Virus record (IMG/VR): IMGVR_UViG_3300025470_000019
Location: 15,102-79,101 of that record
DNA from: a virus
Taxonomy: Duplodnaviria; Caudoviricetes
Length of the DNA stretch: 64,000 bases
Direction: 5' to 3' (one strand)
Below, piece by piece: positions 1 through 64,000 of this stretch (positions are counted from its first letter, which is position 1; the number at the start of each line of letters is the position of its first letter). Under the pieces are notes generated by a model. That model searched no databases and was not told the DNA's origin. It was given only the letters and a program-made list of their open reading frames with translations. The translations under genes and the position numbers were made by a program.

Positions 1-138
1 TCTTTCTCTGCGCAGGACTGGTGGCAGACTACGCCAATTACGGAAATTCTTGAGGAGCGAACTGACCCTGAGGATCCCAATTTCCTCTATGTTCGTTTCA
101 AGACTGGCAACTCTGAATATGAATGGACAAGATTTTGA
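1..138 (+). CDS. 3' end of a hypothetical phage protein (truncated by window edge)
   Basis: Open frame SFSAQDWWQTTPITEILEERT...YEWTRF ending in TGA at 136-138. Confidence 0.6.
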   Translation, partial: SFSAQDWWQTTPITEILEERTDPEDPNFLYVRFKTGNSEYEWTRF

Positions 139-140
139 TC

Positions 141-836
141 TTAGCTAACAAATGTCCAACCTTTATGTTGCTTTTGCTTTCCTAGTATGACATACATTAA
201 TTCTTTTGATCCTACTCCAGAATATTGATTAGATAATTCTGATCGTTTGCCAATAAAGATTCCGTGTTTTTCATGGAAAAACTTGTATATGGTTTCGTCT
301 CTAGAAGGATTATTCAATTTCTTTTGTTCTGAAAATTCTTTACGCCGATCATCAGTCCAACTCGCGCGCATAGCCGATTTTGTCGATTCGGATTTACGAT
401 TTCTGTTAATGGTCAAAGCTCTTTTTGCCTTTTCCTTATCAGATTGCGTCCTTCTTAGACCAAAGGTAGGAGAGAGTTCTCCGGACCTACCAAACATAGG
501 GTTGCATTCTCCCGATCTATCGAAATGTTTTCTGTGGGGAAATTTCTTGCCTTTGGCGCAAGGAGGCATTCCGCCTCCAGCCACAATATTCCACCCAATA
601 TTATCGGTCGGTCTTAAATAAAATTCTAATTTTTTTGCTTGATCTTCTGACAAATTTTCTTGCACGATCTTCATCTCTGCGCCTCTTTTGAGCGCAGATT
701 TAACTTTAAAATTAGACTTTGATTGTTTGTGTTCGATTAAACGACGAGTTGGATTTTTACTTATACCAACATAACCGTCAGTTTGAATATTTTCGTGTTC
801 TGGATAATGTATCCAATATACGCTATAAATAGTCAT
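141..836 (-). mobile_element. Free-standing GIY-YIG-type homing endonuclease with NUMOD3-like C-terminus
   Basis: IYSVYWI...GYVGISKNP..R..EH catalytic pattern, basic C-terminal repeats, AT-rich, RBS GAGGAG upstream. Confidence 0.8.
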
Positions 837-910
837 AAGCTGGTGCTCCTCTTAGCATTAGAGTGGTTGGAAGCGGGAACTTCGCGAACCACAATCATCC
901 TTTATTTATA
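837..910 (-). promoter_or_regulatory. Late promoter plus conserved structured endonuclease leader, copy A
   Basis: Minus strand TATAAATA-aaggatgatt-GTGGTT-CGC-GAAG-ttcccg-CTTC-C-AACCAC-TCTAA-TGCT-aagagg-AGCA-cCAGC-tt-ATG. Confidence 0.85.
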
Positions 911-944
911 TAATTCTAACTTTGAACAGAAAGGAGAGACACCA

Positions 945-1887
945 ATGATACTTGCAAAAGCACCCTTACGTGTCAGTTTTTTTCGGTGGTGGGTCGGATA
1001 TTCCGGCTCACTACCTACAGTGGGGAGGCTCGACCATTTCGACAGCGATCGACAAGTATGTCTATGTCGCTGTAGGTAAGACTCCTCAAAACCACATCAA
1101 GGTCAACTACTCCAAGCAGGAACTGGTGACCAAGGTCGACGATCTTCAAAATGAGATTGTCAAAAATGCCCTGAAGTATTTTGGGATTAAGAACAATATC
1201 GAGATTACCACGTTTGCTGACATTCCTACGGTCGGAACAGGTCTAGCAGGTTCATCGGCATTCACCTGCGCATTGGTCGCTGCTCTTGCAGAATATTGCG
1301 GATTCTCTCGTTATAGCGAATATGAGCTAGCCGAGGCTGCTTGTCAAATTGAAATTCTAATGTGTGGTTGGAATATTGGAAAGCAGGATCAGTATGCTTC
1401 GGCTTTTGGTGGCATGAATTATATTCGCTACCTAAGCAGCGATAAGGTTAATGTCAGTAAGATGGATCCCAACGGAATTGATCACAACATGCTGCTGATT
1501 CCGACGAACATTCAGCGCCATGCTGCTGAGGTCTTGAATAAGATCGACTTCAACGACAAGACTCCAGTCATCAGAGAACTTTCTCACATGGCTGATCTCC
1601 AATATCGTTATGAACCTACTCTTGAGCTTTATGGTCCTCTGCTGAACGAAGCATGGAAATATAAGAAACAGATGGAAGGCGGTATCAGCAATCCAGAGAT
1701 TGATGAGATGTATGAGCGTTGTAGAGAGGCTGGTGCGACTGGAGCGAAACTTCTTGGTGCAGGTGGTGGTGGCTATATGCTGGCTCTGACCGACAACAAG
1801 AATAAGATCAGAGCTGAATTCAACGATAGATGTTGCCTCGAAGTAAGAGTTGCTCTTGACGGAGCCAAGGTTGTTTACAAGGATTGA
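945..1887 (+). CDS. hddA: GHMP-family sugar kinase (HddA-like heptose-7-phosphate kinase), interrupted by one extra T in the T7 run at 977-983
   Basis: MILAKAPLRVSFF (945 frame) continues as FGGGSD in the 952 frame; GTGLAGSS, GKQDQYA and GAKLLGAGGGG motifs; RBS AAGGAG. Confidence 0.85.
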
Positions 1888-1889
1888 CT

Positions 1890-2486
1890 ATGACGAAGCC
1901 ACTGATTAAATTTTCCGATTATACCGATGCTGTGTTTGACGCAATGGAGAGTGTAGATGAACATTCTCTTGCTCTTGTTTATCTAACTCTGAACGAAGCT
2001 CGAGTGAACGGAAGAACTATTTTCGTTTGCGGTAATGGTGGTTCGGCTGCTATTGCTAATCACCTTGTCTGCGACTGTATGAAGGGTGTTGCAGTAGATA
2101 CTGGAAATCATATGCATGTGACTTCGCTGTCTTGTAACGTTCCTTTGATGACTGCCATCGCTAACGATATCGGCTATGAGGATGTGTTTGCAAAGCAGCT
2201 AGAATGGCAAGCTGTTCCTGGGGATGTTTTGATCGCGATTAGCTCTAGCGGCAACTCGCCCAATATCTATAACGCACTTCTTTCGGCCAAGGATGTTGGA
2301 GTTAAGACGATCGCGATTTCTGGATTTACTGGTGGACAGGCTTGTGCTATTGCTGACCACTCTGTCCATATTAAGTCAGATAACTATGGTGTGATCGAAG
2401 ACGTATCTCAGTCGGTGATGCATTATATCGCCCAGTGTCTTCGTCGAAATCTTTCCAATAAGAAACCAGAGGACATCATATACTGA
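1890..2486 (+). CDS. gmhA: Phosphoheptose isomerase (SIS domain)
   Basis: CGNGGSAA, TAIANDIGYE.VF..QL, ISSSGNSPN motifs. Confidence 0.9.
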   Translation: MTKPLIKFSDYTDAVFDAMESVDEHSLALVYLTLNEARVNGRTIFVCGNGGSAAIANHLVCDCMKGVAVDTGNHMHVTSLSCNVPLMTAIANDIGYEDVFAKQLEWQAVPGDVLIAISSSGNSPNIYNALLSAKDVGVKTIAISGFTGGQACAIADHSVHIKSDNYGVIEDVSQSVMHYIAQCLRRNLSNKKPEDIIY

Positions 2487-2962
2487 TGAAGAAGATTGAT
2501 CATGTTTTTCTCGATCTAGATGGGGTTGTGTTCGACTTCCATAGCGCAGTCGGCGATCAGCTCCACGATCGAGAAAAATGGTGGAACGAAGGATTCCCAA
2601 ATTTTATCGAGGCTGGTGGCTTCGCTGATCTGCCTCTGCTGCCCGATGCCGAAGAGCTGATGAATTTTCTTAACGAAAACGTATGGGTCACAATCCTATC
2701 TTCAGCTGGCGGGACTCCTAGGTTTGACGAGATCGTTGATCAGAAACTTGAAGCTCTGCACAGGAACGGAATCGAATATCCAGCGATCATCGTCCCTTCC
2801 AAGGGAGTCAAGAAAGATTTTGCGGGCGAGGGTCGCCTCCTGATTGACGACCATCCTGAGAATTGCCAAAACTTCATCGAGGCTGGTGGTGAGGCTATCG
2901 TCCACATCGACGCTGCAACCACGATAGCTCACATCAAAAAACATTACGAATTTTCAAATTAG
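2486..2962 (+). CDS. HAD-family phosphatase / 5'(3')-deoxyribonucleotidase-like
   Basis: FLDLDGV motif I and LLIDD motif IV. Confidence 0.75.
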   Translation: MKKIDHVFLDLDGVVFDFHSAVGDQLHDREKWWNEGFPNFIEAGGFADLPLLPDAEELMNFLNENVWVTILSSAGGTPRFDEIVDQKLEALHRNGIEYPAIIVPSKGVKKDFAGEGRLLIDDHPENCQNFIEAGGEAIVHIDAATTIAHIKKHYEFSN

Positions 2963-2965
2963 TGC

Positions 2966-2994
2966 TTTACCTTTTTTCAAATCTAGGTTAGAAT
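2966..2994 (+). promoter_or_regulatory. Early promoter, copy 1 of 11
   Basis: TTTACC-17 bp (ttttttcaaatctaggt)-TAGAAT; near-identical copies elsewhere. Confidence 0.85.
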
Positions 2995-3026
2995 GAATTA
3001 TAAGGTTGATTGAAAGGAAGTTTGAA

Positions 3027-3371
3027 ATGATCGTCCAAGTTTTCCACTCTGATCGTGAAATCGGTGGTTTCGTGCATGTCGCTGATATCGATGCCCCTGA
3101 GCATTATGATGCGACTCGTGCCCTCGAGTATGCTTTCCGTCGTACTCAGAACATCGAAGGTTCTTGGTCGATGGGTGAAACCATCGAGTTTGATGGTGAC
3201 ACGATTCCTAACATGGACTATGATGCCAGCATCACTGTCGTCCAACCTCTCCGGACTTGGTCTGACGGTCGTGTGATGGGTCATCGTTCTTCGATGATGT
3301 ATGACCGCATGATTGTTGATGGTGAAAACTACGAAGTCGATGCTTTCGGCTTCCGGAAGCTGGAGGCTTGA
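3027..3371 (+). CDS. Hypothetical early protein
   Basis: ORF behind early promoter with GAAAGGAAG RBS. Confidence 0.7.
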   Translation: MIVQVFHSDREIGGFVHVADIDAPEHYDATRALEYAFRRTQNIEGSWSMGETIEFDGDTIPNMDYDASITVVQPLRTWSDGRVMGHRSSMMYDRMIVDGENYEVDAFGFRKLEA

Positions 3372-3373
3372 TT

Positions 3374-3781
3374 ATGACTAAGATTGTTTACAATGCCTGC
3401 TTTGGTGGCTTCGGGCTCTCGCATGAAGCTGTTATGCGTTATGCCGAGATCAAGGGCATCACTCTTTATGTTAATGAGCAGAAGTGGGGTGGTAATGCCT
3501 ACGCGACTGTTCCTTGGGATGAATATGATCGTATTCACGCTGAGTGCAAAAAGGAACGCAACTATCTTCGTGCGAATGAGCTGTATTTCAGCTATAATGA
3601 TATTGAACGCACCGATCCTGCGCTGGTTCAGGTCGTAGAGGAACTTGGCGATGCGGCTAATGGTGCGCATGCTAAGCTGCGTATCAAGGAGCTTTCGCCT
3701 GGTACTCTTTACCGCATCGATGAGTATGATGGAAGTGAGTCGGTGATGACTCAGGATAACTATGATTGGAGTGTTGCGTGA
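3374..3781 (+). CDS. Conserved hypothetical phage protein
   Basis: KIVYNACFGGFGLS...RTDPALVQVVEELG...IDEYDG pattern. Confidence 0.75.
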   Translation: MTKIVYNACFGGFGLSHEAVMRYAEIKGITLYVNEQKWGGNAYATVPWDEYDRIHAECKKERNYLRANELYFSYNDIERTDPALVQVVEELGDAANGAHAKLRIKELSPGTLYRIDEYDGSESVMTQDNYDWSVA

Positions 3782-4185
3782 ACTACGAATTTCCTAACAT
3801 CTACAACATCGATGACGTACTGTGGGCTATCGAAGGTCGCGATGAGTTCGTCGTTGCCGAGAAGGAAGGATACACTGTCATCAACTACAACGTGATGATG
3901 GCTGATACGTTTCCTGATGTGATCATTGATGCTGATCCTTATGATCAAGCTTCTGGTGTGGTTGAGCAGCAGGACTATAACGCAGCAATTCGCCGTGAAT
4001 GTAGAGGTCTGATATTCGACTCGAAGACTGGTGAAATCCTTCGTCGCCCTTTCCACAAGTTCTTCAATGTGAATGAGCGCGAAGAGACTCAGGATCATGT
4101 CATTAATCTGTCGCGTCCTCATGCTATCCAGAAGAAGTGCAGGTTGCTATTCCTGTATTTCGCGTTGGTCAAATGGGTCCACTAA
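3778..4185 (+). pseudogene. N-terminal fragment of an Rnl1-like RNA ligase
   Basis: YTVINY, RRECRGLIFD, PFHKFFNVNE motifs; similarity stops before the KxDG adenylation motif. Confidence 0.7.
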
Positions 4186-4406
4186 GCACCGTTCCGGTGG
4201 AACATATTCATCTTGGAATTGACTGGGACAGCAATACCCTGTTTATTACTCCAAAAGGAGACGAATTGCGCGAAATCAATGTAGACGAGATTTCAGCTAT
4301 CATGAAAAAGTATGACGAACTTTGCTGGACTGAATACAAGATTTCCAAGATCAAGCGTGAAAACGAAGCTCTAAAGAAGAAGTTGAAGGAACTTGAAAAT
4401 GATTAA
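4128..4406 (+). pseudogene. Hypothetical protein, apparently N-terminally truncated
   Basis: Frame PEEVQVAIPVF...GIDWDSNTL opens without RBS, overlapping the ligase fragment. Confidence 0.5.
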
Positions 4407-4653
4407 CTTTGATATTCTTGGTAAGGCTATTAAAGATGTTGCCGGGTATGCTGCAATTGGAGTTGGAGCCGCTTTGGCAGGGATCACATTTGGTGGTTTG
4501 CTTATATACCTTGCAAGCAAATTTGGATTTATAGTTTTCCCAATCATTTGTTGTTTGTTTTTTCTTGGGATGGGCATCGTCTCTCGTTACGAACATCATA
4601 CTAGATTGGATCAGGAATCCAAGAAAAAGATGATGGAAGTTTTGACACGATGA
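4399..4653 (+). CDS. Small two-TM membrane protein
   Basis: Two hydrophobic segments; stop/start coupling with neighbours. Confidence 0.65.
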   Translation: MINFDILGKAIKDVAGYAAIGVGAALAGITFGGLLIYLASKFGFIVFPIICCLFFLGMGIVSRYEHHTRLDQESKKKMMEVLTR

Positions 4654-4823
4654 GTTTCCAGCTTCCGCCCGTAAGATGGGAACCTGTAAAAATACCGAAC
4701 GGTGGAAAAACCACGTTTGATGAAATGCGTGAGGGACTGAGTGAGGAACTTTACCGTCAAGGTGATGCCATTCTTGTTTGGGTAAACGAGGGAGACATAC
4801 TATGGCATACGCTTGCAAAATGA
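4650..4823 (+). CDS. Small hypothetical protein (57 aa, below ORF-track cutoff)
   Basis: ATGA overlap with previous stop; MSFQLPPVRWEP... Confidence 0.5.
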   Translation: MSFQLPPVRWEPVKIPNGGKTTFDEMREGLSEELYRQGDAILVWVNEGDILWHTLAK

Positions 4824-4951
4824 CTAAGGATTAACAATGGAACTACTTAAAGAAAATAGCCACGACCTATCAGAAGTTTCCGCAGAACGTGATAGACATA
4901 TGGCCACATTAGATATATGGTCGCTTGCACGAAAGAGACAGGAACTTGAAA

Positions 4952-5131
4952 ATGACTGAAGATCGGGCAACAGTTCTCCTTAATGCTGTTTTGGAAATCC
5001 TTAACAAGTGCGACGAAGGTCCATATGTTAAGGAATTCTTTGGTGAAACTGCTTTTTATGATGGTACTGATTGTGATGGATATTGTCTAAAAGACGATAT
5101 CGAACATTTTTTGGAGTATGGTGATGCCTAA
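4952..5131 (+). CDS. Small acidic hypothetical protein
   Basis: ORF in co-oriented early cluster. Confidence 0.6.
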   Translation: MTEDRATVLLNAVLEILNKCDEGPYVKEFFGETAFYDGTDCDGYCLKDDIEHFLEYGDA

Positions 5132-5591
5132 GTGCACAATTCTTGTTGGTGTTCCTGGTTCTGGTAAGTCCACGTGGCTCCAGCAACAGAACGTCGATCG
5201 TGGTGTAGTTGCCTCGACCGATAATGTCATTCAGTATCTGGGTGATCATTTCGGATTTGAATACAACGAAATCTTCAGCGAGACTATCCGTTTTGCTGAC
5301 ATGGTCATGGTTCGGCGTATGATCTATAATGCTGAATGCGGTCGAGACATCTATGTCGATCGTACCAATATGTCGGAGAAATCTCGTCGTCAGTTTATCA
5401 ACAAGCTGAAGAAGTATGGCTACGAGTTTGAGTGTGTGGTATTTCCGACTCCTGAACCTGAGGAATGGCAGCGTCGACTGAATTCGCGTCCTGGCAAGAC
5501 CATTCCTCAGGAAGCTATCGATCGTATGGTCAACAGCTATGAGATCCCTCTTGAGTCTGAAGGGTTCTCAAAAATTACGGTGATCAAATGA
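5118..5591 (+). CDS. P-loop kinase (AAA_33 / polynucleotide-kinase-like)
   Basis: Walker A GVPGSGKST; VDRTN; RLNSRPGK.IP lid. Confidence 0.8.
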   Translation: MVMPKCTILVGVPGSGKSTWLQQQNVDRGVVASTDNVIQYLGDHFGFEYNEIFSETIRFADMVMVRRMIYNAECGRDIYVDRTNMSEKSRRQFINKLKKYGYEFECVVFPTPEPEEWQRRLNSRPGKTIPQEAIDRMVNSYEIPLESEGFSKITVIK

Positions 5592-5869
5592 ATAAGCAAA
5601 GAGTCGACATAGACAACTCCTTTGATTTTGGCTTCAGCACAGTTTCTGAAATTGATCTGAAAAACCGAGAAAATGCTGTAGCCAAGCAGGTTCACGAGCA
5701 GGTCTCTAAGAATGCTCAGAGCAAGGTGGATCGGATGTATAAGATGATTATGCCACTGCTCGAGAATCTGAAAAAGGATTCGGAAACGAATGAGTATATC
5801 TATTGGCCGAAACGTGCCGAGATCATCGATCAGTTTATCGACAAGCTCGATGATCTGATTGCTGAATGA
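5588..5869 (+). CDS. Conserved hypothetical T4-like protein
   Basis: FDFGFS...MIMPLL.NLKK..EYIYWP.R pattern. Confidence 0.7.
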   Translation: MNKQRVDIDNSFDFGFSTVSEIDLKNRENAVAKQVHEQVSKNAQSKVDRMYKMIMPLLENLKKDSETNEYIYWPKRAEIIDQFIDKLDDLIAE

Positions 5870-5870
5870 A

Positions 5871-5895
5871 AAAGGGGAGCCAAGAGCTCCCCTTT
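5871..5895. terminator. Bidirectional intrinsic terminator
   Basis: AAAGGGGAGC-caaga-GCTCCCCTTT between convergent genes; identical copy at 15756-15780. Confidence 0.85.
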
Positions 5896-5896
5896 C

Positions 5897-6043
5897 TTAT
5901 GGTCGACCTTGACCGCGATATGGCTTGAATGTCGCTCTCTTGCGTTTGTTCATAGAGCTGGTCTTTGGGTGTTTAATGTCTTGGGAAGTTTTCTTCGGGA
6001 TCCGCTCGTGCTTGACGACGATCTGTTTGGGTGCCTTTGCCAT
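5897..6043 (-). CDS. Small basic protein (48 aa, below ORF-track cutoff)
   Basis: MAKAPKQIVVKHERIPKKTSQDIKHPKTSSMNKRKRATFKPYRGQGRP with GGAG RBS. Confidence 0.7.
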   Translation of the reverse strand: MAKAPKQIVVKHERIPKKTSQDIKHPKTSSMNKRKRATFKPYRGQGRP

Positions 6044-6074
6044 AATTTTCTCCGTATTTTTCAAAAAATAATGC

Positions 6075-6103
6075 TTTACCTTTTTTCAAATCTAAGGTAG
6101 AAT
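6075..6103 (+). promoter_or_regulatory. Early promoter, copy 2
   Basis: TTTACC-17-TAGAAT with conserved spacer. Confidence 0.85.
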
Positions 6104-6134
6104 GTATTTATAGTGATTGAAAGGGAAAAATGAT

Positions 6135-6404
6135 ATGGCTGCTCCTAAGACCGTCCTCCTCGGTGATCGCGTCCGTTACGAATCTGCTGCTGGTACGATC
6201 CGTGGTGAAGTGATCCGCATCCGCCGTGCAATGAATGCTGCGAATCAGCTGATCAACTGGATTTACGTTGAATATCACAACGAAAAATCGCCTTCCAAGA
6301 AGTCGATTGCTGTTCTCGCTGAGACTGCCCTCGAGATGATGAAGTTTGTGGTGACGTTCCGCGACATCGACATTCAGATCGCTCGCGGCGAGAAGGCTGC
6401 ATAA
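6135..6404 (+). CDS. Hypothetical early protein
   Basis: ORF behind early promoter, GAAAGGG RBS. Confidence 0.7.
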   Translation: MAAPKTVLLGDRVRYESAAGTIRGEVIRIRRAMNAANQLINWIYVEYHNEKSPSKKSIAVLAETALEMMKFVVTFRDIDIQIARGEKAA

Positions 6405-6420
6405 TTTTTCAAAAAAGTGC

Positions 6421-6449
6421 TTTTCTTTTTTTCAAATTTAGGTTAGAAT
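6421..6449 (+). promoter_or_regulatory. Early promoter, copy 3
   Basis: TTTTCT-17-TAGAAT with conserved spacer. Confidence 0.8.
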
Positions 6450-6477
6450 GAATTATAGCTTGAAAGGAAACATTGGA

Positions 6478-6687
6478 ATGGAAAAGTCTTTTACCACTGG
6501 CGAACTGATCGCTCGTCTCTACGATAATCTTCGGATTATGGCTCCTCAGGGTGCTGAGAATTCCTACATCGCTGGCTACCTTCAGGGTGTTCTGGCTGAT
6601 GTCGCTGAACGTGGTATGGATGAGCTGGTTAACTACGTTGACTGGACTAACCAGCGTGTTGAAGCCAAGGCTAAGGGAGTTGCTTGA
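6478..6687 (+). CDS. Hypothetical early protein
   Basis: ORF behind early promoter, GAAAGGAA RBS. Confidence 0.7.
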   Translation: MEKSFTTGELIARLYDNLRIMAPQGAENSYIAGYLQGVLADVAERGMDELVNYVDWTNQRVEAKAKGVA

Positions 6688-6688
6688 A

Positions 6689-6889
6689 ATGACCTATGAA
6701 GAATTTGACAACATGTATGACGCCTCCTATGATCTCCAGGATGAGCATATGGAGTATATCATGGAAAACTGCCACGGTGAGCGTGCGATCTGCAATGGCG
6801 ACAGTCTGATTGAGGCTCAGGAAGATGGCTACCTTTATGAGGATTTCCGCGACCACTATATTGAAAAGTGGGTCATGGTGAACGCATAA
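6689..6889 (+). CDS. Small acidic hypothetical protein
   Basis: MTYEEFDNMY...ICNGDSLIEAQEDGYLYEDF. Confidence 0.65.
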   Translation: MTYEEFDNMYDASYDLQDEHMEYIMENCHGERAICNGDSLIEAQEDGYLYEDFRDHYIEKWVMVNA

Positions 6890-6894
6890 AGTGC

Positions 6895-6923
6895 TTTCCT
6901 TATTTTCAAATTTAGGTTAGAAT
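6895..6923 (+). promoter_or_regulatory. Early promoter, copy 4
   Basis: TTTCCT-17-TAGAAT. Confidence 0.85.
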
Positions 6924-6949
6924 GAATTATTGGATTGAAAGGATTTGTT

Positions 6950-7516
6950 ATGCTTCGCAATATTCATGAATTGAGCAACCAAACTTTCTCTGACGTCCAG
7001 AGCGATTATTTTGTTGCAAGAAAGATTTTGGGCTATATGACCAGCGGTCAGATTTTGGTTGAAGACCCGATGACTCGAGAACTCCTCACCAGCGGTCAAA
7101 ACCAATATGGCTTTGAAAAGCTCTTTGAGCTTCTGGCTCGTCTCGGTATGTTTCATGCAGGCAATATGGGCGAGATTATCTATTGCCTGGAAAACAAAGA
7201 TTCTTTGGCCAAGCGGAATCATTCTCCGTGTGACACGGTCAAAGGTGCTGAAGTCAAGACTTCCAAGAGCATTCGGAAGCACACGAATCCAAAAACTGGA
7301 AAGTTTTCATATTATTTTCGAATTTCCGGTCTGGAGAAGAAAGATCGATCGAAGGTCGCTGTCGGAATCAACTATGGCGGTATGCGCCAAACTGCGATTC
7401 TCGATCTGACGGGTCACACCGGAAAGCACCTGAATATTCCCTGCAACGCACATGGCGTGATCAAGAAGAACACCAAGTGGGGTCAGTTTTTTGAAATGAA
7501 ATCTATCGCAGCATAA
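6950..7516 (+). CDS. Hypothetical protein, possibly PD-(D/E)xK nuclease-like
   Basis: D..KGAEVKTS resembles a D...ExK motif; weak. Confidence 0.5.
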   Translation: MLRNIHELSNQTFSDVQSDYFVARKILGYMTSGQILVEDPMTRELLTSGQNQYGFEKLFELLARLGMFHAGNMGEIIYCLENKDSLAKRNHSPCDTVKGAEVKTSKSIRKHTNPKTGKFSYYFRISGLEKKDRSKVAVGINYGGMRQTAILDLTGHTGKHLNIPCNAHGVIKKNTKWGQFFEMKSIAA

Positions 7517-7524
7517 AATAATGC

Positions 7525-7553
7525 TTTACCTTTTTTCAAATTTAGGTTAGAAT
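7525..7553 (+). promoter_or_regulatory. Early promoter, copy 5
   Basis: TTTACC-17-TAGAAT. Confidence 0.85.
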
Positions 7554-7578
7554 GAATTATAGCTTGAAAGGAACTGAT

Positions 7579-7908
7579 ATGACAAATTTTGACCGTGCCA
7601 CCCTCAAGGCTCTCCGCTCGGAAATGGCGGCTGTCCTCGAAAAGTTCGGCATGTCTCGATCGCTCTTCACCGATGCCTATGGGAGCTTGATCAGTAAGCT
7701 GATTGCGGCGCGAATGGCTGCAGGGCTAAGGCAGACCGATGTTGCTAAGCGCCTCGGGAAGCCGCAGTCGTTCGTTTCGAAGGTTGAAACAGGCGAGCGG
7801 CGATTGGACGTCATCGAGTTCGTTGTCGTAATGCGTGCGGTGGGTGCGGACCCAGTGTCCGTCATGCGGGAGGTTGCGGAGACGGTAACCAGCGACCTAA
7901 AAATCTAA
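7579..7908 (+). CDS. Chimeric ORF: 24-aa phage N-terminus fused in frame to a bacterial XRE-family HTH regulator (second ATG at 7651)
   Basis: LIAARMAAGLRQTDVAKRLGKPQSFVSKVETGERRLDVIEF is a typical XRE HTH; codon style shifts after 7650. Confidence 0.8.
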   Translation: MTNFDRATLKALRSEMAAVLEKFGMSRSLFTDAYGSLISKLIAARMAAGLRQTDVAKRLGKPQSFVSKVETGERRLDVIEFVVVMRAVGADPVSVMREVAETVTSDLKI

Positions 7909-8014
7909 CAGACGACCGTCGCTTGCGCCCAACGTATTATAAAACTTAGGTTTCATAATGACCGCCACCTAAGCGACTGATCCAGAGTCGTTTTCCTCAA
8001 GCGTATGATTTTGC

Positions 8015-8043
8015 TTTCTTTATTTTCAAATTTAGGTTAGAAT
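8015..8043 (+). promoter_or_regulatory. Early promoter, copy 6
   Basis: TTTCTT-17-TAGAAT. Confidence 0.85.
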
Positions 8044-8094
8044 GAATAATAGGAAAGGGAATGGTTCCCTCTCCTCTCTTAAAGGAATTATATT

Positions 8095-9057
8095 ATGGCT
8101 CATGAACTCGAAATGATCGGTGATCGCGCTTCGATGGCTTATGCTGGCGATCTCCCTTGGCACGGTCTCGGCACCAAGGTGTCGAATGACCTGACTCCCG
8201 ACCAAATGATGAAGGCTGCTGGTCTCGACTGGACGGTCGACAAGGTTCCCGTCTACGCCGATGTCTATGGCAAGCAGGTCGACGTTGGTCGTCAGGCTCT
8301 CGTTCGCTCGTCGGATCATAAGGTCCTCGACATTATCAGCGACGGCTGGAATCCCGTCCAGAACCACGAGGCTTTCGAATTCTTCAATGATTTCGTTGCC
8401 GCTGGCGATATGGAGATGCATACTGCAGGCTCGCTGAAGGGTGGGCTGAAGGTCTGGGCGCTCGCCAAGGTCAATGAGTCCTTCGAGATCAATGGTGGTG
8501 ATCAGGTTGATGGCTACCTTCTCTTCTCCAACCCTCACCAGTACGGTGCTAGCGTCGATGTGCGCTTCACTCCGATCCGTGTGGTTTGCAATAACACGCT
8601 GACCATGGCTCTCGGTAGCAAGGCTGAAAAGATGTTCCGCCTTAACCACCGTCGTCAGTTTGACGCCGACATGGCCAAGGAGGTCCTGGGCGTTTCTAAG
8701 GACAAGCTGGCTCGCTACAAGGAAATGGCGGCTTACCTGTCGACCAAGCGTTTCACCAACGAGTCGATCGTCGAGTACTTCAACCGAGTGTTCCCGATGA
8801 CTAACGGCGAGAAGGCTAAGACTGGCGAGCTCGGTTCGCGTGCAGCGAATCAGGCTTTTGATGTCCTCGAGAGCCAGCCTGGTGCTGAATATGCTCGTGG
8901 CAGCTGGTGGCAGGCTTTCAATGCCGTCACCTACTCGACTGATCACCTGCTGGGTCGTTCGACGGATACCCGCCTGACCTCGGCTTGGTATGGTGTGAAT
9001 CAGCGCCGTAAGATCGAGGCTGGTAACCTCGCTCTGGAGATGGCTGGTGCAGCCTAA
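8095..9057 (+). CDS. DUF932/DUF945-family protein
   Basis: PWHGLG, AGLDW.V, TAGSLKGG..VW.LA, TPIRVVCNNTL motifs. Confidence 0.85.
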   Translation: MAHELEMIGDRASMAYAGDLPWHGLGTKVSNDLTPDQMMKAAGLDWTVDKVPVYADVYGKQVDVGRQALVRSSDHKVLDIISDGWNPVQNHEAFEFFNDFVAAGDMEMHTAGSLKGGLKVWALAKVNESFEINGGDQVDGYLLFSNPHQYGASVDVRFTPIRVVCNNTLTMALGSKAEKMFRLNHRRQFDADMAKEVLGVSKDKLARYKEMAAYLSTKRFTNESIVEYFNRVFPMTNGEKAKTGELGSRAANQAFDVLESQPGAEYARGSWWQAFNAVTYSTDHLLGRSTDTRLTSAWYGVNQRRKIEAGNLALEMAGAA

Positions 9058-9059
9058 GA

Positions 9060-9271
9060 TAGCCTACCTGATCGATGAGAATGCTGAGGCTGAGGCTCGT
9101 GCCAAGATCGCTACGGCTGAGGGTGATGCTAAGGCTACCCAGATTGAAGCCAATGCTATCTCGTCTAACCCCCAGATCCTTACCCAGCGTATGATCGAAA
9201 AGTGGGACGGTCACTATCCTCAGTACGTTGGTGGCGGCTTGCCTCTGCCGACCCTCGCGATCAAGAAGTAA
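9060..9271 (+). pseudogene. C-terminal fragment of an SPFH/band-7 protein
   Basis: AEAEARAKIATAEGDAKA...IEKWDGHYPQYVGG with no credible start or RBS. Confidence 0.6.
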
Positions 9272-9280
9272 CTCCCGACT

Positions 9281-9315
9281 GTGAGGGAATCTTTTTTGGG
9301 TTCCCTCACTTTTTT
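9281..9315 (+). terminator. Intrinsic terminator
   Basis: GTGAGGGAA...TTCCCTCAC followed by T6. Confidence 0.8.
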
Positions 9316-9317
9316 GC

Positions 9318-9346
9318 TTTCTTTATTTTCAAATCTAGGTTAGAAT
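9318..9346 (+). promoter_or_regulatory. Early promoter, copy 7
   Basis: TTTCTT-17-TAGAAT. Confidence 0.85.
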
Positions 9347-9370
9347 GAATAATAGGAAAGGGAGTTTGCT

Positions 9371-9571
9371 ATGAAGTATGTCTTGATTATCGGTGGTATC
9401 CTTCTTATGGCTGGCGCTGCTGGGTCTTCGGACTTCTATGACCAGTGCAAGGCTGCGGCTGACTGTGTTGCGGGCGATCCCCCGAGCACTCTCCGAATCA
9501 TTCTCCAGAGCCTCGCTGGTCTGGCGATGCTGTTTATCGGTGTCGCTAAGTCTCTTCAAGATGACGCTTGA
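9371..9571 (+). CDS. Small membrane protein
   Basis: Two hydrophobic segments, RBS GAAAGGGAG. Confidence 0.65.
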   Translation: MKYVLIIGGILLMAGAAGSSDFYDQCKAAADCVAGDPPSTLRIILQSLAGLAMLFIGVAKSLQDDA

Positions 9572-9884
9572 TTCATTCTTTGAACCAGAAATGGTGAACG
9601 AAGTCCAGACGCTGGATGAGAAGATCAAACAGCGTAGGACGCAAATGCTGATACATTCCTATCGGTATTATGTCCTAGACGACCCTGTGATCACTGACGA
9701 AAAGTGGCAACAGTGGGCTGATGAGTTGGTCGAGCTTCAAAAGCGAAAGCTGAAGATTGGCTTCTACGATAAAGAATTCTCTGACTGGACTGGTGCTACT
9801 GGAATGCATCTTCCATTCGATAAGTGGATTAGAGACAAGGTAAAATACCTAAATAAAATATCAGTTGTTGACAATCAACAATAA
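9561..9884 (+). CDS. Protein resembling the N-terminal domain of NAD-dependent DNA ligase
   Basis: HSYRYYVLDDPVITDEKW...ELVELQ pattern. Confidence 0.65.
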   Translation: MTLDSFFEPEMVNEVQTLDEKIKQRRTQMLIHSYRYYVLDDPVITDEKWQQWADELVELQKRKLKIGFYDKEFSDWTGATGMHLPFDKWIRDKVKYLNKISVVDNQQ

Positions 9885-10217
9885 AGGCGGAAAGACTGGG
9901 GTTCGACTCCCCACACCTCCACCATCATTCATTACCTTTGTGGTGCCTGCTGGGCAGCAATGGCTTTCTCGGTTACTCGTAAGTGATCATAACGGTAACT
10001 GTGGATAGTGAAAAGGTCTCCTAGCGCAAGGAGATACCCAACGTGATGGATGATGATGGGGGTGAACTGGGATCGATTTTCGTGTAATAGGGCGATCGAG
10101 ACTGATTCGGTGGTCGAGCGACCAAAAACAATAAATGCTAACGATAACGAAAGCATTGCTCTAGCTGCATAAGCTAGACTAGGGTTCGGTGGGTACCTCG
10201 TAACAGAAACCCACCAC
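9862..10217 (+). ncRNA. ssrA: Permuted (two-piece) tmRNA: acceptor piece ends CCA at 9924, coding piece starts at 10058
   Basis: T-arm GGGGTTCGACTCCCC plus CACCTCCACCA precede GGGGGTG; the strands form an acceptor stem with G3.U70; tag ANDNESIALAA-stop at 10137-10172. The 5' end is approximate. Confidence 0.9.
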
Positions 10218-10221
10218 TTAT

Positions 10222-10250
10222 TCCCCTGTCGTCTAACGGTAGGACATCTA
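10222..10250 (+). pseudogene. 5' fragment of a tRNA (acceptor 5' strand plus D-arm)
   Basis: TCCCCTG-TC-GTCT-AACGGT-AGGAC closely matches the 5' end of tRNA-Gln at 14782; no anticodon arm follows. Confidence 0.7.
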
Positions 10251-10258
10251 AATATTTT

Positions 10259-10290
10259 GATAAATAAAACATAAGGATAAGATATGTTTT
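10259..10290 (+). promoter_or_regulatory. Late promoter with RBS/ATG-sequestering hairpin
   Basis: gATAAATA overlapping AAAACATA-aggataaga-TATGTTTT; the stem covers the ATG and the loop holds the RBS. Confidence 0.75.
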
Positions 10291-10919
10291 ATACAATATA
10301 TTCGATAACAAATTTATCAGATGGCAAAATATATATCGGAAAGCATAAAACCAATAATTTAGATGATGGTTATATGGGTTCTGGTACACTGATTCGTAGA
10401 GCCATTTCTAAACATGGTATCGAAAACTTTAAAAAAGAAATTTTATTCGTTTTCGATAACAAAAACGAAATGGACTTAAAAGAAAAAGAATTAGTCAATG
10501 AAAATTTTGTTTTGTCTACGTTAACCTACAACTTATCTTTAGGTGGAAAAGGTGGGTGGAATCCTAGTAAATCTAAAGTCGCATTTCTTGGAAAAAAGCA
10601 TTCCGAAGAAAGTAGAAAACGAATAGGTGAAGCTAGTAGGAATAGAATTCATTCACCAGAATCCAAAAAGAAAATGAGTGATTCTCGTAGGGGTGTCTCA
10701 AAACCCAATACATCTATTTCTCTTAAAGGAAAAATGAAAACAGATGAACATAAAAAGAAAATAAGTGAATCGCTGAAAAATAGAGATCCTAAAAAAGTTC
10801 CTAAGGGTTATAAAAGAAAATCTAAACAGATATGGATCAATAACGGAGAATATTCTACCAGAATTAACTCAGAGTTGTTGATTCCAAACGGATTCATCAA
10901 AGGAAGATTAAAGAAATAG
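10284..10919 (+). mobile_element. Free-standing GIY-YIG (Seg-like) endonuclease with NUMOD3 repeats, in the tRNA cluster
   Basis: TIYSITNLSDGKIYIGKH, YMGSG, KHSEESRKRI and HSPESKKKMS repeats. Confidence 0.85.
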
Positions 10920-10920
10920 T

Positions 10921-10996
10921 TGCTCTCTGGTGCAATTGGCAGCACGTCTGACTCTGACTCAGAAGGTTCCAGGTTCGACCCCTGGGAGAGCATCCA
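10921..10996 (+). tRNA. tRNA-Gln(CTG)
   Basis: Cloverleaf; TCTGA-CTCTGAC-TCAGA anticodon arm; U1-A72; encoded CCA. Confidence 0.9.
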
Positions 10997-11005
10997 ATTT
11001 TTTAG

Positions 11006-11034
11006 TTGACATCACAGTCAACACCGTGTATAAT
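11006..11034 (+). promoter_or_regulatory. Consensus sigma70 promoter upstream of tRNA-Gln(TTG)
   Basis: TTGACA-17 bp-TATAAT. Confidence 0.8.
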
Positions 11035-11051
11035 ACGAAAACAATTTACAT

Positions 11052-11125
11052 TGCCCCTTCCTCTAATGGTAAGAGAGCGGACTTTGAATCCGTCAATCTT
11101 GGTTCGAATCCAGTCGGGGGATCCA
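11052..11125 (+). tRNA. tRNA-Gln(TTG), mismatched, probably chimeric
   Basis: GCGGA-CTTTGAA-TCCGT anticodon arm, TTCGAAT T-loop, CCA; mismatches G2:G71, U7:C66, C49:U65. Confidence 0.7.
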
Positions 11126-11180
11126 CGTTTAACCGTTCTCAAAGCACGGTAGACCGTTTTCCATAACCCCTCTAGATGAC

Positions 11181-11440
11181 CTAAATACTATTGTTAATAC
11201 TGGAGGAAACTGCCTCCATTGACTCTTACACCAGCTTCAAGTCCTTATGTGGCTAAGAAAGCGATAAAGATTTCGGTCTTTATCACCGACGAAAACACTA
11301 ATGATTTTGCATTCTCAGTAAGAGGAGAATGGATGTAGAAGATACCTCTATAATTAATCTCGTTTCTGTATCTTCTCATAGCGTTATTGCCCCTGAATTG
11401 TTTTATACAGGCAATAATTAGCCAAGTCATTAAATTGATG
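11181..11440 (+). ncRNA. Candidate structured RNA or long 5' leader behind a late promoter
   Basis: CTAAATA at 11181; five hairpins of 6-9 bp, four enclosed by TGGCTAA/TTAGCCA (11250-11256/11418-11424). Confidence 0.5.
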
Positions 11441-11449
11441 AGGATACAA

Positions 11450-12022
11450 ATGAGACTCTTCGAACATAGAAAAGATTTTCCTTTTATAAGATGGGCTGAG
11501 GGATTCTTGCTCGGCGCTATCGCGATAATTGTAATTATAAGTCTGATTCCACACAATCAGCCAAAACCAGTAATCATTGAGAAACCTATCATTAAGGTTA
11601 TTGAGAAACCAACTATCGTCAAAGTCCCAGTCCGATTGACTGCCCATGACCAGCAACAAATCCAGTGCCTCGCCGAAAACACATATTTCGAGGCTGGTAA
11701 CCAATCAACAAAAGGCAAAATTGCCGTCAACAATGTTGTTATGAATAGAGTAAAGGATCCTTCCCACCGATTCGGTAAGACTGCTTGCGCCGTGGTTGCT
11801 CAAAAGACCAAAGGCACCTGCCAGTTCTCGTGGAAGTGTATGAGATTGAAAATTCATAGCCATGAACAATTCGCTGAAAGCAAGCGAGTTGCTGAACAAG
11901 TTTATCTTGGTAACGTCGGAGACGTTACAGGAGGCGCAAAATTTTATCACGCTAACTACGTAAATCCACACTGGAATTTGCATAGATTAATCCAGATCGG
12001 TGCACATATTTTTTACGCTTGA
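11450..12022 (+). CDS. SleB-like cell-wall hydrolase with N-terminal TM anchor
   Basis: CLAENTYFEA, VNNVVMNRV, CQFSW, GAKFYHA.YVNP.W, IGAHIFY. Confidence 0.85.
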   Translation: MRLFEHRKDFPFIRWAEGFLLGAIAIIVIISLIPHNQPKPVIIEKPIIKVIEKPTIVKVPVRLTAHDQQQIQCLAENTYFEAGNQSTKGKIAVNNVVMNRVKDPSHRFGKTACAVVAQKTKGTCQFSWKCMRLKIHSHEQFAESKRVAEQVYLGNVGDVTGGAKFYHANYVNPHWNLHRLIQIGAHIFYA

Positions 12023-12039
12023 TGAAGGAACACTATATA

Positions 12040-12267
12040 ATGAGTATGACTAAGATTAAAGAGTTGTGCGAAGTGATTGAAGAACTGGTTTGGAAGCACG
12101 ATATTCCTTACATGGACGCGATCGTTTTATATTGCGAAACGAATAACATCGAAATTGAAACGATCGCCAAGTTTGTTAAGAATAATGATATGCTGAAAGC
12201 AAGGGTTCAGATTGAAGCTGAAGGTCTCAATTATCTTCCGAAGTCGTCTACCCTTCCTATTGATTGA
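12040..12267 (+). CDS. gp33: Late-transcription coactivator gp33
   Basis: IEELV...IPYMDAIV.YCE...IEIE.I...LK..V..EAE.LNYL; located upstream of gp32. Confidence 0.75.
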   Translation: MSMTKIKELCEVIEELVWKHDIPYMDAIVLYCETNNIEIETIAKFVKNNDMLKARVQIEAEGLNYLPKSSTLPID

Positions 12268-12280
12268 ATAAGGAATCATA

Positions 12281-12859
12281 ATGTCTACAAAGTTGAATTT
12301 TAATATTGGTGGTCTCCCTATCCATCTTGGTGGTCACGAAAACGAGACCCACCTAGATGAAGGTGCTCTTGATTATATCATCAATACCTTTGGAGTTAAG
12401 TCGATGGTAGACATCGGCTGTGGTCCGGCTGGTATGGTCGAGCTGGCTCGCTCCAAGGGTATTGAAGTTCTGGGCGTTGATGGCGACTTTATTGTCGATC
12501 GCGCTGTTACTGATATTGTCATTCATGATTATCAGGTTGCTCCCTATGTCCCCGAAAAGAACTATGACCTTGCTTGGACTGTCGAATTCGTCGAGCATAT
12601 CGAGGAAGGTTATATGCGCAATTTCATCTCAACGATGGATAAGTGCAAGTATGTGCTGATGACTCATGCGCTTCCTGGTCAGCCAGGACACCACCATGTT
12701 AATTGTCAGACTGTCGAATACTGGATTCACATGATGAATGCATTCGGCTTTACTACTGATGTGGAACACACGAATGCTATTCGTGCTGCTTCTACTATGA
12801 AGGAACGCTATATCCGCGAACAGTCTCTGTTCCTCGTGAATAGAAATTATACCGGATAA
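12281..12859 (+). CDS. Class I SAM-dependent methyltransferase
   Basis: DIGCGPA motif I, VEFVEHI, PGQPGHHHVN. Confidence 0.75.
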   Translation: MSTKLNFNIGGLPIHLGGHENETHLDEGALDYIINTFGVKSMVDIGCGPAGMVELARSKGIEVLGVDGDFIVDRAVTDIVIHDYQVAPYVPEKNYDLAWTVEFVEHIEEGYMRNFISTMDKCKYVLMTHALPGQPGHHHVNCQTVEYWIHMMNAFGFTTDVEHTNAIRAASTMKERYIREQSLFLVNRNYTG

Positions 12860-12872
12860 GCAAATAGTGCTT

Positions 12873-12902
12873 TACTTTAAAAGAAAAGTAGAGTATAAAT
12901 AT
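12873..12902 (+). promoter_or_regulatory. Composite early/late promoter of gp32
   Basis: TTTACT-17-TATAAA overlapping the late box TATAAATA. Confidence 0.65.
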
Positions 12903-12967
12903 AACTGTGATTATGAATAACGTGAAACAAAACTGTCTATACACTGTAACACAAGGAAATAATACGT

Positions 12968-13918
12968 ATGTCAAACTTTGCATCTCTTAAGAATTCGAGC
13001 CAAGATTCTCTCCGTAAGCTGACCGAACAGGTTAGCAAGATGACCTCCCCATCGGGCGGTAAGGAAGAAGAAGCCAACAAGTTCTGGAAGGCTACCGTCG
13101 ATAAGACTGGTAACGGCTCGGCAATCCTTCGCTTTCTCCCTGCACCTGACGGTGAAGATGTTCCTTTCGTTCGTTTCTGGGACCATGGTTTCCAGGGACC
13201 AACCGGAAAGTGGTATATCGAGAAGTCGCGCACTTCGCTCGGCGAGAAGGATCCTGTAGCTGAATACAACTCGAAGCTGTGGCGCGAATCTGATAATGAT
13301 GATTCTCCGCAGCGCAAGCAGGCTCGCAAGCAGAAGCGTCGCGAGCATTTCGTTGCCAATATTCTCGTTGTCAAGGATCCTGCTAATCCTGAAAACAACG
13401 GCAAGGTCTTCCTCTACGATTTCGGTAAGAAGATTTTCAATAAGCTCAACGAACTGATGCATCCGATCGATGACGGTATCGAAGAAGTTAAGGCGATCGA
13501 TCCATTTAATATGTGGTCGGGTGCTGACTTCTACCTTCGCATTCGTAACGTCGATGGCTACCGTAACTACGACAAGTCGAGCTTCGGTGATCAGAAGGCA
13601 ATCAGTGATGACGATGACGCTCTTGAAGCTATCTGGAAGTCTGAGCATTCGCTGAAGGATTTCGTTGACCCTAAGAACTACAAGTCGTTCGAGGATCTCG
13701 AAAAGCGTCTGAACGAAGTTCTTGACCTCAATACTCATATCCGTCGCACTGATGAGCCTATGGCTCGTGCTGAGGCTCCTGTCCAAAAGACAGCCCAGCC
13801 AGCTGCTTCTACCTTTGACGTTGAAGAAGATGATGTTCCTTGGAGCAACTCTAGTGCAGCTACGACCGAAGAAGACGATGACATGTCGTTTTTTCGCCGA
13901 CTAGCCGAGGAAGATTGA
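12968..13918 (+). CDS. gp32: Single-stranded DNA-binding protein gp32
   Basis: GNGSAILRFLPAP, HGFQGPTGKWYIE, GKVFLY.FGKKIF, YRNYDKS.F, acidic tail. Confidence 0.95.
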   Translation: MSNFASLKNSSQDSLRKLTEQVSKMTSPSGGKEEEANKFWKATVDKTGNGSAILRFLPAPDGEDVPFVRFWDHGFQGPTGKWYIEKSRTSLGEKDPVAEYNSKLWRESDNDDSPQRKQARKQKRREHFVANILVVKDPANPENNGKVFLYDFGKKIFNKLNELMHPIDDGIEEVKAIDPFNMWSGADFYLRIRNVDGYRNYDKSSFGDQKAISDDDDALEAIWKSEHSLKDFVDPKNYKSFEDLEKRLNEVLDLNTHIRRTDEPMARAEAPVQKTAQPAASTFDVEEDDVPWSNSSAATTEEDDDMSFFRRLAEED

Positions 13919-13919
13919 T

Positions 13920-14516
13920 TTAGTCTAACTGGGATAGATGTTTATTTGATTTTAGATGTCTATCCCAGTTCATACTACCTTTAATAGACCTTGCACAAAC
14001 TTTACAATGATTAACAACCCTATTTTTTGCGGACTCTGATAATTTTTTCTTTGTTGCTTCTGAATGTTTAATTCCAACCGTTCTTTTTAGGTTCTCATGA
14101 ACAGGCTTGCCTTTCAATCTATTTGATCTTTCTTTCTTGGCCTGTTCTGAGTGTTTACATCCTTTTGGTTTTCCTTTTATCATTGGCAAACCAAGGACGA
14201 GTCTCACTTCGTTTGTCATGCCCTTTGTGTGGCTCCAAGAACCGTGGCCTCCAACTGTCATGTTATACGTGTCATCTCTGCGTATAAAGGCATCATTGAC
14301 AATCTGAGATTCTTTCAGATACATATCTTCTTCGGAATCCAAATAAAATAGTATTGTTTTTGTGAAAGATTCTACACCATATTTTTTTATAGCGGACTTT
14401 ATTGCGGTTCCTGAACCCATATATCTATCTTGTGGATTATGCGTTTTATGTGAACCTACATATATTTTATCATTGACTTTATTTTTGACTTCATATACAG
14501 TATAATAAATAGGCAT
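13920..14516 (-). mobile_element. Free-standing GIY-YIG endonuclease with NUMOD3 repeats and C-terminal Zn finger
   Basis: TVYEVKNKVNDKIYVGSH, YMGSG, HSEQAK/HSEATK, CKVC...H...H. Confidence 0.85.
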
Positions 14517-14586
14517 GCTGATTCTCCTACCATAGAGTTAGAGTGACTGGATACAGGAATATCGCGAGTCACATAAAATTATTTAG
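14517..14586 (-). promoter_or_regulatory. Late promoter plus conserved structured endonuclease leader, copy F
   Basis: CTAAATA-attttat-GTGACT-CGC-GATA-ttcctg-TATC-C-AGTCAC-TCTAA-ctctatggtaggagaa-tCAGC-ATG. Confidence 0.85.
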
Positions 14587-14609
14587 TAAAACAAGACTAA
14601 ATAACGAGC

Positions 14610-14663
14610 TAGTCGGGGAGGAAACCTTTCTTCCTTTCAAATCCTCCCCGACGAACAACTAAC
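14610..14663 (+). ncRNA. Candidate hairpin sRNA (tRNA-Ser leader) with an anti-RBS loop
   Basis: CTAAATA at 14597; perfect 11-bp stem 14612-14622/14642-14652; loop AACCTTTCTTCCTTTCAAA. Confidence 0.55.
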
Positions 14664-14753
14664 GGAGGTGTGGCAGAGCTTGGTTTATTGCACCTGACTT
14701 GAAATCAGACGTACTGAAAGGTACCGTGGGTTCGAATCCTACCACCTCCGCCA
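14664..14753 (+). tRNA. tRNA-Ser(TGA)
   Basis: GGAGGTG/CACCTCC acceptor stem, long variable arm, CTTGAAA loop, G73-CCA. Confidence 0.9.
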
Positions 14754-14781
14754 TCTATTTTAATAATATTAATAATTTTAT

Positions 14782-14855
14782 TGCCCTTTCGTCTAGCGGT
14801 AGGACCTCGCACTTTGACTGCGAAGACCGAGGTTCGAATCCTCGCGGGGCATCCA
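14782..14855 (+). tRNA. tRNA-Gln(TTG)
   Basis: TCGCA-CTTTGAC-TGCGA anticodon arm; CGAGG-TTCGAAT-CCTCG T-arm; U1-A72; CCA. Confidence 0.9.
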
Positions 14856-14870
14856 TTTTAGGAGTTTATC

Positions 14871-15290
14871 ATGGCAAAAGCAATTCTTGAAGAAATTGAA
14901 TTCAAAAACGATCTTGGTCAGACCATCAAGCCTGGAGACGAAGTCGTAATTGTTACCACTGGCTATAGCCATAGCGTTTCGACCAACAAGGGAACATATG
15001 TTGGCATGGTCAATGGTGGCGCATCTATTGTAAAGCAGGTCAAGACTTCTTACTATGCATTTAAGAGTAATGGCGAGAGGGTTCCACGCTCTTGGTGGAA
15101 TGAAATGTATGCTGAACAGCGTGCCTTGGTATCAGATGGACGCAATGCTGATAAAAACTATCGCTACTGGGCTGATCCTCAATATAAGGAAATTCAAGAG
15201 AAGCGTTATGCTCTTATCGAAAAGAAGTATGAAATCTTCCCACGGAAGACGACTCTGAAACTGAACCGAGCATATAAGCTCGCAGCCTAA
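14871..15290 (+). CDS. Hypothetical protein
   Basis: ORF with AGGAG RBS. Confidence 0.7.
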   Translation: MAKAILEEIEFKNDLGQTIKPGDEVVIVTTGYSHSVSTNKGTYVGMVNGGASIVKQVKTSYYAFKSNGERVPRSWWNEMYAEQRALVSDGRNADKNYRYWADPQYKEIQEKRYALIEKKYEIFPRKTTLKLNRAYKLAA

Positions 15291-15303
15291 AGGAAATTAT
15301 ATT

Positions 15304-15546
15304 ATGACTGATGCAACTGCAACTGATGACCGCCTCCGCCTTCTGATCGAACGCATTGAGCGACTCAATGAAGAGAAGAAGGGTATTTCTGACGATATCC
15401 GTGATGTCTATAACGAAGGTGCTGCTACTGGATACGACAAGAAGATTATGCGAAAGATGATTAGAATCCGCAAGCAGAATCGTGATGATCGTTTGAACGA
15501 AGAAGCTATGACCGAAACATATAAGGCAGCACTGGGGATTGAATAA
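15304..15546 (+). CDS. gapR: DUF2312 / GapR-like nucleoid-associated protein
   Basis: LRLLIERIERLNEEKKGISDDIRDVY.E....GYD.KIMRKMIRIRK. Confidence 0.85.
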   Translation: MTDATATDDRLRLLIERIERLNEEKKGISDDIRDVYNEGAATGYDKKIMRKMIRIRKQNRDDRLNEEAMTETYKAALGIE

Positions 15547-15752
15547 TGACAATGATTAAGGAATACTACGGGAACCAGCCTTTTGGTACTCGAACCTCGT
15601 CTGTCCATGACGACGTTAAGGGATATGTGGTTTCGTTTCTGGACAACAACCAAGTCTTGAATCGAATTATCTATCCCGAACTATCTCTGGCTGAAGATGC
15701 AGCCTCTGGTTGGTGTAATGGTCGAGGTGGACCGACGGTCTTGAATGGATAA
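15546..15752 (+). CDS. Hypothetical protein
   Basis: Coupled to the previous stop codon. Confidence 0.6.
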   Translation: MTMIKEYYGNQPFGTRTSSVHDDVKGYVVSFLDNNQVLNRIIYPELSLAEDAASGWCNGRGGPTVLNG

Positions 15753-15755
15753 AAG

Positions 15756-15780
15756 AAAGGGGAGCCAAGAGCTCCCCTTT
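15756..15780. terminator. Bidirectional intrinsic terminator
   Basis: Identical to the hairpin at 5871-5895; lies between convergent blocks. Confidence 0.85.
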
Positions 15781-15833
15781 TAGTTTTGAGATTCACCCAT
15801 ATTATGCTCGGGTTTCGATCTCAGTAATTATAT

Positions 15834-16079
15834 TTAGTTGTTGTCGTCGGTAGGTGCTTTTGGAGCAAACTTCTCCACTCCAGTAATACCCATGCCGCCA
15901 ATGACGATATACATGATTGCATTAAACATAAATTCTTCAACAGTAAACTTCCAGAACAGATTAGCAATGAAAGCAGTTGCCATAAGAACTGTGCAAAGAA
16001 GAACGACCAGTCTCTTTGACGATGGCGACCCATTAGGATCTTCCATGATACCTTTGATATAGCTAACGATTCCACCCAT
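15834..16079 (-). CDS. Small two-TM membrane protein (holin-like)
   Basis: PSSKRL followed by two TM helices and a polar tail. Confidence 0.55.
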   Translation of the reverse strand: MGGIVSYIKGIMEDPNGSPSSKRLVVLLCTVLMATAFIANLFWKFTVEEFMFNAIMYIVIGGMGITGVEKFAPKAPTDDNN

Positions 16080-16090
16080 TTGTTTTCTCC

Positions 16091-17974
16091 TTAATATGCG
16101 AAATAGAATGTATCGAGCGAGTTGCGAACACCAGCAGTTGACGACGCTGGGCTAATTGACCCACCTCCGCCACCACCGCCATTGTTCACGACAGTGCTAC
16201 TCATAATATTCCCTTGTTGCTTTTGATCCTTCTCAGCTTCCTTCATTTCTTTCTTTTCGGAAGCTGCTTTGGTCTGAGCAACGAGATCGTTTGACTGTTT
16301 TGATACAGGTGGCTTTGCTTGCTGTGCAGGTTGCTTTGGCTGTTCAGTAACTTTCTTTTCAGGAGTGGCTTGCTTATCATCTCCGCCACCGAATAGCTTA
16401 TATGCTCCGTAGCCAATGCCGCCGACAACTGCCGCAGCGCCAAGACCAGCAAGGATTTCAGGAGCAGCAGCCAAGGCAGAAGCTCCCATACCTATTCCCT
16501 CTGCGGCTCCAGCTAGCCCTGCAACTCCCTCTGCAGCCCCAGCCAGACCTGCGGCACCTTCAGCTAGCCCTGCAGCTCCCTCTGCAGCCCCAGCCAGACC
16601 TGCGGCACCTTCAGCTGCGCCAGCTGCACCCTCGGCAGCGCCAACTGCTTCACCAGCCGCACCTTCAGCTGCAGCTGGGTTTGGAGTTTCGATAGGCTTA
16701 CCCTTCTTTGAGAATTTTTCTTTCAGCTTATCGAAGAGTTTGGATTTACCCTTTGACTTGTTTTCTTCTGGCTGAGCCTCAGCATCCTCAGGAGTTTCTT
16801 CTGGCTCTTCAGCTTCTTTCTTCTTGCCGAATGGGTTTGGAAGATATTTGAGCATACGCAGCATTGGCATATCTTCAGCCATTCTACTACCAATTGCTGA
16901 ACCGAGATCTTGACCGAGATCGCTTTCAGAAAATCTCTTTAGCAGACCCTTCTTCTTTGGAGCTGCTTCTTCTTGCTTTTCTTCTTCCTGTTCTCTCAGC
17001 TCTTCCTCAATTTCCTTTTTGGATAGAACCTTGCCGTCTTTGCGGTAGGAGAAATCTTTTTCTGAAGCAGGAGCGATGCCCTTCTTCTTCAGCTTCTCAA
17101 TTTCTTCAGGAGTTAGCTCGCTGAGTTTCTTATCAGCAGTGAAGCCTTGTTTTTCCTTTTCTTTTTTGGCATCTTCTTTCTTCTGCTCTTCTTCTACTTT
17201 TTCAGCATCTTTTTTCTTAGCCTCATCATCTTCAGCTTTATCTTCTTGTTTTTTCTTTTCGGTCTCGTCTTTTTCTTTCGCTGGCTTTTCTGCCTTGGTT
17301 CCCAGCAAGAAGTTTAGAATTGACTTCAGCGTTTCATCAATTGAAGTAAACAGACCCATTGAGCTTGACGATTCTTTGCCAACACCAGTCGCGTCATCTT
17401 TTTCAGTTTTTGGTTCTGACCATCTCTTAAGATAAGAAGGCGATTGTTTGTCAATTTGATTCTTGAATGCGTCAGAAAACGAAGAGAAGAAAGTTGGCTG
17501 CTCACCATTCTTCTTTTTCTTTCCGTTGGAAGTTATCTCGGAAATTGGTCTTGCTGGCTCAGGAACAGCTTGTTTTGCAGGCTTGGAAGGCTCTGGCTTT
17601 TCCTTTGCATTCTTAACTTTTTCTTCTTCAGCAGTTTCTGGAGAAGGAAGGGCAGATTCCCTTTCGTTTTCTCCTTCAGTGTTACGAATTTCTTCATCTT
17701 CTCGCTGCTCGTCTTCATCAGTGTCTCTTTGAGCTTGTGTTGGCTCTTGATTCTTTTCAGTTTGGTCTCTGCCTTCAGAGGTAGTTGTCTTAGTGCCAAC
17801 GAATGCAGTTTTTTCTGCGCCTTGATCTTGGTCGGCCATTTTCTCGAAAATACCATCGAGCATGATGGAAGTGACATTGCTGGCTTCCTTTTTGCCAGAC
17901 ATCCACTTTTGTTTCTTTTCGTCGTAGGTGTATGTTTCACCACCGATATTGACTGGCTCTCTTTTGATACCCAC
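16091..17974 (-). CDS. Tape-measure / hub candidate, low complexity
   Basis: Directly downstream of gp26-gp51; E/K-rich helices and AAEGAAGLAG repeats. Confidence 0.5.
   Translation of the reverse strand: MGIKREPVNIGGETYTYDEKKQKWMSGKKEASNVTSIMLDGIFEKMADQDQGAEKTAFVGTKTTTSEGRDQTEKNQEPTQAQRDTDEDEQREDEEIRNTEGENERESALPSPETAEEEKVKNAKEKPEPSKPAKQAVPEPARPISEITSNGKKKKNGEQPTFFSSFSDAFKNQIDKQSPSYLKRWSEPKTEKDDATGVGKESSSSMGLFTSIDETLKSILNFLLGTKAEKPAKEKDETEKKKQEDKAEDDEAKKKDAEKVEEEQKKEDAKKEKEKQGFTADKKLSELTPEEIEKLKKKGIAPASEKDFSYRKDGKVLSKKEIEEELREQEEEKQEEAAPKKKGLLKRFSESDLGQDLGSAIGSRMAEDMPMLRMLKYLPNPFGKKKEAEEPEETPEDAEAQPEENKSKGKSKLFDKLKEKFSKKGKPIETPNPAAAEGAAGEAVGAAEGAAGAAEGAAGLAGAAEGAAGLAEGAAGLAGAAEGVAGLAGAAEGIGMGASALAAAPEILAGLGAAAVVGGIGYGAYKLFGGGDDKQATPEKKVTEQPKQPAQQAKPPVSKQSNDLVAQTKAASEKKEMKEAEKDQKQQGNIMSSTVVNNGGGGGGGSISPASSTAGVRNSLDTFYFAY
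16510..16611. repeat. 51-bp tandem duplication
   Basis: cagctagccctgcarctccctctgcagccccagccagacctgcggcacctt occurs twice. Confidence 0.85.
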
Positions 17975-17983
17975 TGCTTTTCC

Positions 17984-18147
17984 TTAGTTCTTGGCTAATT
18001 CATCCTGTATCATTTTCTGTAATAGTCCAACGTAGATGTCTCTTTCAAACGGGAACATCGACTCTATTTCATTAATTGAATATTTATGGTGCTGAGCCAA
18101 ATTGAATATCAGATAATAGTAATTCAAAAGGCTAGTATGACTCAGCC
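17984..18147 (-). CDS. gp51: Baseplate hub assembly protein gp51-like frame lacking ATG and RBS
   Basis: LSHTSLLNYYLIFNLAQHHKYSINEIESMFPFERDIYVGLL in the -1 frame relative to the end of gp26. Confidence 0.75.
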
Positions 18148-18858
18148 CTATTGAAAAAAATCGCGATAACCCTCCAGCTTGATAAGTCTATTGTTGCCCT
18201 TCTCGTTTACGTACTTAATGTCGTATGTGAGTTTTGGCATCTTGTCAAGGAAATCGTTAACGATTTCTTCATATTGCTTCGAATTCAGATTATTTATGAA
18301 TTCAACCTTTTCCTCCTGAGAGAAGTCAGCTCCAATATAAGTTTCTTCACCATCAACAATAACGTCAATACAAGCCGCAACCATCTCGATAGCTGAGTCA
18401 ACATTTGTTACATTGAGCTTGTTGATAGTTAATAGAGTTTCAAGAGTAGGAAAGTTTAGAGAAATAGCAATCTTATCGCTGATCTGGAATGACTTCTTTT
18501 GTTCAGGATTAAAAGCAGGAACGATGGTGTCCAAATCGACATCAAAATCGCGAACAATGCCATCCTCTTTGTCTCTATAACGCAGATTCGAAACGTTATT
18601 GACCGATCGTGCTCTCAGCTGAAGGAAGAAATACTCAACATCAAACAACGGAAGGGTGCTTACGTTAATATCCGAAATGCAGCAATTCTGAAGAACCTGA
18701 CCGAGTGCGTTAATAACTTCTCGTTCTTCTCCACTTTCTTCAGCGATAAGGAAGATCTTTTCTTCTCTCACTGTAAACTGTCTGAACCTGACAGGATTCG
18801 CCACGGAAAGCAGTTTAATTTCAAATGTTGGCATATCCAACACTGGTAACTTAGCCAT
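18148..18858 (-). CDS. gp26: Baseplate hub assembly chaperone gp26
   Basis: LP.L..PTFE..L......FR.FTV.EEKI, FDVEY.FL.LRARSV, ending LEG..DFF. Confidence 0.85.
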   Translation of the reverse strand: MAKLPVLDMPTFEIKLLSVANPVRFRQFTVREEKIFLIAEESGEEREVINALGQVLQNCCISDINVSTLPLFDVEYFFLQLRARSVNNVSNLRYRDKEDGIVRDFDVDLDTIVPAFNPEQKKSFQISDKIAISLNFPTLETLLTINKLNVTNVDSAIEMVAACIDVIVDGEETYIGADFSQEEKVEFINNLNSKQYEEIVNDFLDKMPKLTYDIKYVNEKGNNRLIKLEGYRDFFQ

Positions 18859-18875
18859 AGTTTAATTCCCTCGCT

Positions 18876-19547
18876 TTAAGTAATTTTTGGTGGCACTCCA
18901 GGAACATATGGTGGAATATTTCCTGGGTTATTCACTGGGGTTGTTTCGTTTTGTAATTGTCCAGTAATTGGAGCTGGTGTCTGTCTAGGAGTTGCGTCCT
19001 GAACACCAGAGACAGCTCCAACAGTTTCTGTATAGTAGAAGTATGCAAACGTGACAGGAATAGAGATCATGCTGTTTCTAGCTGCCCAGCTGAAAGGTAC
19101 TGAGCCGATCGTTTCAGGAAACGCCAAAGAAAAATGCCAGTTCGCGATCTTTCTGCCATACGTATCGTACTGAATCAAATCCATATCTGATGAGTAGTTG
19201 GTTCTATATTGGACTTGCTGAAGATTTTTACCGTGTGTGTCAAACAGAAGATCAGCCCAAGAATTGAGTAGCTTCAGATTGTCTGCTCTCGCATCGCAGT
19301 AAACAGAAACGTTCAGTCTCTCGAATCTAGCGCCAACAACATATGGCTGTCTGAAGCCTTGACCTAGACGAGCAATCTCGACAGTCTCTGCGCTTCTTGA
19401 AGGTAGAGTGGCAGAGTGGCAAAGCAGCGATAGCTTTTTGCCGTCTCCTTTGAGGATGCTAGGAAGCGTGATCAGTAATTCAAAGTGAGCTTCTCTTGCG
19501 AATCCCTCAACATTATTCTGAATAAATTCGTTGATATTAAAAGCCAC
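18876..19547 (-). CDS. Tail-tube-family protein (gp54-like initiator); probable GTG start at 19547
   Basis: LCHSATLP, PY, L.VSVYCD, W, FSLAFP..IG, IPVTF.Y.YY pattern. Confidence 0.65.
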   Translation of the reverse strand: MAFNINEFIQNNVEGFAREAHFELLITLPSILKGDGKKLSLLCHSATLPSRSAETVEIARLGQGFRQPYVVGARFERLNVSVYCDARADNLKLLNSWADLLFDTHGKNLQQVQYRTNYSSDMDLIQYDTYGRKIANWHFSLAFPETIGSVPFSWAARNSMISIPVTFAYFYYTETVGAVSGVQDATPRQTPAPITGQLQNETTPVNNPGNIPPYVPGVPPKIT

Positions 19548-20139
19548 TTCTTGAATCCTTCCAAACGGTGCTCGTTGATGCTTTCTGGAATTTCTGCGTT
19601 GGTAGAAACAAAGCAGTGTCCCAATCTTTCGGTTCCACATAAATGAACCTAGACTTAACTTGATTGGTCAAATAATGTTTAAAGCATGGCTTAAACAGAG
19701 CCAAATTCGAAGCACCTTTCAAAGTCTGGTAGCTGATATTTAGTTTGGTTGAGTCATCATATTTTTGATTATTCGTTACAGTGTATAACGCATCCATAAG
19801 ACGAGCTCTTAATACTGGCTGGAGGTAATGTAGGTTCAGACCATAGAACCCATTATCCGCTGGACCAACCATAAAGATTAGAGGGAAAGCGTCCCAGTAT
19901 GGTAGTTTCTCTTTGTGTTTGGCATCATAGACATACATATACATACGTCCAGGAAGAACCTTGTCCGAGAGAGTCGCACCCTCAAAGAACTTATTCTGTT
20001 GGAGTCTTGGTCCTCTGTAATCAGCAGCTTTTCTACGGAACCAATCTCGAGCATCTTTCGTTTTGTTTGGCACAATGTTCTGCGCAGCCGCACGTTTGAG
20101 CACGCTGCTATAGACATATTGTTCGGTTGTTTGTGCCAC
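19537..20139 (-). CDS. gp2: DNA end protector gp2
   Basis: PGRMYMYVYDAKHKEKLPYWD.FPL, GLNLHYL, FKPCFKHYL. Confidence 0.9.
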   Translation of the reverse strand: MAQTTEQYVYSSVLKRAAAQNIVPNKTKDARDWFRRKAADYRGPRLQQNKFFEGATLSDKVLPGRMYMYVYDAKHKEKLPYWDAFPLIFMVGPADNGFYGLNLHYLQPVLRARLMDALYTVTNNQKYDDSTKLNISYQTLKGASNLALFKPCFKHYLTNQVKSRFIYVEPKDWDTALFLPTQKFQKASTSTVWKDSRSGF

Positions 20140-20152
20140 AAATATTCCTTTT

Positions 20153-20216
20153 TATAAATAGATGGTAGTCGCGGATGGCGGTCCCACTACCACTAATACT
20201 AACTGGAGTATCAGCT
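20153..20216 (+). promoter_or_regulatory. Late promoter plus conserved structured endonuclease leader, copy D
   Basis: TATAAATA-gat-GGTAGT-CGC-GGAT-ggcg-GTCC-C-ACTACC-ACTAA-TACT-aactgg-AGTA-tCAGC-t-ATG. Confidence 0.85.
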
Positions 20217-20765
20217 ATGATATATTTATATATTAAACAACACCAAAAAACTGGTCTGAAATATTTCGGAAAAACCGTAAAAGCCAATCCATTCAAATAT
20301 AATGGTTCAGGCAGTTATTGGTATAAACATCTAAAAGAACATGGAAAACACATTAGAACCATAGAAATATGGGGGTTCGATGACCAACAGTTGTGCACAC
20401 AATTTGCTTTAAAATTTTCTAAAGACAATAATATAGTAGAATCTAAAGAATGGGCGAATTTAGTCCCTGAAGATGGTATAAGTGGAGGCAGCATCGGTAG
20501 CCGTAAAGGAAGAAAATTATCAGAACAAACAAAAGCAAAAATGTCTAAAACTAGAAAAGGATACAAATATGGTCCTGAGTTTGCAGAAAGATTTAGACAA
20601 AGATTATTAGGTGTTCCTAAAACTGAAGAACAAAAACGCAAAATGCGCTTGGCAAAATTAGGCAAACCTCAATCCGAAGAACACAAAATGAAACGATCGG
20701 AAGCTATGAAACGAGCACACGCTATTAAAAAGTTATCCCTAAATCTTTCTCAGTTACGATCTTAA
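20217..20765 (+). mobile_element. Free-standing GIY-YIG-variant endonuclease with NUMOD3 repeats
   Basis: IYLYIKQH..TGLKYFGKT, YNGSG.YW..HL, WANL.PE.G; true ATG at 20217 after GGAG. Confidence 0.85.
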
Positions 20766-21159
20766 ACTGCCAGCCTCTGTCGTCACAGAATCTTTTAGCG
20801 GCATCCCATTTTGCTTGATTTATAAGATATGTGCTAACCTCGGTCAAATACCTTCTGGTTTGTCTCGCTTTCTTTGCTGGTGGTCTTGTCTGAGCGTCAG
20901 GCTTAATTTCAAAAACGAATCTATCACCATTAACGTTCTCAGCATAAATATCAGGAAAGTATCTATGCAGTTTGTTATCAATAGGACTTAGGTATGGAAT
21001 AGAGAATTCTTCTGATGCCCAGCGAGTTATATTCGGGTCGGCATCAAGACGAACGAATAGCCTCTGTTCCCAACTACTCCTATAAATAATGTTGTTAGGA
21101 TTCCCAATATACTTCTCAGGATTCTTTGGGATAAATCGTCCTTTGTATGTTTTGAACAT
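20725..21159 (-). CDS. gp4: Head completion nuclease gp4
   Basis: YKGRFIPKNPEKY.G....I.YRSSWE, WASEE..IPY.SP.D...HRYFPD, EIKP. Confidence 0.9.
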   Translation of the reverse strand: MFKTYKGRFIPKNPEKYIGNPNNIIYRSSWEQRLFVRLDADPNITRWASEEFSIPYLSPIDNKLHRYFPDIYAENVNGDRFVFEIKPDAQTRPPAKKARQTRRYLTEVSTYLINQAKWDAAKRFCDDRGWQFKIVTEKDLGITF

Positions 21160-21171
21160 GTATAGAAAACT

Positions 21172-21202
21172 CTAAATAATATAATAGATCCTTCTTATTT
21201 AG
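21172..21202. promoter_or_regulatory. Divergent late promoters (gp48 on plus, gp4 on minus)
   Basis: CTAAATA at 21172-21178 and TATTTAG near 21196-21202. Confidence 0.6.
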
Positions 21203-21213
21203 GTATAGAACGA

Positions 21214-22059
21214 ATGGGCCAAACACCGCAACAAAAGACTGGAGCTGCTAAGAAAGCTGCATCAGGAACAACACCATTAACTTACCCACCAGCCCTCGGT
21301 GAAGCTCCTATTAAGTTTGGGATTACTCTGAGAGATTACGGTAGTTTTAAGATTGGTCCAGGAGCAGTTACCGCATCAATTTACCTCCCAATGCCAACAG
21401 CTGGTCTAGTTGATAACTTCCCTGTTGAGTTTGATACAAAATCCATGGGAGCTTTGGGCGGCATCGTCAGCAGCGGTATTGACGCTGTCCAATCAGGCGG
21501 ACAGAGCGTTGGTGATGGTCTATGGGCTGGACTGAAAGCGATCGGCAGAAACGTCGGTCAATCTGTTGTTGCTGGTCTTGGCGACGTTGCGGGTGTTGGT
21601 GGAGATGTTGCGAAAGCTCAAGGCGAGCTTGCAACAGGTCTTGTCAATAACCCAAACTACGCCGTTCTATTCAAGGGTGTGAAGCCAAGAACGTTTAGCT
21701 TCACTTGGAGACTTGTGGCTGTTAGCCCTCAAGAATCAGGAACGATTACCAATATCATAACTGCATTAAAGAAAGCAGCACTCCCAGCCACTTCCGGAAC
21801 TGCTGACCATTTTACTCTCACTTATCCTAACATTGCTTACCTAAGCGTCCTTGGTCCTGAGAAGAATGCCATGCTGACGTTTAGTAAGAAAGGCGCATTT
21901 ATTGAAGACGTCAATGTAAAATATGATGGTCCTGGTCACGCTGCATTCTTCGTTGGAACGAAAGCGCCAGTTCAAATTGATCTTACAATTTCTGTTCGCG
22001 AGAGAGGCATCGTCACTCGTGAGGATATTGGCGTTTCACATTATGGAAATCCGGAGTAA
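21214..22059 (+). CDS. gp48: Baseplate tail-tube cap gp48-like
   Basis: LTYP, IYLPMP..LVD, NPN..VLF.GV.PR.FSF.W, F.L.YP. Confidence 0.75.
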   Translation: MGQTPQQKTGAAKKAASGTTPLTYPPALGEAPIKFGITLRDYGSFKIGPGAVTASIYLPMPTAGLVDNFPVEFDTKSMGALGGIVSSGIDAVQSGGQSVGDGLWAGLKAIGRNVGQSVVAGLGDVAGVGGDVAKAQGELATGLVNNPNYAVLFKGVKPRTFSFTWRLVAVSPQESGTITNIITALKKAALPATSGTADHFTLTYPNIAYLSVLGPEKNAMLTFSKKGAFIEDVNVKYDGPGHAAFFVGTKAPVQIDLTISVRERGIVTREDIGVSHYGNPE

Positions 22060-22062
22060 CCA

Positions 22063-22659
22063 ATGTCTAGTTATTTTGTCAATTTCCCAAGAATCAAATA
22101 TTTCAACACGGTCGCTAAGAATATCACTCTTCGCGCTGGCTTCGTCAAGAAGCTAAAGGAAGATTCTTCTGCGTTCTATCCATACCAAATCGGAGAAGGC
22201 GAGAGAGCTGACACCGTCGCGGCGATGTATTATGACAATCCTGATTTTGATTGGTTGGTGTATCTAGCTAACGACATCGTCGACCCATACACTCAATGGC
22301 CAAAGAGTCAGCAAGAGTTTAACGACTATATTGTAAAGAAGTATGGATCACAACAGGCTGCACGTTCTCAGGTAGCTTTCTATAGAAAGAACCCAGACAT
22401 TGCATATGTTAAGAATGACGGAACTGATTATTCGACTTCAGCCACTTCTGACGGAACTTATACTATTTCGGTAACAAATGAAGACATTCGGATTACTGCA
22501 GACACTTATGCTTTGATTAGCGATAAATCAAACTACTATCCTGTATATGCATATGATTATGAAATTGAGCTAAATGAAGAAAAGAGAAACATTGTTCTGA
22601 TCGACGAAGATTATGCGAATAGAACATGGATGCAATTGAGAGATCTATTAAATGGCTGA
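22063..22659 (+). CDS. gp53: Baseplate wedge protein gp53
   Basis: YF..FP.I.Y, GERADTVA..YY....DWLV.L.N.I.DPY..WP, YDYE..LNE.KR.I. Confidence 0.85.
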   Translation: MSSYFVNFPRIKYFNTVAKNITLRAGFVKKLKEDSSAFYPYQIGEGERADTVAAMYYDNPDFDWLVYLANDIVDPYTQWPKSQQEFNDYIVKKYGSQQAARSQVAFYRKNPDIAYVKNDGTDYSTSATSDGTYTISVTNEDIRITADTYALISDKSNYYPVYAYDYEIELNEEKRNIVLIDEDYANRTWMQLRDLLNG

Positions 22660-24211
22660 GAATGCATCTGGAAGTGCTGTAGATACTCTTGGGTTCATGA
22701 AGCGTTTTGTTGTAACGCTCGTTAGCCCAGACAATAAACAAAGAAAAGTTATTACTCGAATGGTCGATACACTGACGATCACCGAGGACATCTTCAAAAA
22801 TAGTTTGTATGGCGCTGTTAGAATTATTGACGCTGTCGACCTCCTTGGCGGCGGACCATTTGACGCAAAGTCAAAGGACGCTGCAGTTTTTCCTATCATC
22901 GGAGAAGAGTTTTTAGAAATTGAAATTCTATTGGACGGAAAGCCACCAGTCAAACTTCGTTTCGCCATCTATCGCATTTCCGATATTATCTACAAAGATA
23001 ACAACACCAAGAAAGAATATACTCTTGAGTTCTGCAGCGAAGAGCATCTGATTGATGCCACGACTGCGATCATGAAGTCATACAATCAGCCAAATAGTGA
23101 CACTGCTAAGGCGATTCTTAAAGACTACCTCAAGAATGAATCGACAGATAACGGCAAATTCAAAAAGAATATCGTTAACCTGCAGCCAACCAAAGGACCA
23201 CAGAAAGTGGTTATCCCTAGACTGAGCCCATTCCAGGCAATGGAGTTTCTGGCTCGTCGTTCTATCGCTCAGGATACGTTTGAGTCAGGTTCTTATCTGT
23301 TCTTCGAGAACTTCGATGGGTTCAGTTTCTGTGATGTCGAATACCTTATCAAGAAGGGTGTCGACAAAGCCAAAGCAAACAAGAAAGATTATGAATATTT
23401 CTACGAATCAACTCTGACTGCCAATCAGAAGAAAGAAGATCCGCAGAGACAATTCAAAACTATCACCACGATGCAACATACAGTATCTTTCGATACAATC
23501 CAAAAACTCAAATTTGGTATGTATGAGTCTGACGTTATTCTGTATGACTTCATCAATCACAAAACAATTCCGACAAGATTTAGATTCGCAAATAATGACA
23601 CGAGAGACAATAACAAAACATTGACCCTCGGCAATAAAGAAGATAAGTCATATCCCGAAAACAGTCTTACCTTTTTGAAGAGCTATATCTCCAATGATGA
23701 TAAGGATGTGAAATATACTCGCAAATTCTTTATCGCAAAAGACACATCATCCACCACTCTTGATAACTACTTGGATAATGTTTATCCAGCCAGAGCTTCA
23801 TACTTCACAAGACTAGCTCAGAACATGTATACCATCAATACATTTGGTGATACAACTATCAGAGCTGGCGATGTAATCATGTTAAACATCCCAGAAAGTC
23901 AAGGCGAGAATAACGACGGCGGTATCGACAAATATCAATCAGGATATTATTTGATTGGAACAATTCGCCATATCTTCTCAGCCACTACATATATGACAAA
24001 GATGGACATTTACAAGAATGCTATTGGCGCTCAGTTGACGAATACTGAAGAAGCTAAGAATACCAAGGTTAAGCCAACCGACAATAAAGCGATTGCCGAG
24101 CAGGCTCCAGCTGATCAGTCTCCTGAAGCTGTAGAAGCGGCGGATCCCGAGGACCCTAACCAGAAAAATTCAAGCCCATCAGTTGTTGGATTCTTGAAAG
24201 GACTATTATGA
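22652..24211 (+). CDS. Baseplate hub / tail protein (gp27-like position)
   Basis: ITEDIF..SLYG.V.I.D, Y.FFENFDGF.F, G.YLIG.IRH.F; between gp53 and gp5. Confidence 0.6.
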   Translation: MAENASGSAVDTLGFMKRFVVTLVSPDNKQRKVITRMVDTLTITEDIFKNSLYGAVRIIDAVDLLGGGPFDAKSKDAAVFPIIGEEFLEIEILLDGKPPVKLRFAIYRISDIIYKDNNTKKEYTLEFCSEEHLIDATTAIMKSYNQPNSDTAKAILKDYLKNESTDNGKFKKNIVNLQPTKGPQKVVIPRLSPFQAMEFLARRSIAQDTFESGSYLFFENFDGFSFCDVEYLIKKGVDKAKANKKDYEYFYESTLTANQKKEDPQRQFKTITTMQHTVSFDTIQKLKFGMYESDVILYDFINHKTIPTRFRFANNDTRDNNKTLTLGNKEDKSYPENSLTFLKSYISNDDKDVKYTRKFFIAKDTSSTTLDNYLDNVYPARASYFTRLAQNMYTINTFGDTTIRAGDVIMLNIPESQGENNDGGIDKYQSGYYLIGTIRHIFSATTYMTKMDIYKNAIGAQLTNTEEAKNTKVKPTDNKAIAEQAPADQSPEAVEAADPEDPNQKNSSPSVVGFLKGLL

Positions 24212-25236
24212 TTGGAAGAACTGAACATCTTATAAACGATCCGCACTTTATCGGCGTAGATAAGTTCGTACTCTTTTTCGGTGTTGTTGAAGATAGAGAT
24301 GATCCTCTACAGCTAGGTAGAGTCCGTATTAGAATTTTCGGCGTCCATCCAGACGACAAGTCATTAGTTGCAACGGAAGATCTTCCATGGTCGTTCCCTA
24401 TTATGCCAATTACTGCGCCTCAATACGGTGGCGTAGGTTCTGGTCCAGTTGGAATTATGCCAGGTTCAACAGTCGTTGGATTCTTTGCTGATGGTTTAGA
24501 CAGACAGATTCCTATGCATTTTGGCACTATGTCTGGCGGCACTGGACACTTTGCTGCAGGAGCGAATGGCGACGCTGCTAATATGGATCCGGCGACTCCA
24601 TATAATCCTGACGGTATTTCTGGCTCTATTGATCCAAAATCCTCAATGGTTGTTAAGGGTGTTCAGCTCGGAAAGATTCTTCTAAGCAATTTCGCCTCTC
24701 AAGGTCTTAAGCCACATCATGCTGCTGCTATCTGCGGTAATCTAGGAGAAGAATCTGGCGGGTTCCCTGTGCCTGCTATTCATGAAAGAGGTAAAGGTGT
24801 TGGCGGTAGCCCAAGCACTCCACCGTCACGTAGCTCTGTTGGTGTTGGTTATGGTTGGGGACAATGGACAAACAACAATCGACTGACCAAGTTCCTCGAT
24901 TGGTGCGACAAATATCACCTTGAGCCATCCGATCAGCAAACTCAAATTAAGTACTTCACATATGAAATCACCACTGTCCCACCATACAGCAAACACTTTC
25001 AGACTTTGATGAAGGGCGGAACAGCAACCATTAATAATACTAGATTCACCAAGCCAAATGGTACTTACAATCTAGATGACGTTGATCAGGCGACTGCTTG
25101 GTGGATGTGGGTATATGAAGTGCCAGGAGCTCCTAATCTTGCAGCAAGACAGAAGATCGCTAGATCAATTCGCGATCAGTTAGTGGGCGGATCCGCTGGA
25201 TCTTCAGTAAGAACAAACGGCAAACCTGAGAAATAG
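24208..25236 (+). CDS. gp5: gp5 N-terminal OB-fold plus tail-lysozyme-like domain
   Basis: GVVEDRDDPLQLGRVRIRIFGVH..LPW, VVGFFADG; AAICGNL..ESG and GWGQWT motifs. Confidence 0.8.
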   Translation: MIGRTEHLINDPHFIGVDKFVLFFGVVEDRDDPLQLGRVRIRIFGVHPDDKSLVATEDLPWSFPIMPITAPQYGGVGSGPVGIMPGSTVVGFFADGLDRQIPMHFGTMSGGTGHFAAGANGDAANMDPATPYNPDGISGSIDPKSSMVVKGVQLGKILLSNFASQGLKPHHAAAICGNLGEESGGFPVPAIHERGKGVGGSPSTPPSRSSVGVGYGWGQWTNNNRLTKFLDWCDKYHLEPSDQQTQIKYFTYEITTVPPYSKHFQTLMKGGTATINNTRFTKPNGTYNLDDVDQATAWWMWVYEVPGAPNLAARQKIARSIRDQLVGGSAGSSVRTNGKPEK

Positions 25237-25244
25237 GATATAAC

Positions 25245-27827
25245 ATGGTCGCATCGAGTAATACAATTCCAGTCGCTCCACCTTCTCCAACCCAACCAGG
25301 AGCAGATCAGCCTGTAATCAAGTCAGGCGAATCTCATTATGACGTTGATATTGGAGTTAGTTGGGCGCCAACATCAAACACAGTAGCTGGTGGTGGCGTC
25401 GGCGTTTCTCCTCCACCATATCCATCATACACAACTGTCAACAGACCGCCTGATCCGCCATCAAATGCACTTGATCCATTACAAGCTCTTGGCGCACCAC
25501 CTTCACCTCTTGTCAAATTAATCGGTAATACAAAAATTACCACCATGCTTGATGTTGCAACAAACAAGCTGGTGACTACGGTTATTGATACAACAACAAA
25601 TCAGCTTCTTGGTGCGATGTCTGGATTAGGTTCTGATCCTACTGCGCTTGTATCTCAGCTGACTCAGAATTCAACTGGCGCAAAAAATGCACTATCGGTA
25701 GCCGAAACTTCTCTTGCAAGTGCTCAATCTATTCTTGCTGATCCAAATGCAACTGATGCACAGAAAGCTCTGGCTCAGGTAAATATTGATTCAGCAAACA
25801 AAACGATCGCATCATTATCATCACAGACCACAGCTCTTACAGAAGCTGCGGCTCATTTAACTGATAATTTCTCTTTTGACGTATCCCAAATTACTGATTT
25901 TGCTTCTAAAATTGATAGCATAGCAAATTCATTGGCCAGCGGAATTGATCCTGTTTCTCTTGCTCTAAAGCAAGGCGAAGAAATATACAATCAAGCTGCA
26001 TCTATCTTTGGCAGCACTCAAGGAACTGGCAGCTCATTACCTTTCCTAGAGCAAGTCAAGACTCTTGATACATCTTCTGTAGAGATTATTCCGTTCACAA
26101 AACGAACAAACATCAACACAGTTTCTAGTATCGACAATGGCGGTAATGATAAGGCATATTTCCCTACCGTTCCTGCGGCGAACAATATCGTTAACCCAGG
26201 AGCAAACAGTGTCGCTAATCCAAGCGATCGTGTTACTAATACAATCGCCAATGAACCTGTTAGAGAATTCGAAGGGTTATATCCATACAATAAATCAAAC
26301 AAGAGCGAAAGCGGACATCTTCTTGAAGTTGATGACACTCCTGGCAAAGAAAGAATCCTAACTGAACATAAGAGTGGCACCTATCATGAAATGACTGAGC
26401 ATGGTGACTTGATCACTAAAGTGGTTAATGATAATTATTTGATCATTGCCGAGAACGAAATCGTTACCATTCAAGGCAAAGCCAACCTACGTATTCTAGG
26501 CGATGTTAACGTCAAGATCGGTGGTGCTATGATTATTAACCCTGATGGTGGTGTTTATGTCGCCACGAAGGGAGACTTCAGAGTCCATGCTAGGTCTATT
26601 CATATGGAAGCTGATTCAGGAGACGTCAACGTCAAGGCATCAGGCAAGACTAGAATTACGTCAGGCGACGAGCTTCATGTAAATTCAAAGAACAATATTA
26701 TTGAATCCTCAGGCAAGACATCTATGAAGTCTGGTGGCACGAATACGATTCAAGCGGCAGGAATTAACTTCAACTCAAGCAAGGATGTTAATCTTCGTGC
26801 GGATGGCATTATCGCTTCCGCTTCGACCGGAGACACTACTATCAACAGTGCTGGAAACTTGAACGCGAAGGCTGCTGGATCAATCAACCAGAAGAGTGCG
26901 GGAAGTAATTATATCACTGCGTCTTCTCTTGAGCTCAATGCAACTCTTAATGCAAAGGCAACCACTAATCTTCAAGGAACAGACCCTCAAGGTGGAATTG
27001 TTACTCCAATCAATGGCTCTGGTGCTGCTGACGCTGGCGAAGGAACTGCTGCTGGTGTATTCGTTGCTGATGATGCAGATACGGCAAAGGGTTCAGGTAT
27101 CACTCACTCGGTCAACGTTGATGACTTCCTACAGAATCTAGACGATGAGGATGACGTAACGAGAGCAGCAGCGATTAAACATGCTGTGGAAACTGGAGTC
27201 ATTAGTCAGGCTGACGCAGACAAGATGAATGCACCTCCTGGGACACCATCAGCGAGCGATACATCAGGAGCAGGAAACGTTTCGCCTAGCGTATCAAAGG
27301 CTACTGTTGGTGATCTTGGTAGCCATGCGCCAGCCGACAATCTCAAATTGTCAAAATATTTTACTGTTGCTATGTTGAGCAGTCACTGTGAAGCTGGTAG
27401 CCATGTCATTGGACCGCAGCTTGGATTGTCTGTGACAGATATTACTGGCAACCTACAGCTACTGGCCCAGAACTGTCTCGATAAGATCAAGGATCAATAT
27501 CCTGATATGAGAATCAGCTCTGGTTTCAGAGATCTAGCTTCAAATAACAGAACTGCTGGCGCATCTAAGACTTCTCAGCACTTGAAGGGTGAAGCTGTTG
27601 ATATCAAATTCAGTCACGCTGATAAAGCTCAGTCCCAATACTATGAAATAGCCAAATGGATCAAGAACAATATCCCATTTGACCAGCTAATTTTGGAGTA
27701 TGGTATGCCTTCAACCGACCGTCCATGGATTCACATTTCGTTTACAACTGGACAAAAGCATAGTCCAAGAGTGTCAACGAAAGTTCACGGCAAGACGGTC
27801 GGCGAAGGTTTACATCAGATGAGGTAA
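25245..27827 (+). CDS. gp5 C-terminal (beta-helix) part with C-terminal M15 peptidase
   Basis: YPYNK...SESGH..E.DDTPGKERI...H.SGT, beta-helix repeats, SSGFR...SQH..GEAVD...WIHIS. Confidence 0.8.
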   Translation: MVASSNTIPVAPPSPTQPGADQPVIKSGESHYDVDIGVSWAPTSNTVAGGGVGVSPPPYPSYTTVNRPPDPPSNALDPLQALGAPPSPLVKLIGNTKITTMLDVATNKLVTTVIDTTTNQLLGAMSGLGSDPTALVSQLTQNSTGAKNALSVAETSLASAQSILADPNATDAQKALAQVNIDSANKTIASLSSQTTALTEAAAHLTDNFSFDVSQITDFASKIDSIANSLASGIDPVSLALKQGEEIYNQAASIFGSTQGTGSSLPFLEQVKTLDTSSVEIIPFTKRTNINTVSSIDNGGNDKAYFPTVPAANNIVNPGANSVANPSDRVTNTIANEPVREFEGLYPYNKSNKSESGHLLEVDDTPGKERILTEHKSGTYHEMTEHGDLITKVVNDNYLIIAENEIVTIQGKANLRILGDVNVKIGGAMIINPDGGVYVATKGDFRVHARSIHMEADSGDVNVKASGKTRITSGDELHVNSKNNIIESSGKTSMKSGGTNTIQAAGINFNSSKDVNLRADGIIASASTGDTTINSAGNLNAKAAGSINQKSAGSNYITASSLELNATLNAKATTNLQGTDPQGGIVTPINGSGAADAGEGTAAGVFVADDADTAKGSGITHSVNVDDFLQNLDDEDDVTRAAAIKHAVETGVISQADADKMNAPPGTPSASDTSGAGNVSPSVSKATVGDLGSHAPADNLKLSKYFTVAMLSSHCEAGSHVIGPQLGLSVTDITGNLQLLAQNCLDKIKDQYPDMRISSGFRDLASNNRTAGASKTSQHLKGEAVDIKFSHADKAQSQYYEIAKWIKNNIPFDQLILEYGMPSTDRPWIHISFTTGQKHSPRVSTKVHGKTVGEGLHQMR

Positions 27828-28394
27828 TTAGAAAGAGTGCTTGAACGCAAGTCCAATAGCATCTGAACGAGTCGTTCCGGTAGTACGGTAGTACTGAACA
27901 CCAAGGTTATTACCATGGCCGATCGAAAGACCGAGACCACCATTCAGCTCATTTTCATCAAGACGACGAGTCAGAGTGAATGAGCCACGATGACTATAGC
28001 CAACGTTAGCAACAACTGGACCAGCAATCTTATGTGAGGTAGTCACGCCAGCACCCCAAAATCCGTAGTCGTCACCAAGACCCAGCGACTCACCAGCTTC
28101 GGCATATGCTGCGGTCTTGAAGCCAAGAACGGTAGGAAGGGCAGGACCAACGCGAGCCGACACCTTCGAGGTAAGAGGACCAGCGCCATTCTTCTGCTTT
28201 ACTTCAATTTCAGCGCCATAATTCAGAAGCGAATTCAGTGGAGCAGTATACTGAACGTTGTATTCAGTCGAGTCGGGCTTCGTGCCACCACGAACGTCTC
28301 CAAGGCGAACTTCAGCCTGAATAGTGCCTGCCATAGCAGGAGCAGAAACGGCAGAAAGAGTTACCGCAGTAAGAGCAAAAATTGTATTCTTCAT
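27828..28394 (-). CDS. Outer-membrane beta-barrel protein
   Basis: Signal peptide MKNTIFALTAVTLSAVSAPAMA, alternating beta-strands, terminal Phe (AFKHSF). Confidence 0.7.
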   Translation of the reverse strand: MKNTIFALTAVTLSAVSAPAMAGTIQAEVRLGDVRGGTKPDSTEYNVQYTAPLNSLLNYGAEIEVKQKNGAGPLTSKVSARVGPALPTVLGFKTAAYAEAGESLGLGDDYGFWGAGVTTSHKIAGPVVANVGYSHRGSFTLTRRLDENELNGGLGLSIGHGNNLGVQYYRTTGTTRSDAIGLAFKHSF

Positions 28395-28397
28395 ATT

Positions 28398-28799
28398 TTA
28401 ATTACTTTCTTTGATTCGACAACGAAGCTCAGAAGAGCTATAGTTGTGCTTTCGTTTACAAAAATAAACAGGAATGTCTAAACCATATCCTGTATACGAT
28501 TTACTGTCGAGATAATCTTCGCCCAAGAATCGGATGTCGATTTGAGTATTCGCCAGCAAATTTAGTAAGTCCTCTTCGGTATCGTAGGGGACAATATCAT
28601 CTACAACCTGCAGTGCTTTGAGTTGTAGATATCTTTCGAATGTAGATTGAATAGGAACATTCTTATCTTTTCGATCAATGCTTGGATCGGTATGGAGACC
28701 AACAACCAAACGGTCACACTTTGATTTAGCTTCTGCTAACATAAGGATATGTCCAGGATGCAGAAGATCAAAGGCACCAGCAACAAAACCAATTTTCAT
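28398..28799 (-). CDS. Cytidylyltransferase-family nucleotidyltransferase (TagD/RfaE-C-like)
   Basis: GAFDLLHPGH, LVVGL..D, ER...L, YSSSELR. Confidence 0.85.
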   Translation of the reverse strand: MKIGFVAGAFDLLHPGHILMLAEAKSKCDRLVVGLHTDPSIDRKDKNVPIQSTFERYLQLKALQVVDDIVPYDTEEDLLNLLANTQIDIRFLGEDYLDSKSYTGYGLDIPVYFCKRKHNYSSSELRCRIKESN

Positions 28800-28816
28800 A
28801 ATAAATCAAATCCTAA

Positions 28817-29188
28817 TTAACGCGGCGCTTGCCTCGACACAGTAGTTGAATGTATCTTTTGCGCCTTAAAGTATTTTTGAAATATATCCTGAACCAAATC
28901 AGAATCGTATGGCTTACAAGAAAATATATCTACATAAGCAGAATTTCTATCTGCAGGACAAAAATGAGCTGATACATTAGAGTCTTGCAGAAGCTGATAG
29001 ATAGAATAGCCTATTTTATTTGGATCGTTCGTATCACACCAGATAATATTAAGATTCCCAATTTTAACCATTTCAATAGATTCCAAAAGATCATCAACAA
29101 AGGTCTGAAATACTTGTTTGTCCATAATAGCAGATGAATCACATTCTGCGGCATCAATCATTGTAATCCAACCCCATGGCTTGCTCAT
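28817..29188 (-). CDS. S-adenosylmethionine decarboxylase proenzyme-like
   Basis: G.S.YQL..DSN.S.HF.......Y.DIFSCK.YD pattern. Confidence 0.65.
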   Translation of the reverse strand: MSKPWGWITMIDAAECDSSAIMDKQVFQTFVDDLLESIEMVKIGNLNIIWCDTNDPNKIGYSIYQLLQDSNVSAHFCPADRNSAYVDIFSCKPYDSDLVQDIFQKYFKAQKIHSTTVSRQAPR

Positions 29189-29206
29189 TATTAGAATCCT
29201 TTTTAC

Positions 29207-29271
29207 CTAAATAAAAGTGGTTCGCGATGTACCACCATCCAACCACACTAACGTCACTGGAGACAATCAGC
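29207..29271 (+). promoter_or_regulatory. Late promoter plus conserved structured endonuclease leader, copy C
   Basis: CTAAATA-aaa-GTGGTT-CGC-GATG-taccac-CATC-C-AACCAC-ACTAA-cGTC-actgga-GACaa-tCAGC-ATG. Confidence 0.85.
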
Positions 29272-29916
29272 ATGATTATTTATCTTTATGTAAAACGCCA
29301 TAAAATTACTGGTCTGAAATATTTTGGTAAAACCATACAAAATCCATGGATTTATCCTGGATCGGGCAAATATTGGAACCGACATCTAAAAGTCCACGAA
29401 AACAATGTTGAGACTATAGAAGTTTGGGGATTTGACGATCAAATTTTATGTTGTGAGTTTGCGCAAAAATATTCAAAATTACATAATATCGTTGAATCCA
29501 AAGATTGGGCCAACCTCATTCCGGAAACAGGAACTGATGGAGGATTTACTACATCTAGAGAACAACAAAAGAAAATTTGGGAAAATTCAGCTTTGCGCGA
29601 AAAACACCATAACAGCATAAAACGCTCATGGACTGAAAAACGAAAAGTGATCGCTTCAAATAATACATCAGAACAATGGAAACGTCAGGATAAATCTTTA
29701 ATAGCAGAAAAAATGGTCAAAACCAAAAAAGAAAAATACCCTGACGGTAATCCAAATGTGGGCGTTTATGTAAGAACGGAAGAAATTAAACACAAAATGA
29801 AACTTGCGGCTAAAGAACGAGATTTAATCAAGATAGTTTGCGAACAATGTTCGAAAGAATCTAATAGATCTAATTATGCTCGCTGGCACGGATCTAATTG
29901 CAAAACTTTACGCTAG
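29272..29916 (+). mobile_element. Free-standing GIY-YIG-variant endonuclease with C-terminal Zn ribbon
   Basis: IIYLYVKRH.ITGLKYFGKT, YPGSGKYW.RHL, WANLIPE.G, CEQC...RWH..NC. Confidence 0.85.
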
Positions 29917-30110
29917 TAGTCCTGATCATCGTCGTATAAACTTTCTATATCCAGTTTGCGTAGAGCACTATTTATTCTTTTTTCGTAGCGGTGATTCCGC
30001 CTTTCCTTCAGTGCTCTATATTCACCACCGTCTTCATCATCATACAATTTAGAAGTATTACGGCGATAATCGTTACGGCTCTTAGACATATTCCCTGCGC
30101 TGCTATACAA
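29913..30110 (-). CDS. Small hypothetical protein
   Basis: Co-oriented with neighbouring minus-strand genes. Confidence 0.6.
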   Translation of the reverse strand: MYSSAGNMSKSRNDYRRNTSKLYDDEDGGEYRALKERRNHRYEKRINSALRKLDIESLYDDDQDY

Positions 30111-30115
30111 TTGAG

Positions 30116-30721
30116 TTATTCTTCTGGTTCTTCTTCGTGCTCGTCAGTTGACGAGCCATCCGGATGATTCCTCGCTATGTGTTGGGCGAGTGGTCCTGGT
30201 AAGAATAGCCCATCCTCTGCGGTAGATACGCACCCAAAAGGGCAGGGAACTGCGTTTTTTCTCTTGGCACGCTTTTCTTCTTCAGTAAGCTCAGGAGGCT
30301 CAGGAAGGAAGTTAGGGAATGTCTTCTTCACTAGCTCATAGGTGATGCTAGGATAGAGAGACTTCTTGTCCTTCATAGCCAGAATCAGATCAGCATCGTC
30401 AGGGTCAAGCGACTCGAGAAGCTGAACGAAAAGCGACTGGCGCTTCAGGTCGTGCATAGGAGGAGCAATACCTTCAATGAAATACTTGAGGGTCTTAGCT
30501 TCGCGGTAGAGAGTACCCTGAGCATCCTGGCTCTTCTCGAGCTTCTTGAAAGGAGGAGCGCCTTCAGGCAGAAGGAACTTTACCTCAGGATGGAAGGTAG
30601 CGTGCAGAACCTGCATCAATGGTTGAATTTCAACACATGTGCCGAGAGCGTTCTGTCGTTCTTGGAAATTCTTAATACCAGAGATCGTCTTAAGAATCTC
30701 TGCAATGCCTTGTCTGTTCAC
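30116..30721 (-). CDS. Conserved T4-like hypothetical protein
   Basis: F.P.VKF.LPEG.PP, L.RE...L.YF, R..LF.QLLE.L...DA.L....KDK. Confidence 0.7.
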   Translation of the reverse strand: MNRQGIAEILKTISGIKNFQERQNALGTCVEIQPLMQVLHATFHPEVKFLLPEGAPPFKKLEKSQDAQGTLYREAKTLKYFIEGIAPPMHDLKRQSLFVQLLESLDPDDADLILAMKDKKSLYPSITYELVKKTFPNFLPEPPELTEEEKRAKRKNAVPCPFGCVSTAEDGLFLPGPLAQHIARNHPDGSSTDEHEEEPEE

Positions 30722-30888
30722 TGTTCATTCGCCTTTAGAAATTGTTTAAACTCAGCAACTATATCAACGAAACGACGAACAGGATCATCGCTGCCTTTAC
30801 TTCGCTTTGCATTGTATATATTTGCACCTCTATATAGTAATGAATAGAGTTTCGCTGCTTCAGCTTGTTCGCGAGTACGATCAGTCAT
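30718..30888 (-). CDS. Small hypothetical protein (56 aa)
   Basis: MTDRTREQAEAAKLYS...; overlaps both neighbours at start/stop. Confidence 0.55.
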   Translation of the reverse strand: MTDRTREQAEAAKLYSLLYRGANIYNAKRSKGSDDPVRRFVDIVAEFKQFLKANEQ

Positions 30889-31321
30889 TGACAAACTCCT
30901 GAATTACAAATTCACCACCATCGACAGTAACTCTAGCAGTCGGACACATATTGGTTCGTGTATAATCACGACCACCATCGATCATAGCACCCTTCTTAGC
31001 TACGTAGTCATGACGATAGCGAGAAACGATGACCTCGCCATCCGCACACACCGAACCAACGATAGGCTCAGAGAAACAAGACTCAGCGTTGGTGATATAG
31101 ATAGAATCGTTTTGAATGAACATACCAAAATAGTTGGAATGGCCAGCGTCACGGTTCGGATTCTCGACATAGAACACATCGACTGGTCGTTCGTTCCATG
31201 AATTACCATCCAGCCTCTTAGTGCACCAGTAACCCATATACTTGGCTTCCTTCAGGGCTTCAATTTTACGAATTTGAGATTCGGTGAAGTGATAGCCATC
31301 CTTCGGTAACTCAATAAACAT
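30881..31321 (-). CDS. Hypothetical protein
   Basis: Coupled downstream of rnh; SRYRHDY...IDGGRDY. Confidence 0.7.
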   Translation of the reverse strand: MFIELPKDGYHFTESQIRKIEALKEAKYMGYWCTKRLDGNSWNERPVDVFYVENPNRDAGHSNYFGMFIQNDSIYITNAESCFSEPIVGSVCADGEVIVSRYRHDYVAKKGAMIDGGRDYTRTNMCPTARVTVDGGEFVIQEFVND

Positions 31322-32157
31322 CAGAAGTCTCCAACGGATTCCATAAGGTTCTTCATCTTATTCTCGATGAAATAGCTGAACAGCTTAGAGCGATTGCCCC
31401 ATTCCTGACCATCAAACTGCTCGATCACCTGAGCTTCGATGTAGTCAGGAATGCAGTCAAAGTCGATCAGCTGCTTATTGCGGAGGAAGTTGCGCTTCAC
31501 CTCGCCGTCAAGGGCATCGGGGTTAGCCATAATCTCGTCAATGCGCTTAGTAGTGACAGGCTTCTGGCGCAGACCCATGACGAACGTATTGTCCGCTGAC
31601 AGGCAGTTGGGCACACCGTCCCCGCCATCCCCCCGAATGATATGCTCTAGGAGATATTGCTTGGGGTTAGCGCAAACGATTTCCTTCTTAAGGATCGGGC
31701 TGTATTGCTTCACCATAGGATAAGCCTGCAGCTGCTGGTAGTCCTTATCAGAGGAGGCGATAAGGATGCCCTCAGCATGATAGTGCTTAGTGAGGACAGC
31801 GATGATATCGTCAGCCTCAGCGTGCGGGACTTGGATCACCTTGTAGGGGAAATTCTCACGCAGCTCAATCTTAAACTTATCGAGGCAACCGAAGATCATG
31901 TTCCAATCCATATCGGATTCTTCACGAGCCTTCTTGCGGTGAGCCTTGTAGTAAGGGAAGATTTGCTTGCGCCAATAGTTCTTGTCATCACAAGCGATGA
32001 CGACGTCACCATAATCCTTATACTTCATTTTCATAGAACGAATGCTGTTAAGGAGAATATGACGAAGCAAGTTCTCCTCAACAGGCAGGTTCTTCTGACC
32101 TCCCATCTGCGCGAACACAGAAGAGATCAGGAATTGAGAGAGGTCAATAATAATCAT
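31321..32157 (-). CDS. rnh: T4-type RNase H (5'-3' exonuclease)
   Basis: IIIDLSQ, VIACD..NYWRK..FPYYKA.RK, EADDIIA, SSDKDY.QL, GDGGDGVPN. Confidence 0.95.
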   Translation of the reverse strand: MIIIDLSQFLISSVFAQMGGQKNLPVEENLLRHILLNSIRSMKMKYKDYGDVVIACDDKNYWRKQIFPYYKAHRKKAREESDMDWNMIFGCLDKFKIELRENFPYKVIQVPHAEADDIIAVLTKHYHAEGILIASSDKDYQQLQAYPMVKQYSPILKKEIVCANPKQYLLEHIIRGDGGDGVPNCLSADNTFVMGLRQKPVTTKRIDEIMANPDALDGEVKRNFLRNKQLIDFDCIPDYIEAQVIEQFDGQEWGNRSKLFSYFIENKMKNLMESVGDF

Positions 32158-32600
32158 TTCGAAAGCCTTGCTTGAATTTCAAGATAGAACTGGTTGTATT
32201 TAGCCAGCCGAGCGATATCCTTTTCGGTGATACCCTTCAGCCGACGGATGTCGGTGTTATGACGAAGGTCAGCCAGCTTCACACGCATCGCGTCTTCATT
32301 GGCGAACACACCCTGCTTATATTGCTCATAGCTTTGGCCAGGCATCTTGGTGAGGGCAGCGACAGCCTCAAGGATACGAACGGTACAACCGATATCGGCG
32401 AGGTCAGCCCATGTCGTCTTAGTGTCTTCAACCACATCGTGGAGGAGAGCGATGCACTGGAGTTCCTCATCGTCAGACTTGAGGTAGTGCATTACCTTCA
32501 TCGGGTGGAGAATGTAGGGGTTGCCGCCACGGTCGAATTGACCAGCGTGAGCGTTAGTGGCGAGAACGAGGACTTTGCCGAGGAGTTCGCCTTTTTTCAT
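32154..32600 (-). CDS. HD-domain (p)ppGpp-hydrolase-like protein (Mesh1/SAH type)
   Basis: AH.GQFDRGGNPYILHP, ALLHDVVEDT, VKLADL.HN. Confidence 0.8.
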   Translation of the reverse strand: MKKGELLGKVLVLATNAHAGQFDRGGNPYILHPMKVMHYLKSDDEELQCIALLHDVVEDTKTTWADLADIGCTVRILEAVAALTKMPGQSYEQYKQGVFANEDAMRVKLADLRHNTDIRRLKGITEKDIARLAKYNQFYLEIQARLSK

Positions 32601-32625
32601 ATAAAATTCCCTTTCCTTATTATTC

Positions 32626-32654
32626 ATTCTAACCTAGATTTGAAAATAAGGAAA
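32626..32654 (-). promoter_or_regulatory. Early promoter, copy 8
   Basis: TTTCCT-17-TAGAAT on the minus strand. Confidence 0.85.
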
Positions 32655-32662
32655 GCACTTTC

Positions 32663-32953
32663 TTACTGAATCGTGAGCCCAGTGGTCTGCTTGAGGTATT
32701 GGCCAGCCACCATCTTATCGGTCGGGAAGTGGCAGATCACCACGGTCGCCGGAAACTCAATCGTTATGTCCTGAGGCGCAGAGAAGGCGAACGGAACGAG
32801 ACCCAGCCCCTGTGCACCCATCATGAAGGTCACTGGCTTCTTGAGCCGGACGGTTCCCTCATCGCTAGGTTCGAACCGACCGATAACCTCCTCGCCGGAG
32901 GTCAGCTTGATCGTGATTGTATCATTCAACTTATAATTCATTTTATTCCTCAT
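32663..32953 (-). CDS. Small Sm-fold-like conserved phage protein
   Basis: ITIKLTSGEEVIGRF....L.KP....QG.GL.P. Confidence 0.65.
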   Translation of the reverse strand: MRNKMNYKLNDTITIKLTSGEEVIGRFEPSDEGTVRLKKPVTFMMGAQGLGLVPFAFSAPQDITIEFPATVVICHFPTDKMVAGQYLKQTTGLTIQ

Positions 32954-33263
32954 CGTTATCAGGATTGTCGATCATCAATTCAATTTCAATTTCTTCGTCT
33001 TTGATAATCTGTTTAGCAAGTTCTTGAAAGGGATGCTCGACACCAAGGCATGAGCAAATAAATGACTCCATAGCCTCGAGAAAGAGAATCATCTCTGGTG
33101 TTTCCATCATATGCGATGGATCAATACCCATGTCATCTAAATCATTAACAATATCGTTAGCAAAATCGCAAGTCAATTGGTGAGCATAATCAGTGTTATT
33201 AAAAGCGAGGGTTGCTTCTTTCTCTTTCTTCTTTGAGACAAAATCAACCACATTGTTTGCCAT
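32943..33263 (-). CDS. Hypothetical protein
   Basis: NVVDF...; acidic; coupled to neighbours. Confidence 0.65.
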   Translation of the reverse strand: MANNVVDFVSKKKEKEATLAFNNTDYAHQLTCDFANDIVNDLDDMGIDPSHMMETPEMILFLEAMESFICSCLGVEHPFQELAKQIIKDEEIEIELMIDNPDNDEE

Positions 33264-34342
33264 TAGGTCACCTTCAGGAGAATAGTTTCAGAATTAATCC
33301 TACCGTTCAAAGGAGAACCAGCAGTCTTCACTGTATCTAGGAACTTTCTGAGACCTACCTTACCCAAGCCAAAGAATTCCTTCAGCTGCTCCTCCGGCTT
33401 GCGCAGGGTCTTGCTGATAGACAGCTCAGGGTCGAAGCCAGTGACCGAAGTCCCCTTGACCATGAATCCCTTTGGCGCATTGCTCTGATAGAAGCCGATG
33501 CGTCGGGTCTTGGTGTTATAGACCCATAGCTGGGTTGCCCCGATGATCGACTGAGGATTGACCGAGGCGAGCTTCAGAGCCGAGTCAGTGGGCTGATACT
33601 TGAGCCACTTGACCAGATCGGCGGCTGGCTTAATCTTGATCGCCTTTGGCGCACGAACCTTGACCACCTTCTTATTATTGAGGTAGCGATCAAAGTCATG
33701 CATCATATCGCCATAGACTTTTTGCCAAAATTTGAGAGTCTTGCCGTAGCTTTCCTTGACCTGCTCATCACCAGACATAACTTCGTCATATGACCGCTTG
33801 TAGAAGTCTCGAAGAGTGTTAGCAGCCTGAACCGAAGCCTGCTTAGCTGTAAGGAAGTTATACATGCTAAACTCTGCGTTCTTGTCGAGTTCTTCTTCAG
33901 CATCACAGATCATATTGTCGATGTTACGCTTAATGCGATCCTGGATCGAGATGACGTTGGTCTTGACGGTCGGCTTGACTTCCTTGACGCCATGGCGAGC
34001 AAGCTCAGCGACCCTCTCGTTGAAGCGAGCCATGTAGGCTTCATTGAAGGTAGTCCCGTTAAGCATCATACGAGCCATCCAGCAGGTGGTCGTCGGAGTC
34101 CGCCACTCAATGGCAGAACGGATGTCGCGGATCAACTGAGGGTCGCGCCCATCCTTCTTGAGATATTCGATGAGCCAGCTCTTGCCCTTAGTCATGTCGG
34201 ACATGTAGTTATACCAGTTGAAGGCATCCATCAACTGGGATTCGGTCGCCGAGCCGACGATGATAGGTTCGTCGCCATAATGTTTCTGGTCAAAGCTCTT
34301 GACCTGAGTTCTGGTTTTGATTTTCTTAGCTGCTTTGGCCAT
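33263..34342 (-). CDS. Conserved T4-like hypothetical early protein
   Basis: FNWYNY, LWVYNTKTR, SKTLRKPEEQL, NGRIN..TILL. Confidence 0.75.
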   Translation of the reverse strand: MAKAAKKIKTRTQVKSFDQKHYGDEPIIVGSATESQLMDAFNWYNYMSDMTKGKSWLIEYLKKDGRDPQLIRDIRSAIEWRTPTTTCWMARMMLNGTTFNEAYMARFNERVAELARHGVKEVKPTVKTNVISIQDRIKRNIDNMICDAEEELDKNAEFSMYNFLTAKQASVQAANTLRDFYKRSYDEVMSGDEQVKESYGKTLKFWQKVYGDMMHDFDRYLNNKKVVKVRAPKAIKIKPAADLVKWLKYQPTDSALKLASVNPQSIIGATQLWVYNTKTRRIGFYQSNAPKGFMVKGTSVTGFDPELSISKTLRKPEEQLKEFFGLGKVGLRKFLDTVKTAGSPLNGRINSETILLKVT

Positions 34343-34367
34343 TTAAAGTCTCCATTCCTTATTATTC

Positions 34368-34396
34368 ATTCTAACCTAGATTTGAAAATAAGGCAA
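34368..34396 (-). promoter_or_regulatory. Early promoter, copy 9
   Basis: TTGCCT-17-TAGAAT with conserved spacer. Confidence 0.8.
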
Positions 34397-34413
34397 GTGA
34401 AAAATTCTTTTGA

Positions 34414-34482
34414 TATAAATATGAATGTGGTTCGCGATGCGTCAACATCCAACCACTCTAACGCTTACAAGGAGCATCAGCC
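34414..34482 (+). promoter_or_regulatory. Late promoter plus conserved structured endonuclease leader, copy B
   Basis: TATAAATA-tgaat-GTGGTT-CGC-GATG-cgtcaa-CATC-C-AACCAC-TCTAA-cGCT-tacaagg-AGCa-tCAGC-c-ATG. Confidence 0.85.
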
Positions 34483-35034
34483 ATGGCTATTTATAGAAAA
34501 ATCTACGAACGACATTTTGGACCAATCCCTAAAGAAGAAAACGGTCGCACTTTCGAGATACACCATATAGATGGGGATCGGACTAATAACAGCATCAATA
34601 ACCTTAGATGCGTTTCCATTGAAGAACATTATAATATTCATTACGCCCAACAAGATTGGGGTGCATGCGGGGCGATCGCACAAAGAATGAATTTGTCGTT
34701 GGACAAAATTTCCAATCTAAGAAGCAAACATGCATTAGCAAGAGTAGCCGACGGAACAAATCCATTCTTAATCCTAAGTAAAATTAGATCTGAAAATGGA
34801 ACTCATAATTGGATGACTGAACAACATTCAGAAAAAACAAGAGAGCGCCAAATTTCTAGATTAGAACTCGGGGATCACGAATTTTGTAAACGATCTGTTT
34901 GCCCTTACTGTGATAAGGAAGGGCAGTATGCCGTAATGGCCAGATGGCATTTCAATAATTGTAAATTGAATCCAAACTACACATCAAAACCCAAAAGAAA
35001 ATATAAAAAGAAACGGCTGAATCAGACCACCTAG
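34483..35034 (+). mobile_element. Free-standing HNH endonuclease with C-terminal Zn ribbon
   Basis: EIHHIDGDRTNNSINNLRCVSIEEH; CPYC...RWHFNNC. Confidence 0.85.
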
Positions 35035-35100
35035 GGAATTTACTTCTCATTTAAGAGAAACCCAATATACGAACGTCCATTCGAGATTCAGCCGCTCAGT
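35005..35100 (-). ncRNA. Candidate ~90-nt ncRNA under an early promoter
   Basis: 10-bp terminal stem CGGCTGAATC/GATTCAGCCG enclosing two hairpins, then a U-rich tail; no ORF with RBS. Confidence 0.55.
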
Positions 35101-35106
35101 AAACTC

Positions 35107-35135
35107 ATTCTAACCTAGAATTTTAATTAAGTAAA
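35107..35135 (-). promoter_or_regulatory. Early promoter, copy 10
   Basis: TTTACT-17-TAGAAT. Confidence 0.8.
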
Positions 35136-35214
35136 GCATTAATATGCCAGCTCATAGAAGCGAAGACCACAAGCCACACGCGAACGGAGCAGCTTGGCGC
35201 GGAATACAATAGGA

Positions 35215-35724
35215 CTAAGCACCCTCGCCTACGAACCAAGGCTTAGTGGGATCGTGGCGAGTAAGCCACTTCTGATAGAGCCCTACTTCCATGCCATATG
35301 CGATAATCTCCCAAGGGCTGTCAAAATAGTGGTCCTCATTGCGCTTGGGCTTCCAGATCTCGCCCATCCAACGGCTGGTCATCTTCAGCCCACCCTTGGT
35401 GGGGATCATGATGCCTCCCTGCAGCTCATTCTTAGCATGCTGCTTCACATGAACCATCTCGTGACCGAGGGTCTTGATCATTTCCTCAATGTCCTGCTTG
35501 CGCAGCCCGATGGTGAACCAGCGAGGGTTGCGGGTGCCTTCCTCGTCGACGCACTCGCCCATAACATCAAGGGTCTTGCTCACCTCAATGTCGATATTGA
35601 GATTGCGGACCAAACGTGGATCCATGAGCTGAGCTGCAAAGAAGCGAGCAGCCTCCTCCAGCTTTGCCTTATCGCGCTTGCCGAGACCAGTGACCGTGAG
35701 ATTCATATCAGACTCCATTCCCAT
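35215..35724 (-). CDS. HExxH metallopeptidase-like early protein
   Basis: TLGHEMVHVKQ...PWEIIAY. Confidence 0.7.
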   Translation of the reverse strand: MGMESDMNLTVTGLGKRDKAKLEEAARFFAAQLMDPRLVRNLNIDIEVSKTLDVMGECVDEEGTRNPRWFTIGLRKQDIEEMIKTLGHEMVHVKQHAKNELQGGIMIPTKGGLKMTSRWMGEIWKPKRNEDHYFDSPWEIIAYGMEVGLYQKWLTRHDPTKPWFVGEGA

Positions 35725-35729
35725 TCCTC

Positions 35730-35758
35730 ATTCTAACCTAGATTGGAAAAAAAGGAAA
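35730..35758 (-). promoter_or_regulatory. Early promoter, copy 11
   Basis: TTTCCT-17-TAGAAT. Confidence 0.8.
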
Positions 35759-35785
35759 GCATTATCTTTGGTACAAATCAGTGAG

Positions 35786-37594
35786 TTAGGCTATCGCAGT
35801 AACAAAGGTGTTGTTTGCGGTTCCGTCCAGACAAAAATACTTGACATACATTGTGTTATGAGAACTGAGATAGAACGACGATCCGCCTGTGGCTTGTGTT
35901 GAGGCAACACCATGATTAAACTGCTGAGTTCCGCCAACATTATTGAAGATAAACAGTTCAACAGATTTTCCGGCAGTCAGGTTTTGGAGATTGGCAGTAA
36001 CTGTGCCTTGGTTTGTGTGAATATGAACAAAGTTATCTGTCGAGAAATCGATCAATACTGTGTTCGAAACTACGTTAGCAATTCTAACATTAGGAGCTTT
36101 GTATGCTGTATTTTGGTGAGAACCATCAGTAAAAGTAATGCCAGCATTTGAATTTGGGTTATTAACAAAACTCATTCCATTCGCATAAAATGCAACTGTT
36201 TCGTTTTGTATGGTGTTGGAACCTGTAGGCGTCAACTGGAAAGTAATTTTTGTTCCTGTATTGGCAGTATAAAAATCTTCGGCTGCCATCATATTGATGC
36301 GTCCAATAGAACCAGCGTATGTGTTACCGTCGGCTGTCCATCCTTGCATACTCATACGAATAATCGTGTCGTTTGCTTGAGTTTGTGTAGGCGAAACAAC
36401 AGTTCCGCGTGCTCCGCGCCCAGCAATTGCTGCGTAAGTGTTTGGGCCAAACGCATCAATACTGATACGAGCGGGTTGACCATCTTGCGCCGTTGCTTGT
36501 AATAATGTGCCATTATAGTTGCGCGGTTGCGCTACGCCAGAATTTGATCCAACAATAGATAGAGCAGAGTTCGTAGTTAATATTGTATTTGGAGTATGAA
36601 TCTGCACTTGACCGGTTCTATCGACAGCAAATGTGGGATTAGAATTTGTTCCTGTAGAATAAACAACAATAGGTCTATTGATAACAAGATTACCAGTAGC
36701 AGCAGTAGAACCAATATAGAATACTGCATTCGAATCTGTAAGACCAATAAAATTGTTTTGTAGTAAGAAATTACCTACTCTAAATCCAGCATTTGATTGT
36801 TCTGAAGTATTTGCTGATGTTGAGATGAAAAATACACCATTTGATACAGTCAATCTTTGATCTGGATAAGATGTATTTTGATCAGAGAAAATAATTGAAT
36901 TTGAGCCAACCCACATCGATTCCCAACGATTTGTTGTGTTGCCAAGAGAATATACTCCATTTGTGCTAGGAATAATACTTGATGGGACATGCAGCCAGTC
37001 AACAGTAGTGGTAACATTCGCGAATTCAAATTTCTTTACGTCAGTATTATAACGCAGAAACATATTGTTTGCGATACTGTTTCTGTCAACGTCATCAAGA
37101 TATCTCAGCTTGACTTCACCACCACCAGCAACGACTCCTGAAGCATTGCGGGCAAACCTATGCAGGTCAGCCAGAGTCTTCTTCATTAGGTCTATTTCTT
37201 TTCGAATACTATTCGGAATAGAATCGGTCTTGGCTACATATTCATCACGAGGAATCTTGGACAGAAGTTCAACTGACTTGGTGATTATATCTTTCTGTGG
37301 AAACTGTGGCATTGGCTGAGCACCAAGAGGAATAGCAACAGGCTCCTCGAGGATGATAGGTTCGACAAACTCATCCATTGATTCAACCAGAGCTTCGTGT
37401 AGGGATTCACTCTGCTGCTCTGTGATAATGGCTTTTTCTAGCTGTATCTCTTCGGGAGTGGGAAGTGCATCATTACGTTTGAGGTATTGTTCCAGTGCAC
37501 TGGCAGTCTGCCTGCGTTGTTGATCCGCAAGCATCTTTTCCTCATGCTTCTGTCTCGCAGCTCTGATACTTTCTAGGAAGATGTTATCTTTCAT
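35786..37594 (-). CDS. Virion/tail-fibre-like structural protein
   Basis: GGGEVKLRYLDDVD motif, beta-rich N/T/S/G body, late promoter (TATTTATA at 37622). Confidence 0.6.
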   Translation of the reverse strand: MKDNIFLESIRAARQKHEEKMLADQQRRQTASALEQYLKRNDALPTPEEIQLEKAIITEQQSESLHEALVESMDEFVEPIILEEPVAIPLGAQPMPQFPQKDIITKSVELLSKIPRDEYVAKTDSIPNSIRKEIDLMKKTLADLHRFARNASGVVAGGGEVKLRYLDDVDRNSIANNMFLRYNTDVKKFEFANVTTTVDWLHVPSSIIPSTNGVYSLGNTTNRWESMWVGSNSIIFSDQNTSYPDQRLTVSNGVFFISTSANTSEQSNAGFRVGNFLLQNNFIGLTDSNAVFYIGSTAATGNLVINRPIVVYSTGTNSNPTFAVDRTGQVQIHTPNTILTTNSALSIVGSNSGVAQPRNYNGTLLQATAQDGQPARISIDAFGPNTYAAIAGRGARGTVVSPTQTQANDTIIRMSMQGWTADGNTYAGSIGRINMMAAEDFYTANTGTKITFQLTPTGSNTIQNETVAFYANGMSFVNNPNSNAGITFTDGSHQNTAYKAPNVRIANVVSNTVLIDFSTDNFVHIHTNQGTVTANLQNLTAGKSVELFIFNNVGGTQQFNHGVASTQATGGSSFYLSSHNTMYVKYFCLDGTANNTFVTAIA

Positions 37595-37673
37595 ATCAAT
37601 TCCTTTAGGGGATATCCGGTCTATTTATAATTCCCCAGCACAAACCTAAATATAAGAAACTGCGGAGACATGA

Positions 37674-38078
37674 ATGGCCAATTCACCGATTCAACAACAG
37701 ACATTCTACTCGGATTTTCTCTTTGACTTCAAGAGGAATCCTGCCACTCATGACATCCTTACTGTAACAAATGAGCAGTCTGTTATTAACTCTATCAAGA
37801 AGATTCTCCGCACAAACAATTATGAAGTGCCATACAATCCTCGCTTCGGTGCCAATATTTACCATTATCTTTTTGAGCCATTTACAGAGTTTACACAGGA
37901 TGCGTTAGAGAAAGAAATTACATATGCAATCGAGGCATATGAACCAAGGGCGAATCTAATCAGTGTAACTGTTACTGGCAGTCCTGACGAGAACAGTATC
38001 GACATCACCATTGTTGTGTCGGTAATAAATAATCCAAACCCAATAACAGTTACAACAACACTCAGCAGGATTCGCTAA
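37674..38078 (+). CDS. gp25: Baseplate wedge subunit gp25
   Basis: YSDF..DF..NP...D, SIK.IL.TN..E.PY.P.FG.NI...LFE, YEPR. Confidence 0.9.
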   Translation: MANSPIQQQTFYSDFLFDFKRNPATHDILTVTNEQSVINSIKKILRTNNYEVPYNPRFGANIYHYLFEPFTEFTQDALEKEITYAIEAYEPRANLISVTVTGSPDENSIDITIVVSVINNPNPITVTTTLSRIR

Positions 38079-38688
38079 ACCTGCGTTTCTGAGACTCTCT
38101 CATTTTGAGTTTGGTCTCTTCAGTATGCGGCTTACGTTTCTTACCTTTTTGTGATTCAGATATTTTCTTTCTGGTGTATTCAGAGTGTTTACACCCAGTG
38201 CGAGAATTTCTCATCTTATTTCTTGTCTCTTTAGAAACAATTTTGTTTTTTTGTGATTCTGAATTTTTGAGTTTAGATTCTTCAGACACAGGAGCTCTAG
38301 TTTCCCAAGCTATGCGCATTTTGAATTTTGTTTCCTCAGAGCGTTTCTTTCCTGTTGCCGATTCTCTTATTTTTCTTCTGTGGTCCTCGGATAGTATTGT
38401 TCCATTTGGAGTGCCACTCAACCCATTTTCTTCTATCATATTAGCCCATTCGTCGGACTCAACAATATTGTTCTGTTTTGAGAAATTTAAAGCAAACTCT
38501 GTACATTTTTCTTGTTCATCAAACTCATACAATTCAATTGTGTTGATGTGTTCAATTCCATATTTCTTAACGTGCCTAAGCCAATACTTACCCGACCCTG
38601 TGTAAGTATATGGATTCTCTCTAATAGTTTTGCCAAAATACTTCAGACCCGTTATGGCATGCTGCTTAACGTACAGATAAATAATCAT
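38062..38688 (-). mobile_element. Free-standing GIY-YIG-variant endonuclease with NUMOD3 repeats
   Basis: IIYLYVKQH.ITGLKYFGKT, YTGSGKYW.RH, WANM.EE.G, HSEYTRKKIS. Confidence 0.85.
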
Positions 38689-38764
38689 AGCTGGTTCTCC
38701 TTACTGGGCTAGAGGTAGTGGGTTTCTTGCCGGTCACCGCGACTACCAGTTATTTATATAAATA
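38689..38764 (-). promoter_or_regulatory. Late promoter plus conserved structured endonuclease leader, copy E; palindromic bidirectional late box
   Basis: TATAAATA-act-GGTAGT-CGC-GGT-gaccggcaagaa-ACC-C-ACTACC-TCTAG...GGAGaa-cCAGC-t-ATG; TATTTATATAAATA at 38751-38764. Confidence 0.85.
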
Positions 38765-38797
38765 CAAATATTAACAGAGAGGCAATGAGGATCCAAA

Positions 38798-40561
38798 ATG
38801 GCCAATAATGTATTAGCAGTTACACAACTAGACTTTACAGGTATTAAAGATAGCCTCAAGACGTTTCTACGCAATTATCCACAGTTCATGGACTATGACT
38901 TTGAAGGTAGCAACCTAGGAACATTGCTTGATGTGTTAAGCTACAACACATATCTGAATTCGTTCTACACGAACCAAGCAATTAACGAAATGTTCCTTGA
39001 TACTGCTGTATTAAGAGACTCTGTTGTGTCACATGCCAAGGAACTTAACTATCTCCCTCGCTCTGCTCGTTCTGCCGAGGCAAAGATCGACCTGACTATC
39101 TATCCTACAGACTCTCCTGCAACCATTACGATTCCGTCAGGAACAAAATTCACTGGCTCATCTGGCCAGTCTGTATATACATTTCAGACTAACGAAGCGA
39201 TTGTCATCACTCCATACAACAATACATACACAGCTAATGCAGTGTCAATCTTTGAGGGAACGACAGTAACAGAAAATTTCATTGTGAATACTGCTATTAC
39301 TGACCAGAGATATATTCTATCCAATCCTAACATCGACACGACTTCACTAATCATCTCTGTATCCAACTCAACAGGCTCATCTGAGACATGGACTTTCTCT
39401 CCGAGTCTGTTAAATGTAACCACAACATCAAAGATATACTTCCTACAAGCCACTGCTGACAAATATGAAGTCCTGTTTGGTGATAATATCGCTGGTCTGT
39501 ATCCTCCTAACAACGGAACAATCACTGCTACCTATAGAACATGCAACCAAGACTCGCCAAATGGCATTAAAGCATTCAAAGCTGCACAGAATCTTGGTGG
39601 ATATTCTAACTTCTTTGTGACTACGAGCAAGGATGCGAATAATCTAATTATCTCGGCTACAGGTGGAGCTAGTCCTGAAAGTGTAGGTAGTATTAAGCTA
39701 AATGCTCCTCGTGCGTTCCAGACGCTTGAAAGAGCCGTGACAGCGAATGATTATAAAAACATTCTTTTTAATGCATATCCGGAAATCAGAGCGATCAATG
39801 TCTATGGTGGCGAGGAATTGTCTCCTCCACAATATGGCAGAGTGTATATCTCCGTTGATGTGACGAATGTGGTTGGTCTGTCTGATACTGAGAAGAATAA
39901 GATCCAGAGCTTCATCTCCACTCGTACACCAATCTCTATCTCTCCTGTGGTGGTGGCGCCTGACTATACGTTTGCCAGTGTGGTGACTGATGTGCAGTAT
40001 AACTACAATACCAGCACACTGTCTCCTGCTGACATTCAGTCTGCTGTGCTGTCTGCCATCTCTGCGTATAACAATGCGAGTCTGATTAACTTCAATACCA
40101 AGCTGAGATACTCAAAGCTGGTCGCTGCCATTGATGGTGCTGATGTGTCTATCACACAGAGCAATACCAGAGTGATGATCTTCAAGAAGATTAATCCTAC
40201 TCTGTCTACGAATTACTCTGTTGCTCTAGACTACCAGAATACTCTCGTCGCTGGGACTGTGACATCTTCTGGCTTCACATATGCTGGTGTGGCTGCAACA
40301 TTCCGTGATGATGGTGCTGGCAAGATTCAGATCATTACCACACTGAACAATGTGGTGACTGTGCTGAATAACAGTGTTGGGACGATTGATTATACCACTG
40401 GCATTATCAACCTCGTGAATCTCAATGTCTCTGAGTATGTGGGTAATGCCATTAATATCTTTGCAGAGACAGATCTGTCTGACTTCTCTGCAGTGAGAAA
40501 CACAATCCTTGAGATTGATGCCAATGAAGTAACCATTAACGTAACAGGGGTTCGCCAGTAA
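38798..40561 (+). CDS. gp6: Baseplate wedge subunit gp6
   Basis: LDF..IK..LK.FL, DYDFEGSN...LLDVL.YNT, LDTA.LR.SVVSHAK.L.Y.PRS, RAVTA.DY. Confidence 0.95.
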   Translation: MANNVLAVTQLDFTGIKDSLKTFLRNYPQFMDYDFEGSNLGTLLDVLSYNTYLNSFYTNQAINEMFLDTAVLRDSVVSHAKELNYLPRSARSAEAKIDLTIYPTDSPATITIPSGTKFTGSSGQSVYTFQTNEAIVITPYNNTYTANAVSIFEGTTVTENFIVNTAITDQRYILSNPNIDTTSLIISVSNSTGSSETWTFSPSLLNVTTTSKIYFLQATADKYEVLFGDNIAGLYPPNNGTITATYRTCNQDSPNGIKAFKAAQNLGGYSNFFVTTSKDANNLIISATGGASPESVGSIKLNAPRAFQTLERAVTANDYKNILFNAYPEIRAINVYGGEELSPPQYGRVYISVDVTNVVGLSDTEKNKIQSFISTRTPISISPVVVAPDYTFASVVTDVQYNYNTSTLSPADIQSAVLSAISAYNNASLINFNTKLRYSKLVAAIDGADVSITQSNTRVMIFKKINPTLSTNYSVALDYQNTLVAGTVTSSGFTYAGVAATFRDDGAGKIQIITTLNNVVTVLNNSVGTIDYTTGIINLVNLNVSEYVGNAINIFAETDLSDFSAVRNTILEIDANEVTINVTGVRQ

Positions 40562-43365
40562 TGTTCGACAAGACTATCTCGACTGCTGTTGCTTACCACT
40601 TCCCTGAGTTCTATAGAGCTGAGGGTGCCAACTTCGTTCAGTTTGTCAAGGCATACTACGAGTGGATGGAGCAGAGTGGCTATGAGATTGACGCATCTAA
40701 GTCTCTTCTAGACTACAAAGACATCGACACAACTGTTGATCAGTTCGCTGATCGTTTCAAGAATGAGTTTCTGGTTAACTTCCCTGCCATTACTCCTGCC
40801 AATAGAAATATCCTCGTCAAGAGAGTCAAAGACTTCTATACCAGTAAGGGTAGCACACAGGGTCTTCAATTGCTGTTTCGTCTTCTCTATGATGATGACA
40901 TTACTGTATATGATCCTGGCACAGATATTCTCAAGCCATCTGATGGTATCTGGAAGGTTCCACAGTATATCGAAGTAGAATCAAATCCCAAGAGCAAGAC
41001 CTTCACCAATCAGGTGGTGACAGGTGCCATCAGTGGTGCCACTGCGTTTGTTGATTCAGTCTACTCTACCACTATCAAGCAGAGATTCATTGACGTTCTC
41101 CGAGTGAGTGATGTCATGGGGAATTTTATCTATGGAGAACTGATTACTGTTGATGGTAATCTTACTGATGCACCAAAGGTGACAGGATCTCTCACCTCTA
41201 TTAATGTTGTAAATGGTGGTGCCAATAATACAATTGGTGATCTATTCAATATCACAAGTTCTACCTATGGCAAGTTAGGATCAGCTCGTGTTGTTTCTAC
41301 TACTGATGGTAGCGGCAGAGTTAATTTCCAGCTCGTAGATGGTGGCTCTGGCTTTACTACTGATGCTGCTCAGGTGCATGTGTCGAGCAATGTTCTCTAT
41401 GTTTCCAAGTTCACACAGAGTAATGCACAAAGAAGTGCATTGGTTACTGACTTTGAATATGTCAACCAGCCACTTACTACTCTCAGCTACTCTGTCACGG
41501 TTCCTGTCACTGTCAATGCAGCTTCGGTTGCAGGCTCTAATGTCTATGGCTATGATGCTACCAACACTCTGGTGGCGAATGGTGTTGTGGTTGCGACGAA
41601 TGCTGCCAGTAATGGTGTCACGATTAGTGTTCTCAGTGGAGACTTCACCCTCGCAGCGAATGTGACGACCACTGGGAACTCAGTAGTCTTTGATGGGTTC
41701 AGCACCGCCGATGCTACAGCTAGAGGCATTGTCACAGGATCTAATGCGACTCACGTTGGTCTTCACTCTGTCACCAACAAGTTCTATGCCAATGCCATGA
41801 CATATGGTGAGACGAGCAACACCTTCTTAACTGTCACTGCACTTTCGACCGGAAGTGGTGCTACGTTTGGTATTTCTTTCCTAACCAACACTGAAGTCGT
41901 TTCTGTTTATAACGATGTCATTGGTGGCAATAATGTCAATGGTATTCCCTACCTGAATATGGTGATCTCTGGTAGTAATTCCAACACTGGACTTCTGCCT
42001 GCCACTGGGTCTATCACCTGCAACAGTGCTACCAGCAACGTGACAGGTGTGGGAAGTCTATTTACGACCGAGCTGGCAGTTGGTGGTGGTCTTTATACCA
42101 CTGGGAATGTCTTTATTGGCACGGTGAATGCTATCACTAATGCTACTGCACTTCAGCTTAGTGCAGTAGCCAAGGCGAACGTCTCGAGCTCCTTATACAA
42201 ATACAACACTGGACAGCTTGGCTTTACCAAGACACCTACTGCAACATATAACAGCTTCCTGTTCGATATTCTTTCATACAGTAATTATACAATTGGTAGT
42301 ATCGCTCAGCTTGGTAGCATCAACCCAGGAATGAATTACAATATTAATCCATTCGTGGCAGTTCGTAACGATGTGATTGCAGCGTATAATAGAAAGAATC
42401 TCATTCTGTCACTTGCGAATAAGACAGGTGTTTTCGCAATTGGTGACGTTGTAAGTCAGAATGTGGTGACTTCATATACGACCGTGCAGTTTAATGCTAA
42501 CACTGCAGGATTCATTTCTGGCGAACCTGTCACACAGAGCAATGGCACTTCTAACTCATATGCGACGGTCTCTTCGATCAATGGTTACTACCTGACACTT
42601 ACTGATGTCAAGGGCACTTTCTCAGGAAACAGCCTTGGTGGACAGGCAATCAAGGGAATCAGCTCGACCGCAACTGCCAACGTGCTGGCTGTCAGCTCAC
42701 CTTCGTCTAACTCTATTGCCAAGGGTATTATTACCAGACAGATTGATTCATTCACATACGAGGTCAAGAGAACATCGTTCAACACGACTTATGTGACAGG
42801 TGTTGGTATTACGACCACTTCAGGTGGTACGGCGAATATTGTTTCTGTGACACAGAATACAGCATCAAGACCAATGGGCTTCAATGCTTCCCTTACTGCG
42901 AACGTGTCTACTGCCAAGGGAATTGCCGCTACACTGCAGGTTCTGGATTCGGGTCATGGTTACTTCCCAGGTGAGACGGTGACTCTGACAAGCTCGAACG
43001 TGAATAATCAGTTCGTGATCACTGGCACAGCGAATGTTTTCTATAATGGTGTTGGAACAGGTTACTGGGAAAACAACCAAGGCAAGCTCAGCTCAGACAA
43101 GTATATCCAGGATAACTACTACTACCAAGACTTCGCATATGAAGTACAGTCTAAGCTGTCATTAGATAAATACTCTGAAGTCTTAAAACAACTCGCCCAC
43201 GTTGCTGGAACAAAGATGTTCGGTAGAGTTAATGTTGGATCCAAGTCCATCATGAACTTTGCGCCTGTTTCGGCTATCGTTGTATTGGTTGACAATGAGA
43301 TAAGACAGAGAAATAATAATCTGACCACCGATCGTGCTGGCACCGTAATTCAATTAAGAGGTTAA
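40561..43365 (+). CDS. gp7: Baseplate wedge initiator gp7-like
   Basis: F..F.KAYYEW, FY.SKG....LFR.L, IQDNYYYQDFAY...S....Y..VLK.L.H.AGTK.FG. Confidence 0.8.
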   Translation: MFDKTISTAVAYHFPEFYRAEGANFVQFVKAYYEWMEQSGYEIDASKSLLDYKDIDTTVDQFADRFKNEFLVNFPAITPANRNILVKRVKDFYTSKGSTQGLQLLFRLLYDDDITVYDPGTDILKPSDGIWKVPQYIEVESNPKSKTFTNQVVTGAISGATAFVDSVYSTTIKQRFIDVLRVSDVMGNFIYGELITVDGNLTDAPKVTGSLTSINVVNGGANNTIGDLFNITSSTYGKLGSARVVSTTDGSGRVNFQLVDGGSGFTTDAAQVHVSSNVLYVSKFTQSNAQRSALVTDFEYVNQPLTTLSYSVTVPVTVNAASVAGSNVYGYDATNTLVANGVVVATNAASNGVTISVLSGDFTLAANVTTTGNSVVFDGFSTADATARGIVTGSNATHVGLHSVTNKFYANAMTYGETSNTFLTVTALSTGSGATFGISFLTNTEVVSVYNDVIGGNNVNGIPYLNMVISGSNSNTGLLPATGSITCNSATSNVTGVGSLFTTELAVGGGLYTTGNVFIGTVNAITNATALQLSAVAKANVSSSLYKYNTGQLGFTKTPTATYNSFLFDILSYSNYTIGSIAQLGSINPGMNYNINPFVAVRNDVIAAYNRKNLILSLANKTGVFAIGDVVSQNVVTSYTTVQFNANTAGFISGEPVTQSNGTSNSYATVSSINGYYLTLTDVKGTFSGNSLGGQAIKGISSTATANVLAVSSPSSNSIAKGIITRQIDSFTYEVKRTSFNTTYVTGVGITTTSGGTANIVSVTQNTASRPMGFNASLTANVSTAKGIAATLQVLDSGHGYFPGETVTLTSSNVNNQFVITGTANVFYNGVGTGYWENNQGKLSSDKYIQDNYYYQDFAYEVQSKLSLDKYSEVLKQLAHVAGTKMFGRVNVGSKSIMNFAPVSAIVVLVDNEIRQRNNNLTTDRAGTVIQLRG

Positions 43366-43369
43366 TTCT

Positions 43370-44506
43370 ATGGCAAATACCTATATCTACCAAATGACCG
43401 ACACGTGGAATTCGCTTGCGTCGGATTACGTCGGCATTGGTCTAGATGTTACTGACACGTCTTCCACTTCCAACTCAGCTCTGATGAACCTTTCGGTTGG
43501 TGGCGCGAATCAGTTTACTGTGTTTAAGTCGGGAGACGTTTTCGCAACTGGTGGTTTAGCTGCCAATGCTATCAATACGTTAAAGCTGGCTGATGGTATC
43601 ATCGTCGACTACTCAGCTGCGGCTAGTATGGGTCGTATTATGGTAGGTCTGGGAGATGGCTTTACCTTCTATTCAGGTAACAGCACTGCAGTTGGTGCTA
43701 ACGTTGTCATGATGACTATTAGCAACACTGGTGTGGCTCAGCTTGGTAACTCCTCTGCGAACGTGCAGCTTGGTGGTACGACCGTTCTTGGCACTCCAGC
43801 TGTGGCTGTTGGCTATGGTAACTCGAACTCGTCAGTAGACATCGTTGTCACGAATTCTAATACTGGTGGTAACACCTCGGCTGACTTTGCGGCTTATGAT
43901 GGTAGCGGTCTCAGTGGTGTCAACTTCATTGACATGGGTATTAATGGCAATACTTGGTCAAATTCTTCATGGACGATCAATGGTCCATCGGATGGCTATC
44001 TCTATACAGGTAACACGAACCTCTCAATTGGTACTGCAGGTGGTGCTGTCACCAATGGCTATATTAACTTCTTCACCGCAGGCACATTAGCTGCCAACGA
44101 AAGAATGCGTATCACTCCAGGTGGTAACGTTGGTATTGGCAATACTGCACCTGATGCGACGTTCAAGGTGACAGGAACTGCAAATATCTCGGGTAACGTA
44201 GTTCTTAGCTCTAATAGCCTTCTTCTAGGAACAGGTGGCACAGCTGCGGCTCAGTCGGCTAATGGTTGGACAATGCTTCCTAATGGTATGAAGGCGAACT
44301 ATGGCTGGATCGCTGCGAATAGCTCTGTTGCGAATGCTACCTTTACTAGCCCATTCACTACAGCTTGCCTTCATGTATTCCTGACTTCTGTTAGTGCCAC
44401 TGCCACTGGTCCATATTTGATCCAGCCAGCGAATACGACTGTTGCTCCTATTAGAACAACTTCAGCTACTGCCGCTAACGTCGCCTACTATGCAATAGGA
44501 TATTAA
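43370..44506 (+). CDS. Tail/baseplate fibre-associated protein
   Basis: ERMRI...GNVGIGNT.P repeat; C-terminal GW..LPNG....YG...F..PF...C domain. Confidence 0.6.
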   Translation: MANTYIYQMTDTWNSLASDYVGIGLDVTDTSSTSNSALMNLSVGGANQFTVFKSGDVFATGGLAANAINTLKLADGIIVDYSAAASMGRIMVGLGDGFTFYSGNSTAVGANVVMMTISNTGVAQLGNSSANVQLGGTTVLGTPAVAVGYGNSNSSVDIVVTNSNTGGNTSADFAAYDGSGLSGVNFIDMGINGNTWSNSSWTINGPSDGYLYTGNTNLSIGTAGGAVTNGYINFFTAGTLAANERMRITPGGNVGIGNTAPDATFKVTGTANISGNVVLSSNSLLLGTGGTAAAQSANGWTMLPNGMKANYGWIAANSSVANATFTSPFTTACLHVFLTSVSATATGPYLIQPANTTVAPIRTTSATAANVAYYAIGY

Positions 44507-44509
44507 TAG

Positions 44510-46579
44510 ATGAGTCTGAATAACACGATCAATTTTACCCTTCGTAGGAATTTGTGGATTATCACGAATGATGCTGCGAGTGGTCGTTTCTATACCTTTG
44601 CAGCTAAGGCAAGTGCATGGCCAGATGATACACAGCCACCTAGCCTTGACAACTCTGTGGGACTCAACGACTACCAGATCAATAATGAAATTCTTTTTGG
44701 GAAATATGTCGATCCAGTAAGTGGTGTTAAGAGCCTAGCCAAAAGAGCTGACTGGACTTCAGGTACTGTCTATGCACAGTATGATGATCAGGATCCTCTT
44801 CTATTCGACAAGAACTTCTTTGTAGTTGCACCTGAAGGTGGCTCTTACCATGTATTCAAGTGTCTCTCAAATAATAACGGTGCGCCATCAACTTTCCAAC
44901 CAAGATTTTCTGAGACGGCTGCTGATGACGTTTTCTATGCCACGGCGGATGGCTATCAGTGGAAATATCTCTATACCATTGACAGCACAGATTTTACGAA
45001 CTTCTCCACGACAGATTATATTCCGGTCATTGCCAATACTTCGGTAACAGCGAATGCTGTTCCTGGTGCACTTGAGACCTTCATTATCACTTCTCCTGGT
45101 GGTAACTATAACTCATTCACCAATGGTTACTTCACCGATACTGCTATTGGTGGTAATACTTTGTATTATGGACTTCAGGGACCAGATACGACTATTCTTG
45201 TCACATCGTCGGCGAATGCGTTTAACGTTGGTGAGTTGATCTCTCAGTCGACCTATGGTGGTTCAGGCGTCCTTGCCACACAAACTCTGGCAGCGAATGG
45301 TTCAGCTCGAATCCTTACTCTTCGTAACGTTCAGAATTACTTCAGTCCCACAGGTGCAGCTCTTACTGGTAACGTTTCTACCAACACTGCTTCGGTTACA
45401 GACGTTTCTTCTGCTCAGATTTCATCGAATGCGAATTTCTATAGTGGCTCTTCTCTGTATATCTCGTCAGGTACTGGTGCAGGGCAGATTGCTACTATTG
45501 ACCAGTATTATGTCACTGGTAATGCAAGACGTGTTCTTCTTAATACTCCATTTGGTACGACTCCTGATCTTACCTCGAAATATGTGATTACACCTCGTGT
45601 TTATATCACTGGAGATGGCACAGGAGCTTCTGCTATTGCCACTGTTGATCAGGCATCAAGAACTATTACTCAAATTCAGGTAATCAATCGCGGGTCAGGA
45701 TATACCTATGCCAACGTGTTTATCTATGGTAACACAGGATCGACATCGCTTGCTTCTAATAATGCTGTAGTTCGTGCAATTATTCCTCCTCGTGGTGGTC
45801 ATGGTGCTGATCTTGGTTCAGAACTGAGCGCGACGACTCTTGGCTTCTCGACTACCTTTAATAACACTGAGAGTGGTCTTATTCCTGGAGCTGGTACGAA
45901 ATATCGTCGAGTTGGTATTATTGTTGATCCAAAGTGGGCAAACGTTGCACTGACCTATAGCTATAGCAGTGTTCCAACCTTCCCAGTTGCAGCCAATACA
46001 CTGGTTCGTGGCTCGGTGTCTAATGCCTATGGATATGTGATTTCGACTTCAGGTGGTACGAATACCGTCACACTGTCCAATGTCTCTGGTGTTTTCTCGA
46101 CCAGCGATGTTCTTACAGCGACATATTCAAACGGAGCGACTGCTGTTGCTGCTTCGGCGAATGTTGTGGTGCTTTCTTCTACAGGTCAGGGTAATGCCTT
46201 TGATCAGAGAACTCTTCTGATTTGCCCAGCGTCAACTCTTTCAGGTACTCTGTTTAGTGCAGGTGAAAAGGTTGTTCAGACTGACCTTGTTATTGATGGT
46301 GCTTTTGGTGTTGTCGAGTCAGTTTCTCTTATTAGCGGAAACTACTATATTTACATTACAGAATCAAAAAATACATGGCAGTCGTCAGACCTTCCGTCAT
46401 CTTCTTATAAATACATATATGATGACGCAACAAGACAAAGAAGACTTCGTGTGGATACTGTAAATCCTCCAAAGATGGTACCATATACTGGTGACATTCT
46501 ATATACAGAGAATATCCAACCGATCACTAGAAGCGGCACTCAGTCGGAAACAGTTAAACTTATACTTGGGTTCAGTTAA
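44510..46579 (+). CDS. gp8: Baseplate wedge subunit gp8
   Basis: W.SGTVY..YDD, V.KC..N....ST, DGY.WKYLY, GD.LY.EN..PI.R...Q.E..K.I..F. Confidence 0.85.
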   Translation: MSLNNTINFTLRRNLWIITNDAASGRFYTFAAKASAWPDDTQPPSLDNSVGLNDYQINNEILFGKYVDPVSGVKSLAKRADWTSGTVYAQYDDQDPLLFDKNFFVVAPEGGSYHVFKCLSNNNGAPSTFQPRFSETAADDVFYATADGYQWKYLYTIDSTDFTNFSTTDYIPVIANTSVTANAVPGALETFIITSPGGNYNSFTNGYFTDTAIGGNTLYYGLQGPDTTILVTSSANAFNVGELISQSTYGGSGVLATQTLAANGSARILTLRNVQNYFSPTGAALTGNVSTNTASVTDVSSAQISSNANFYSGSSLYISSGTGAGQIATIDQYYVTGNARRVLLNTPFGTTPDLTSKYVITPRVYITGDGTGASAIATVDQASRTITQIQVINRGSGYTYANVFIYGNTGSTSLASNNAVVRAIIPPRGGHGADLGSELSATTLGFSTTFNNTESGLIPGAGTKYRRVGIIVDPKWANVALTYSYSSVPTFPVAANTLVRGSVSNAYGYVISTSGGTNTVTLSNVSGVFSTSDVLTATYSNGATAVAASANVVVLSSTGQGNAFDQRTLLICPASTLSGTLFSAGEKVVQTDLVIDGAFGVVESVSLISGNYYIYITESKNTWQSSDLPSSSYKYIYDDATRQRRLRVDTVNPPKMVPYTGDILYTENIQPITRSGTQSETVKLILGFS

Positions 46580-46588
46580 GGAATAAAA

Positions 46589-49500
46589 ATGGGAATCGAA
46601 ACTGATCTAAACGTATCGCCTTATTATGACGATGCAAATAATGCTATTAATGAAAATTATCATCGGATCCTTTTCCGACCATCAGTTGCAGTGCAGGCTC
46701 GTGAGCTAACTCAACTTCAGGATATCCTACAGAACCAGATTGAGCGTTTTGGCGATAATATTTTCGTTTCAGGTACGATCCTCAAAGGATGCAACTTTAA
46801 CTTCGATACCCAGTATAACTACGTTAACATCCTAGACAATAGACCTATTGACACAATTCCTGTCACCGCATCAAGCTATGTCAATCTTGTTGGTTATGAA
46901 TCAACTTCTAATCTCTATGCTATCTGCGTCAATTATCAGGATGGCTATGAGTCTCAGGCTCCCAACCTCAAGACTCTATACTTCAAGTATCTAAACACTG
47001 GTGTTGCTGGTCAGAGTGCGTTTTCTCCAGGAAGCCAAATTAAGTTCTATTCGACAACTGAAATTGCTGGGGCGAATGCTTCAACGCTAGTGGCAAATGG
47101 CGACGTTACTGTTGCTTCTGTTTCTAATGCTGTCGGCATCGGCTATGCTATGTCTGTTTCTTCTGGTGTAATTTTCCAGAAGGGTCACTTTATTCAGGTA
47201 GCCAACAATTCGACTGCTATTGTGTCGAAATACACCAATGCACCGAACAATGCTGTCACTGGTTTCTATATTCAAGAGAATATCGTTACTGAGCTGAGCG
47301 ACACGAATCTCTACGATCCAGCTTCAGGTTCAACAAACTTCAATGCTCCTGGCGCTCATCGCCTTCAGCTTACTCCAGTTCTTACCACATATCCAGCTGA
47401 TTCGGCTCCGTCGAATAACTTCCTGGCTCTGGTTGAGTGGGAAAATGGAAATATCGTTCGTTCGTTCCAACAGACTCAATACAGCGGTCTGGGTAACGAA
47501 CTTGCTCGCCGTACCAAAGAAGAATCAGGCGATTACTTCATTAAGCCATTCAAACTCCATATGGAGAATGTGAACACGACTCACAACTATATCGTGTCGT
47601 CGGCTGGTCTGGCTTATATTGACGGTCACCGTGTCGAGCAACTCAGCAATATCAAGACAAATGTCCGCAAGGGTACCGACGTCAAGAACGTCAAGAATCA
47701 AATCCTCAACACCTCATACGATAACTCTATCGTTGTTAAGGAATATGTTGGTAACATTCCATCGAACGTTGGTGCTACTATTTCTCTCACTGACTCGGCT
47801 GGCGCAAAGGTAACTGCTGGTGGTGGTTCTATTACCGTTTCTGGTAACGTAATCGGTACAGCCAAGGTTCTTTCGGTTCAATTTGATTCTGGTATTGTCG
47901 GAACTCCAACTGCTCAATATCGTATCTACCTTTCAGATGTCCGTATGAATTCGGGCAACAACTTTAAAGACTCTAAGGGTGTATACTACAGCGGATCGGC
48001 TAAGGGATTTGCTGATGTTATCACAGCTCTAGACAAAACCACAAACACCCAGATTGTTGAGCTGTCTCAGCCTTCAAAGGGTCCTCTGATTTTCAAGACA
48101 GCAAAGAGCGGTCTTCAAAATCTAAACAGTGCTGGTGTTCTTCCTGACTACACCTATAGTACTGTTTCAAACGTTGCATTCAACACTACTGCTGCTGGTA
48201 ATACTAACTCTATTACTCTAAGCGGTTCAACCATTTTCCCATATGGATATGGCGCTCTAAGCACGGATCAAGAAAGATCTATCGTTGTAACTCCGATCTC
48301 GTTTGTCAGCGGTGCTAATAGCGCAAACGTCACTCTGACAAAGAGCGGCACTATTCAGTACTTCTCATCCAATGCTGTTGTGAACGGCACTTCTACTGCG
48401 TTTACTTCTGAATATCAGGTTGGCGACTTTATCTGCATTGACACTATCGTAAAGCAGATTACAGCCATCGGTAATAATACCTCAATGACTCTGAGCAATA
48501 CATTTGCTACAGCAAATAGCGGTGCGCACCACCATAAGTGCTACCAGCTGAATGTTCCTATTAACTTTGCTGAACGTCAATCTTCGATGACAGTTACTGA
48601 CGCTGCTCAGCAAAACATGGTAATGTCTCTTATTGCAGCAAATGGTTCATATGAAGTTCTGACTACAAACGCTGTATTCTCGGTTTATCATAATGCATTG
48701 ATTCCAACTGATGCTGATAAGGGTCTTCAGGCAAACACTGTTACGGTAAGAATTAACGTCGGCAATAATGCTGCGAATTCTCCTTATGGTCCATTCTGCC
48801 TTGGTATTCCTTACGCTTATAATCTTCGCAGTGTTTATAGCTCTTCTAATTCGTTCAGCTTCCAAGCAAACACTACTGCATCAAGCAACCAAATTGCAAC
48901 TGATACAACAGCCCATAGCTTTGTTGTCGGTGGCGTAATCAGCGGTGCATGGTCAAATGCTTTCCCAACCACTGCTACAGTGACTGCTGTTGGCGCAAAC
49001 ACTGTTAACGTCGACACTGCAGCATCTAGCACTCTAGCAAACACTCAAATGCTTCTAAGCTATTATGCAACAGGAAGCACTGATGGTATTGATGTCACTT
49101 CTCAGTATACGATCGATACTAACCAGAAAGATGGTATTATTGATCTGTCATATCTAAAACTGAAGCAAACTCCATATGGTTGGGGAACTCGTGCTGGCGG
49201 TAGCGATCTTCTGACAGTTACGTTTGATGCTATGATGCCAACAAATACTGGTAAGGGTTACATTTCGGTTGACTCATACTATTCTCTGGTTTCTGCCGGA
49301 ACTATTAACTGGGAAGATATCCCATCATATACTTCTCCTGCAGGCACAACTTATGAGCTAAGAGATTCTATCGACTTCCGTCCGTTTGTATCAAACACGG
49401 CTGCATATACCAGCACTCTTGCTAGCACAACGGTAAATCCTTCTAATACTTCAGCATTGCCTGCAAGCGAAAATTACATTGTTGCTCCAAATCAAACGTT

Positions 49501-51226
49501 CAAGTATAATCTAAACTACTATGTCGGTCGTATTGACAAACTGCTGATCAATACTTACGGTGCATATTCTGTAATCGAAGGTTCTCCTTCAGAAACACCA
49601 GCAGCGCCAGCTGATAAACTTGGCTCAATGACTCTGGCGACAATCAATGTTCCGCCTCTGCCATCTTTAGCCAATACAACCAATGTATCAAACACTGCTC
49701 AGAAATATCTTGTAACTTTTGTTGGCGCTAACCAAAATCGTGGTTATACCATGAAAGATATTGGTAAACTTGACCAGCGTCTGAATCAAGTTGAGTATTA
49801 TACAGCACTTAACCTGCTAGAGCAAAAGACTAGCCAGCTGACAGTTGTTTCGTCAGTTACTGGTGCAAATCGCTTTAAGAATGGTATTTTTGTTGACGGA
49901 TTTGATAATCTGGATAGCACTGACTATACCAACCCAGAATTCCGTGCAGCTATTTCTTCTAGCGAATCTGCTATTGTTCCAATGTATACGCAAGACAGAA
50001 TTGCTCTGCGTTTTGCGAACTCAACGAATGGAGCTGTTCAAGGCAGATATATCACTCTGGCTAACACCACTCCAACAGTAGCATTGAGTCAGAAATTTGC
50101 GACAACAACTCATACTTGCACAGATATAACTTATAGCTATACAGGTCAAGCTGTTGCTGTTGTCAATTATGTTGACACTCCAGACACTGACACTAAGAAG
50201 CCAGCAGCAAACACAACTCTGCCAGCTAATACGACATATACTGCAAACGTAACTCCTCCAGTGCAGCCAACTCCTGATCCTGTTCCGCCGCTATATTCAT
50301 ACGGTCAGCTGGTGGTAGACATCTATCAGCACTCTACAGGAACTCGTCTATTCCACGGATATAGCGGAACTGGTGCTGCTCCTGGTGGCTTTGTTCAAAT
50401 TCCAAACATGAGCGAATCAGCTGCTGCTTCTCTGATCAGCAGATATTTCAATCTGACCACTGCTGTTCCTACATATCCATCAATACTTGGTCTTGGTGTC
50501 CTTGGCGGCATTTTCGGGTCCGGCACCACTACTACAGCTACTACTCAGGTAAGCTATACAATTGCTGGTGCTTTTGATATGCATCAGTATGGATTCTTTA
50601 TTCCAACTTACACTGGAACTCATACGTTTACAAGTTTCCACGATGATGCTTGGTGTCTGTGGGTCAATGGATCTATTCTGGCTAACCAGTCAGGCGACTT
50701 TTCTTATGCTTCTACTACTTCTAGCGGAATTTATCTCGAAAAGGGCAGAATGTATCCATTCTGGTCTACTCTGTATGCTAACGGTCGTGGAACAACAGCA
50801 TGGACATTAACTTACACTGTTAACGGACTAACGTATACTCCTGATTCATCAAACTTTGCTCGTTCAAATGATGCGAATTATGTATACTCTCAGTATAATA
50901 GCTTGGCTGCTGCCGATAATGCTGCGAATACAGCAACAATCAATTATGACGTTGGTTTGTATGGATATAATATTTGGACTGGAGGAGTTTATAGCTATTC
51001 AGCAATTCCTTCTCTAAATCCAACGATTACGACAACATCCCCATACACAGCCAATGCCCCAACTACTGTTTCTACAATTAACTTGAATGGTGCTATGTAT
51101 AGTGTGCCACTTAGCATTAATACTGCTGCAATATCAGCCGCTTCTCCGGTTACTGCTTCAGCGTATAATGTAGTTCCTATTGTAAAGGATATTGCCATTG
51201 CTGGTGGGGGTAAAATATTATGGTAA
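46589..51226 (+). CDS. VrlC/DUF4815-type large structural protein, N-terminal part, with a PA14-like domain
   Basis: TDLNVSPYYDD, RILFRP..AVQARELTQLQ.ILQNQ.ERFG, NRFKNGIFVD.F. Confidence 0.8.
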   Translation: MGIETDLNVSPYYDDANNAINENYHRILFRPSVAVQARELTQLQDILQNQIERFGDNIFVSGTILKGCNFNFDTQYNYVNILDNRPIDTIPVTASSYVNLVGYESTSNLYAICVNYQDGYESQAPNLKTLYFKYLNTGVAGQSAFSPGSQIKFYSTTEIAGANASTLVANGDVTVASVSNAVGIGYAMSVSSGVIFQKGHFIQVANNSTAIVSKYTNAPNNAVTGFYIQENIVTELSDTNLYDPASGSTNFNAPGAHRLQLTPVLTTYPADSAPSNNFLALVEWENGNIVRSFQQTQYSGLGNELARRTKEESGDYFIKPFKLHMENVNTTHNYIVSSAGLAYIDGHRVEQLSNIKTNVRKGTDVKNVKNQILNTSYDNSIVVKEYVGNIPSNVGATISLTDSAGAKVTAGGGSITVSGNVIGTAKVLSVQFDSGIVGTPTAQYRIYLSDVRMNSGNNFKDSKGVYYSGSAKGFADVITALDKTTNTQIVELSQPSKGPLIFKTAKSGLQNLNSAGVLPDYTYSTVSNVAFNTTAAGNTNSITLSGSTIFPYGYGALSTDQERSIVVTPISFVSGANSANVTLTKSGTIQYFSSNAVVNGTSTAFTSEYQVGDFICIDTIVKQITAIGNNTSMTLSNTFATANSGAHHHKCYQLNVPINFAERQSSMTVTDAAQQNMVMSLIAANGSYEVLTTNAVFSVYHNALIPTDADKGLQANTVTVRINVGNNAANSPYGPFCLGIPYAYNLRSVYSSSNSFSFQANTTASSNQIATDTTAHSFVVGGVISGAWSNAFPTTATVTAVGANTVNVDTAASSTLANTQMLLSYYATGSTDGIDVTSQYTIDTNQKDGIIDLSYLKLKQTPYGWGTRAGGSDLLTVTFDAMMPTNTGKGYISVDSYYSLVSAGTINWEDIPSYTSPAGTTYELRDSIDFRPFVSNTAAYTSTLASTTVNPSNTSALPASENYIVAPNQTFKYNLNYYVGRIDKLLINTYGAYSVIEGSPSETPAAPADKLGSMTLATINVPPLPSLANTTNVSNTAQKYLVTFVGANQNRGYTMKDIGKLDQRLNQVEYYTALNLLEQKTSQLTVVSSVTGANRFKNGIFVDGFDNLDSTDYTNPEFRAAISSSESAIVPMYTQDRIALRFANSTNGAVQGRYITLANTTPTVALSQKFATTTHTCTDITYSYTGQAVAVVNYVDTPDTDTKKPAANTTLPANTTYTANVTPPVQPTPDPVPPLYSYGQLVVDIYQHSTGTRLFHGYSGTGAAPGGFVQIPNMSESAAASLISRYFNLTTAVPTYPSILGLGVLGGIFGSGTTTTATTQVSYTIAGAFDMHQYGFFIPTYTGTHTFTSFHDDAWCLWVNGSILANQSGDFSYASTTSSGIYLEKGRMYPFWSTLYANGRGTTAWTLTYTVNGLTYTPDSSNFARSNDANYVYSQYNSLAAADNAANTATINYDVGLYGYNIWTGGVYSYSAIPSLNPTITTTSPYTANAPTTVSTINLNGAMYSVPLSINTAAISAASPVTASAYNVVPIVKDIAIAGGGKILW

Positions 51227-51279
51227 GTAATATTACAGATAGTCTTAACGTTAAATTAGTATAATAAGGAAATTACCTA

Positions 51280-54273
51280 ATGGCACTCACATATGTTCCT
51301 GATTCTACTGGAGCTGCTGCAGACGGAAACCAACCAACGGTTGATATTGTAGGTCAGTATGCTGACTCTACTCAAACCAACAAATATCTATTGGATAGAT
51401 ATATTCCTGAAATGGTAATTCCGATTATTGTGAATGGATTGAGACCAAATACTAGAGTTAGCGTTTTCTGCGAAAAGACGAACGTAACACATTTCTGCGC
51501 TCCAGCCAATTATGACAAATCTATCTTGAGTCCAAAAGTTACTGACTTCTATGCTCAAGGTGCTGCTGGTACTGCCATATTTACTGATGCCTTTGGCTCG
51601 GTCGTACATCTGTTTTATGTTCCTGCAAAAACTTTCAGACTGACAACTCAAGATCTGACTATTGTTGATTGGACAAACGCACAAGACGATTATGACACAA
51701 AGATGAGCAATAAGACAATGGTTGCTCGCACCAAAGTTAATGCATTCAATCATGATAGCACTGACTATACTGATCCTGCTGTAATTTCAACAACACCTTC
51801 AAGAAACACATCAAACGGAACCACTACAACTGCTGGTTCAGGAACTGCAACTTTTGCTGATCCTAATAATCCACGTTTTGATCCTATGTGTCAATCGTTC
51901 TACATTGGCTCGGATCTGACGCAGGGTGCTGATGGTATGTATCTTAAGTCGGTTGATCTATATTTCTCAGCAAAGTCAAACACGCAGCCTGTCACTATTG
52001 ACATTAGAACTATGGAAAATGGTATTCCTACAACAAAGGTTATCCCAAACTCTGTAGTCACGCTTCCTTCTTCTAATGTAACTACTTCAAACACTGCAGC
52101 TTCGGCAACGACTTTTGTTTTCGAAACACCAATTTATGTCCGTGCTGGATACGAATATGCTATGTCAGTTATTCCTGGTGGCGGTTCTCCTGACTATTCA
52201 GTTTGGACTGCTAAGGTGGGAACTGCTGATATTGCTAATGGCTCAACTGTTCCTATTTGGGGACAAGGAATCCTATTCACCTCAGCTACAGGAACTACTT
52301 GGACTCCAATTCAAAACGAATCTCTGAAGTTTACTGTTAATCGTGCAGATTTTGCGAATTATGCTTCTGGCGCGAATACAGTTCTGGTTAACGATGACCT
52401 TGAGTTTATTTCCTATGCTGACATGTCTACCATTCCTTTCAAGGTCGGCGAATATGTCTATCAACAGCCAAGCCCACTTCCAGGATTTGTTTCGGTAACT
52501 TCTACTAATGCTGTGGTCACATATAATACTACTGCTTCCGGTAGCTTGTTCGCTAACCTGTATAACGAATTTGCTGTAAACGATCATATTCTTGTTGTTG
52601 GCTCTCTTCCAACTTCATCAGACACTTATCGTAGATTTAACCACAACATTTTCGCTAATGCTGTCACATTGAAGGTTTCTTCAATTGAACAGACAAACAA
52701 TAACATCGTTTTCTCTTATGCAAACGGTTCTCCTGCGAATACGACTACCGGAACTCCTTGGACGAACACAGCTTGTTATTTCTTTAAGCCATACAAGGGT
52801 CACGTTCAGATTCAATCAGGCAATCCCGTCGTTGTTGGAACAGGGACTCGATTTGACCAAGACGTAAACACTCTTACTGGGGATGATGATGTCCGTCGTC
52901 CAGTAATTATTCGTCACGGCAACAGCACTGTTGTTGGCCACCATGTTCTGCACCCAAACAATGTGTCAAATTCGACATATATGACTGTGCGCAATCCACC
53001 AACGCTATCAAACACCCAAGCGTTCCCAATTGGTGCTCCAACAGCTCGCGTCGTTTCTGTTGACTTTGATAGACAGATTATCACTCTTGATCGTTCTACT
53101 GCAAATGCACAAAGCAGCACTACTGCTTGGATCAATGCTTATGCAAGCCCAAGCTATTTTGCTCCTGGTCGTGTTCTTATTGGCAGTGAATCAAATGCTA
53201 CTGCGATCATTAGATCAATCAATGATATTGTGATTCATTCTGCTCAGCCAAACTTTTATCAAACAACGGTTCAGGGAACTGATATTACGTATTCTATTAA
53301 TGCTACTGCAAAAGCTGTAGACGGCAATGGTAACATTACATACGCAAATACAACTTTCCCTTCTCTGCCAATTTCTCAGACTACATACTTCAACACTGAC
53401 GTTGTTGTTTCTTCTAAGTCAAATGAAATTATCAATAACGGTGGTGCGAAGTCTCTGAGAGTTTATGCGAATATGTCATCGACATCTTCTCTTCTCTCTC
53501 CTGCTGTTGATAGAAACCACATCAGCCTAATCGCAAAAAGAAATATCATTAGCGATTTCGCTGCTGGTGAAACTACAAACCAAGGTACTGCTTTGGCTAA
53601 GACAGTTTCAAAGATCGTTACTCTTAGCGACGGCAATGACGCTGAAGACCTTAATGTATATCTGACTGCTTATAAACCAGCAGGAACTGATATTCAGGTT
53701 TATGCTAAAATTCTTAACGCGAACGATCCTGAAACGTTTACCAATAAAGCATGGTCGCCACTCCTTCAGGTTACTGATCCTAACCTCTTCTCTGATATCA
53801 CAAATCAGCAAGACTACAAGGAATTCCAGTATACGTTCCCACCAAATCCTGTAACCATTGATATGGCTGACGATCTTGTAACCACAAACAATACAACAGT
53901 CATTAAGTCAACCAACGGCAATACTGTTTGGCAGTCTGTGTTTACCAATAACCAGCTGATCGCTGTTTATTCGGATGTCTATAAAACGAACTTTGAAGTT
54001 AAGGCAATTGCTTCTGTCGATAGCAATACTCAGATTACTTTTTCGACAAACGTAACTCTGTCAAATACTTCTTCTGCGTTTATCAGTTCTCTGGTTTATC
54101 CAAATGCTGGTTATAAGAACTCAGGAAACAATAACGTTGTTAGATACTACAGCAACGATGGCGTTCCTCACGATACGTATAAGCAATATGCTATTAAAAT
54201 CGTAATGCTGTCGAATACTGGATATGTTGTGCCAAAAATTAACGATATGCGTACTATTGCTCTATCGGTGTAA
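51280..54273 (+). CDS. VrlC/DUF4815-type structural protein, C-terminal part
   Basis: GLRPNTRV, DP.CQSFY, SVDLYFS.K, Q.ESLKF.V.RA.F, YAIKIV, P.I.D.R.IAL. Confidence 0.75.
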   Translation: MALTYVPDSTGAAADGNQPTVDIVGQYADSTQTNKYLLDRYIPEMVIPIIVNGLRPNTRVSVFCEKTNVTHFCAPANYDKSILSPKVTDFYAQGAAGTAIFTDAFGSVVHLFYVPAKTFRLTTQDLTIVDWTNAQDDYDTKMSNKTMVARTKVNAFNHDSTDYTDPAVISTTPSRNTSNGTTTTAGSGTATFADPNNPRFDPMCQSFYIGSDLTQGADGMYLKSVDLYFSAKSNTQPVTIDIRTMENGIPTTKVIPNSVVTLPSSNVTTSNTAASATTFVFETPIYVRAGYEYAMSVIPGGGSPDYSVWTAKVGTADIANGSTVPIWGQGILFTSATGTTWTPIQNESLKFTVNRADFANYASGANTVLVNDDLEFISYADMSTIPFKVGEYVYQQPSPLPGFVSVTSTNAVVTYNTTASGSLFANLYNEFAVNDHILVVGSLPTSSDTYRRFNHNIFANAVTLKVSSIEQTNNNIVFSYANGSPANTTTGTPWTNTACYFFKPYKGHVQIQSGNPVVVGTGTRFDQDVNTLTGDDDVRRPVIIRHGNSTVVGHHVLHPNNVSNSTYMTVRNPPTLSNTQAFPIGAPTARVVSVDFDRQIITLDRSTANAQSSTTAWINAYASPSYFAPGRVLIGSESNATAIIRSINDIVIHSAQPNFYQTTVQGTDITYSINATAKAVDGNGNITYANTTFPSLPISQTTYFNTDVVVSSKSNEIINNGGAKSLRVYANMSSTSSLLSPAVDRNHISLIAKRNIISDFAAGETTNQGTALAKTVSKIVTLSDGNDAEDLNVYLTAYKPAGTDIQVYAKILNANDPETFTNKAWSPLLQVTDPNLFSDITNQQDYKEFQYTFPPNPVTIDMADDLVTTNNTTVIKSTNGNTVWQSVFTNNQLIAVYSDVYKTNFEVKAIASVDSNTQITFSTNVTLSNTSSAFISSLVYPNAGYKNSGNNNVVRYYSNDGVPHDTYKQYAIKIVMLSNTGYVVPKINDMRTIALSV

Positions 54274-54274
54274 T

Positions 54275-54472
54275 ATGAAACTTGTTCCCACAGATAATTC
54301 TAACTTTCTGCGTGATCTTTCTACTGGCGCACTAATAAATAGAAATATGGGAGAGCTTGAAGTCCTTAAAGCGCAGAGAGCAAAACTTACAAAACAAGAC
54401 AACGAAATAGAAATGCTGAAAATGCAAATTGAAGAACTAAAAAAGATTGTATCGGCTAGGAGCGATAGTTAA
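54275..54472 (+). CDS. Small coiled-coil protein
   Basis: RD.STGALIN.N followed by a coiled coil. Confidence 0.65.
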   Translation: MKLVPTDNSNFLRDLSTGALINRNMGELEVLKAQRAKLTKQDNEIEMLKMQIEELKKIVSARSDS

Positions 54473-57400
54473 TGTCAAAGTCAACATATGTTAGCGCAAA
54501 TATCACTCCAACGTACGATACGTTCGCTGGGTGGCTAACAAAAACGAACCAGATTATTTTCGATATGGGCACTTATGTCCTTACCACTAGTAACACGGTT
54601 GATGCTGACGTAACTACAGGTAATGCCTTTGTTAATGGCCAGTTTGGTTCAAACACTGTCTTTGTTGGATCTGCCCTTCGTGGTGGTAATAATACAACCT
54701 CAGCTAACCTTTCTATTACTTCTGGTCTTATCCTTACTGGCGCTACTCTTAATGTTTCTTCAAATGCTCTATTCACTGGCAACACCTTTGGTATCACTAG
54801 CTCTGCTCTGACGGTTTCGGCTAACGCTGGTTTTTCTGGTGCTCAGACTTATTTCAGCTCAAACACTAACTTCCTTGCAGCTAACGTAACTCTTGGCGGC
54901 GGTTCGTTTACCATCACTTCAAATATTGTTTCTTCTGCAGCAAACAATAACTTCGCTGGTTATTTCTATATCGCGAACAACTTCGCTGCTACAGGAAATA
55001 TCAATGGCGCTTATGTTATTGGTGGCACAGTTATTGCCAATACGGCAGCAAATATTGGTAATACTACAGCGAATGTTGTAGTCACTTCTTCTTCTGTCAC
55101 GGTTCAGAATGCGACAGCTACTTCTACTGTTGGTCTTTCAGGCGTAACGTTTACTAACCCTAGCGCCCAAGTATTGTTTGGGAATACAACAGCAAACTCT
55201 GTTGCTAATGCTACTGTATTTTCTGTTGCTAATGCTACAGCATATACTAACGTAGGATTGGCTTCTATCACAACTTCTGCTGGCACTCTAAATGTCGGCA
55301 ATACGGCAGCAAACTCTGTCGTTAACTCAACGATTGTTACAGTCGCTAACTCAACAGCTTATACCAATGTCAGCTTGTCTGCGATTGCTTCTACTAACGC
55401 AGCATTGAATCTTGGTAATACAGCTGCTAATCTTGTTGCAACCCAAACATCGGTATATCTGTCAGTAAACTCAACTGCCAACTCTCTGGTCAATTCAACC
55501 AGCGTTTCGGTTGCAAACTCTACGGCATATACTAACGTTGGTCTGGCTGCTATTACGACGACTTCTGGTCAGCTGTTCTTAGGCAATAGCTCAACAAACA
55601 CTGTTGCAAACACTACAACTTTAGTAATACAATCTGCCCCAGCAATTGGCCAATTCCAAGCTAACTCAACCGCATACAGTGTCGGTAACTCAACAGTTAA
55701 CGTTTCGACTAACTCGACTCACTTCTTTGCTGGTAACTCAACTTCATATGGATTTGGTAACTCGACTGTTGAAGCTGTTGTGACTGCCAATACCACAGCA
55801 AATATCAGCGTCTATACTATCAACTCAACTTCGGCGAATGTTGGTAACACGACAGTTTATGGTTTTGGTAACTCGACTGTTGAATTGCTTTATACGACAA
55901 CTTCTCAGACTGCTGTTACTGCTACAAATATCGGTATCGGCAATACGACAGCTAATGCTTCGTTTAGTGCGACTGGTTCTCAATACAGCAATACTACAGC
56001 ATACACTGCGGTCAATCTTTCAACTGGATTTACTACAACTGCTGGTACATTGAATGTTGGTAATACTGCTGCTAATATTGTTGCTAACACGACAGTTCTA
56101 ACTGTAGCAGCCAATACGACAGATAAGCTGTTTGTCAATAGCACTACTTTCTTTACTGGTAATGCTACTGTATTCAATACCGTTAACTCAACAGCGTTTT
56201 CTGGCACAGCAAATAACTCAACGAACTTCGGCGGAATTTCTCTTGCAACTATTCAAGGGCAAATTACTGGCAATGCTGCAACTGCTTATACCAATGCTGT
56301 TGCCAACGCTGTTGCGATTGGTTCGGCAGCTTATGCTAATGCTGTTGCTAATACCACTTACCAGTCAGGCGTCGCCTATACAAACGCTATCGCTATTGCT
56401 AATTCTTCTGTGGCTAACGGCTACTGGGTTGCTGCAAATGCGCTTTATGCCAACAATGCTGGTGGTGTAGGTGGTATTGTTGTAAACGCGACATCTCCTT
56501 CAGACGGTTATATTCTTGCGTATGATGTTACAACTACTAAAATCATTTTCAAGAACCCATCCAATATCTCAACAGCTCTAAACTCTAATACGATTGTTGC
56601 TAATTCCCAGCTACAGGCTGGCTCAAATGGCGTTGGTTATGTTCTGAATGCTTATTCTAACTCGACCAGCTCTAACTTGGTCATGCGAGCAAACAATATT
56701 ACTCTGACTGTTGATTCAGGTTCAGTTTCTATCAATAGCTCTGCCAATATCAACGGCAATATGACTATTGGTGTGATCAATGCTACTTCGGTTGGATTGC
56801 TGGCAAATAGCACTGTCCTGACAATTGGTAATAATAGCGTTAATACTACTATCAATGCAACTTCATTCTCAGGTACGGCTGCAAACGCTACTGCTCTAGG
56901 CAGCGTAACTCTTGCAACTCTACAAAGCCAGATTACTAGCAACGCAGCTACTGCATATTCTAATGCTGTCGCCAATGCCGCAGCTCTATATCAAACGACT
57001 GCTGGTCTAGCAGCCAACGTTCTAGTTCTGACTGCCAATGCTGCCAATTATCTTGGCAACTCTTCAGGAACAATTGCTAACGTTGCTTCATGGATTACAG
57101 GCAACGCTACTTCTGCTGCTGCGACTGCATACTCAAACGCAGTAGCAAATGCCGCAGCTCTGTATCAGACGACTGCTGGTCTATCGGCTAACGTAGCAAC
57201 TCTGACTGCATTGAATTCCACTCAGCTTGGTGGAGCTGCTGCTTCGGTTTATGTCAATACATCAGCCGCATTTACTCTTGGTGGTGTCCAAACCTTCAAC
57301 TCAAACGTTGTTCTTGCTGGTAATGCCACTTCGCAGCTGGTAATTTCGACTATTAATGCTACCTCAAATGGTATTACGGCTAATGGCTCAACGATTACTG

Positions 57401-59232
57401 TCGGTAATAGTTCGGTAAGCGTAACCATCAATCCTACTACATTTAGTGGAACAGCTGCCAACGCAACTCTGTTTGCTGGTCAAACTCTTGGAACAATTCA
57501 AAGCCAAATCACTGGTAACGCTGCAACTGCTTATTCAAATGCAGTTGCAAATGCTGCTGCTCTTTATCAGACAACAGCAGGTCTGGCGGCAAACGTTCTG
57601 GTTCTTCCTGCAAACTCTGCCACTTATCTTGGCAACTCGTCAGGCACAATCGCTAACGTCGCTTCATGGATTAGTGGTAACGCTGCTACTGCGTTCTCGA
57701 ATGCCATCGCTAATGCTGCGTCCAATGCTGCATCGCTTTATCTGCCTCTGGCTGGTGGTACCATTTCCGGTGCACTCACTGTTACTGGTAACCTGACAAT
57801 TGCTGGTGCGACCACTTTTGTCAACACCTCGGTTATCACTACAACAGATAAGACAATTTATCTGACGCATGGTTCAAGTGGCGCTGCTGCTTCGGATGGA
57901 TCAGGTCTGGTCGTTAACAGCGCAGCGACTTGGTTGTTTAATAATGCCAATACTTCTTGGCAGTCAAATGTCAGCATTACTCCTACCTCAAATCTTGCAT
58001 TGAATCTTGGTAGTGGCACTTCTTACTGGCAGAACGTTTATGCAAATACCGTTAACCTGACTGGTGGCGCAACTCTGAACGCTACTTCTTATAGCGGCAC
58101 GGCTGCAAATGCTACTGCTCTAGGTAGCACTACTCTTGCTACGATACAGAGTCAGATTACAGGCAATGCCGCTACTGCATATTCTAATGCTATTGCTGTG
58201 GCAGCAACTTATGTTACAACTAATGCTGCTGCTGCTTATGCTAACGCTGTGGCTAATGCCGCTGCGCTTTATCAAACAACTGCTGGGTTGTCAGCTAACG
58301 TTCTGACATTGACTGCTGGATTCCTGGGTAACTCTTCAGGAACTATTGCTAACGTAGCTTCATGGGTCACTGGTAATGCTGCAACAGCTTATTCTAACGC
58401 TGTTGCGAATACAACTTATCAAGCTGGTGTAGCATATACAAATGCTACTGCCTTTGCTGCTAATGCTAGCAACCTAGGAAACGGAACAGTTCCTACTGCA
58501 AGACTTGGTTCGGGCACAGCTAACTCAACCACTGTTCTATATGGTAACAATGTTTGGGCTGCTATTGTTGGTGGTGCGACTCTTACCGCAAATAATACAG
58601 ACACTCAGACGTTCTATCTGCCAATGGCAAATACGACATCTGGCGCATGGGCGAACGCTGTAGTTTCTACGACGAAACTTTCGTTTGTTCCATCTACTGG
58701 CGTTTTAACAGCAACTTCGTTCACTGGCGCTGGTACTGGTCTAACAGGAACTGCTGCATCTCTGACCGCTGGTTCTGCTTCGGCGTTAGGAACATCGACT
58801 GGCTATCAGGTTGGTTCCCTCGGCGTCGGGACTGCATCTTCTGGTACTGCTGGTGAAATTCGTGCAACAAACAATATTACTGCATATTACTCAGATAAAC
58901 GTCTAAAAGAAAATATCATACCAATTTCTGATGCTCTAAGTAAAGTTATGCAAATTTCTGGTGTCACGTTTAATTCTAATGAAACTGCTGCTAAATTTGG
59001 ATATACAGATAAGAAATCGCAAGTTGGTGTTGTTGCTCAAGAAATTGAAGCCGTTCTTCCGCAAATTGTTGTTCCTGCTCCATTCGATATTGGTCAGGAT
59101 GATGATGGAAATGAGTATTCAATCAGTGGCGAAAACTACAAGACTGTTCATTACGATAAGCTAGTTCCTCTTTTGATTGAAGCTATTAAGCAGCTCAAGT
59201 CTGAATTGGATGAAGTTAAGGGTAGAAAATAA
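54472..59232 (+). CDS. Long tail fibre with C-terminal S74 intramolecular chaperone
   Basis: A/N/T-rich repeats; GEIRATNNITAYYSDKRLKENI...LVPLLIEAIK.L. Confidence 0.85.
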   Translation: MSKSTYVSANITPTYDTFAGWLTKTNQIIFDMGTYVLTTSNTVDADVTTGNAFVNGQFGSNTVFVGSALRGGNNTTSANLSITSGLILTGATLNVSSNALFTGNTFGITSSALTVSANAGFSGAQTYFSSNTNFLAANVTLGGGSFTITSNIVSSAANNNFAGYFYIANNFAATGNINGAYVIGGTVIANTAANIGNTTANVVVTSSSVTVQNATATSTVGLSGVTFTNPSAQVLFGNTTANSVANATVFSVANATAYTNVGLASITTSAGTLNVGNTAANSVVNSTIVTVANSTAYTNVSLSAIASTNAALNLGNTAANLVATQTSVYLSVNSTANSLVNSTSVSVANSTAYTNVGLAAITTTSGQLFLGNSSTNTVANTTTLVIQSAPAIGQFQANSTAYSVGNSTVNVSTNSTHFFAGNSTSYGFGNSTVEAVVTANTTANISVYTINSTSANVGNTTVYGFGNSTVELLYTTTSQTAVTATNIGIGNTTANASFSATGSQYSNTTAYTAVNLSTGFTTTAGTLNVGNTAANIVANTTVLTVAANTTDKLFVNSTTFFTGNATVFNTVNSTAFSGTANNSTNFGGISLATIQGQITGNAATAYTNAVANAVAIGSAAYANAVANTTYQSGVAYTNAIAIANSSVANGYWVAANALYANNAGGVGGIVVNATSPSDGYILAYDVTTTKIIFKNPSNISTALNSNTIVANSQLQAGSNGVGYVLNAYSNSTSSNLVMRANNITLTVDSGSVSINSSANINGNMTIGVINATSVGLLANSTVLTIGNNSVNTTINATSFSGTAANATALGSVTLATLQSQITSNAATAYSNAVANAAALYQTTAGLAANVLVLTANAANYLGNSSGTIANVASWITGNATSAAATAYSNAVANAAALYQTTAGLSANVATLTALNSTQLGGAAASVYVNTSAAFTLGGVQTFNSNVVLAGNATSQLVISTINATSNGITANGSTITVGNSSVSVTINPTTFSGTAANATLFAGQTLGTIQSQITGNAATAYSNAVANAAALYQTTAGLAANVLVLPANSATYLGNSSGTIANVASWISGNAATAFSNAIANAASNAASLYLPLAGGTISGALTVTGNLTIAGATTFVNTSVITTTDKTIYLTHGSSGAAASDGSGLVVNSAATWLFNNANTSWQSNVSITPTSNLALNLGSGTSYWQNVYANTVNLTGGATLNATSYSGTAANATALGSTTLATIQSQITGNAATAYSNAIAVAATYVTTNAAAAYANAVANAAALYQTTAGLSANVLTLTAGFLGNSSGTIANVASWVTGNAATAYSNAVANTTYQAGVAYTNATAFAANASNLGNGTVPTARLGSGTANSTTVLYGNNVWAAIVGGATLTANNTDTQTFYLPMANTTSGAWANAVVSTTKLSFVPSTGVLTATSFTGAGTGLTGTAASLTAGSASALGTSTGYQVGSLGVGTASSGTAGEIRATNNITAYYSDKRLKENIIPISDALSKVMQISGVTFNSNETAAKFGYTDKKSQVGVVAQEIEAVLPQIVVPAPFDIGQDDDGNEYSISGENYKTVHYDKLVPLLIEAIKQLKSELDEVKGRK
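56870..58460 (+). repeat. Imperfect internal repeats in the tail fibre
   Basis: GNAATAYSNAVANAAALYQTTAGL and LGNSSGTIANVASW recur several times; boundaries approximate. Confidence 0.75.
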
Positions 59233-60776
59233 TGTCACTACCAGCAAATAGTACTGCGATAACAATTCAAAATATTAATTTTGAGTTAGGAGCATCCAAC
59301 ACTCAACCAAGATCCCTTAATGATCAGAGTGTGCGATTGATCACCGCAGGAACAGGTAAAACCATTAATACAACTTCTGCTGGTAATATTTCTTTTAATG
59401 ATCTTTCAACAGGGTATATTCCTGAATATAATTTGACAGCACTCTCAAATGGTAGTATTGCCGCAGCTGCGGTAGATAGTAATGGCTCTATAGGACTTCT
59501 TACAGTGCCCACTGGAACCAACACTCCAGTATTATCCAGGCATTATCCTTCTGGACAAAGAGCATTTAATGGATATCAATTAGCCTTTGGTGGATCAAAT
59601 GGCGTAAGTAATGCGACCGCAGTAAGTTATTATCCTGGAACAATTAGATTTGATTCATATAATAATATGTATTATTTGTATTCTTTAACATATACTGCAA
59701 AATATACATATTCATATTTCCAAGTTCTTAAAATAGATAGCTCTGGGACTTTTGCTTGGTCTAGTAATGTGCTCTCCACAATAGCAGTCTTGGTATTGTT
59801 CACCGGTCCACCAGTAGTTACAACTATGGGTGTTGATACTGCAGGAAAAGTATACTTTTATTCATCTGGCAAAAATGGTAGCAATAATGTCGTTAATATA
59901 CTTGACGGAACCACAGGAGCTCTTTCTTCCAATATATCTCACAATTTTTCGGGGTTGGGGATAACTCAAGTTGGTCTTGCAAATTATGTCAACAGTCCTG
60001 ACTCAGCTTATGTTTATGCTGTAGGGACTATGGCAAATTCTACTAATACTTATCCGCTTATTGCTAGTATTAACACCACAAGCGGAAATGCTATATGGGG
60101 ATCCGTGCTAGCGAACGCTAGTTTTATAGTTACGACAAATCCTTCTTCCGTGTATTCTAATGGATCTATTGTTGTTCCTGCCGGCGCTGGTGCAAATGTC
60201 GCATTATTTAAATTATCTACAAGTGGAGCTCTTGATACCACAAACTGGCCAAAAACTATTACATACAGTAACACTACATCAGGAATACTAGGAACAGCAT
60301 TTTCAGCTATAGATAATTCAGATAATTTTTATTTTGGGTTTCAGTCGGGTAATACGTCAGGTATTAACAGAGTGCACACTGTTGTTGTTTCTTTAGACAG
60401 TACAGGAGCAAAAAGGTGGGAACGATCGTTTTATGCAGCAAACACAACAACCAGTGGTGGATTCAATAGCATGACTGTTTCTGGTAATAAAATATTAATA
60501 TCGATGAGTGCAGGGAACACTGCAGGTAGCGTTCCGACTATTCTTGTTGTTTCTAATTCTGCTGGACCCAAAACTGGAACATTTACGAGTAGTAATGGTT
60601 ATGCATCATATATTATATCCACTACTACAGAAGTAACAATAACAAATAGCGTTTCTGGAGTAACCGCCTCACAGAGTTTGACTCCCTTGGCGTCAACAGG
60701 TGTAAATGCCACTTATTATAATTATATAACCACTTCGGCGAATAATTACGCTAACCACACCATATCTAATATGTAA
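59232..60776 (+). CDS. Tail-fibre-associated / receptor-binding protein
   Basis: MSLP....I....IN.ELG......SLN...VR N-terminus typical downstream of S74 fibres. Confidence 0.6.
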   Translation: MSLPANSTAITIQNINFELGASNTQPRSLNDQSVRLITAGTGKTINTTSAGNISFNDLSTGYIPEYNLTALSNGSIAAAAVDSNGSIGLLTVPTGTNTPVLSRHYPSGQRAFNGYQLAFGGSNGVSNATAVSYYPGTIRFDSYNNMYYLYSLTYTAKYTYSYFQVLKIDSSGTFAWSSNVLSTIAVLVLFTGPPVVTTMGVDTAGKVYFYSSGKNGSNNVVNILDGTTGALSSNISHNFSGLGITQVGLANYVNSPDSAYVYAVGTMANSTNTYPLIASINTTSGNAIWGSVLANASFIVTTNPSSVYSNGSIVVPAGAGANVALFKLSTSGALDTTNWPKTITYSNTTSGILGTAFSAIDNSDNFYFGFQSGNTSGINRVHTVVVSLDSTGAKRWERSFYAANTTTSGGFNSMTVSGNKILISMSAGNTAGSVPTILVVSNSAGPKTGTFTSSNGYASYIISTTTEVTITNSVSGVTASQSLTPLASTGVNATYYNYITTSANNYANHTISNM

Positions 60777-60786
60777 AGGATAAATT

Positions 60787-60933
60787 ATGGAAAATTTAGA
60801 AACAGTTGATTTGGGAACGAATCCTACATTAGAATCTCATCCCGACCCAATCGTTGTGGTTCTGAATAATGCGGAAAATACCTCGGCGGCTGGTGCAGAA
60901 GTAGAAGTATATAATAACCCAAGAGAATTATAA
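60787..60933 (+). CDS. Small acidic protein (48 aa)
   Basis: AAGGA RBS; coupled to the next gene. Confidence 0.5.
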   Translation: MENLETVDLGTNPTLESHPDPIVVVLNNAENTSAAGAEVEVYNNPREL

Positions 60934-61409
60934 TGAAAATCAAATCGCTTTTTTATAAACCATTTTTGTATTCTAGATGCACAGTAGCTGATGGTGAGAC
61001 TGTCACATTCAACGAAAACGAAATAAAAGACAGTATGGGCGTAGCTCATGTAAAGGGCGAATTGACATGTATTGACTGCGATGTTCCTGAGTATATCGGC
61101 ACAATTCATTCCGTTGCAATTAATGGTAATGAGATTTTACAAACTACTAAAATGAAGGGTCAGACTTGGGTTGCAAACGGCGAAACCGAATGGGTCTGTT
61201 TTCAAACAACTCCAGATATTAGAGCAACAAGAAATCTTGTAACACAAACTGTTTCTGGAGAATACACACTACCATCAGGCACAGGATTTCTTGTATTATC
61301 TGGATCAGTTACGGCTGATGGAATGACCGCAAACCAAGATGATTATTTCAGAGCAAGAAACGCAGATCTTCTTGTATCTGGCAATGGAGTTATTATCCTT
61401 GTTACTTAA
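60933..61409 (+). CDS. Hypothetical protein
   Basis: ORF in late operon; beta-rich C-terminus. Confidence 0.6.
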   Translation: MKIKSLFYKPFLYSRCTVADGETVTFNENEIKDSMGVAHVKGELTCIDCDVPEYIGTIHSVAINGNEILQTTKMKGQTWVANGETEWVCFQTTPDIRATRNLVTQTVSGEYTLPSGTGFLVLSGSVTADGMTANQDDYFRARNADLLVSGNGVIILVT

Positions 61410-62115
61410 AAATTTTGACAAAAGATACATTCTAACGTCTTTTCAGCTTTTTGGCACTCCTATTGCTATTTGGGCAGCTCTTACGTACGGAACTGCCCAG
61501 TTATTGGCTTTTTCTTTATTGATGTTCTTTCTATACAAATGCGTCGGCGTTGTTGTCACGTATCATAGAATATTGTGTCACAGAGCTGGAAAAATGAACC
61601 CTGTGATTCAATTTATTTGCACGGCTTTTGGATTTTACGGTAGCTTTCTTTCGCCAATGACTTGGTCGGGCGTACACATCAATCACCACAAATATGTCGA
61701 CACAGATAAAGATCCTCATAGTCCAACACATATTGGGTGGAAAGGTTGGTTTAGTGTTTTTTGGGTAGACAGCGTTGATCTTAAAGTTATGGCAAGAATC
61801 AAAAGAGACAAAATCAGCAACTTCTTTCATGAATATTATTATTCATTGTTGTTGATTCCTGTGGTCGGCTTAATTTTATTCCCTATCCCGTTTCTGTTTG
61901 GCTGGCTTATTCCTGCGAATCTAAGTCTTTGGTCACATCATTTAAGCGTCTATAATCACGACGAAACTGGCGCTAAAGAAATGGGTAAACTATTTGGGTT
62001 CTTGACAATGGGCGAGCACCACCACAAGTGGCATCATGATCATCCTAACGATACTTCGGGCGAAGGATGGATCCACTATATCACCAAAGCACTAACATAT
62101 GCAGATTCAAGATAA
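61384..62115 (+). CDS. Membrane fatty-acid desaturase (Delta9/DesC-like)
   Basis: His boxes YHRILCHR, HINHH..D...DPH, GEHHHKWHH; TM helices. Confidence 0.85.
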   Translation: MELLSLLLKNFDKRYILTSFQLFGTPIAIWAALTYGTAQLLAFSLLMFFLYKCVGVVVTYHRILCHRAGKMNPVIQFICTAFGFYGSFLSPMTWSGVHINHHKYVDTDKDPHSPTHIGWKGWFSVFWVDSVDLKVMARIKRDKISNFFHEYYYSLLLIPVVGLILFPIPFLFGWLIPANLSLWSHHLSVYNHDETGAKEMGKLFGFLTMGEHHHKWHHDHPNDTSGEGWIHYITKALTYADSR

Positions 62116-62551
62116 TTTTCTAACCGATCAGGAGCTAAAAGACTTTCAAGAGCTAATCAAAACCAACCAATATATGGTTAGCCCATATGAAGAATTTGAT
62201 ATTGTTTCTAGAAAGATTATGAACTTCGCAAAACAATTCTATGATTTCTCAGAAATGCATAGCTGCGAAATGTGGGTTAACTATAATCAAGTATCTCAGA
62301 TATTACATACAGATCATGATATGAAACATTTTGTTTTGACGAGAGAAGAGAAATATCCAATCTGCACAATTGTATTTTATCCCGAAACAACATGCACTGC
62401 TGATGGATGGCTAGAGGTTCAAGGGCAAATTGTGCGACCAGTTACGAACAGGATCGTTTGTTTTGGACCAGCAATTCCTCATATTGTTAGACCTTTTACC
62501 GGAACTCGTATTTCTGTTGTGTATAATCCTTGGGAGTACGACATTAGATAA
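62099..62551 (+). CDS. 2OG-Fe(II) oxygenase
   Basis: DNFL, H.D, G.L, P..NR.V.F....PH.V.P..G.R.S.V. Confidence 0.75.
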   Translation: MQIQDNFLTDQELKDFQELIKTNQYMVSPYEEFDIVSRKIMNFAKQFYDFSEMHSCEMWVNYNQVSQILHTDHDMKHFVLTREEKYPICTIVFYPETTCTADGWLEVQGQIVRPVTNRIVCFGPAIPHIVRPFTGTRISVVYNPWEYDIR

Positions 62552-62578
62552 ATATTGTTTTATTGATAGGAACATCAA

Positions 62579-62941
62579 GTGCACACTTTTAGAGAATTCG
62601 TAGAGCAACTGAACCAGAACACCGTAAAAGGTGTGCTGGATTTATTTGTGCCATTCGTGAAAAAAGAACTTGGTGTTCACGATCTGCCTCCGATCAAAAT
62701 GGTTTCTGGCAAAGAATCACAAGAGATGAAATCATTCGGTTGTTGGGATGGCGAAACGATTACTTTGAATCCTGACGGTCGTCATCCTATGGATGTCATG
62801 AGAACATTGGCCCATGAAATTATTCATGCTACTCATGGACACACTAACGGCGAAGATGGCAGCGATGATGAAAATGAAGCCAACGCTAAGGCTGGCGTGA
62901 TTATGCGTAGATTTGCCAAGGCTCATCCAGACCTGTTTTAA
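62579..62941 (+). CDS. HExxH metallopeptidase-like protein
   Basis: RHPMDVMRTLAHEIIH...ENEANAKAG. Confidence 0.65.
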   Translation: MHTFREFVEQLNQNTVKGVLDLFVPFVKKELGVHDLPPIKMVSGKESQEMKSFGCWDGETITLNPDGRHPMDVMRTLAHEIIHATHGHTNGEDGSDDENEANAKAGVIMRRFAKAHPDLF

Positions 62942-62969
62942 TAAATAGAATAAATTACTGGAGGATGAC

Positions 62970-63296
62970 ATGGCAGTCAGAGCAAACATCGTTTTAGACC
63001 AAAGAACTACATTCACCACAGCCATCGATCTAAATGATGCTAACGGCAATCCAATCGACCTCTCTTCATATAGTATTCTGGCACAGGTAAGAAAGTCACC
63101 AACATCAACAAATGCAGTTAGCTTTACCGCAACAGGAAATTCCTCTGGAATCATTCTTCTTTCGATGAATGCTGCCACAACTTCGACTCTTTCTGCAGGT
63201 AGATACGTATATGATGTTCTAGTAACCGATGTTCTTGGTCAAGCTACTCGAGTCGTAGAAGGTCAAGTCACAGTAAGCCCAGCGGTGTCTAGATGA
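62970..63296 (+). CDS. Tail/baseplate adaptor-like protein
   Basis: ANI..DQ..TF...I.L.D..G.PIDL..Y...AQVRK, GRYVYDV, RVVEG.V.V.P.V. Confidence 0.65.
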   Translation: MAVRANIVLDQRTTFTTAIDLNDANGNPIDLSSYSILAQVRKSPTSTNAVSFTATGNSSGIILLSMNAATTSTLSAGRYVYDVLVTDVLGQATRVVEGQVTVSPAVSR

Positions 63297-63571
63297 CTAT
63301 AACAAACTCTGGCGTATTGTTCAATAATGCAAATGGCTCGATCATAGTCACTTTACCCAACAACAGCGTCATAACTGCAAATACTTCAGCTCTGACTAAT
63401 ACTACTCCAAAGGTATTGGCTAATCTTGTTGTTCTTGCAGGAAAGTCTAAGTTCTCACAGCTTGAAGACGTAAACACAGCAGGAGAAACCACAGGCGATA
63501 CTGTGGTGTATAACCAGACAACCAATACCTACAACGTCCAGACCTTTTCTTTGGATTCTGGAGAATTTTAA
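63293..63571 (+). CDS. Small tail-associated protein
   Basis: L.DV.......G..VVY......Y....LD.GEF. Confidence 0.6.
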   Translation: MTITNSGVLFNNANGSIIVTLPNNSVITANTSALTNTTPKVLANLVVLAGKSKFSQLEDVNTAGETTGDTVVYNQTTNTYNVQTFSLDSGEF

Positions 63572-63646
63572 AACTAAATATAAAGTTGATATTGGTGGCT
63601 ATATAGCTGCGTGAATCCTGAATAGATATTCGACACGGAGAGCCAT

Positions 63647-64000
63647 ATGGCTGGTAATACTCACCAATATCAGATGAAGCGCACCTCCGTAGCAGGTCGA
63701 CTTGCTAATACAACAGACCCAGCAAATACTTCATACATCCCTGCTGGTGGCCTCGCAGTAAACTTTGCAGACAGATTAGTATATACGTCAGACGGATCAA
63801 ATCTATTTGTCATTGGTGGCGGAGATGCTAATAATGCAAATTATCTCGGCGGAGCTTCTCTAGCCAATATTCAAAGTCAGATCGCAGGCAATTCAGCCAC
63901 CGCATATTCTAATGCTGTAGCTAATGCTGCCTATCAAGCAGGTGTTGCTTACTCTAATGCTATAGCCGTCGCAGCCGCTGACGCTACGTCCAAAGCTGCT
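63647..64000 (+). CDS. 5' part of a tail-fibre gene (gp34-like N-terminus), truncated by window edge
   Basis: QMKRTSVAGR.......GGLAVN.AD..VY..DG; reuses the ATAYSNAVANA repeat. Confidence 0.7.
   Translation, partial: MAGNTHQYQMKRTSVAGRLANTTDPANTSYIPAGGLAVNFADRLVYTSDGSNLFVIGGGDANNANYLGGASLANIQSQIAGNSATAYSNAVANAAYQAGVAYSNAIAVAAADATSKAA

Follow-up and report, generated by a model that had tools for sequence, protein, structure and literature searches.

The window analysed here is a stretch of 64,000 nt in which six endonuclease open reading frames, E1–E6, carry a common leader (Table 1). The source is an uncultured lake T4-like phage, and the contig represents a partial genome (79 kb). A homing-family nuclease domain or DNA-binding module was found in all but E4. 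The GIY-YIG and SegE matches of E2 were weak and below the Pfam cutoffs, its NUMOD3 match was also weak, and E4, which gave no Pfam match, could be assigned to a homing family only via its paralogy to E3 and E6. The true starts of E3 and E4 are the internal ATGs at 20217 and 29272, the longest-ORF starts being wrong. Together with the presence or absence of E3, E5 and E6 in relatives, these domains mark E1–E6 as predicted free-standing homing endonuclease genes.

Table 1. Endonuclease genes of the window with their candidate late-promoter boxes and predicted outward RNA cores.
Feature	Position	Strand	Remarks
E1	141..836	(-)	GIY-YIG homing endonuclease gene, 231 aa; Pfam GIY-YIG E 9.5e-07, above cutoff
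E1 embedded outward late-promoter box (candidate)	824..831	(+)	TATAAATA; E1 codons 2-5; 7 nt before G of GCUG at 839
E1 predicted outward RNA core, P2′ + P1′ hairpins	839..892	(+)	Complementary to E1 SD and leader; R1 match 75.8 bits
E1 own late promoter (candidate)	903..910	(-)	TATAAATA; sequence match
E2	13920..14516	(-)	GIY-YIG/SegE-like endonuclease, NUMOD3 + zinc finger, 198 aa
E2 embedded outward box (candidate)	14504..14511	(+)	AATAAATA; 5 nt before G 14517
E2 predicted outward RNA core (P2′, P1′)	14517..14572	(+)	R1 77.9 bits
E2 own late promoter (candidate)	14580..14586	(-)	CTAAATA; sequence match
E2 second outward box (candidate)	14597..14603	(+)	CTAAATA; faces hairpin and tRNA genes
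E3 own late promoter (candidate)	20153..20160	(+)	TATAAATA; sequence match
E3 predicted outward RNA core (P2′, P1′)	20164..20215	(-)	Fold and R1; gp2 SD and start 25 nt further on
E3	20217..20765	(+)	NUMOD3 endonuclease (Pfam), 182 aa
E3 embedded outward box (candidate)	20223..20230	(-)	TATAAATA; codons 3-5; 84 nt upstream of gp2 GTG at 20139
E4 own late promoter (candidate)	29207..29213	(+)	CTAAATA; sequence match
E4 predicted outward RNA core (P2′ with one bulge, P1′)	29217..29271	(-)	Fold and R1; downstream ATG 29188 after 28 nt
E4	29272..29916	(+)	E3/E6 paralog, 214 aa
E4 embedded outward box (candidate)	29277..29284	(-)	GATAAATA; 5 nt before G 29271
E5 own late promoter (candidate)	34414..34421	(+)	TATAAATA; sequence match
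E5 predicted outward RNA core (P2′, P1′)	34427..34481	(-)	Fold; R1 89.8 bits
E5	34483..35034	(+)	HNH_3 endonuclease, 183 aa, N-terminus MAIY; Pfam HNH_3 E 5e-14
E5 embedded outward box (candidate)	34488..34495	(-)	TATAAATA; sequence match
E6	38062..38688	(-)	NUMOD3 endonuclease (Pfam), 208 aa
E6 insert	38079..38797		719 nt, exactly between gp25 stop and gp6 ATG; junctions vs 8 relatives
E6 embedded outward box (candidate)	38676..38683	(+)	GATAAATA; sequence match
E6 predicted outward RNA core (P2′, P1′)	38690..38747	(+)	Fold and R1
E6 own late promoter (candidate)	38751..38758	(-)	TATAAATA; sequence match
Separate gp6-directed box (candidate)	38757..38764	(+)	TATAAATA; back to back with E6 promoter; 34 nt before gp6 ATG

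As stated in a preliminary description of this DNA, all six genes lie opposite to both flanking genes, which are co-directional with each other (6/6; two-sided chance p = 0.03). The neighbours were identified with PHROGs (gp32, gp2, gp4, gp25, phrog_3125, phrog_11903 and phrog_10499) and with Rfam for the tRNAs. The accompanying claim that every stop abuts or overlaps the 3′ end of a neighbour was borne out for four genes: the E1 stop is separated from that of the left ORF by 2 nt (138/141), the E2 stop follows that of gp32 after 1 nt (13918/13920), the last 41 nt of E3 overlap the gp4 3′ end (20725–20765), and the last 17 nt of E6 (38062–38078) fall within native gp25 codons. The partners in the other two contacts found no support. 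The partner in the 4-nt overlap at 29913 (E4) is a 65-aa TTG-start ORF without family support, and an Rfam search around E5 at E ≤ 10 returned nothing corresponding to the ncRNA proposed at 35034. Tabulation across the larger IMG/VR set showed that the antiparallel arrangement is favoured 2:1 (opposite to both flanks, 33 vs 15); it is not a rule.

Comparison with relatives lacking the insertions gave the exact junctions of E6 and also mapped those of E3. E6 was absent at the loci of 21 relatives, where gp25 and gp6 were 0–6 nt apart or overlapping (59 nt in one), and the gp25 TAA abuts the gp6 ATG in relatives with no promoter between them. E3 is absent in the closest relatives; it separates gp4 from gp2, a pair that shares 1 nt in relatives and has no intergenic promoter there. 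For E5, contigs of one relative skip 34397–35308/35767. These data support the interpretation that E3 and E6 split translationally coupled gene pairs (gp4/gp2 and gp25/gp6, respectively) that are promoterless between in relatives. A search with model R1 of 417 kb of the relatives' gp25/gp6 and gp4/gp2 loci found zero cassettes, and the 412–682 nt inserts at gp4/gp2 of those relatives are other elements.

In all six genes, the first codons (codons 2–5) carry (N)ATAAATA on the opposite strand. The box had previously been placed in codons 2–4; its presence on the opposite strand was confirmed in 6/6, but in E3 it spans codons 3–5. The 8-mer TATAAATA occurs 13 times in the window versus 2.8 expected, and 8 of the 13 copies lie within or overlap these cassettes, including the gp6-directed copy, which is not present in relatives. 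The same late-promoter motif was found upstream of gp6, gp25, gp4 and gp32. In the cassettes of E1, E3, E4 and E5, no box other than the embedded one faces the downstream gene. The cassette matched no Rfam family at gathering score in the window, and megablast and blastn searches of 50,697 phage records, with the window and the E5 leader as queries, revealed no related cassette.

The comparison set comprised 92 unique related cassettes from IMG/VR, retrieved with a search pattern that fixed several positions; the cassettes share ancestry, and counts among them are not independent events. A relaxed regex search for more cassettes yielded five true variants beyond E4, the rest being chance matches. 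All six window copies form the hairpins P2′ and P1′, and the fold was near-perfect in 98/98 cassettes regardless of orientation, with P2′ built from CAGC and TCTAA motifs. On the outward strand, 98.5% of the cells at the 19 pairs were paired, 198 G·U among them, versus 219 non-pairs and 6 G·U in the same columns of the gene strand. Compensatory changes were observed at 12 of the 19 pairs (covariation 0.517 vs 0.161 in shuffles), the same pairs were recovered unaided by RNAalifold, and those fixed by the search pattern covaried also in a set fetched by protein similarity. The outward strand was the more stable one in 97 of 98 cassettes (−17.6 vs −12.8 kcal/mol); the E1 core, for instance, folded with an MFE of −19.6 outward but −14.9 on the strand of the gene. 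For the SD hairpin the values were −7.6 kcal/mol outward and −2.5 kcal/mol on the mRNA strand. This covariation and strand asymmetry show that the predicted fold of the leader is selected on the strand opposite the nuclease. On either strand, the spacer between box and helix was most often 5 nt long. After P1′, at least 5 T in 8 positions were found in 87/98 cassettes, with short T runs (mean ~3); a simple terminator scan flagged 0/6 window copies, and tail strength was equal between orientations. The tail is probably only a weak terminator.

Of the 92 unique cassettes, 72 had TATTTA, which was kept in any of three reading frames (MxIY 52, M[IL]F 8, MYL 10); the 20 cassettes without exact TATTTA retained the fold. 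Its position is fixed relative to CAGC (5 nt, range 4–6), not to the ATG, and the conserved GCUG of the outward strand lies mostly 5 nt from the box. The Ile codon was ATT in 52/57 in one frame (91% vs a background of 0.40, p = 7e-16) and ATA in 6/6 in another (Fisher p = 7e-6); the Leu codon was TTA in 12/12, and in MxIY genes codon 2 was T-ending in nearly all (in every codon listed). Leaderless endonucleases of the same contig had no box. Embedded 8-mers were less canonical than the forward ones, the commonest being AATAAATA. It is extremely improbable that the box is a by-product, spelled by accident by the Ile-Tyr of the GIY motif and an AT-rich codon bias. Most genes do start with MxIY, and L146, a leaderless MIIY homolog, has ATT TAT too. 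However, three frames preserve TATTTA, each through its own choice of codons, which argues against such an accident; the preferred Ile codon is opposite between frames, and ATT greatly exceeds its background. In E5, the box lies outside the HNH_3 domain, which begins at residue 5. The earlier remark that GIY-YIG protein constraint is insufficient to account for the box was therefore upheld, and nucleotide-level selection on the embedded box is supported by these comparisons.

Since the box appears to be selected as nucleotides and stands at a promoter-like spacing before a conserved outward-strand fold, an outward late promoter is its best-supported reading. Judged by sequence only, the candidate late-promoter boxes sit 5–7 nt before a conserved G. 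In T4, gp55 reads TATAAATA. The T4 late box occupies positions −13 to −6 (PMC1524935) and the box-helix spacer is ~5 nt, which would place +1 on the G of GCUG.

Anatomy and analogy suggest a model with two face-to-face T4-type late promoters, one of which would supply both an antisense brake and a promoter for the downstream gene; we consider its chances to be evenly balanced. Each endonuclease gene would be headed by a portable cassette of ~95 bp, in which the upstream box would direct initiation of the nuclease mRNA at hairpin P1. The other box, TATTTAT in the first codons of the nuclease and (N)ATAAATA on the opposite strand, 5–7 nt before the conserved G, would be active late and would start an outward RNA at that G. 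The first 52–58 nt of this RNA would form the covarying hairpins P2′ and P1′, and its predicted sequence is perfectly complementary to the nuclease Shine-Dalgarno, start codon and leader. It may thus act as a cis-antisense brake on nuclease translation, similar to IS10 RNA-OUT and SymR. A stable, conserved antisense-strand fold complementary to SD and AUG, as in these systems, is predicted here; an mRNA helix of the I-TevI type hiding SD and AUG was not found. With the nuclease antiparallel in its operon (6/6 here), the outward transcript would run on into the downstream gene, which would thereby gain a late promoter and a 5′ hairpin leader replacing the coupling broken by the insertion. Downstream genes that lacked a box of their own and started soon after the fold were found at 36 of 52 antiparallel cassettes. 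Two further candidates were rejected: an operator for the nuclease protein, because the cassette is common to unrelated nucleases, and sigma-dependent pausing, because the box is wrongly oriented on the mRNA strand.

The preliminary description had proposed that the outward box restarts late transcription of the interrupted operon, the nuclease being silenced by read-through; the fold would then serve as the 5′ leader of the downstream gene. The coupled, promoterless pairs split by E3 and E6, the sole outward box in four of six window copies and the boxless downstream genes in the larger set agree with this proposal, as do the 2:1 antiparallel preference and the T4 seg/mob genes, which hold embedded promoters for downstream genes (PMC2988022). 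As the selected function, however, restart is unlikely, because box and fold are equally kept in cassettes that run in the same direction as their upstream neighbour and have nothing to restart: the box was present in 21/26 of these (81%) versus 39/52 antiparallel ones (75%; Fisher p = 0.78), and the fold does not depend on orientation. Moreover, E2 and E6 have separate outward boxes, and upstream read-through could already feed the downstream gene. It is also quite improbable that outward initiation does not occur and that the fold acts within a long operon transcript crossing the nuclease gene in antisense, perhaps to direct processing or to stabilise the RNA, with the box incidental. The fold does lie on the operon strand in all six copies, and a conserved G·U and bulged Gs could mark an RNase or protein site, but co-oriented cassettes without such an operon transcript keep both fold and box, and the fixed box-helix spacing and frame-independent codon choice would go unexplained.

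DNA hairpins tolerate G·T, and extrahelical Gs are a feature of folded-strand recombination sites. The conserved extrahelical Gs in P1′ resemble such sites, and the cassette is common to unrelated nuclease families, so that a strand-specific DNA element, either single-stranded DNA that folds or an inverted repeat that binds a protein, could serve cassette recombination or replication without any RNA. We give this little credence: no recombinase is associated with the cassette, homing requires no such site, and a box at T4 spacing on both sides suits transcription. In a T4-style mask, the start codon of a read-through transcript would be covered by a leader closed through pairing of TATTTA in the mRNA with the TAAATA upstream of it, and late transcripts, which begin within the helix, would escape. 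Such an arrangement is established for I-TevI, segB and Aeh1 mobE (PMC2988022). The two boxes do co-occur (67/82 vs 5/10, p = 0.04), and the MFE structure closes such a helix in E5 and E6. The helix, however, would comprise only 6–7 A·U pairs enclosing 65–75 nt, and the variants TACTTAT and TATATAT are never compensated. Complementarity was at chance at the outer four flank positions (p 0.40–0.79), and among the four inner ones a single position gave p = 0.02. In antiparallel cassettes, there is no sense read-through on which a mask could act. Without covariation between the box flanks, and with the selected fold on the other strand and a weak SD hairpin on the mRNA, the closing helix offered as an alternative in the preliminary description did not hold up, and masking is very improbable here.

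The proposed two-promoter arrangement has partial precedents. In IS10/Tn10, an opposite-strand promoter produces RNA-OUT, a short, stably folded antisense RNA against the translation initiation region, with control by copy number (PMC5006887). As in IS10, a mobile nuclease-type gene is here faced by an opposite-strand promoter and a folded antisense RNA, both predicted; unlike IS10, phage homing endonucleases take the place of the transposase, both promoters would be T4-type late boxes, the predicted RNA has two hairpins, and the cassette is common to GIY-YIG and HNH genes. SymR is a 77-nt cis-antisense RNA opposite the mRNA 5′ end of the toxic gene symE with a promoter inside symE, tested with silent −10 mutations (PMC1891008). 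The candidate promoters described here likewise lie on the opposite strand within the 5′ end of the target gene (6/6), whereas SymR/SymE is a non-mobile E. coli chromosomal SOS locus with sigma-70 promoters and no downstream gene to feed. Free-standing T4 seg/mob endonucleases between conserved genes embed promoters that serve their neighbours, which favours retention (Edgell, Gibb and Belfort 2010, PMC2988022). There, the endonuclease gene points the same way as the neighbour that it serves, and the promoter is carried on the endonuclease's coding strand. No promoter is known for segD, which lies antiparallel to the flanking genes 23 and 24, and neither a conserved portable cassette nor an antisense fold is mentioned for any of them (PMC2988022). 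In the I-TevI, segB and mobE masks, a hairpin in the mRNA hides the SD, in contrast to the opposite-strand fold of the present leader. An antisense RNA to a homing endonuclease gene of a T4-like phage is known from cyanophage S-PM2 (CfrI, PMC2984593). CfrI is ~225 nt long, links psbA to the endonuclease gene and belongs to a single locus, not to a repeated cassette.

A tentative extension of the two-promoter model, which we regard as possible but doubtful, is that the cassette forms a self-insulating plug for selfish nucleases, whose single outward late transcript would throttle the nuclease by antisense pairing and at once provide a new promoter for the essential gene uncoupled by the insertion. 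Insertion between coupled structural genes would then be nearly neutral and clean deletion costly, amounting to addiction, and the antiparallel bias and tail-to-tail overlaps would be explained.

Mobile DNA in T4-like phages consists mainly of homing endonuclease genes, and to our knowledge the ways in which they avoid harm to their carrier are known for just a few T-even cases. The cassette precedes nucleases of unrelated families in well over a hundred contigs of uncultured phages. If the model is correct, a conserved, portable cassette combining two promoters with its own antisense RNA would represent a new and general route to sparing the carrier, and would show how an insertion can split coupled structural genes (gp4/gp2 and gp25/gp6) without phage death.

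The window covers 64 kb of a freshwater metagenomic contig 79 kb long. The contig represents a T4-like phage of 43% G+C, to which the T4-like phages of Caulobacter and Rhizobium are only distantly related; gp32, gp2, gp4, gp25 and gp6 are among its genes. A permuted tmRNA gene of alphaproteobacterial type lies inside the phage sequence (9825-10218, plus strand; Rfam, 103.9 bits) and is accompanied by tRNA genes at 10921, 11052, 14664 and 14782. The tmRNA gene hints at an alphaproteobacterial host.

One upstream leader is common to six ORFs, E1 to E6. A covariance model of the cassette (the ~95-bp leader with its own late box, a P1/P2 region and an opposite-strand box in the first codons), built later, matched exactly these six genes in the window. 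All six are antiparallel to both flanks, as the preliminary description held, each in the arrangement A-> <-nuclease B->. The gaps and overlaps it gave for the 3' ends were exact for the left ORF, gp32, gp4 and gp25; at 29913 the neighbour is a 65-aa ORF that lacks support, and the candidate ncRNA overlapping E5 at 35034 found no support. Every opposite-strand box was located at its described position; the E3 box spans codons 3-5, not 2-4. The 8-nt late-promoter box TATAAATA occurs 13 times in the window versus 2.8 expected, and 8 of the 13 copies lie within or overlap a cassette.

Endonuclease genes with and without the leader cassette (window positions unless stated)
Gene	Position	Strand	Assignment	Promoter
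E1	141-836	-	GIY-YIG	
E2	13920-14516	-	GIY-YIG/SegE-like, Pfam matches below cutoff	
E3	20217-20765	+	NUMOD3	
E4	29272-29916	+	paralog of E3/E6	
E5	34483-35034	+	HNH_3	
E6	38062-38688	-	NUMOD3	
Leaderless (four genes)	206-751, 1646-2146, 2936-3433 (whole contig, G000); 10284-10919 (window)		three HNH, one GIY-YIG	plain late boxes

A search pattern derived from the leader, with the start codon and first codons left free, matched at least 120 IMG/VR contigs; 101 passed the stem test, giving 92 unique cassettes among the matches listed, and the cassettes counted are related sequences. Megablast/blastn searches with the window and the E5 leader against 50,697 phage records did not find the cassette in cultured relatives. 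In about 12 of the 92 listed cassettes, all intact, the ORF behind is only 9-39 aa long, and a longer ORF frequently follows at once in a different frame (L027, L034, L044, L055, L060, L087, L094, L099 and L112 among them); such ORFs resemble nucleases that have frameshifted or are decaying. In a subgroup (L065, L074, L104), GTCAAAT(C/T)AATTAT stands before P1 in place of the ATAAATA box, and the ATG is mostly followed by TACTTAT; the late-promoter motif of these phages may be a different one.

The embedded box, read on the gene strand as TATTTA, was present in 72 of the 92 listed cassettes and in three frames (MxIY, 52; M[IL]F, 8; MYL, 10). Its distance to the conserved CAGC is steady at 5 nt (range 4-6), with the ATG shifting by 0-2 nt. 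Codon choice flips with frame: among listed cassettes, Ile is ATT in 52 of 57 MxIY cases (background 0.40, p = 7e-16) and ATA in 6 of 6 MIF cases (frame contrast, Fisher p = 7e-6), Leu within the box is always TTA (12/12), and the last base of MxIY codon 2 is nearly always T (every codon listed). In the four endonucleases of this contig that lack the leader, late boxes stand 25-35 nt upstream, and neither TATTTAT nor the cassette is present. These observations rule out the box as a mere by-product of the GIY motif and bear out the earlier argument that protein constraint alone does not explain it.

The fold belongs to the outward strand, opposite the nuclease gene. On the gene strand, the outer stem of the leader contains eight A·C mismatches and not a single G·U. 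An 8-bp helix has CAGC and TCTAA as its arms; A·C breaks it on the gene strand, and on the opposite one it is complete, with G·U at those places. Across 98 sequences, the 19 pairs of the two outward hairpins, P2' and P1', were 98.5% paired, with compensatory change at 12 of 19 and covariation of 0.517 versus 0.161 in shuffles; unaided RNAalifold found the same pairs. Paired columns held 198 G·U on the opposite strand versus 6 G·U and 219 non-pairs on the gene strand. The opposite strand was the more stable in 97 of 98 cassettes, and the SD hairpin reached -7.6 kcal/mol there versus -2.5 on the gene strand. In an independent set fetched by protein, the positions that the pattern had fixed show covariation (C-G to U-A, G-C to A-U). 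All six window copies have P2' and P1' with a U-rich tail; the tail is weak and does not differ by orientation. An invariant G·U in P2' and two bulged Gs around a G-C pair in P1' occur in 98/98 cassettes (alignment A2, columns 28-60, 95 and 97), suggestive of contact with a protein or RNase.

Between the embedded box and the G of the outward GCUG, the commonest spacer is 5 nt (50/78), and the window copies have 5-7 nt; in T4 the late box occupies -13 to -6 (PMC1524935). The nuclease's own box stands at an equal distance before P1, so the cassette is mirror-built, with a box, ~5 nt and a hairpin on each strand and the promoters face to face. At 38751-38764, TATTTATATAAATA holds two back-to-back late boxes, for E6 and for gp6, that have two bases in common, and E2 has a comparable pair separated by 10 nt (14580-86 and 14597-603).

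The gp25 TAA and the gp6 ATG adjoin in relatives, which makes E6 a 719-nt insert (38079-38797); it carries its own gp6-directed TATAAATA (38757-64), along with a copy of the native AGGAT(T/C)C Shine-Dalgarno. The closest relatives have gp4 and gp2 overlapping as TAATG, with ATG as the gp2 start; in the window, after the E3 insertion, gp4 gains two codons (Thr-Phe) before its stop (20725-20733) and gp2 has a GTG start at 20139 with a new AAGGAA in front. Contigs of a relative (run X9) skip E5: they join 34397 to 35767 via nine other letters, so that this relative lacks both E5 and the 169-aa gene at 35215-35724, and another contig joins 34397 to 35308. Other T4-like contigs (L241, L254, L259 and L278) have inserts of 412-682 nt at their gp4/gp2 junction, none of them matched by the cassette model; this site resembles a hotspot where other elements insert.

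Most likely, the outward box is a genuine late promoter. The preliminary description offered two readings: that it restarts the interrupted operon, or that TATTTA pairs with the upstream TAAATA to close the leader. The closing helix is unlikely: it shows no covariation, and the fold to be closed is on the other strand. Apart from the embedded box, no box faces the downstream gene in E1, E3, E4 or E5, and gp2 and the E4 neighbour begin 25-28 nt past the fold. Elsewhere, among the matches listed, 36 of 52 antiparallel cassettes likewise leave the downstream gene without its own box. With neighbours called by a simple longest-ORF rule, the universal antiparallel orientation became a bias rather than a rule: among listed, related cassettes both flanks were antiparallel in 33 versus co-oriented in 15 (p = 0.013), and the upstream neighbour in 52 versus 26. 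Tail-to-tail overlap was general (31/42 convergent neighbours listed, median 18 nt). In T4, endonucleases are co-oriented except segD (PMC2988022). Among the matches listed, 39/52 antiparallel cassettes retained the box, as did 21/26 co-oriented ones (p = 0.78), so its upkeep is independent of having a gene to drive. Of operon restart, run-on into the downstream gene in antiparallel insertions is retained as probable, but equal upkeep in co-oriented cassettes speaks against it as the general role.

The predicted outward transcript would be a two-hairpin RNA complementary to the nuclease ribosome site. It may be likened to the cis-antisense control of IS10 RNA-OUT (PMC5006887) and SymR (PMC1891008). 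In antiparallel insertions, as in all six here, the same transcript probably continues into the downstream gene. The general role that would fit both orientations is that of a cis-antisense brake on the nuclease.

Follow-up and report, generated by a model that had tools for sequence, protein, structure and literature searches.

A cassette of two convergent late-promoter boxes and an antisense-strand RNA fold at the head of homing endonuclease genes in T4-like phages

Six homing endonuclease genes of an uncultured T4-like phage begin behind copies of one structured element, which raises the question of which strand the element serves and what it does for genes of unrelated families. The control of free-standing homing endonucleases, and the way in which they are fitted into phage transcription, is known only from a handful of T-even cases, each of which is a sense-strand hairpin. 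An earlier note on this DNA took the element for a leader of the nuclease mRNA. Here, the window is the whole stretch of 64,000 nucleotides that was analysed.

Architecture, associated genes and occurrence

Each of the six genes is headed by a cassette of about 85 bases (Table 1), in which two convergent T4-type late-promoter boxes (NTAAATA), some 65-70 bp apart, flank a core of about 55 nt. The sense box points into the endonuclease gene; the outward box lies within codons 2-4 and points away, and about 5 nt separate the core edge from each box. All six copies are present at the positions and on the strands given in the earlier note, and the sequences it listed for the stems P1 and P2 match. 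Its description of the element was too short, however, because a TATTTA(T) conserved in codons 2-4 of six out of six genes belongs to the cassette as well. A strict regular expression finds no copies beyond these six in either the window or the whole 79-kb contig. A covariance model, the check proposed for the first description, was built from copies 1, 2, 4 and 5 and recovers copy 3 (E=3.5e-9) and copy 6 (E=1.5e-5), with the next-best match at E=0.16. The sense box of cassette 6 palindromically overlaps a late box on the + strand (38757-38764) ahead of the gp6-like gene, and NTAAATA boxes are also found ahead of the structural genes of this phage.

Table 1. Cassettes in the window and the genes that they head. 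MFE values are given for the antisense and the sense strand of each copy.
Cassette	Extent	Strand	Outward box	Core	Sense box	MFE antisense / sense	Gene (strand)	Gene type	Basis
1	824..910	+	TATAAATA 824-831(+)	839-892 (two hairpins on + strand)	903-910(-)	-18.3 / -14.9	141..836 (-)	GIY-YIG homing endonuclease	PF01541 9.5e-7; phrog_314
2	14504..14587	+	AATAAATA 14504-14511(+)	14517-14572	ACTAAATA 14580-14587(-)	-15.2 / -14.3	13920..14516 (-)	GIY-YIG/SegE-like homing endonuclease	profile matches
3	20153..20230	-	TATAAATA 20223-20230(-)	20164-20215	20153-20160(+)	-17.7 / -16.3	20217..20765 (+)	GIY-YIG-type/NUMOD3 homing endonuclease	profile matches
4	29206..29284	-	GATAAATA 29277-29284(-)	29217-29271	CCTAAATA 29206-29213(+)	-19.2 / -13.6	29272..29916 (+)	endonuclease	homology to 38062-38688 gene
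5	34414..34495	-	TATAAATA 34488-34495(-)	34427-34481	34414-34421(+)	-19.5 / -14.2	34483..35034 (+)	HNH_3 homing endonuclease	PF13392 5.3e-14
6	38676..38758	+	GATAAATA 38676-38683(+)	38690-38747	38751-38758(-)	-17.7 / -11.0	38062..38688 (-)	GIY-YIG-type/NUMOD3 homing endonuclease	profile matches

The proposed set of five GIY-YIG genes and one HNH gene is found as five GIY-YIG-type genes and one HNH_3 gene, of which the cassette 4 gene is typed by homology only: an HMM search returned no match for it, and it shares 54% identity over 112 aa with the cassette 6 gene. The cassette 2 gene lies tail-to-tail with a gp32-like gene (12968-13918, + strand). The cassette 3 gene is an antiparallel insertion between gp4-like and gp2-like genes, and the cassette 6 gene is antiparallel between gp25-like and gp6-like baseplate genes.

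The covariance model retrieves about 76 (at least 75) further distinct copies in T4-like contigs of IMG/VR. Nearly all of them sit before GIY-YIG/NUMOD3 or HNH genes, and the cassette-headed ORFs of these relatives carry NUMOD3, HNH, HNH_3, HNH_5, GIY-YIG and SegE domains; the link to endonuclease genes holds elsewhere, and the idea of a portable, covarying RNA module tied to two unrelated homing endonuclease families is supported. One copy, with no TAAATA on either side, lies immediately 5' of an annotated homing endonuclease, at 136.9-137.1 kb of the cultured Caulobacter phage Cr30 (KF301602), which makes the cassette directly testable. Among the viral pattern loci listed, 73 of 120 are true copies; among the matches listed from a pattern scan of cellular genomes, none of 120 is real by regular expression and covariance model. 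When two copies were compared by BLAST with 50,697 cultured phage records, only short matches at chance level came up, and megablast with structural genes found nothing. The covariance model has no match in S-PM2, Melnitz-3 or BUCT-ZZ01, and none of 80 loci with gp2 homologues of relatives carries a cassette. Searched on both strands against Rfam 15, the six copies have no match at the gathering score or at E<=10, in line with the earlier failure to recognise a named family, and the RNA would, if real, be a phage family new relative to that release. The motif may already sit unnamed in an automated catalogue of IMG/VR RNA candidates (PMC10690425).

The core fold and its strand

On the antisense strand, hairpin A combines the CUGR/YUAG pairing with a stem of 3-4 bp, with a loop complementary to the Shine-Dalgarno (SD) sequence of the nuclease gene; in hairpin B, two G residues bulge from a helix of 11-12 bp. 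The SD itself lies mostly in the loop of the 3-4 bp stem and is not sequestered in a stem. Covariation was assessed over 82 distinct copies in an antisense MAFFT alignment that was not fitted to the structure. Pairing is found in 95.9% of cells, against 29-48% when the partners are slid, both sides have changed in 14 of 19 pairs, and none of 500 shuffles reaches any of these measures. The compensatory stem changes reported from the six copies are real, and they become massive once relatives are included. The invariance of CUGR/YUAG is partly ascertainment, because three of its four pairs were fixed by the search pattern. The P2 loop and CAGC show no consistent complementarity that would support a pseudoknot. 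Hammerhead, twister, pistol, hatchet, kink-turn and tRNA-like minihelix were ruled out, as their core motifs are missing.

Comparison of the copies places the conserved core fold on the outward strand, the one antisense to the nuclease gene. When the 19 pairs of 65 distinct copies are read on the sense strand, they comprise 1079 Watson-Crick cells, 136 A.C, 3 G.U and 8 others. A sense A.C is an antisense G.U, so the wobble statistics put the selected fold on the antisense strand; these counts contradict the initial claim of G.U pairs in favour of the sense strand. The antisense strand also provides partners for all the segments that had been described as unpaired (CGC, C, WCTAR and CAGC): the middle C of GCG is the partner of the lone G, and YUAG that of CUGR. 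CAC variants of CGC form G.U on the antisense strand only, the R/Y pair of CTAR/YCAG occurs as A-U, G-C or sense A.C and never as sense G.U, and no pair shows any one-sided change read on the sense strand. RNAalifold yields -22.3 for the antisense strand (SCI 1.04) versus -13.6 for the sense strand (SCI 0.81), and when copies are folded singly, 63 of 66 (p=3e-12), as well as all six in the window, have the lower MFE on the antisense strand. Because the sequences are related, the cell counts overstate the number of independent events, which we estimate at 15 or more for antisense G.U against one or two for sense G.U. This assignment from wobble pairs would overturn the obvious reading of the element as a leader. 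The pairs are overwhelmingly Watson-Crick, so the sense RNA should be able to fold nearly as well, and some degree of constraint on both strands, or on the DNA, may also exist.

The earlier note had proposed a sense-leader switch, a protein- or ligand-binding RNA or an RNA partner of the nucleases. These proposals are unsupported, given that the selected fold is antisense and an outward box lies in the first codons; with the "fixed unpaired" bases paired on the antisense strand, nothing indicates a binding sense leader or a nuclease RNA partner. If the fold worked in the sense mRNA, where it would sit at the 5' end of the late nuclease transcript and control translation as an operator or switch that might bind a protein or ligand, this would account for a sense box that puts +1 at the first base of P1, for an SD in the P3 loop, for the fixed orientation of the element to the ORF, and for the fact that sense RNA still forms P1, P2 and P3, with 88% of cells paired. 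We nevertheless consider it unlikely, since it has to contend with the excess of A.C over G.U cells, with a sense fold that is the weaker one in nearly every copy, and with the pairing on the other strand of the very bases behind the idea of a binding pocket; it also leaves a frame-independent TATTTA box unexplained.

The core might instead act as DNA, either as a single-strand hairpin or cruciform or as a recombination module that shuffles the 5' ends of endonuclease genes. Pairs that are nearly all Watson-Crick would suit such an element, G.T being the best tolerated DNA mismatch, and leader similarity is independent of ORF family: P1 GTGGTT is common to the GIY-YIG-type copies 1 and 4 and the HNH copy 5, and copies 4 and 5 also have the same P2, while the gene of copy 4 has its homologues at copies 3 and 6. 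A recombination module should, however, give identity and not compensatory stem transversions, and the boundaries match predicted transcription starts on both sides. None of these nuclease families is known to require DNA hairpins, and we rate a DNA-level element as the least probable of the explanations, with a very slim chance of being correct.

The outward box and the neighbouring gene

The start codon is followed by TATTTA in 62 of 81 copies and by TACTTA in 11 more, leaving eight without a good outward box. The box falls in three reading frames (61, 13 and 3 copies) and lies 5 nt from GCUG in 52 copies and 4-6 nt in 72, a distance that is held because the spacer between CAGC and ATG compensates for frame. 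This spacing is mirrored on the other side, where the sense box stands 5 nt from P1 in 48 copies. The outward box occurs in all six window copies, is retained in copies that have lost the sense box, and is kept in all 13 co-directional copies, which have no neighbour to serve. At the sequence level, it qualifies as a candidate promoter that is convergent with the gene's own and lies inside the 5' end of the gene.

Each box is the exact reverse complement of the other, and the two are placed symmetrically about the core, an arrangement reminiscent of I-TevI and T4 gene e. By that logic, AUAAAUA in a read-through transcript would pair with UAUUUAU of codons 2-4, and the resulting three-way junction would hide the start, whereas transcripts from the late box would miss one arm and be translated. 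Such control is established for I-TevI, segB, mobE, e and soc (PMC2988022). For the cassette we think it very unlikely. The putative helix between box and codons 2-4 shows no compensation across copies, and the variants CTAAATA or GTAAATA upstream and TATTTAC downstream go unanswered on the other side; the downstream box survives in copies that have no upstream box, and a 7-bp helix of A and U alone is weak. Sense read-through should be rare, since the majority of cassettes run antiparallel to the genes beside them. The antisense wobble bias of the core would also be left unexplained.

Most cassettes (56 of 78) are head-to-head with a neighbour that starts 12-236 nt away, and only 13 of these 56 have a separate TAAATA in between. 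Many neighbours begin 12-60 nt past the fold, too close for a separate late box to fit in between. The gp2-like gene starts with GTG at 20139, and the outward box of cassette 3 precedes this start by 91 nt; at the gp4/gp2 junction of relatives the genes overlap and a late box is found about 90 nt before gp2, so that the outward box stands in for the native one at the same distance. A U-rich tail follows the fold (mean of 6 U in 10 nt). A simple terminator scan flags none of the cassettes, and a d'Aubenton-Carafa-type score for hairpin B and its tail is negative in all 82 copies. With its two bulges, hairpin B has a mean dG of -10.3 over 30 nt, and the tail is usually offset by AC; a Rho-independent terminator was dropped, there being no GC-rich uninterrupted stem directly before the U tract. 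The U tract kept in three loci (L064, L089 and L054) was also dropped as support for termination because it forms the -35/UP region of a sigma70-like promoter that belongs to the neighbour.

These arrangements, together with the absence of a canonical terminator, could mean that the outward box and fold serve the phage, as a late promoter and 5' hairpin leader that restore and stabilise late expression of a neighbour whose transcription was interrupted by the antiparallel insertion, the complementarity to the nuclease leader being incidental. The persistence of cassettes where the nuclease gene is truncated or undetectable (L016, L092) fits this explanation, and there is a T4 precedent in the downstream-gene promoters embedded in seg and mob genes (PMC2988022). 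It is hard to reconcile with the co-directional cassettes, whose outward RNA would be only antisense to the upstream gene, and with the many neighbours that have a sigma70-like or late promoter of their own directly after the cassette; gene 38798, too, has its own late box. Moreover, a simple stabiliser would not need two hairpins, fixed bulges and an invariant G.U. Service to the neighbour with no role for the complementarity is therefore a possible but doubtful account.

Proposed mechanism and known systems

The reading that we prefer, with about even confidence, is one of convergent late promoters whose outward structured RNA would restrain the nuclease and probably also lead into the neighbouring gene. 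The outward box would fire late and give rise to a structured RNA fully complementary to the 5' UTR of the nuclease mRNA, including the SD and AUG, and pairing between the two would throttle translation of a potentially harmful nuclease. As there is no canonical terminator and neighbours are mostly head-to-head, the outward transcript probably runs on and continues as the hairpin-capped late leader of the neighbour. If true, this would be a new regulatory principle, a widespread portable two-promoter cassette with an antisense-strand fold. More tentatively, the cassette may be a bifunctional, "rent-paying" module that represses the nuclease in cis, and in trans across copies, and that re-promotes and stabilises the neighbour; trans repression among the several copies of a genome would resemble multi-copy inhibition. 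Such a module would account for the company of unrelated nuclease families in which the cassette is found, for the ability of these nucleases to insert antiparallel into late operons, and for cassettes that outlast decayed nuclease genes.

In phage P22, sar RNA acts on ant. IS10/Tn10 is under cis-antisense control by RNA-IN and RNA-OUT (PMC5006887). Like these systems, the cassette joins a mobile element's nuclease or transposase gene and its inward promoter to a second, outward-facing promoter within the 5' end of the gene and to a stable outward stem-loop RNA that is complementary to the initiation region, with both promoters and the RNA being predictions in the cassette. The overlap with the nuclease mRNA is predicted to run from P1 through CAGC and, by construction, includes the SD, and the antisense strand has a conserved stable fold of its own, as likeness to RNA-OUT or sar demands. 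Cross-inhibition among cassette copies may be possible, comparable to multi-copy inhibition in IS10. There is no homology to either system in sequence or structure. The cassette differs in its T4-type late boxes as promoters, in having two hairpins instead of one and no evident terminator, and in a predicted overlap of about 55 nt that spans the whole 5' UTR.

Late promoters and RBS-sequestering hairpins precede I-TevI, I-TevII, I-TevIII, segB and Aeh1 mobE of T-even phages, where the structure in the RBS region restricts endonuclease expression to a low, late level (PMC2988022). The cassette resembles them in having a late box directly upstream of a homing endonuclease gene and RNA structure near the RBS. 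In the T-even cases, however, a single hairpin both sequesters the SD and contains the late start, whereas the cassette has a fold on the opposite strand, a second convergent box, an SD in a loop and a late box outside the fold, some 5 nt upstream, so that the predicted late RNA keeps the whole fold. The latter two features set it apart from a simple I-TevI-type hairpin, as had been proposed from the six copies.

CfrI, an antisense RNA of the T4-like cyanophage S-PM2, was reportedly described by Millard et al. in 2010. It was detected experimentally and covers the 5' region of a homing endonuclease gene of the free-standing kind (PMC2984593), a position that the cassette RNA is likewise predicted to occupy. 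CfrI differs in its length of about 225 nt and its linkage to psbA (PMC2984593), and no shared cassette is known to have been described. The covariance model R2 has no match in the whole of S-PM2 (AJ630128).

The seg and mob genes of T4 carry embedded promoters for downstream genes (PMC2988022). A promoter within an endonuclease ORF that drives the neighbour favours retention of the element, and we infer the same kind of drive for the cassette. The T4 promoters are internal, co-oriented and free of a conserved RNA fold, whereas the outward box lies in codons 2-4, faces backward and forms part of a conserved portable cassette.

The cassette in the window and its relatives

The six sites singled out in the earlier note have the same layout when each place is read (table below). 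Read in the direction of the downstream gene, each begins with a TAAATA box and, 3-10 nt later, a 6-bp P1 stem that encloses CGC, the short hairpin P2 and a C. Next come WCTAR, a small stem-loop spanning the Shine-Dalgarno (SD) sequence, CAGC and, after 0-2 nt, the ATG. By a strict regular expression the window contains these six copies and no others, and there is no seventh in the 79-kb viral contig to which it belongs. The covariance model proposed as a check, built from copies 1, 2, 4 and 5, retrieves the two copies left out (E=3.5e-9 and 1.5e-5), with the next match in the window at E=0.16. The Rfam match left open in the note did not materialize, as Rfam 15 gives none on either strand at the gathering score or at E<=10. 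The host phage is a distant T4-like myovirus, whose gp5-like protein shares 34% identity with its counterpart in Caulobacter phage Cr30. The claim of five GIY-YIG genes and one HNH gene downstream stands for four (phrog_314/GIY-YIG/NUMOD3) and for the HNH gene (HNH_3); the remaining protein has no HMM match and is 54% identical to that of a neighbouring copy.

Features of the window (cassettes at the positions given in the note)
Feature	Position	Details
Cassette 1	837-910 (-)	
Cassette 2	14517-14586 (-)	nuclease gene tail-to-tail with gp32 gene
Cassette 3	20153-20216 (+)	
Cassette 4	29207-29271 (+)	
Cassette 5	34414-34482 (+)	
Cassette 6	38689-38764 (-)	
Head-to-head neighbours of the cassettes		sugar-cluster gene, tRNA cluster, gp2-like, SAM-decarboxylase-like gene, unknown gene, gp6-like
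Permuted (alpha-type) tmRNA gene and four tRNA genes	9825-10218 (+), 10921-11122, 14664-14852	tmRNA: RF04321, 104 bits; RF01849, 81 bits
GIY-YIG-type ORF	10284-10919 (+), within 10247-10919	co-oriented with tmRNA and tRNA genes; two late boxes (10247, 10259) 25-37 nt 5' of ATG; no cassette
Late box ACTAAATA, then GC-rich hairpin	14596-14663 (+)	adjoins cassette 2; hairpin just 5' of tRNA 14664
Overlapping late boxes of cassette 6 (sense) and gp6-like gene	38751-38764	perfect palindrome ATTTATATAAAT; predicted back-to-back late promoters

An IMG/VR scan with a loose IUPAC pattern returned at least 120 loci, and among the matches listed at least 73 are true copies, in 69 of 120 loci. Covariance models find 62 copies in relative loci L001-L099 and 15 in L100-L120, some of which deviate from the pattern (CAC for CGC, for example). 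The collected total is 82 distinct copies, including those of the window. One of them is in cultured phage Cr30, immediately 5' of an annotated homing endonuclease. The same pattern yielded no real copy, by regular expression or model, among 120 matches listed from 596 Gb of cellular genomes. Since the downstream ORFs carry domains of unrelated catalytic families (NUMOD3 in 22 copies, HNH_3 in 6, HNH in 6, HNH_5 in 5, GIY-YIG in 5, SegE in 3 and I-TevI DNA-binding in 1), the tie to homing endonucleases proposed for the window is real and general.

A cassette can persist after its nuclease gene has decayed, as some copies precede only remnant or undetectable genes: a 49-aa GIY-YIG remnant in L016 (1441-1645), an 11-aa ORF without detectable nuclease homology in L092 (1158-1249), and frameshifted remnants in L009 and L027. 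P1 is GTGGTT in copies 1 and 4, which precede GIY-YIG-type genes, and in copy 5, ahead of an HNH gene; copies 4 and 5 have the same P2 as well. The protein behind copy 4 has homologues behind copies 3 and 6, which share another P1. That leader similarity does not track gene family suggests exchange of a 5' module near codon 4.

Covariation and the strand of the fold

In the model alignment, 13 of the 14 pairs proposed in the earlier note vary at both positions, and pairing holds in 93% of cells, as against 25-49% in slid-partner controls, bearing out compensatory stem change. When the pairs are read on the sense strand (that of the endonuclease gene), none has changed on one side alone, for example from G-C to G.U. 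Departures from Watson-Crick are almost all sense A.C or C.A, equivalent to G.U on the other strand. The original 14 pairs include 3 sense G.U cells versus 53 A.C, with 8 other mismatches; over all 19 pairs there are 1079 Watson-Crick, 136 A.C, 3 G.U and 8 other cells, counts that exceed the number of independent events because the sequences are related. By eye, at least 15 independent antisense G.U events can be recognized, and one or two sense events. The statement that G.U pairs favour the sense strand is therefore reversed.

RNAalifold (65 rows with flanks) gives -22.3 kcal/mol and a SCI of 1.04 for the antisense strand, versus -13.6 kcal/mol and 0.81 for the sense strand. Two helices form in the antisense direction only, joining a lone G with the middle C of GCG, and CUGR with YUAG via an invariant G.U. 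The C, CGC, YCAG and CTAR segments taken as fixed and unpaired are, as reverse complements, paired in these helices. The R/Y pair, which the search pattern left free, is found as A-U, G-C or sense A.C and never as sense G.U, and the CAC variants form G.U on the antisense strand only. In a MAFFT alignment of the antisense strands, fitted to no structure, 95.9% of 1543 cells are paired (99.3% in hairpin B, the 11-12 bp helix with two bulged G), 14 of 19 pairs vary at both positions, and no shuffle of this alignment attains any of five measures. When copies are folded singly, the antisense strand is the more stable in 63 of 66, and likewise in all six of the window (-15.2 to -19.5 versus -11.0 to -16.3 kcal/mol). 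As far as sequence can show, the selected fold sits on the antisense strand of the endonuclease gene, and it probably belongs to an outward RNA. A sense leader or ligand-binding switch, as first proposed, is not supported, the selected fold being antisense.

The outward late box and neighbouring genes

Nearly all downstream proteins begin with MxIY, MYL or MIFI. Beneath these codons lies a conserved nucleotide motif, TATTTA(T), which is the late-box core TAAATA in reverse complement; it is kept in three reading frames (61, 13 and 3 copies). The CAGC-to-ATG spacer measures 0 nt where the motif begins 2 nt past the ATG and 1-2 nt where it follows directly; this spacer compensates for the offset, so that motif and core are 5 nt apart in 52 copies and between 4 and 6 nt apart in 72 of 81. 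On the other side, 48 of 81 copies have 5 nt between sense box and P1. Since the two distances match, the core is bracketed by two equally spaced convergent boxes. T4 late transcription starts about 6 nt after TATAAATA; by this rule the sense RNA would begin at the first P1 base, and the G of GCUG would be the first base of the outward RNA. Structural genes of the window phage, gp6-like and gp25-like among them, likewise have NTAAATA boxes in front, which supports the role of this box as the late promoter of the phage.

The outward box is present in all six window copies. Crude ORF calls place 56 cassettes head-to-head with an opposite-strand gene starting 12-236 nt past the fold; 13 are co-directional, with the upstream gene's stop inside the sense box, and 9 are unclear. 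All 13 co-directional copies retain the box, as do 46 of 56 antiparallel copies and most of those without a sense box; its presence therefore requires neither a neighbour that it could serve nor a second box as pairing partner. The Cr30 copy (L126 1519-1618; KF301602 136918-137017) has the fold with a longer hairpin A and CCAGC A ATG GAT ACTTAT, lacks TAAATA on both sides, and reads GCTAATTAAT on the sense side; its nuclease gene lies tail-to-tail with the gp32 gene, like that of cassette 2 in the window.

All window cassettes are head-to-head with a neighbour, and three of the nuclease genes run antiparallel within opposite-strand gene blocks. Among the 56 neighbours, 13 have their own late box between cassette and start; many start too near for an intervening promoter, and just beyond the cassette others carry a sigma70-like promoter (TTGACA/TATAAT). 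Many cassettes are thus back-to-back with early promoters; consensus-like examples (TTGACA, ~17 nt, TATAAT-like) occur in relative loci L058, L032, L050, L064, L089, L101, L066 and L067.

At window 19537-21159 a nuclease gene parts gp4-like from gp2-like; its tail-to-tail overlap with the 3' end of gp4 is 41 nt. No cassette occurs at this junction in 80 loci from relatives. In the two closest (L247 2073-3139; L248) gp4-like and gp2-like share a TAATG overlap, and TATAAATA lies within gp4 about 90 nt 5' of gp2; the outward box of cassette 3 lies 91 nt ahead of the gp2 start.

A candidate antisense control cassette

At the sequence level the element is a portable cassette with two convergent late-type boxes. 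Its outward strand has a covarying fold of two hairpins, is fully complementary to the nuclease 5' UTR and carries the SD complement in the hairpin A loop. The outward box would be active late, and its RNA would pair with the nuclease mRNA and lower translation. We consider this repressor reading evenly balanced. Hairpin B and its U-rich tail do not qualify as a canonical terminator; with no terminator evident and neighbours close, the outward transcript likely runs on as their hairpin-capped late leader. The observation itself is real and general. The description that fits the element best is a control cassette of homing endonucleases with two promoters and an antisense fold. Such a cassette would constitute a new RNA family and a new form of cis-antisense control over a mobile element's nuclease.

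Bulged stems are typical of antisense RNAs of this kind, and sar of phage P22 follows the same antisense logic as that proposed here. The proposed logic is also that of IS10 RNA-OUT, a 69-nt antisense RNA with a promoter inside the transposase gene 5' end, which stops ribosome binding and yields multi-copy inhibition (PMC5006887). The T4 seg and mob genes contain embedded promoters for downstream genes (PMC2988022), matching the proposed neighbour-leader role. The design does differ from the I-TevI type (PMC2988022), as the note held: the late box is outside the fold and the SD in a loop. A helix joining the two boxes, which would mimic I-TevI logic, shows no compensatory change. CfrI of S-PM2, the only antisense RNA reported over a T4-like homing endonuclease gene (PMC2984593), does not match the cassette covariance model. 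An automated catalogue of 8,495 IMG/VR candidates (PMC10690425) may contain the cassette family, unnamed.

Follow-up and report, generated by a model that had tools for sequence, protein, structure and literature searches.

The locus and its hairpin

The stretch of DNA analysed here, referred to as the window, comprises 64 kb of a 79-kb viral contig. It belongs to a T4-like myophage that also encodes a baseplate hub, a tail tube and a gp5-like lysozyme, and that carries an alphaproteobacterial-type permuted tmRNA along with four tRNAs. The nearest phage in GenBank is Caulobacter phage Cr30, whose gp32 is 50% identical, and a blastn search of positions 14000-15400 against GenBank phages matched only the endonuclease and the tRNAs, with no close relative. 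A GapR-like DNA-binding protein encoded at 15304-15546 on the + strand (PF10073, E 1.5e-29), about 70% identical to GapR of Novosphingobium, points to a host among the Sphingomonadales, with Novosphingobium as the probable host group. The GapR-like gene is kept beside gene 32 in most relatives. The relatives that carry the hairpin described below form a clade of freshwater T4-like phages that are uncultured and probably infect Sphingomonadales.

Table 1. Features of the gene 32-tRNA region and of the first early cassette (positions in the window)
Feature	Position	Strand	Basis or remark
First copy of the early promoter-leader cassette; TTGAAAGGAAG at 3010-3020	2956-3026	+	repeat family D1
Gene 32 (gp32, ssDNA-binding protein)	12968-13918	+	PHROG 224, E 8e-105; Pfam gp32 in homologues
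Free-standing GIY-YIG/SegE-like homing endonuclease	13920-14516	-	PHROG 314; Pfam GIY-YIG, SegE_GIY-YIG, NUMOD3, zinc finger
CTAAATA late-promoter-like box of the endonuclease, followed by the shared endonuclease leader	14580-14586	-	
Relic of the ancestral gp32 stop (GAC TAA) and spacer, holding CTAAATA	14595-14611	+	
CTAAATA box	14597-14603	+	candidate late promoter, +1 near 14609
Hairpin 5' arm GTCGGGGAGGA	14612-14622	+	sequence and fold
Hairpin loop AACCTTTCTTCCTTTCAAA (RNA form AACCUUUCUUCCUUUCAAA), 19 nt, G-free	14623-14641	+	sequence and fold
Hairpin 3' arm TCCTCCCCGAC	14642-14652	+	sequence and fold
Spacer GAACAACTAAC, 11 nt, up to the RNase P site of tRNA-Ser	14653-14663	+	no U-tract
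tRNA-Ser(UGA) (tga)	14664-14753	+	ARAGORN; Rfam tRNA, 51.6 bits
tRNA-Gln(UUG)	14782-14855	+	ARAGORN; Rfam

The initial annotation of this region had described a CTAAATA box, a perfect 11-bp stem, a 19-nt loop and a hairpin end just before tRNA-Ser, all of which are present (Table 1). The stem is rich in G+C, with eight G-C pairs, and the RNA fold reaches -21.6 kcal/mol (z -4.25), a stability equalled by 1 of 200 shuffled sequences. The loop holds two tandem boxes that resemble an anti-Shine-Dalgarno (anti-SD) sequence, CCUUUC and UUCCUUUC. The hairpin is present once per genome, and no comparable CU-loop hairpin was found elsewhere in genomes G000-G004, where G000 denotes the genome of the window. 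A terminator scan made no call on it, its 3' tail GAACAACUAAC contains no U-tract and its loop of 19 nt exceeds the usual size of about 3-8 nt; since the spacer is devoid of a U-tract, the hairpin is not an intrinsic terminator. The same combination of a large loop and no U-tract is common to all relatives of the hairpin clade. A cmscan of positions 9000-16000 against Rfam 15 (E<=1) returned only tRNA and tmRNA and nothing on 14597-14663, and no match to the hairpin came from the Rfam families of C4, of the alphaproteobacterial ar/AbcR/cuckoo-type sRNAs or of tRNA-like elements.

A hairpin of the gene 32 3' end

Comparison with relatives places the hairpin at the end of gene 32. In every relative it starts 9-20 nt past the gp32 stop codon, and in L001, L002, L083 and L270-L275 the endonuclease is absent from this position, so that the hairpin directly follows the stop. 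The gp32 stop and spacer of L001 (GAC-TAA-ATAACGAGCTAG) recur unchanged in the 18 nt of window positions 14595-14612, the last of which is the first base of the stem; this indicates that the endonuclease was inserted between gene 32 and the hairpin in the window. Judged from these junctions, the ancestral gene 32 had the hairpin as its 3' end. DNA contigs from four sequencing runs yielded mostly tRNA cross-matches; one X7 contig joins 13843 to 14593 and may represent a form lacking the endonuclease, evidence that is too weak to use. The promoter region of gene 32 (12870-12901) contains an early-type -35 element (GTGCTTTAC) and TATAAATA, and the ancestral hairpin would consequently be made whenever gene 32 is.

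The CTAAATA box requires separate consideration. In the T4-like phage Aeh1, CTAAATA at -12..-6 has been reported as the late promoter (PMC1524935), and a T4-type late promoter was defined here as (T/C)(A)TAAATA at -13/-12..-6, intergenic and upstream of late genes. The window contains 13 copies of CTAAATA against 9.6 expected, which is not significant, and 10 of the 13 are intergenic and face gene starts; TATAAATA, by comparison, is strongly enriched, with 13 copies against 2.8 expected. The box at 14597 shares nucleotides with the ancestral gp32 stop codon; L001, L083 and L270 retain it, and it has been lost from L002 (CTAAGAG), L085 (CTAAAAC), L272-L275 and L277. The initial annotation had called the RNA late, a designation that does not hold as a general property, given this overlap and the absence of the box from several relatives. 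For the window itself, it is plausible that transcription would start near 14609, 1-3 nt before the stem, and that RNase P would cut at 14663/14664, yielding an RNA of about 55 nt. A search of sequencing runs listed no RNA run containing the sequence.

Relatives L275 and L277 carry the hairpin and have no tRNA. As the hairpin can stand without a tRNA and several relatives have lost CTAAATA, neither lateness nor the position in a tRNA leader defines the element, which is best regarded as a hairpin of the gene 32 3' end in modified form rather than a tRNA leader or an intrinsically late RNA.

Covariation of the stem and conservation of the loop

Relatives were gathered without using the loop, by gp32 peptide scans of IMG/VR and JGI metagenomes, by the pattern of gp32 stop, gap and tRNA-Ser, and by gp32 homologues in a set of 5.8 billion proteins that were traced to their contigs; all hairpin versions were thus found, or re-found, independently of the loop sequence. 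Eleven distinct versions were obtained, at gp32 identities of 65-77%. MAFFT alignments did not bring all stems into one register, and pair counts were taken from a purpose-written script instead.

The stems measure 11-13 bp, and their 5' arms share a mean identity of only 62%. Aligned from the outermost pair, 10 of 11 stem positions show two to four Watson-Crick pair types, and the 121 pair cells of the 11 outer-aligned positions include a single mismatch (A-C, in L271). The fold of every version has a z of -4 to -6. With lengths of 15-20 nt and 0-1 G, the loops retain the core (C)CUUUC(C)-N0-2-UUCCUUUC(C), in which the two boxes are 8-9 nt apart; UUCCUUUC is present in 10 of the 11 versions, the exception being L277 with its degenerate loop UCCUUUUGUAUCUUUUCUCC. 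A comparison of loop and stem conservation in relatives, which had been put forward with the initial annotation as a check, accordingly came out in favour of an RNA element: the stems covary and the CU-rich core is kept. A selected hairpin with a loop that is read sequence-specifically would be expected to show just such covarying stems and a retained loop core. The hairpin is a selected, structured RNA element of the + strand, with a loop that is sequence-constrained and always open.

The element is not universal among close lineages. The hairpin is missing from L276, the loop of L279 measures 7 nt, and the L003 type keeps the outer stem around a different interior of 31 nt. About 150 distinct hairpins that follow gp32 were surveyed; nearly all were tetraloop terminators with a T-run, and the large CU loop was limited to the hairpin clade and one unrelated lineage, L173.

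In that lineage (L173, L190-L193; gp32 identity 48%), L173 (IMG/VR 3300000117_001093) has at 2132-2167 a true gene 32 terminator with a T-run and a 12-nt loop, UUUUUCCUUUCU, that contains the same anti-SD-like box, with no tRNA nearby. An 83% relative of L173 has a TTCG tetraloop. The other members of the lineage are near-identical and offer no covariation.

Likeness to the ribosomal anti-SD tail

The 3' tail of Novosphingobium 16S rRNA reads ..CACCUCCUUUCU / ..CACCTCCTTTCT / ..GGATCACCTCCTTTCT, and it has UCCUUUC in common with the loop box UUCCUUUC. The hexamers enriched upstream of starts in G000 and in the related genomes G002 (73 kb) and G003 (40 kb), namely AAGGAG, TAAGGA, AAAGGA, AAGGAA, GAAAGG and AGGAGA, are complements of ..CUCCUUUC. 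The loop carries a U where the rRNA carries a C. It would therefore match purine tracts of the GGAAAGG(AA) type better than the 16S tail does and compete for them with 30S subunits, being superior to the ribosome on GAAAGGAA and useless for GGAGG; as it contains no CCUCC core, most ribosome-binding sites (RBSs) of the AGGAG type would be untouched. A search of two complete Novosphingobium genomes for a host analogue, CTTTC-N0-3-TTCCTTTC, gave one match with no hairpin around it.

Possible pairing with ribosome-binding sites

The initial annotation had placed complements of the loop before the starts at 3027, 6478, 7579 and 6950, and these were all recovered: TTGAAAGGAAG before ATG 3027, TTGAAAGGAA at 6460 and 7564, and TTGAAAGGA at 6935. 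Its additional GAAAGG sites are found before 6135, 9371 and 32600 (a minus-strand start), but the site assigned to 8095 is not the SD of that gene, which is TAAAGGAA, with GGAAAGGG lying 40 nt upstream. In the window, TTGAAAGGA occurs 8 times against 1.05 expected. These matches belong to an early promoter-leader cassette of about 59 nt, TGCTTTACC..TAGAAT-GAATTATAG-cTTGAAAGGAA (TTGAAAGGAA), which is present in seven copies within 2956-9366; apart from the copy listed in Table 1, they start at 6065, 6411, 6885, 7515, 8005 and 9308. Since the 9-11-nt RBS matches sit in this one cassette, they are not independent but copies of one event. The relatives G002 and G003 have the promoter part in common with different leaders, for instance AATAATAGGAGA, and TGAAAGGAA occurs in them nowhere outside the hairpin, their loops being related to that of the window, not identical. 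Within coding regions, for example in Lys/Glu-rich stretches, 9-11-nt matches to the purine-rich complement of the loop are about as common.

Duplex energies of the loop were calculated against all predicted initiation regions, with 200 composition-preserving shuffles of the loop as the control. Sites at or below -10 kcal/mol numbered 15 in G000 against 7.1 +/- 3.9 for shuffled loops (fraction as extreme, 0.04), 11 against 6.2 in G002 (0.125) and 10 against 3.6 in G003 (0.01), and for the five best energies the fraction as extreme was 0.045-0.15. In this shuffled-loop control, which the initial annotation had proposed, pairing thus exceeds the background, but only marginally, at fractions of 0.01-0.15 overall. 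Among first genes of G000, RBSs behind early promoters pair at -10.3 kcal/mol and those behind late promoters at -6.3 (p 0.012); the corresponding comparison is not significant in G002 (-8.5 vs -8.0) or in G003 (-8.2 vs -6.5 kcal/mol, p 0.16).

The top match in both G002 and G003 is a small early gene, the orthologous 5' end of which also ranks high in G000 (window 7579, G002 28975, G003 21713). Common ancestry of its RBS explains the recurrent match as well as selection does, and no covariation between loop and target could be shown. In the window gene at 7579-7908 on the + strand, homology to the 117-aa early gene of G002 is confined to the first ~35 residues, the remainder being an HTH/XRE-like domain. 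Two further candidate partners were set aside. Pairing of the loop with the variable arm of tRNA-Ser, which contains GAAAGG in the window and in L001, is not kept in L002 and L083, and the loop-like TTTCTTCCT in the gp32 coding sequence, inspected by eye, encodes the conserved RFLP motif and is coincidental.

Proposed function and competing explanations

The explanation we place highest, with a probability of about 0.35, is that of a gene-32-linked hairpin that mimics the anti-SD sequence and pairs with ribosome-binding sites of the GGAAAGG type. The terminator-position hairpin of a T4-like gene 32 would have lost its U-tract and gained a G-free loop of 15-20 nt with two tandem anti-SD-like boxes, (C)CUUUC(C)..UUCCUUUC(C). 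If tRNA-Ser comes next, RNase P cleavage 6-12 nt past the hairpin would give a gene 32 mRNA that ends in it; in the window, where the endonuclease separates it from gene 32, a leader RNA of about 55 nt would extend from the relic CTAAATA to the RNase P site. We infer that this RNA accumulates and that its function is pairing with RBSs: the loop, always single-stranded, would anneal to purine tracts of the GGAAAGG(AA) type within initiation regions, in competition with 30S subunits, and so lower the translation of the mRNAs concerned, a subset that in G000 is enriched among the first genes behind early promoters. A more far-reaching version of this reading, which we regard as doubtful, makes the hairpin an RNA decoy of the ribosomal anti-SD tail, borne on the gene 32 mRNA 3' end or a tRNA leader, that would out-compete 30S subunits on GGAAAGGAA-type RBSs and silence a defined, largely early class of mRNAs, as an RNA counterpart of T4 RegB. 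The mimic reading has to contend with the loss or replacement of the loop in the L003 type, L276 and L279, and with matches of equal length in coding regions.

Nearly as likely, and likewise tentative, is a role in stability or processing that involves no base pairing, in which the hairpin would protect the long-lived gene 32 mRNA against 3' exonucleases and, in the window, cap the 5' end of the tRNA precursor, and the CU boxes would bind a protein such as S1, gp32 or another phage or host RNA-binding protein. Both gp32 and S1 bind with little sequence specificity, which would leave the invariant UUCCUUUC unexplained; we know of no candidate protein with CCUUUC specificity, and a pure exonuclease barrier needs no conserved loop of 15-20 nt. 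This explanation gains from the position of the hairpin, the same as that of the gene 32 terminator hairpin in ~150 relatives and always abutting the gp32 stop, even where L275 and L277 have no tRNA; two boxes 8-9 nt apart would also suit a dimeric or multi-domain binder, and the statistics of RBS pairing are weak. Gene 32 mRNA is, in addition, the most stable mRNA of T4 (PMC3014915).

The initial annotation had proposed a late leader RNA, released by RNase P, that shuts off early, and perhaps host, translation in trans at the early-to-late switch. Parts of this proposal persist, namely the conserved, anti-SD-like loop, the best pairing at early-cassette RBSs in G000, and a CTAAATA box that is rightly placed for a start just before the stem and is retained in three relatives; nevertheless, the long matches reside in a single cassette and are absent from G002 and G003, the TTGAAAGGAA leaders being peculiar to the window genome, and the difference between early and late genes is not significant in those two. 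An ancestral hairpin co-transcribed with gene 32 would moreover not be late-specific, and the box overlaps the gp32 stop and is often lost, so that we consider a dedicated late regulator unlikely. The hairpin may regulate translation, with the idea of an early-gene switch-off weakly supported. Action in cis, as in icaR of S. aureus, where the 3'-UTR loop would pair with the SD region of gene 32, close the mRNA and tune gp32 synthesis, is disfavoured and the least probable of the explanations. It would fit the fact that most relatives carry the hairpin within the gene 32 transcript, and the gene 32 SD AAGGAAA pairs over 6-7 nt with UUUCCUU; the energies of the loop-leader duplexes, however, go no lower than -6 to -9 kcal/mol and do not surpass those of shuffled loops at any of the 10 loci (fraction as extreme, 0.09-0.68), the SDs of L002 and L173 are of the AGGAGAA type and unmatched by the loop, and the endonuclease separates the two partners in the window. 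A DNA-level role, or none, whether as the scar of an endonuclease hot spot, as a terminator in decay or as a polypurine-polypyrimidine tract that acts on recombination or replication, is also disfavoured and very improbable. Endonucleases have been inserted on either side of the hairpin according to lineage (the window and L003), and some lineages are without the loop, yet the changes in the stem are strictly compensatory, with G-U pairs on the + strand among them, which indicates selection on the folded + strand RNA, and the loop has been kept while its flanks diverged to saturation.

Relation to known RNA elements

The intrinsic terminator of T4-like gene 32 is the closest counterpart in position, at 0-25 nt from the gp32 stop, and the G-rich 5' arm and C-rich 3' arm of the hairpin resemble the phage's own terminators (GGGGAGC..GCTCCCC, 5871 and 15756). 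It differs from the gene 32 terminator in having no U-tract, a loop of 15-20 nt rather than 3-6 nt and a conserved loop sequence, and transcription must read through it into tRNA-Ser. The phage terminators at 5871-5895 and 15756-15780 are two identical 25-nt palindromes, AAAGGGGAGCCAAGAGCTCCCCTTT, that lie 9.9 kb apart and are bidirectional, with U-tracts on both strands.

Small RNAs with C/U-rich loops that pair with SD regions include RsaE/RoxS in Firmicutes and CcsR ('cuckoo') and AbcR in Alphaproteobacteria. The hairpin shares with them a repeated, unpaired pyrimidine-rich motif in a hairpin loop, complementary to purine-rich RBSs, and the motif is single-stranded and conserved while the stem varies. 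Unlike them, it has no Rfam match, its motif is CCUUUC/UUCCUUUC rather than CCUCCUCCC or UCCC, and it consists of one hairpin, lodged in a lytic phage's mRNA 3' end or tRNA leader and lacking a terminator of its own.

RNase P is involved in the maturation of the c4 RNA of phages P1 and P7. Loops of this antisense RNA pair around the RBS and block translation (PMC12197685). The c4 RNA is a dedicated immunity RNA of temperate phages, about 77 nt long, with specific a'/b' sites in its own operon, whereas the hairpin has no Rfam match to C4, no defined cognate target and another genomic context. The hairpin works most like the C/U-rich-loop sRNAs and the P1/P7 c4 RNA and is a member of neither group, since it has no Rfam match, a different motif and no independent gene.

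RNAs derived from tRNA spacers offer a further parallel, in that a by-product of a tRNA precursor could act as a base-pairing RNA. In Escherichia coli, 3'ETS-leuZ is a tRNA 3' trailer that sponges sRNAs with Hfq; the hairpin, by contrast, lies 5' of the tRNA and is tied primarily to gene 32, and no tRNA follows it in L275 and L277 or in the L173 lineage. T4 RegB inactivates early mRNAs at their SD (PMC3014915), and the outcome proposed for the hairpin resembles that of RegB/S1, a selective functional inactivation of an mRNA class via the SD; RegB is a protein endonuclease that cuts GGAG, whereas the hairpin RNA would mask sites of the GGAAAGG type. PeSL (promoter-early stem-loop) cassettes occur in T4-like phages (PMC4122927, PMC2839356). 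They have their likeness in the seven-copy early promoter-leader cassette of the window that holds the RBS matches of the initial annotation; the hairpin, with one copy per genome and no early promoter after it, is not a PeSL.

Significance and other leaders

No description of such an element was found in the literature searched, and the searched passages of a 2025 review of phage-derived sRNAs name nothing of this kind (PMC12197685). Hardly any regulatory RNAs are known from strictly lytic phages of the T4 type, and the hairpin provides a compact RNA motif, backed by covariation, with a testable logic of two anti-SD-like boxes in an obligatorily open loop. Among the mRNAs of such phages, the one to which it is attached, that of gene 32, stands out for the greatest stability and the tightest regulation. 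If the hairpin masks a subclass of RBSs, it would show that phages can reprogram translation through a mimic of the rRNA tail; if it binds a protein, it would represent a new operator in the regulation of gene 32. In either case, it offers an experimental handle in phage systems of Sphingomonadales and Caulobacter.

The 5' leader of gene 32 (12900-12967; ..AUGAAUAACGUGAAACAAAACUGUCUAUACACUGUAACACAAGGAAAUAAUAC..AUG) shows strong nucleotide-level conservation in L001, L002, L083 and L270-L277, despite gp32 identities of only 65-77%, and it is a candidate autoregulatory operator by analogy with the pseudoknot and leader of T4 gene 32. The endonuclease beside the hairpin is preceded by one of six copies of a cassette that combines a late promoter with a structured leader, located at 903-910(-), 14580-14586(-), 20153-20160(+), 29207-29213(+), 34414-34421(+) and 38751-38758(-), each with about 70 nt downstream. 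The cassette consists of (T/C)(A)TAAATA, a GTGGTTCGCGAT-like box that pairs with ..CCAACCAC in a hairpin of 6-8 bp, TCTAAC and AGGAGnAnCAGC-ATG. Each copy precedes a free-standing homing endonuclease gene, and as these belong to different families (GIY-YIG, NUMOD3, HNH), unrelated endonucleases share one late leader.
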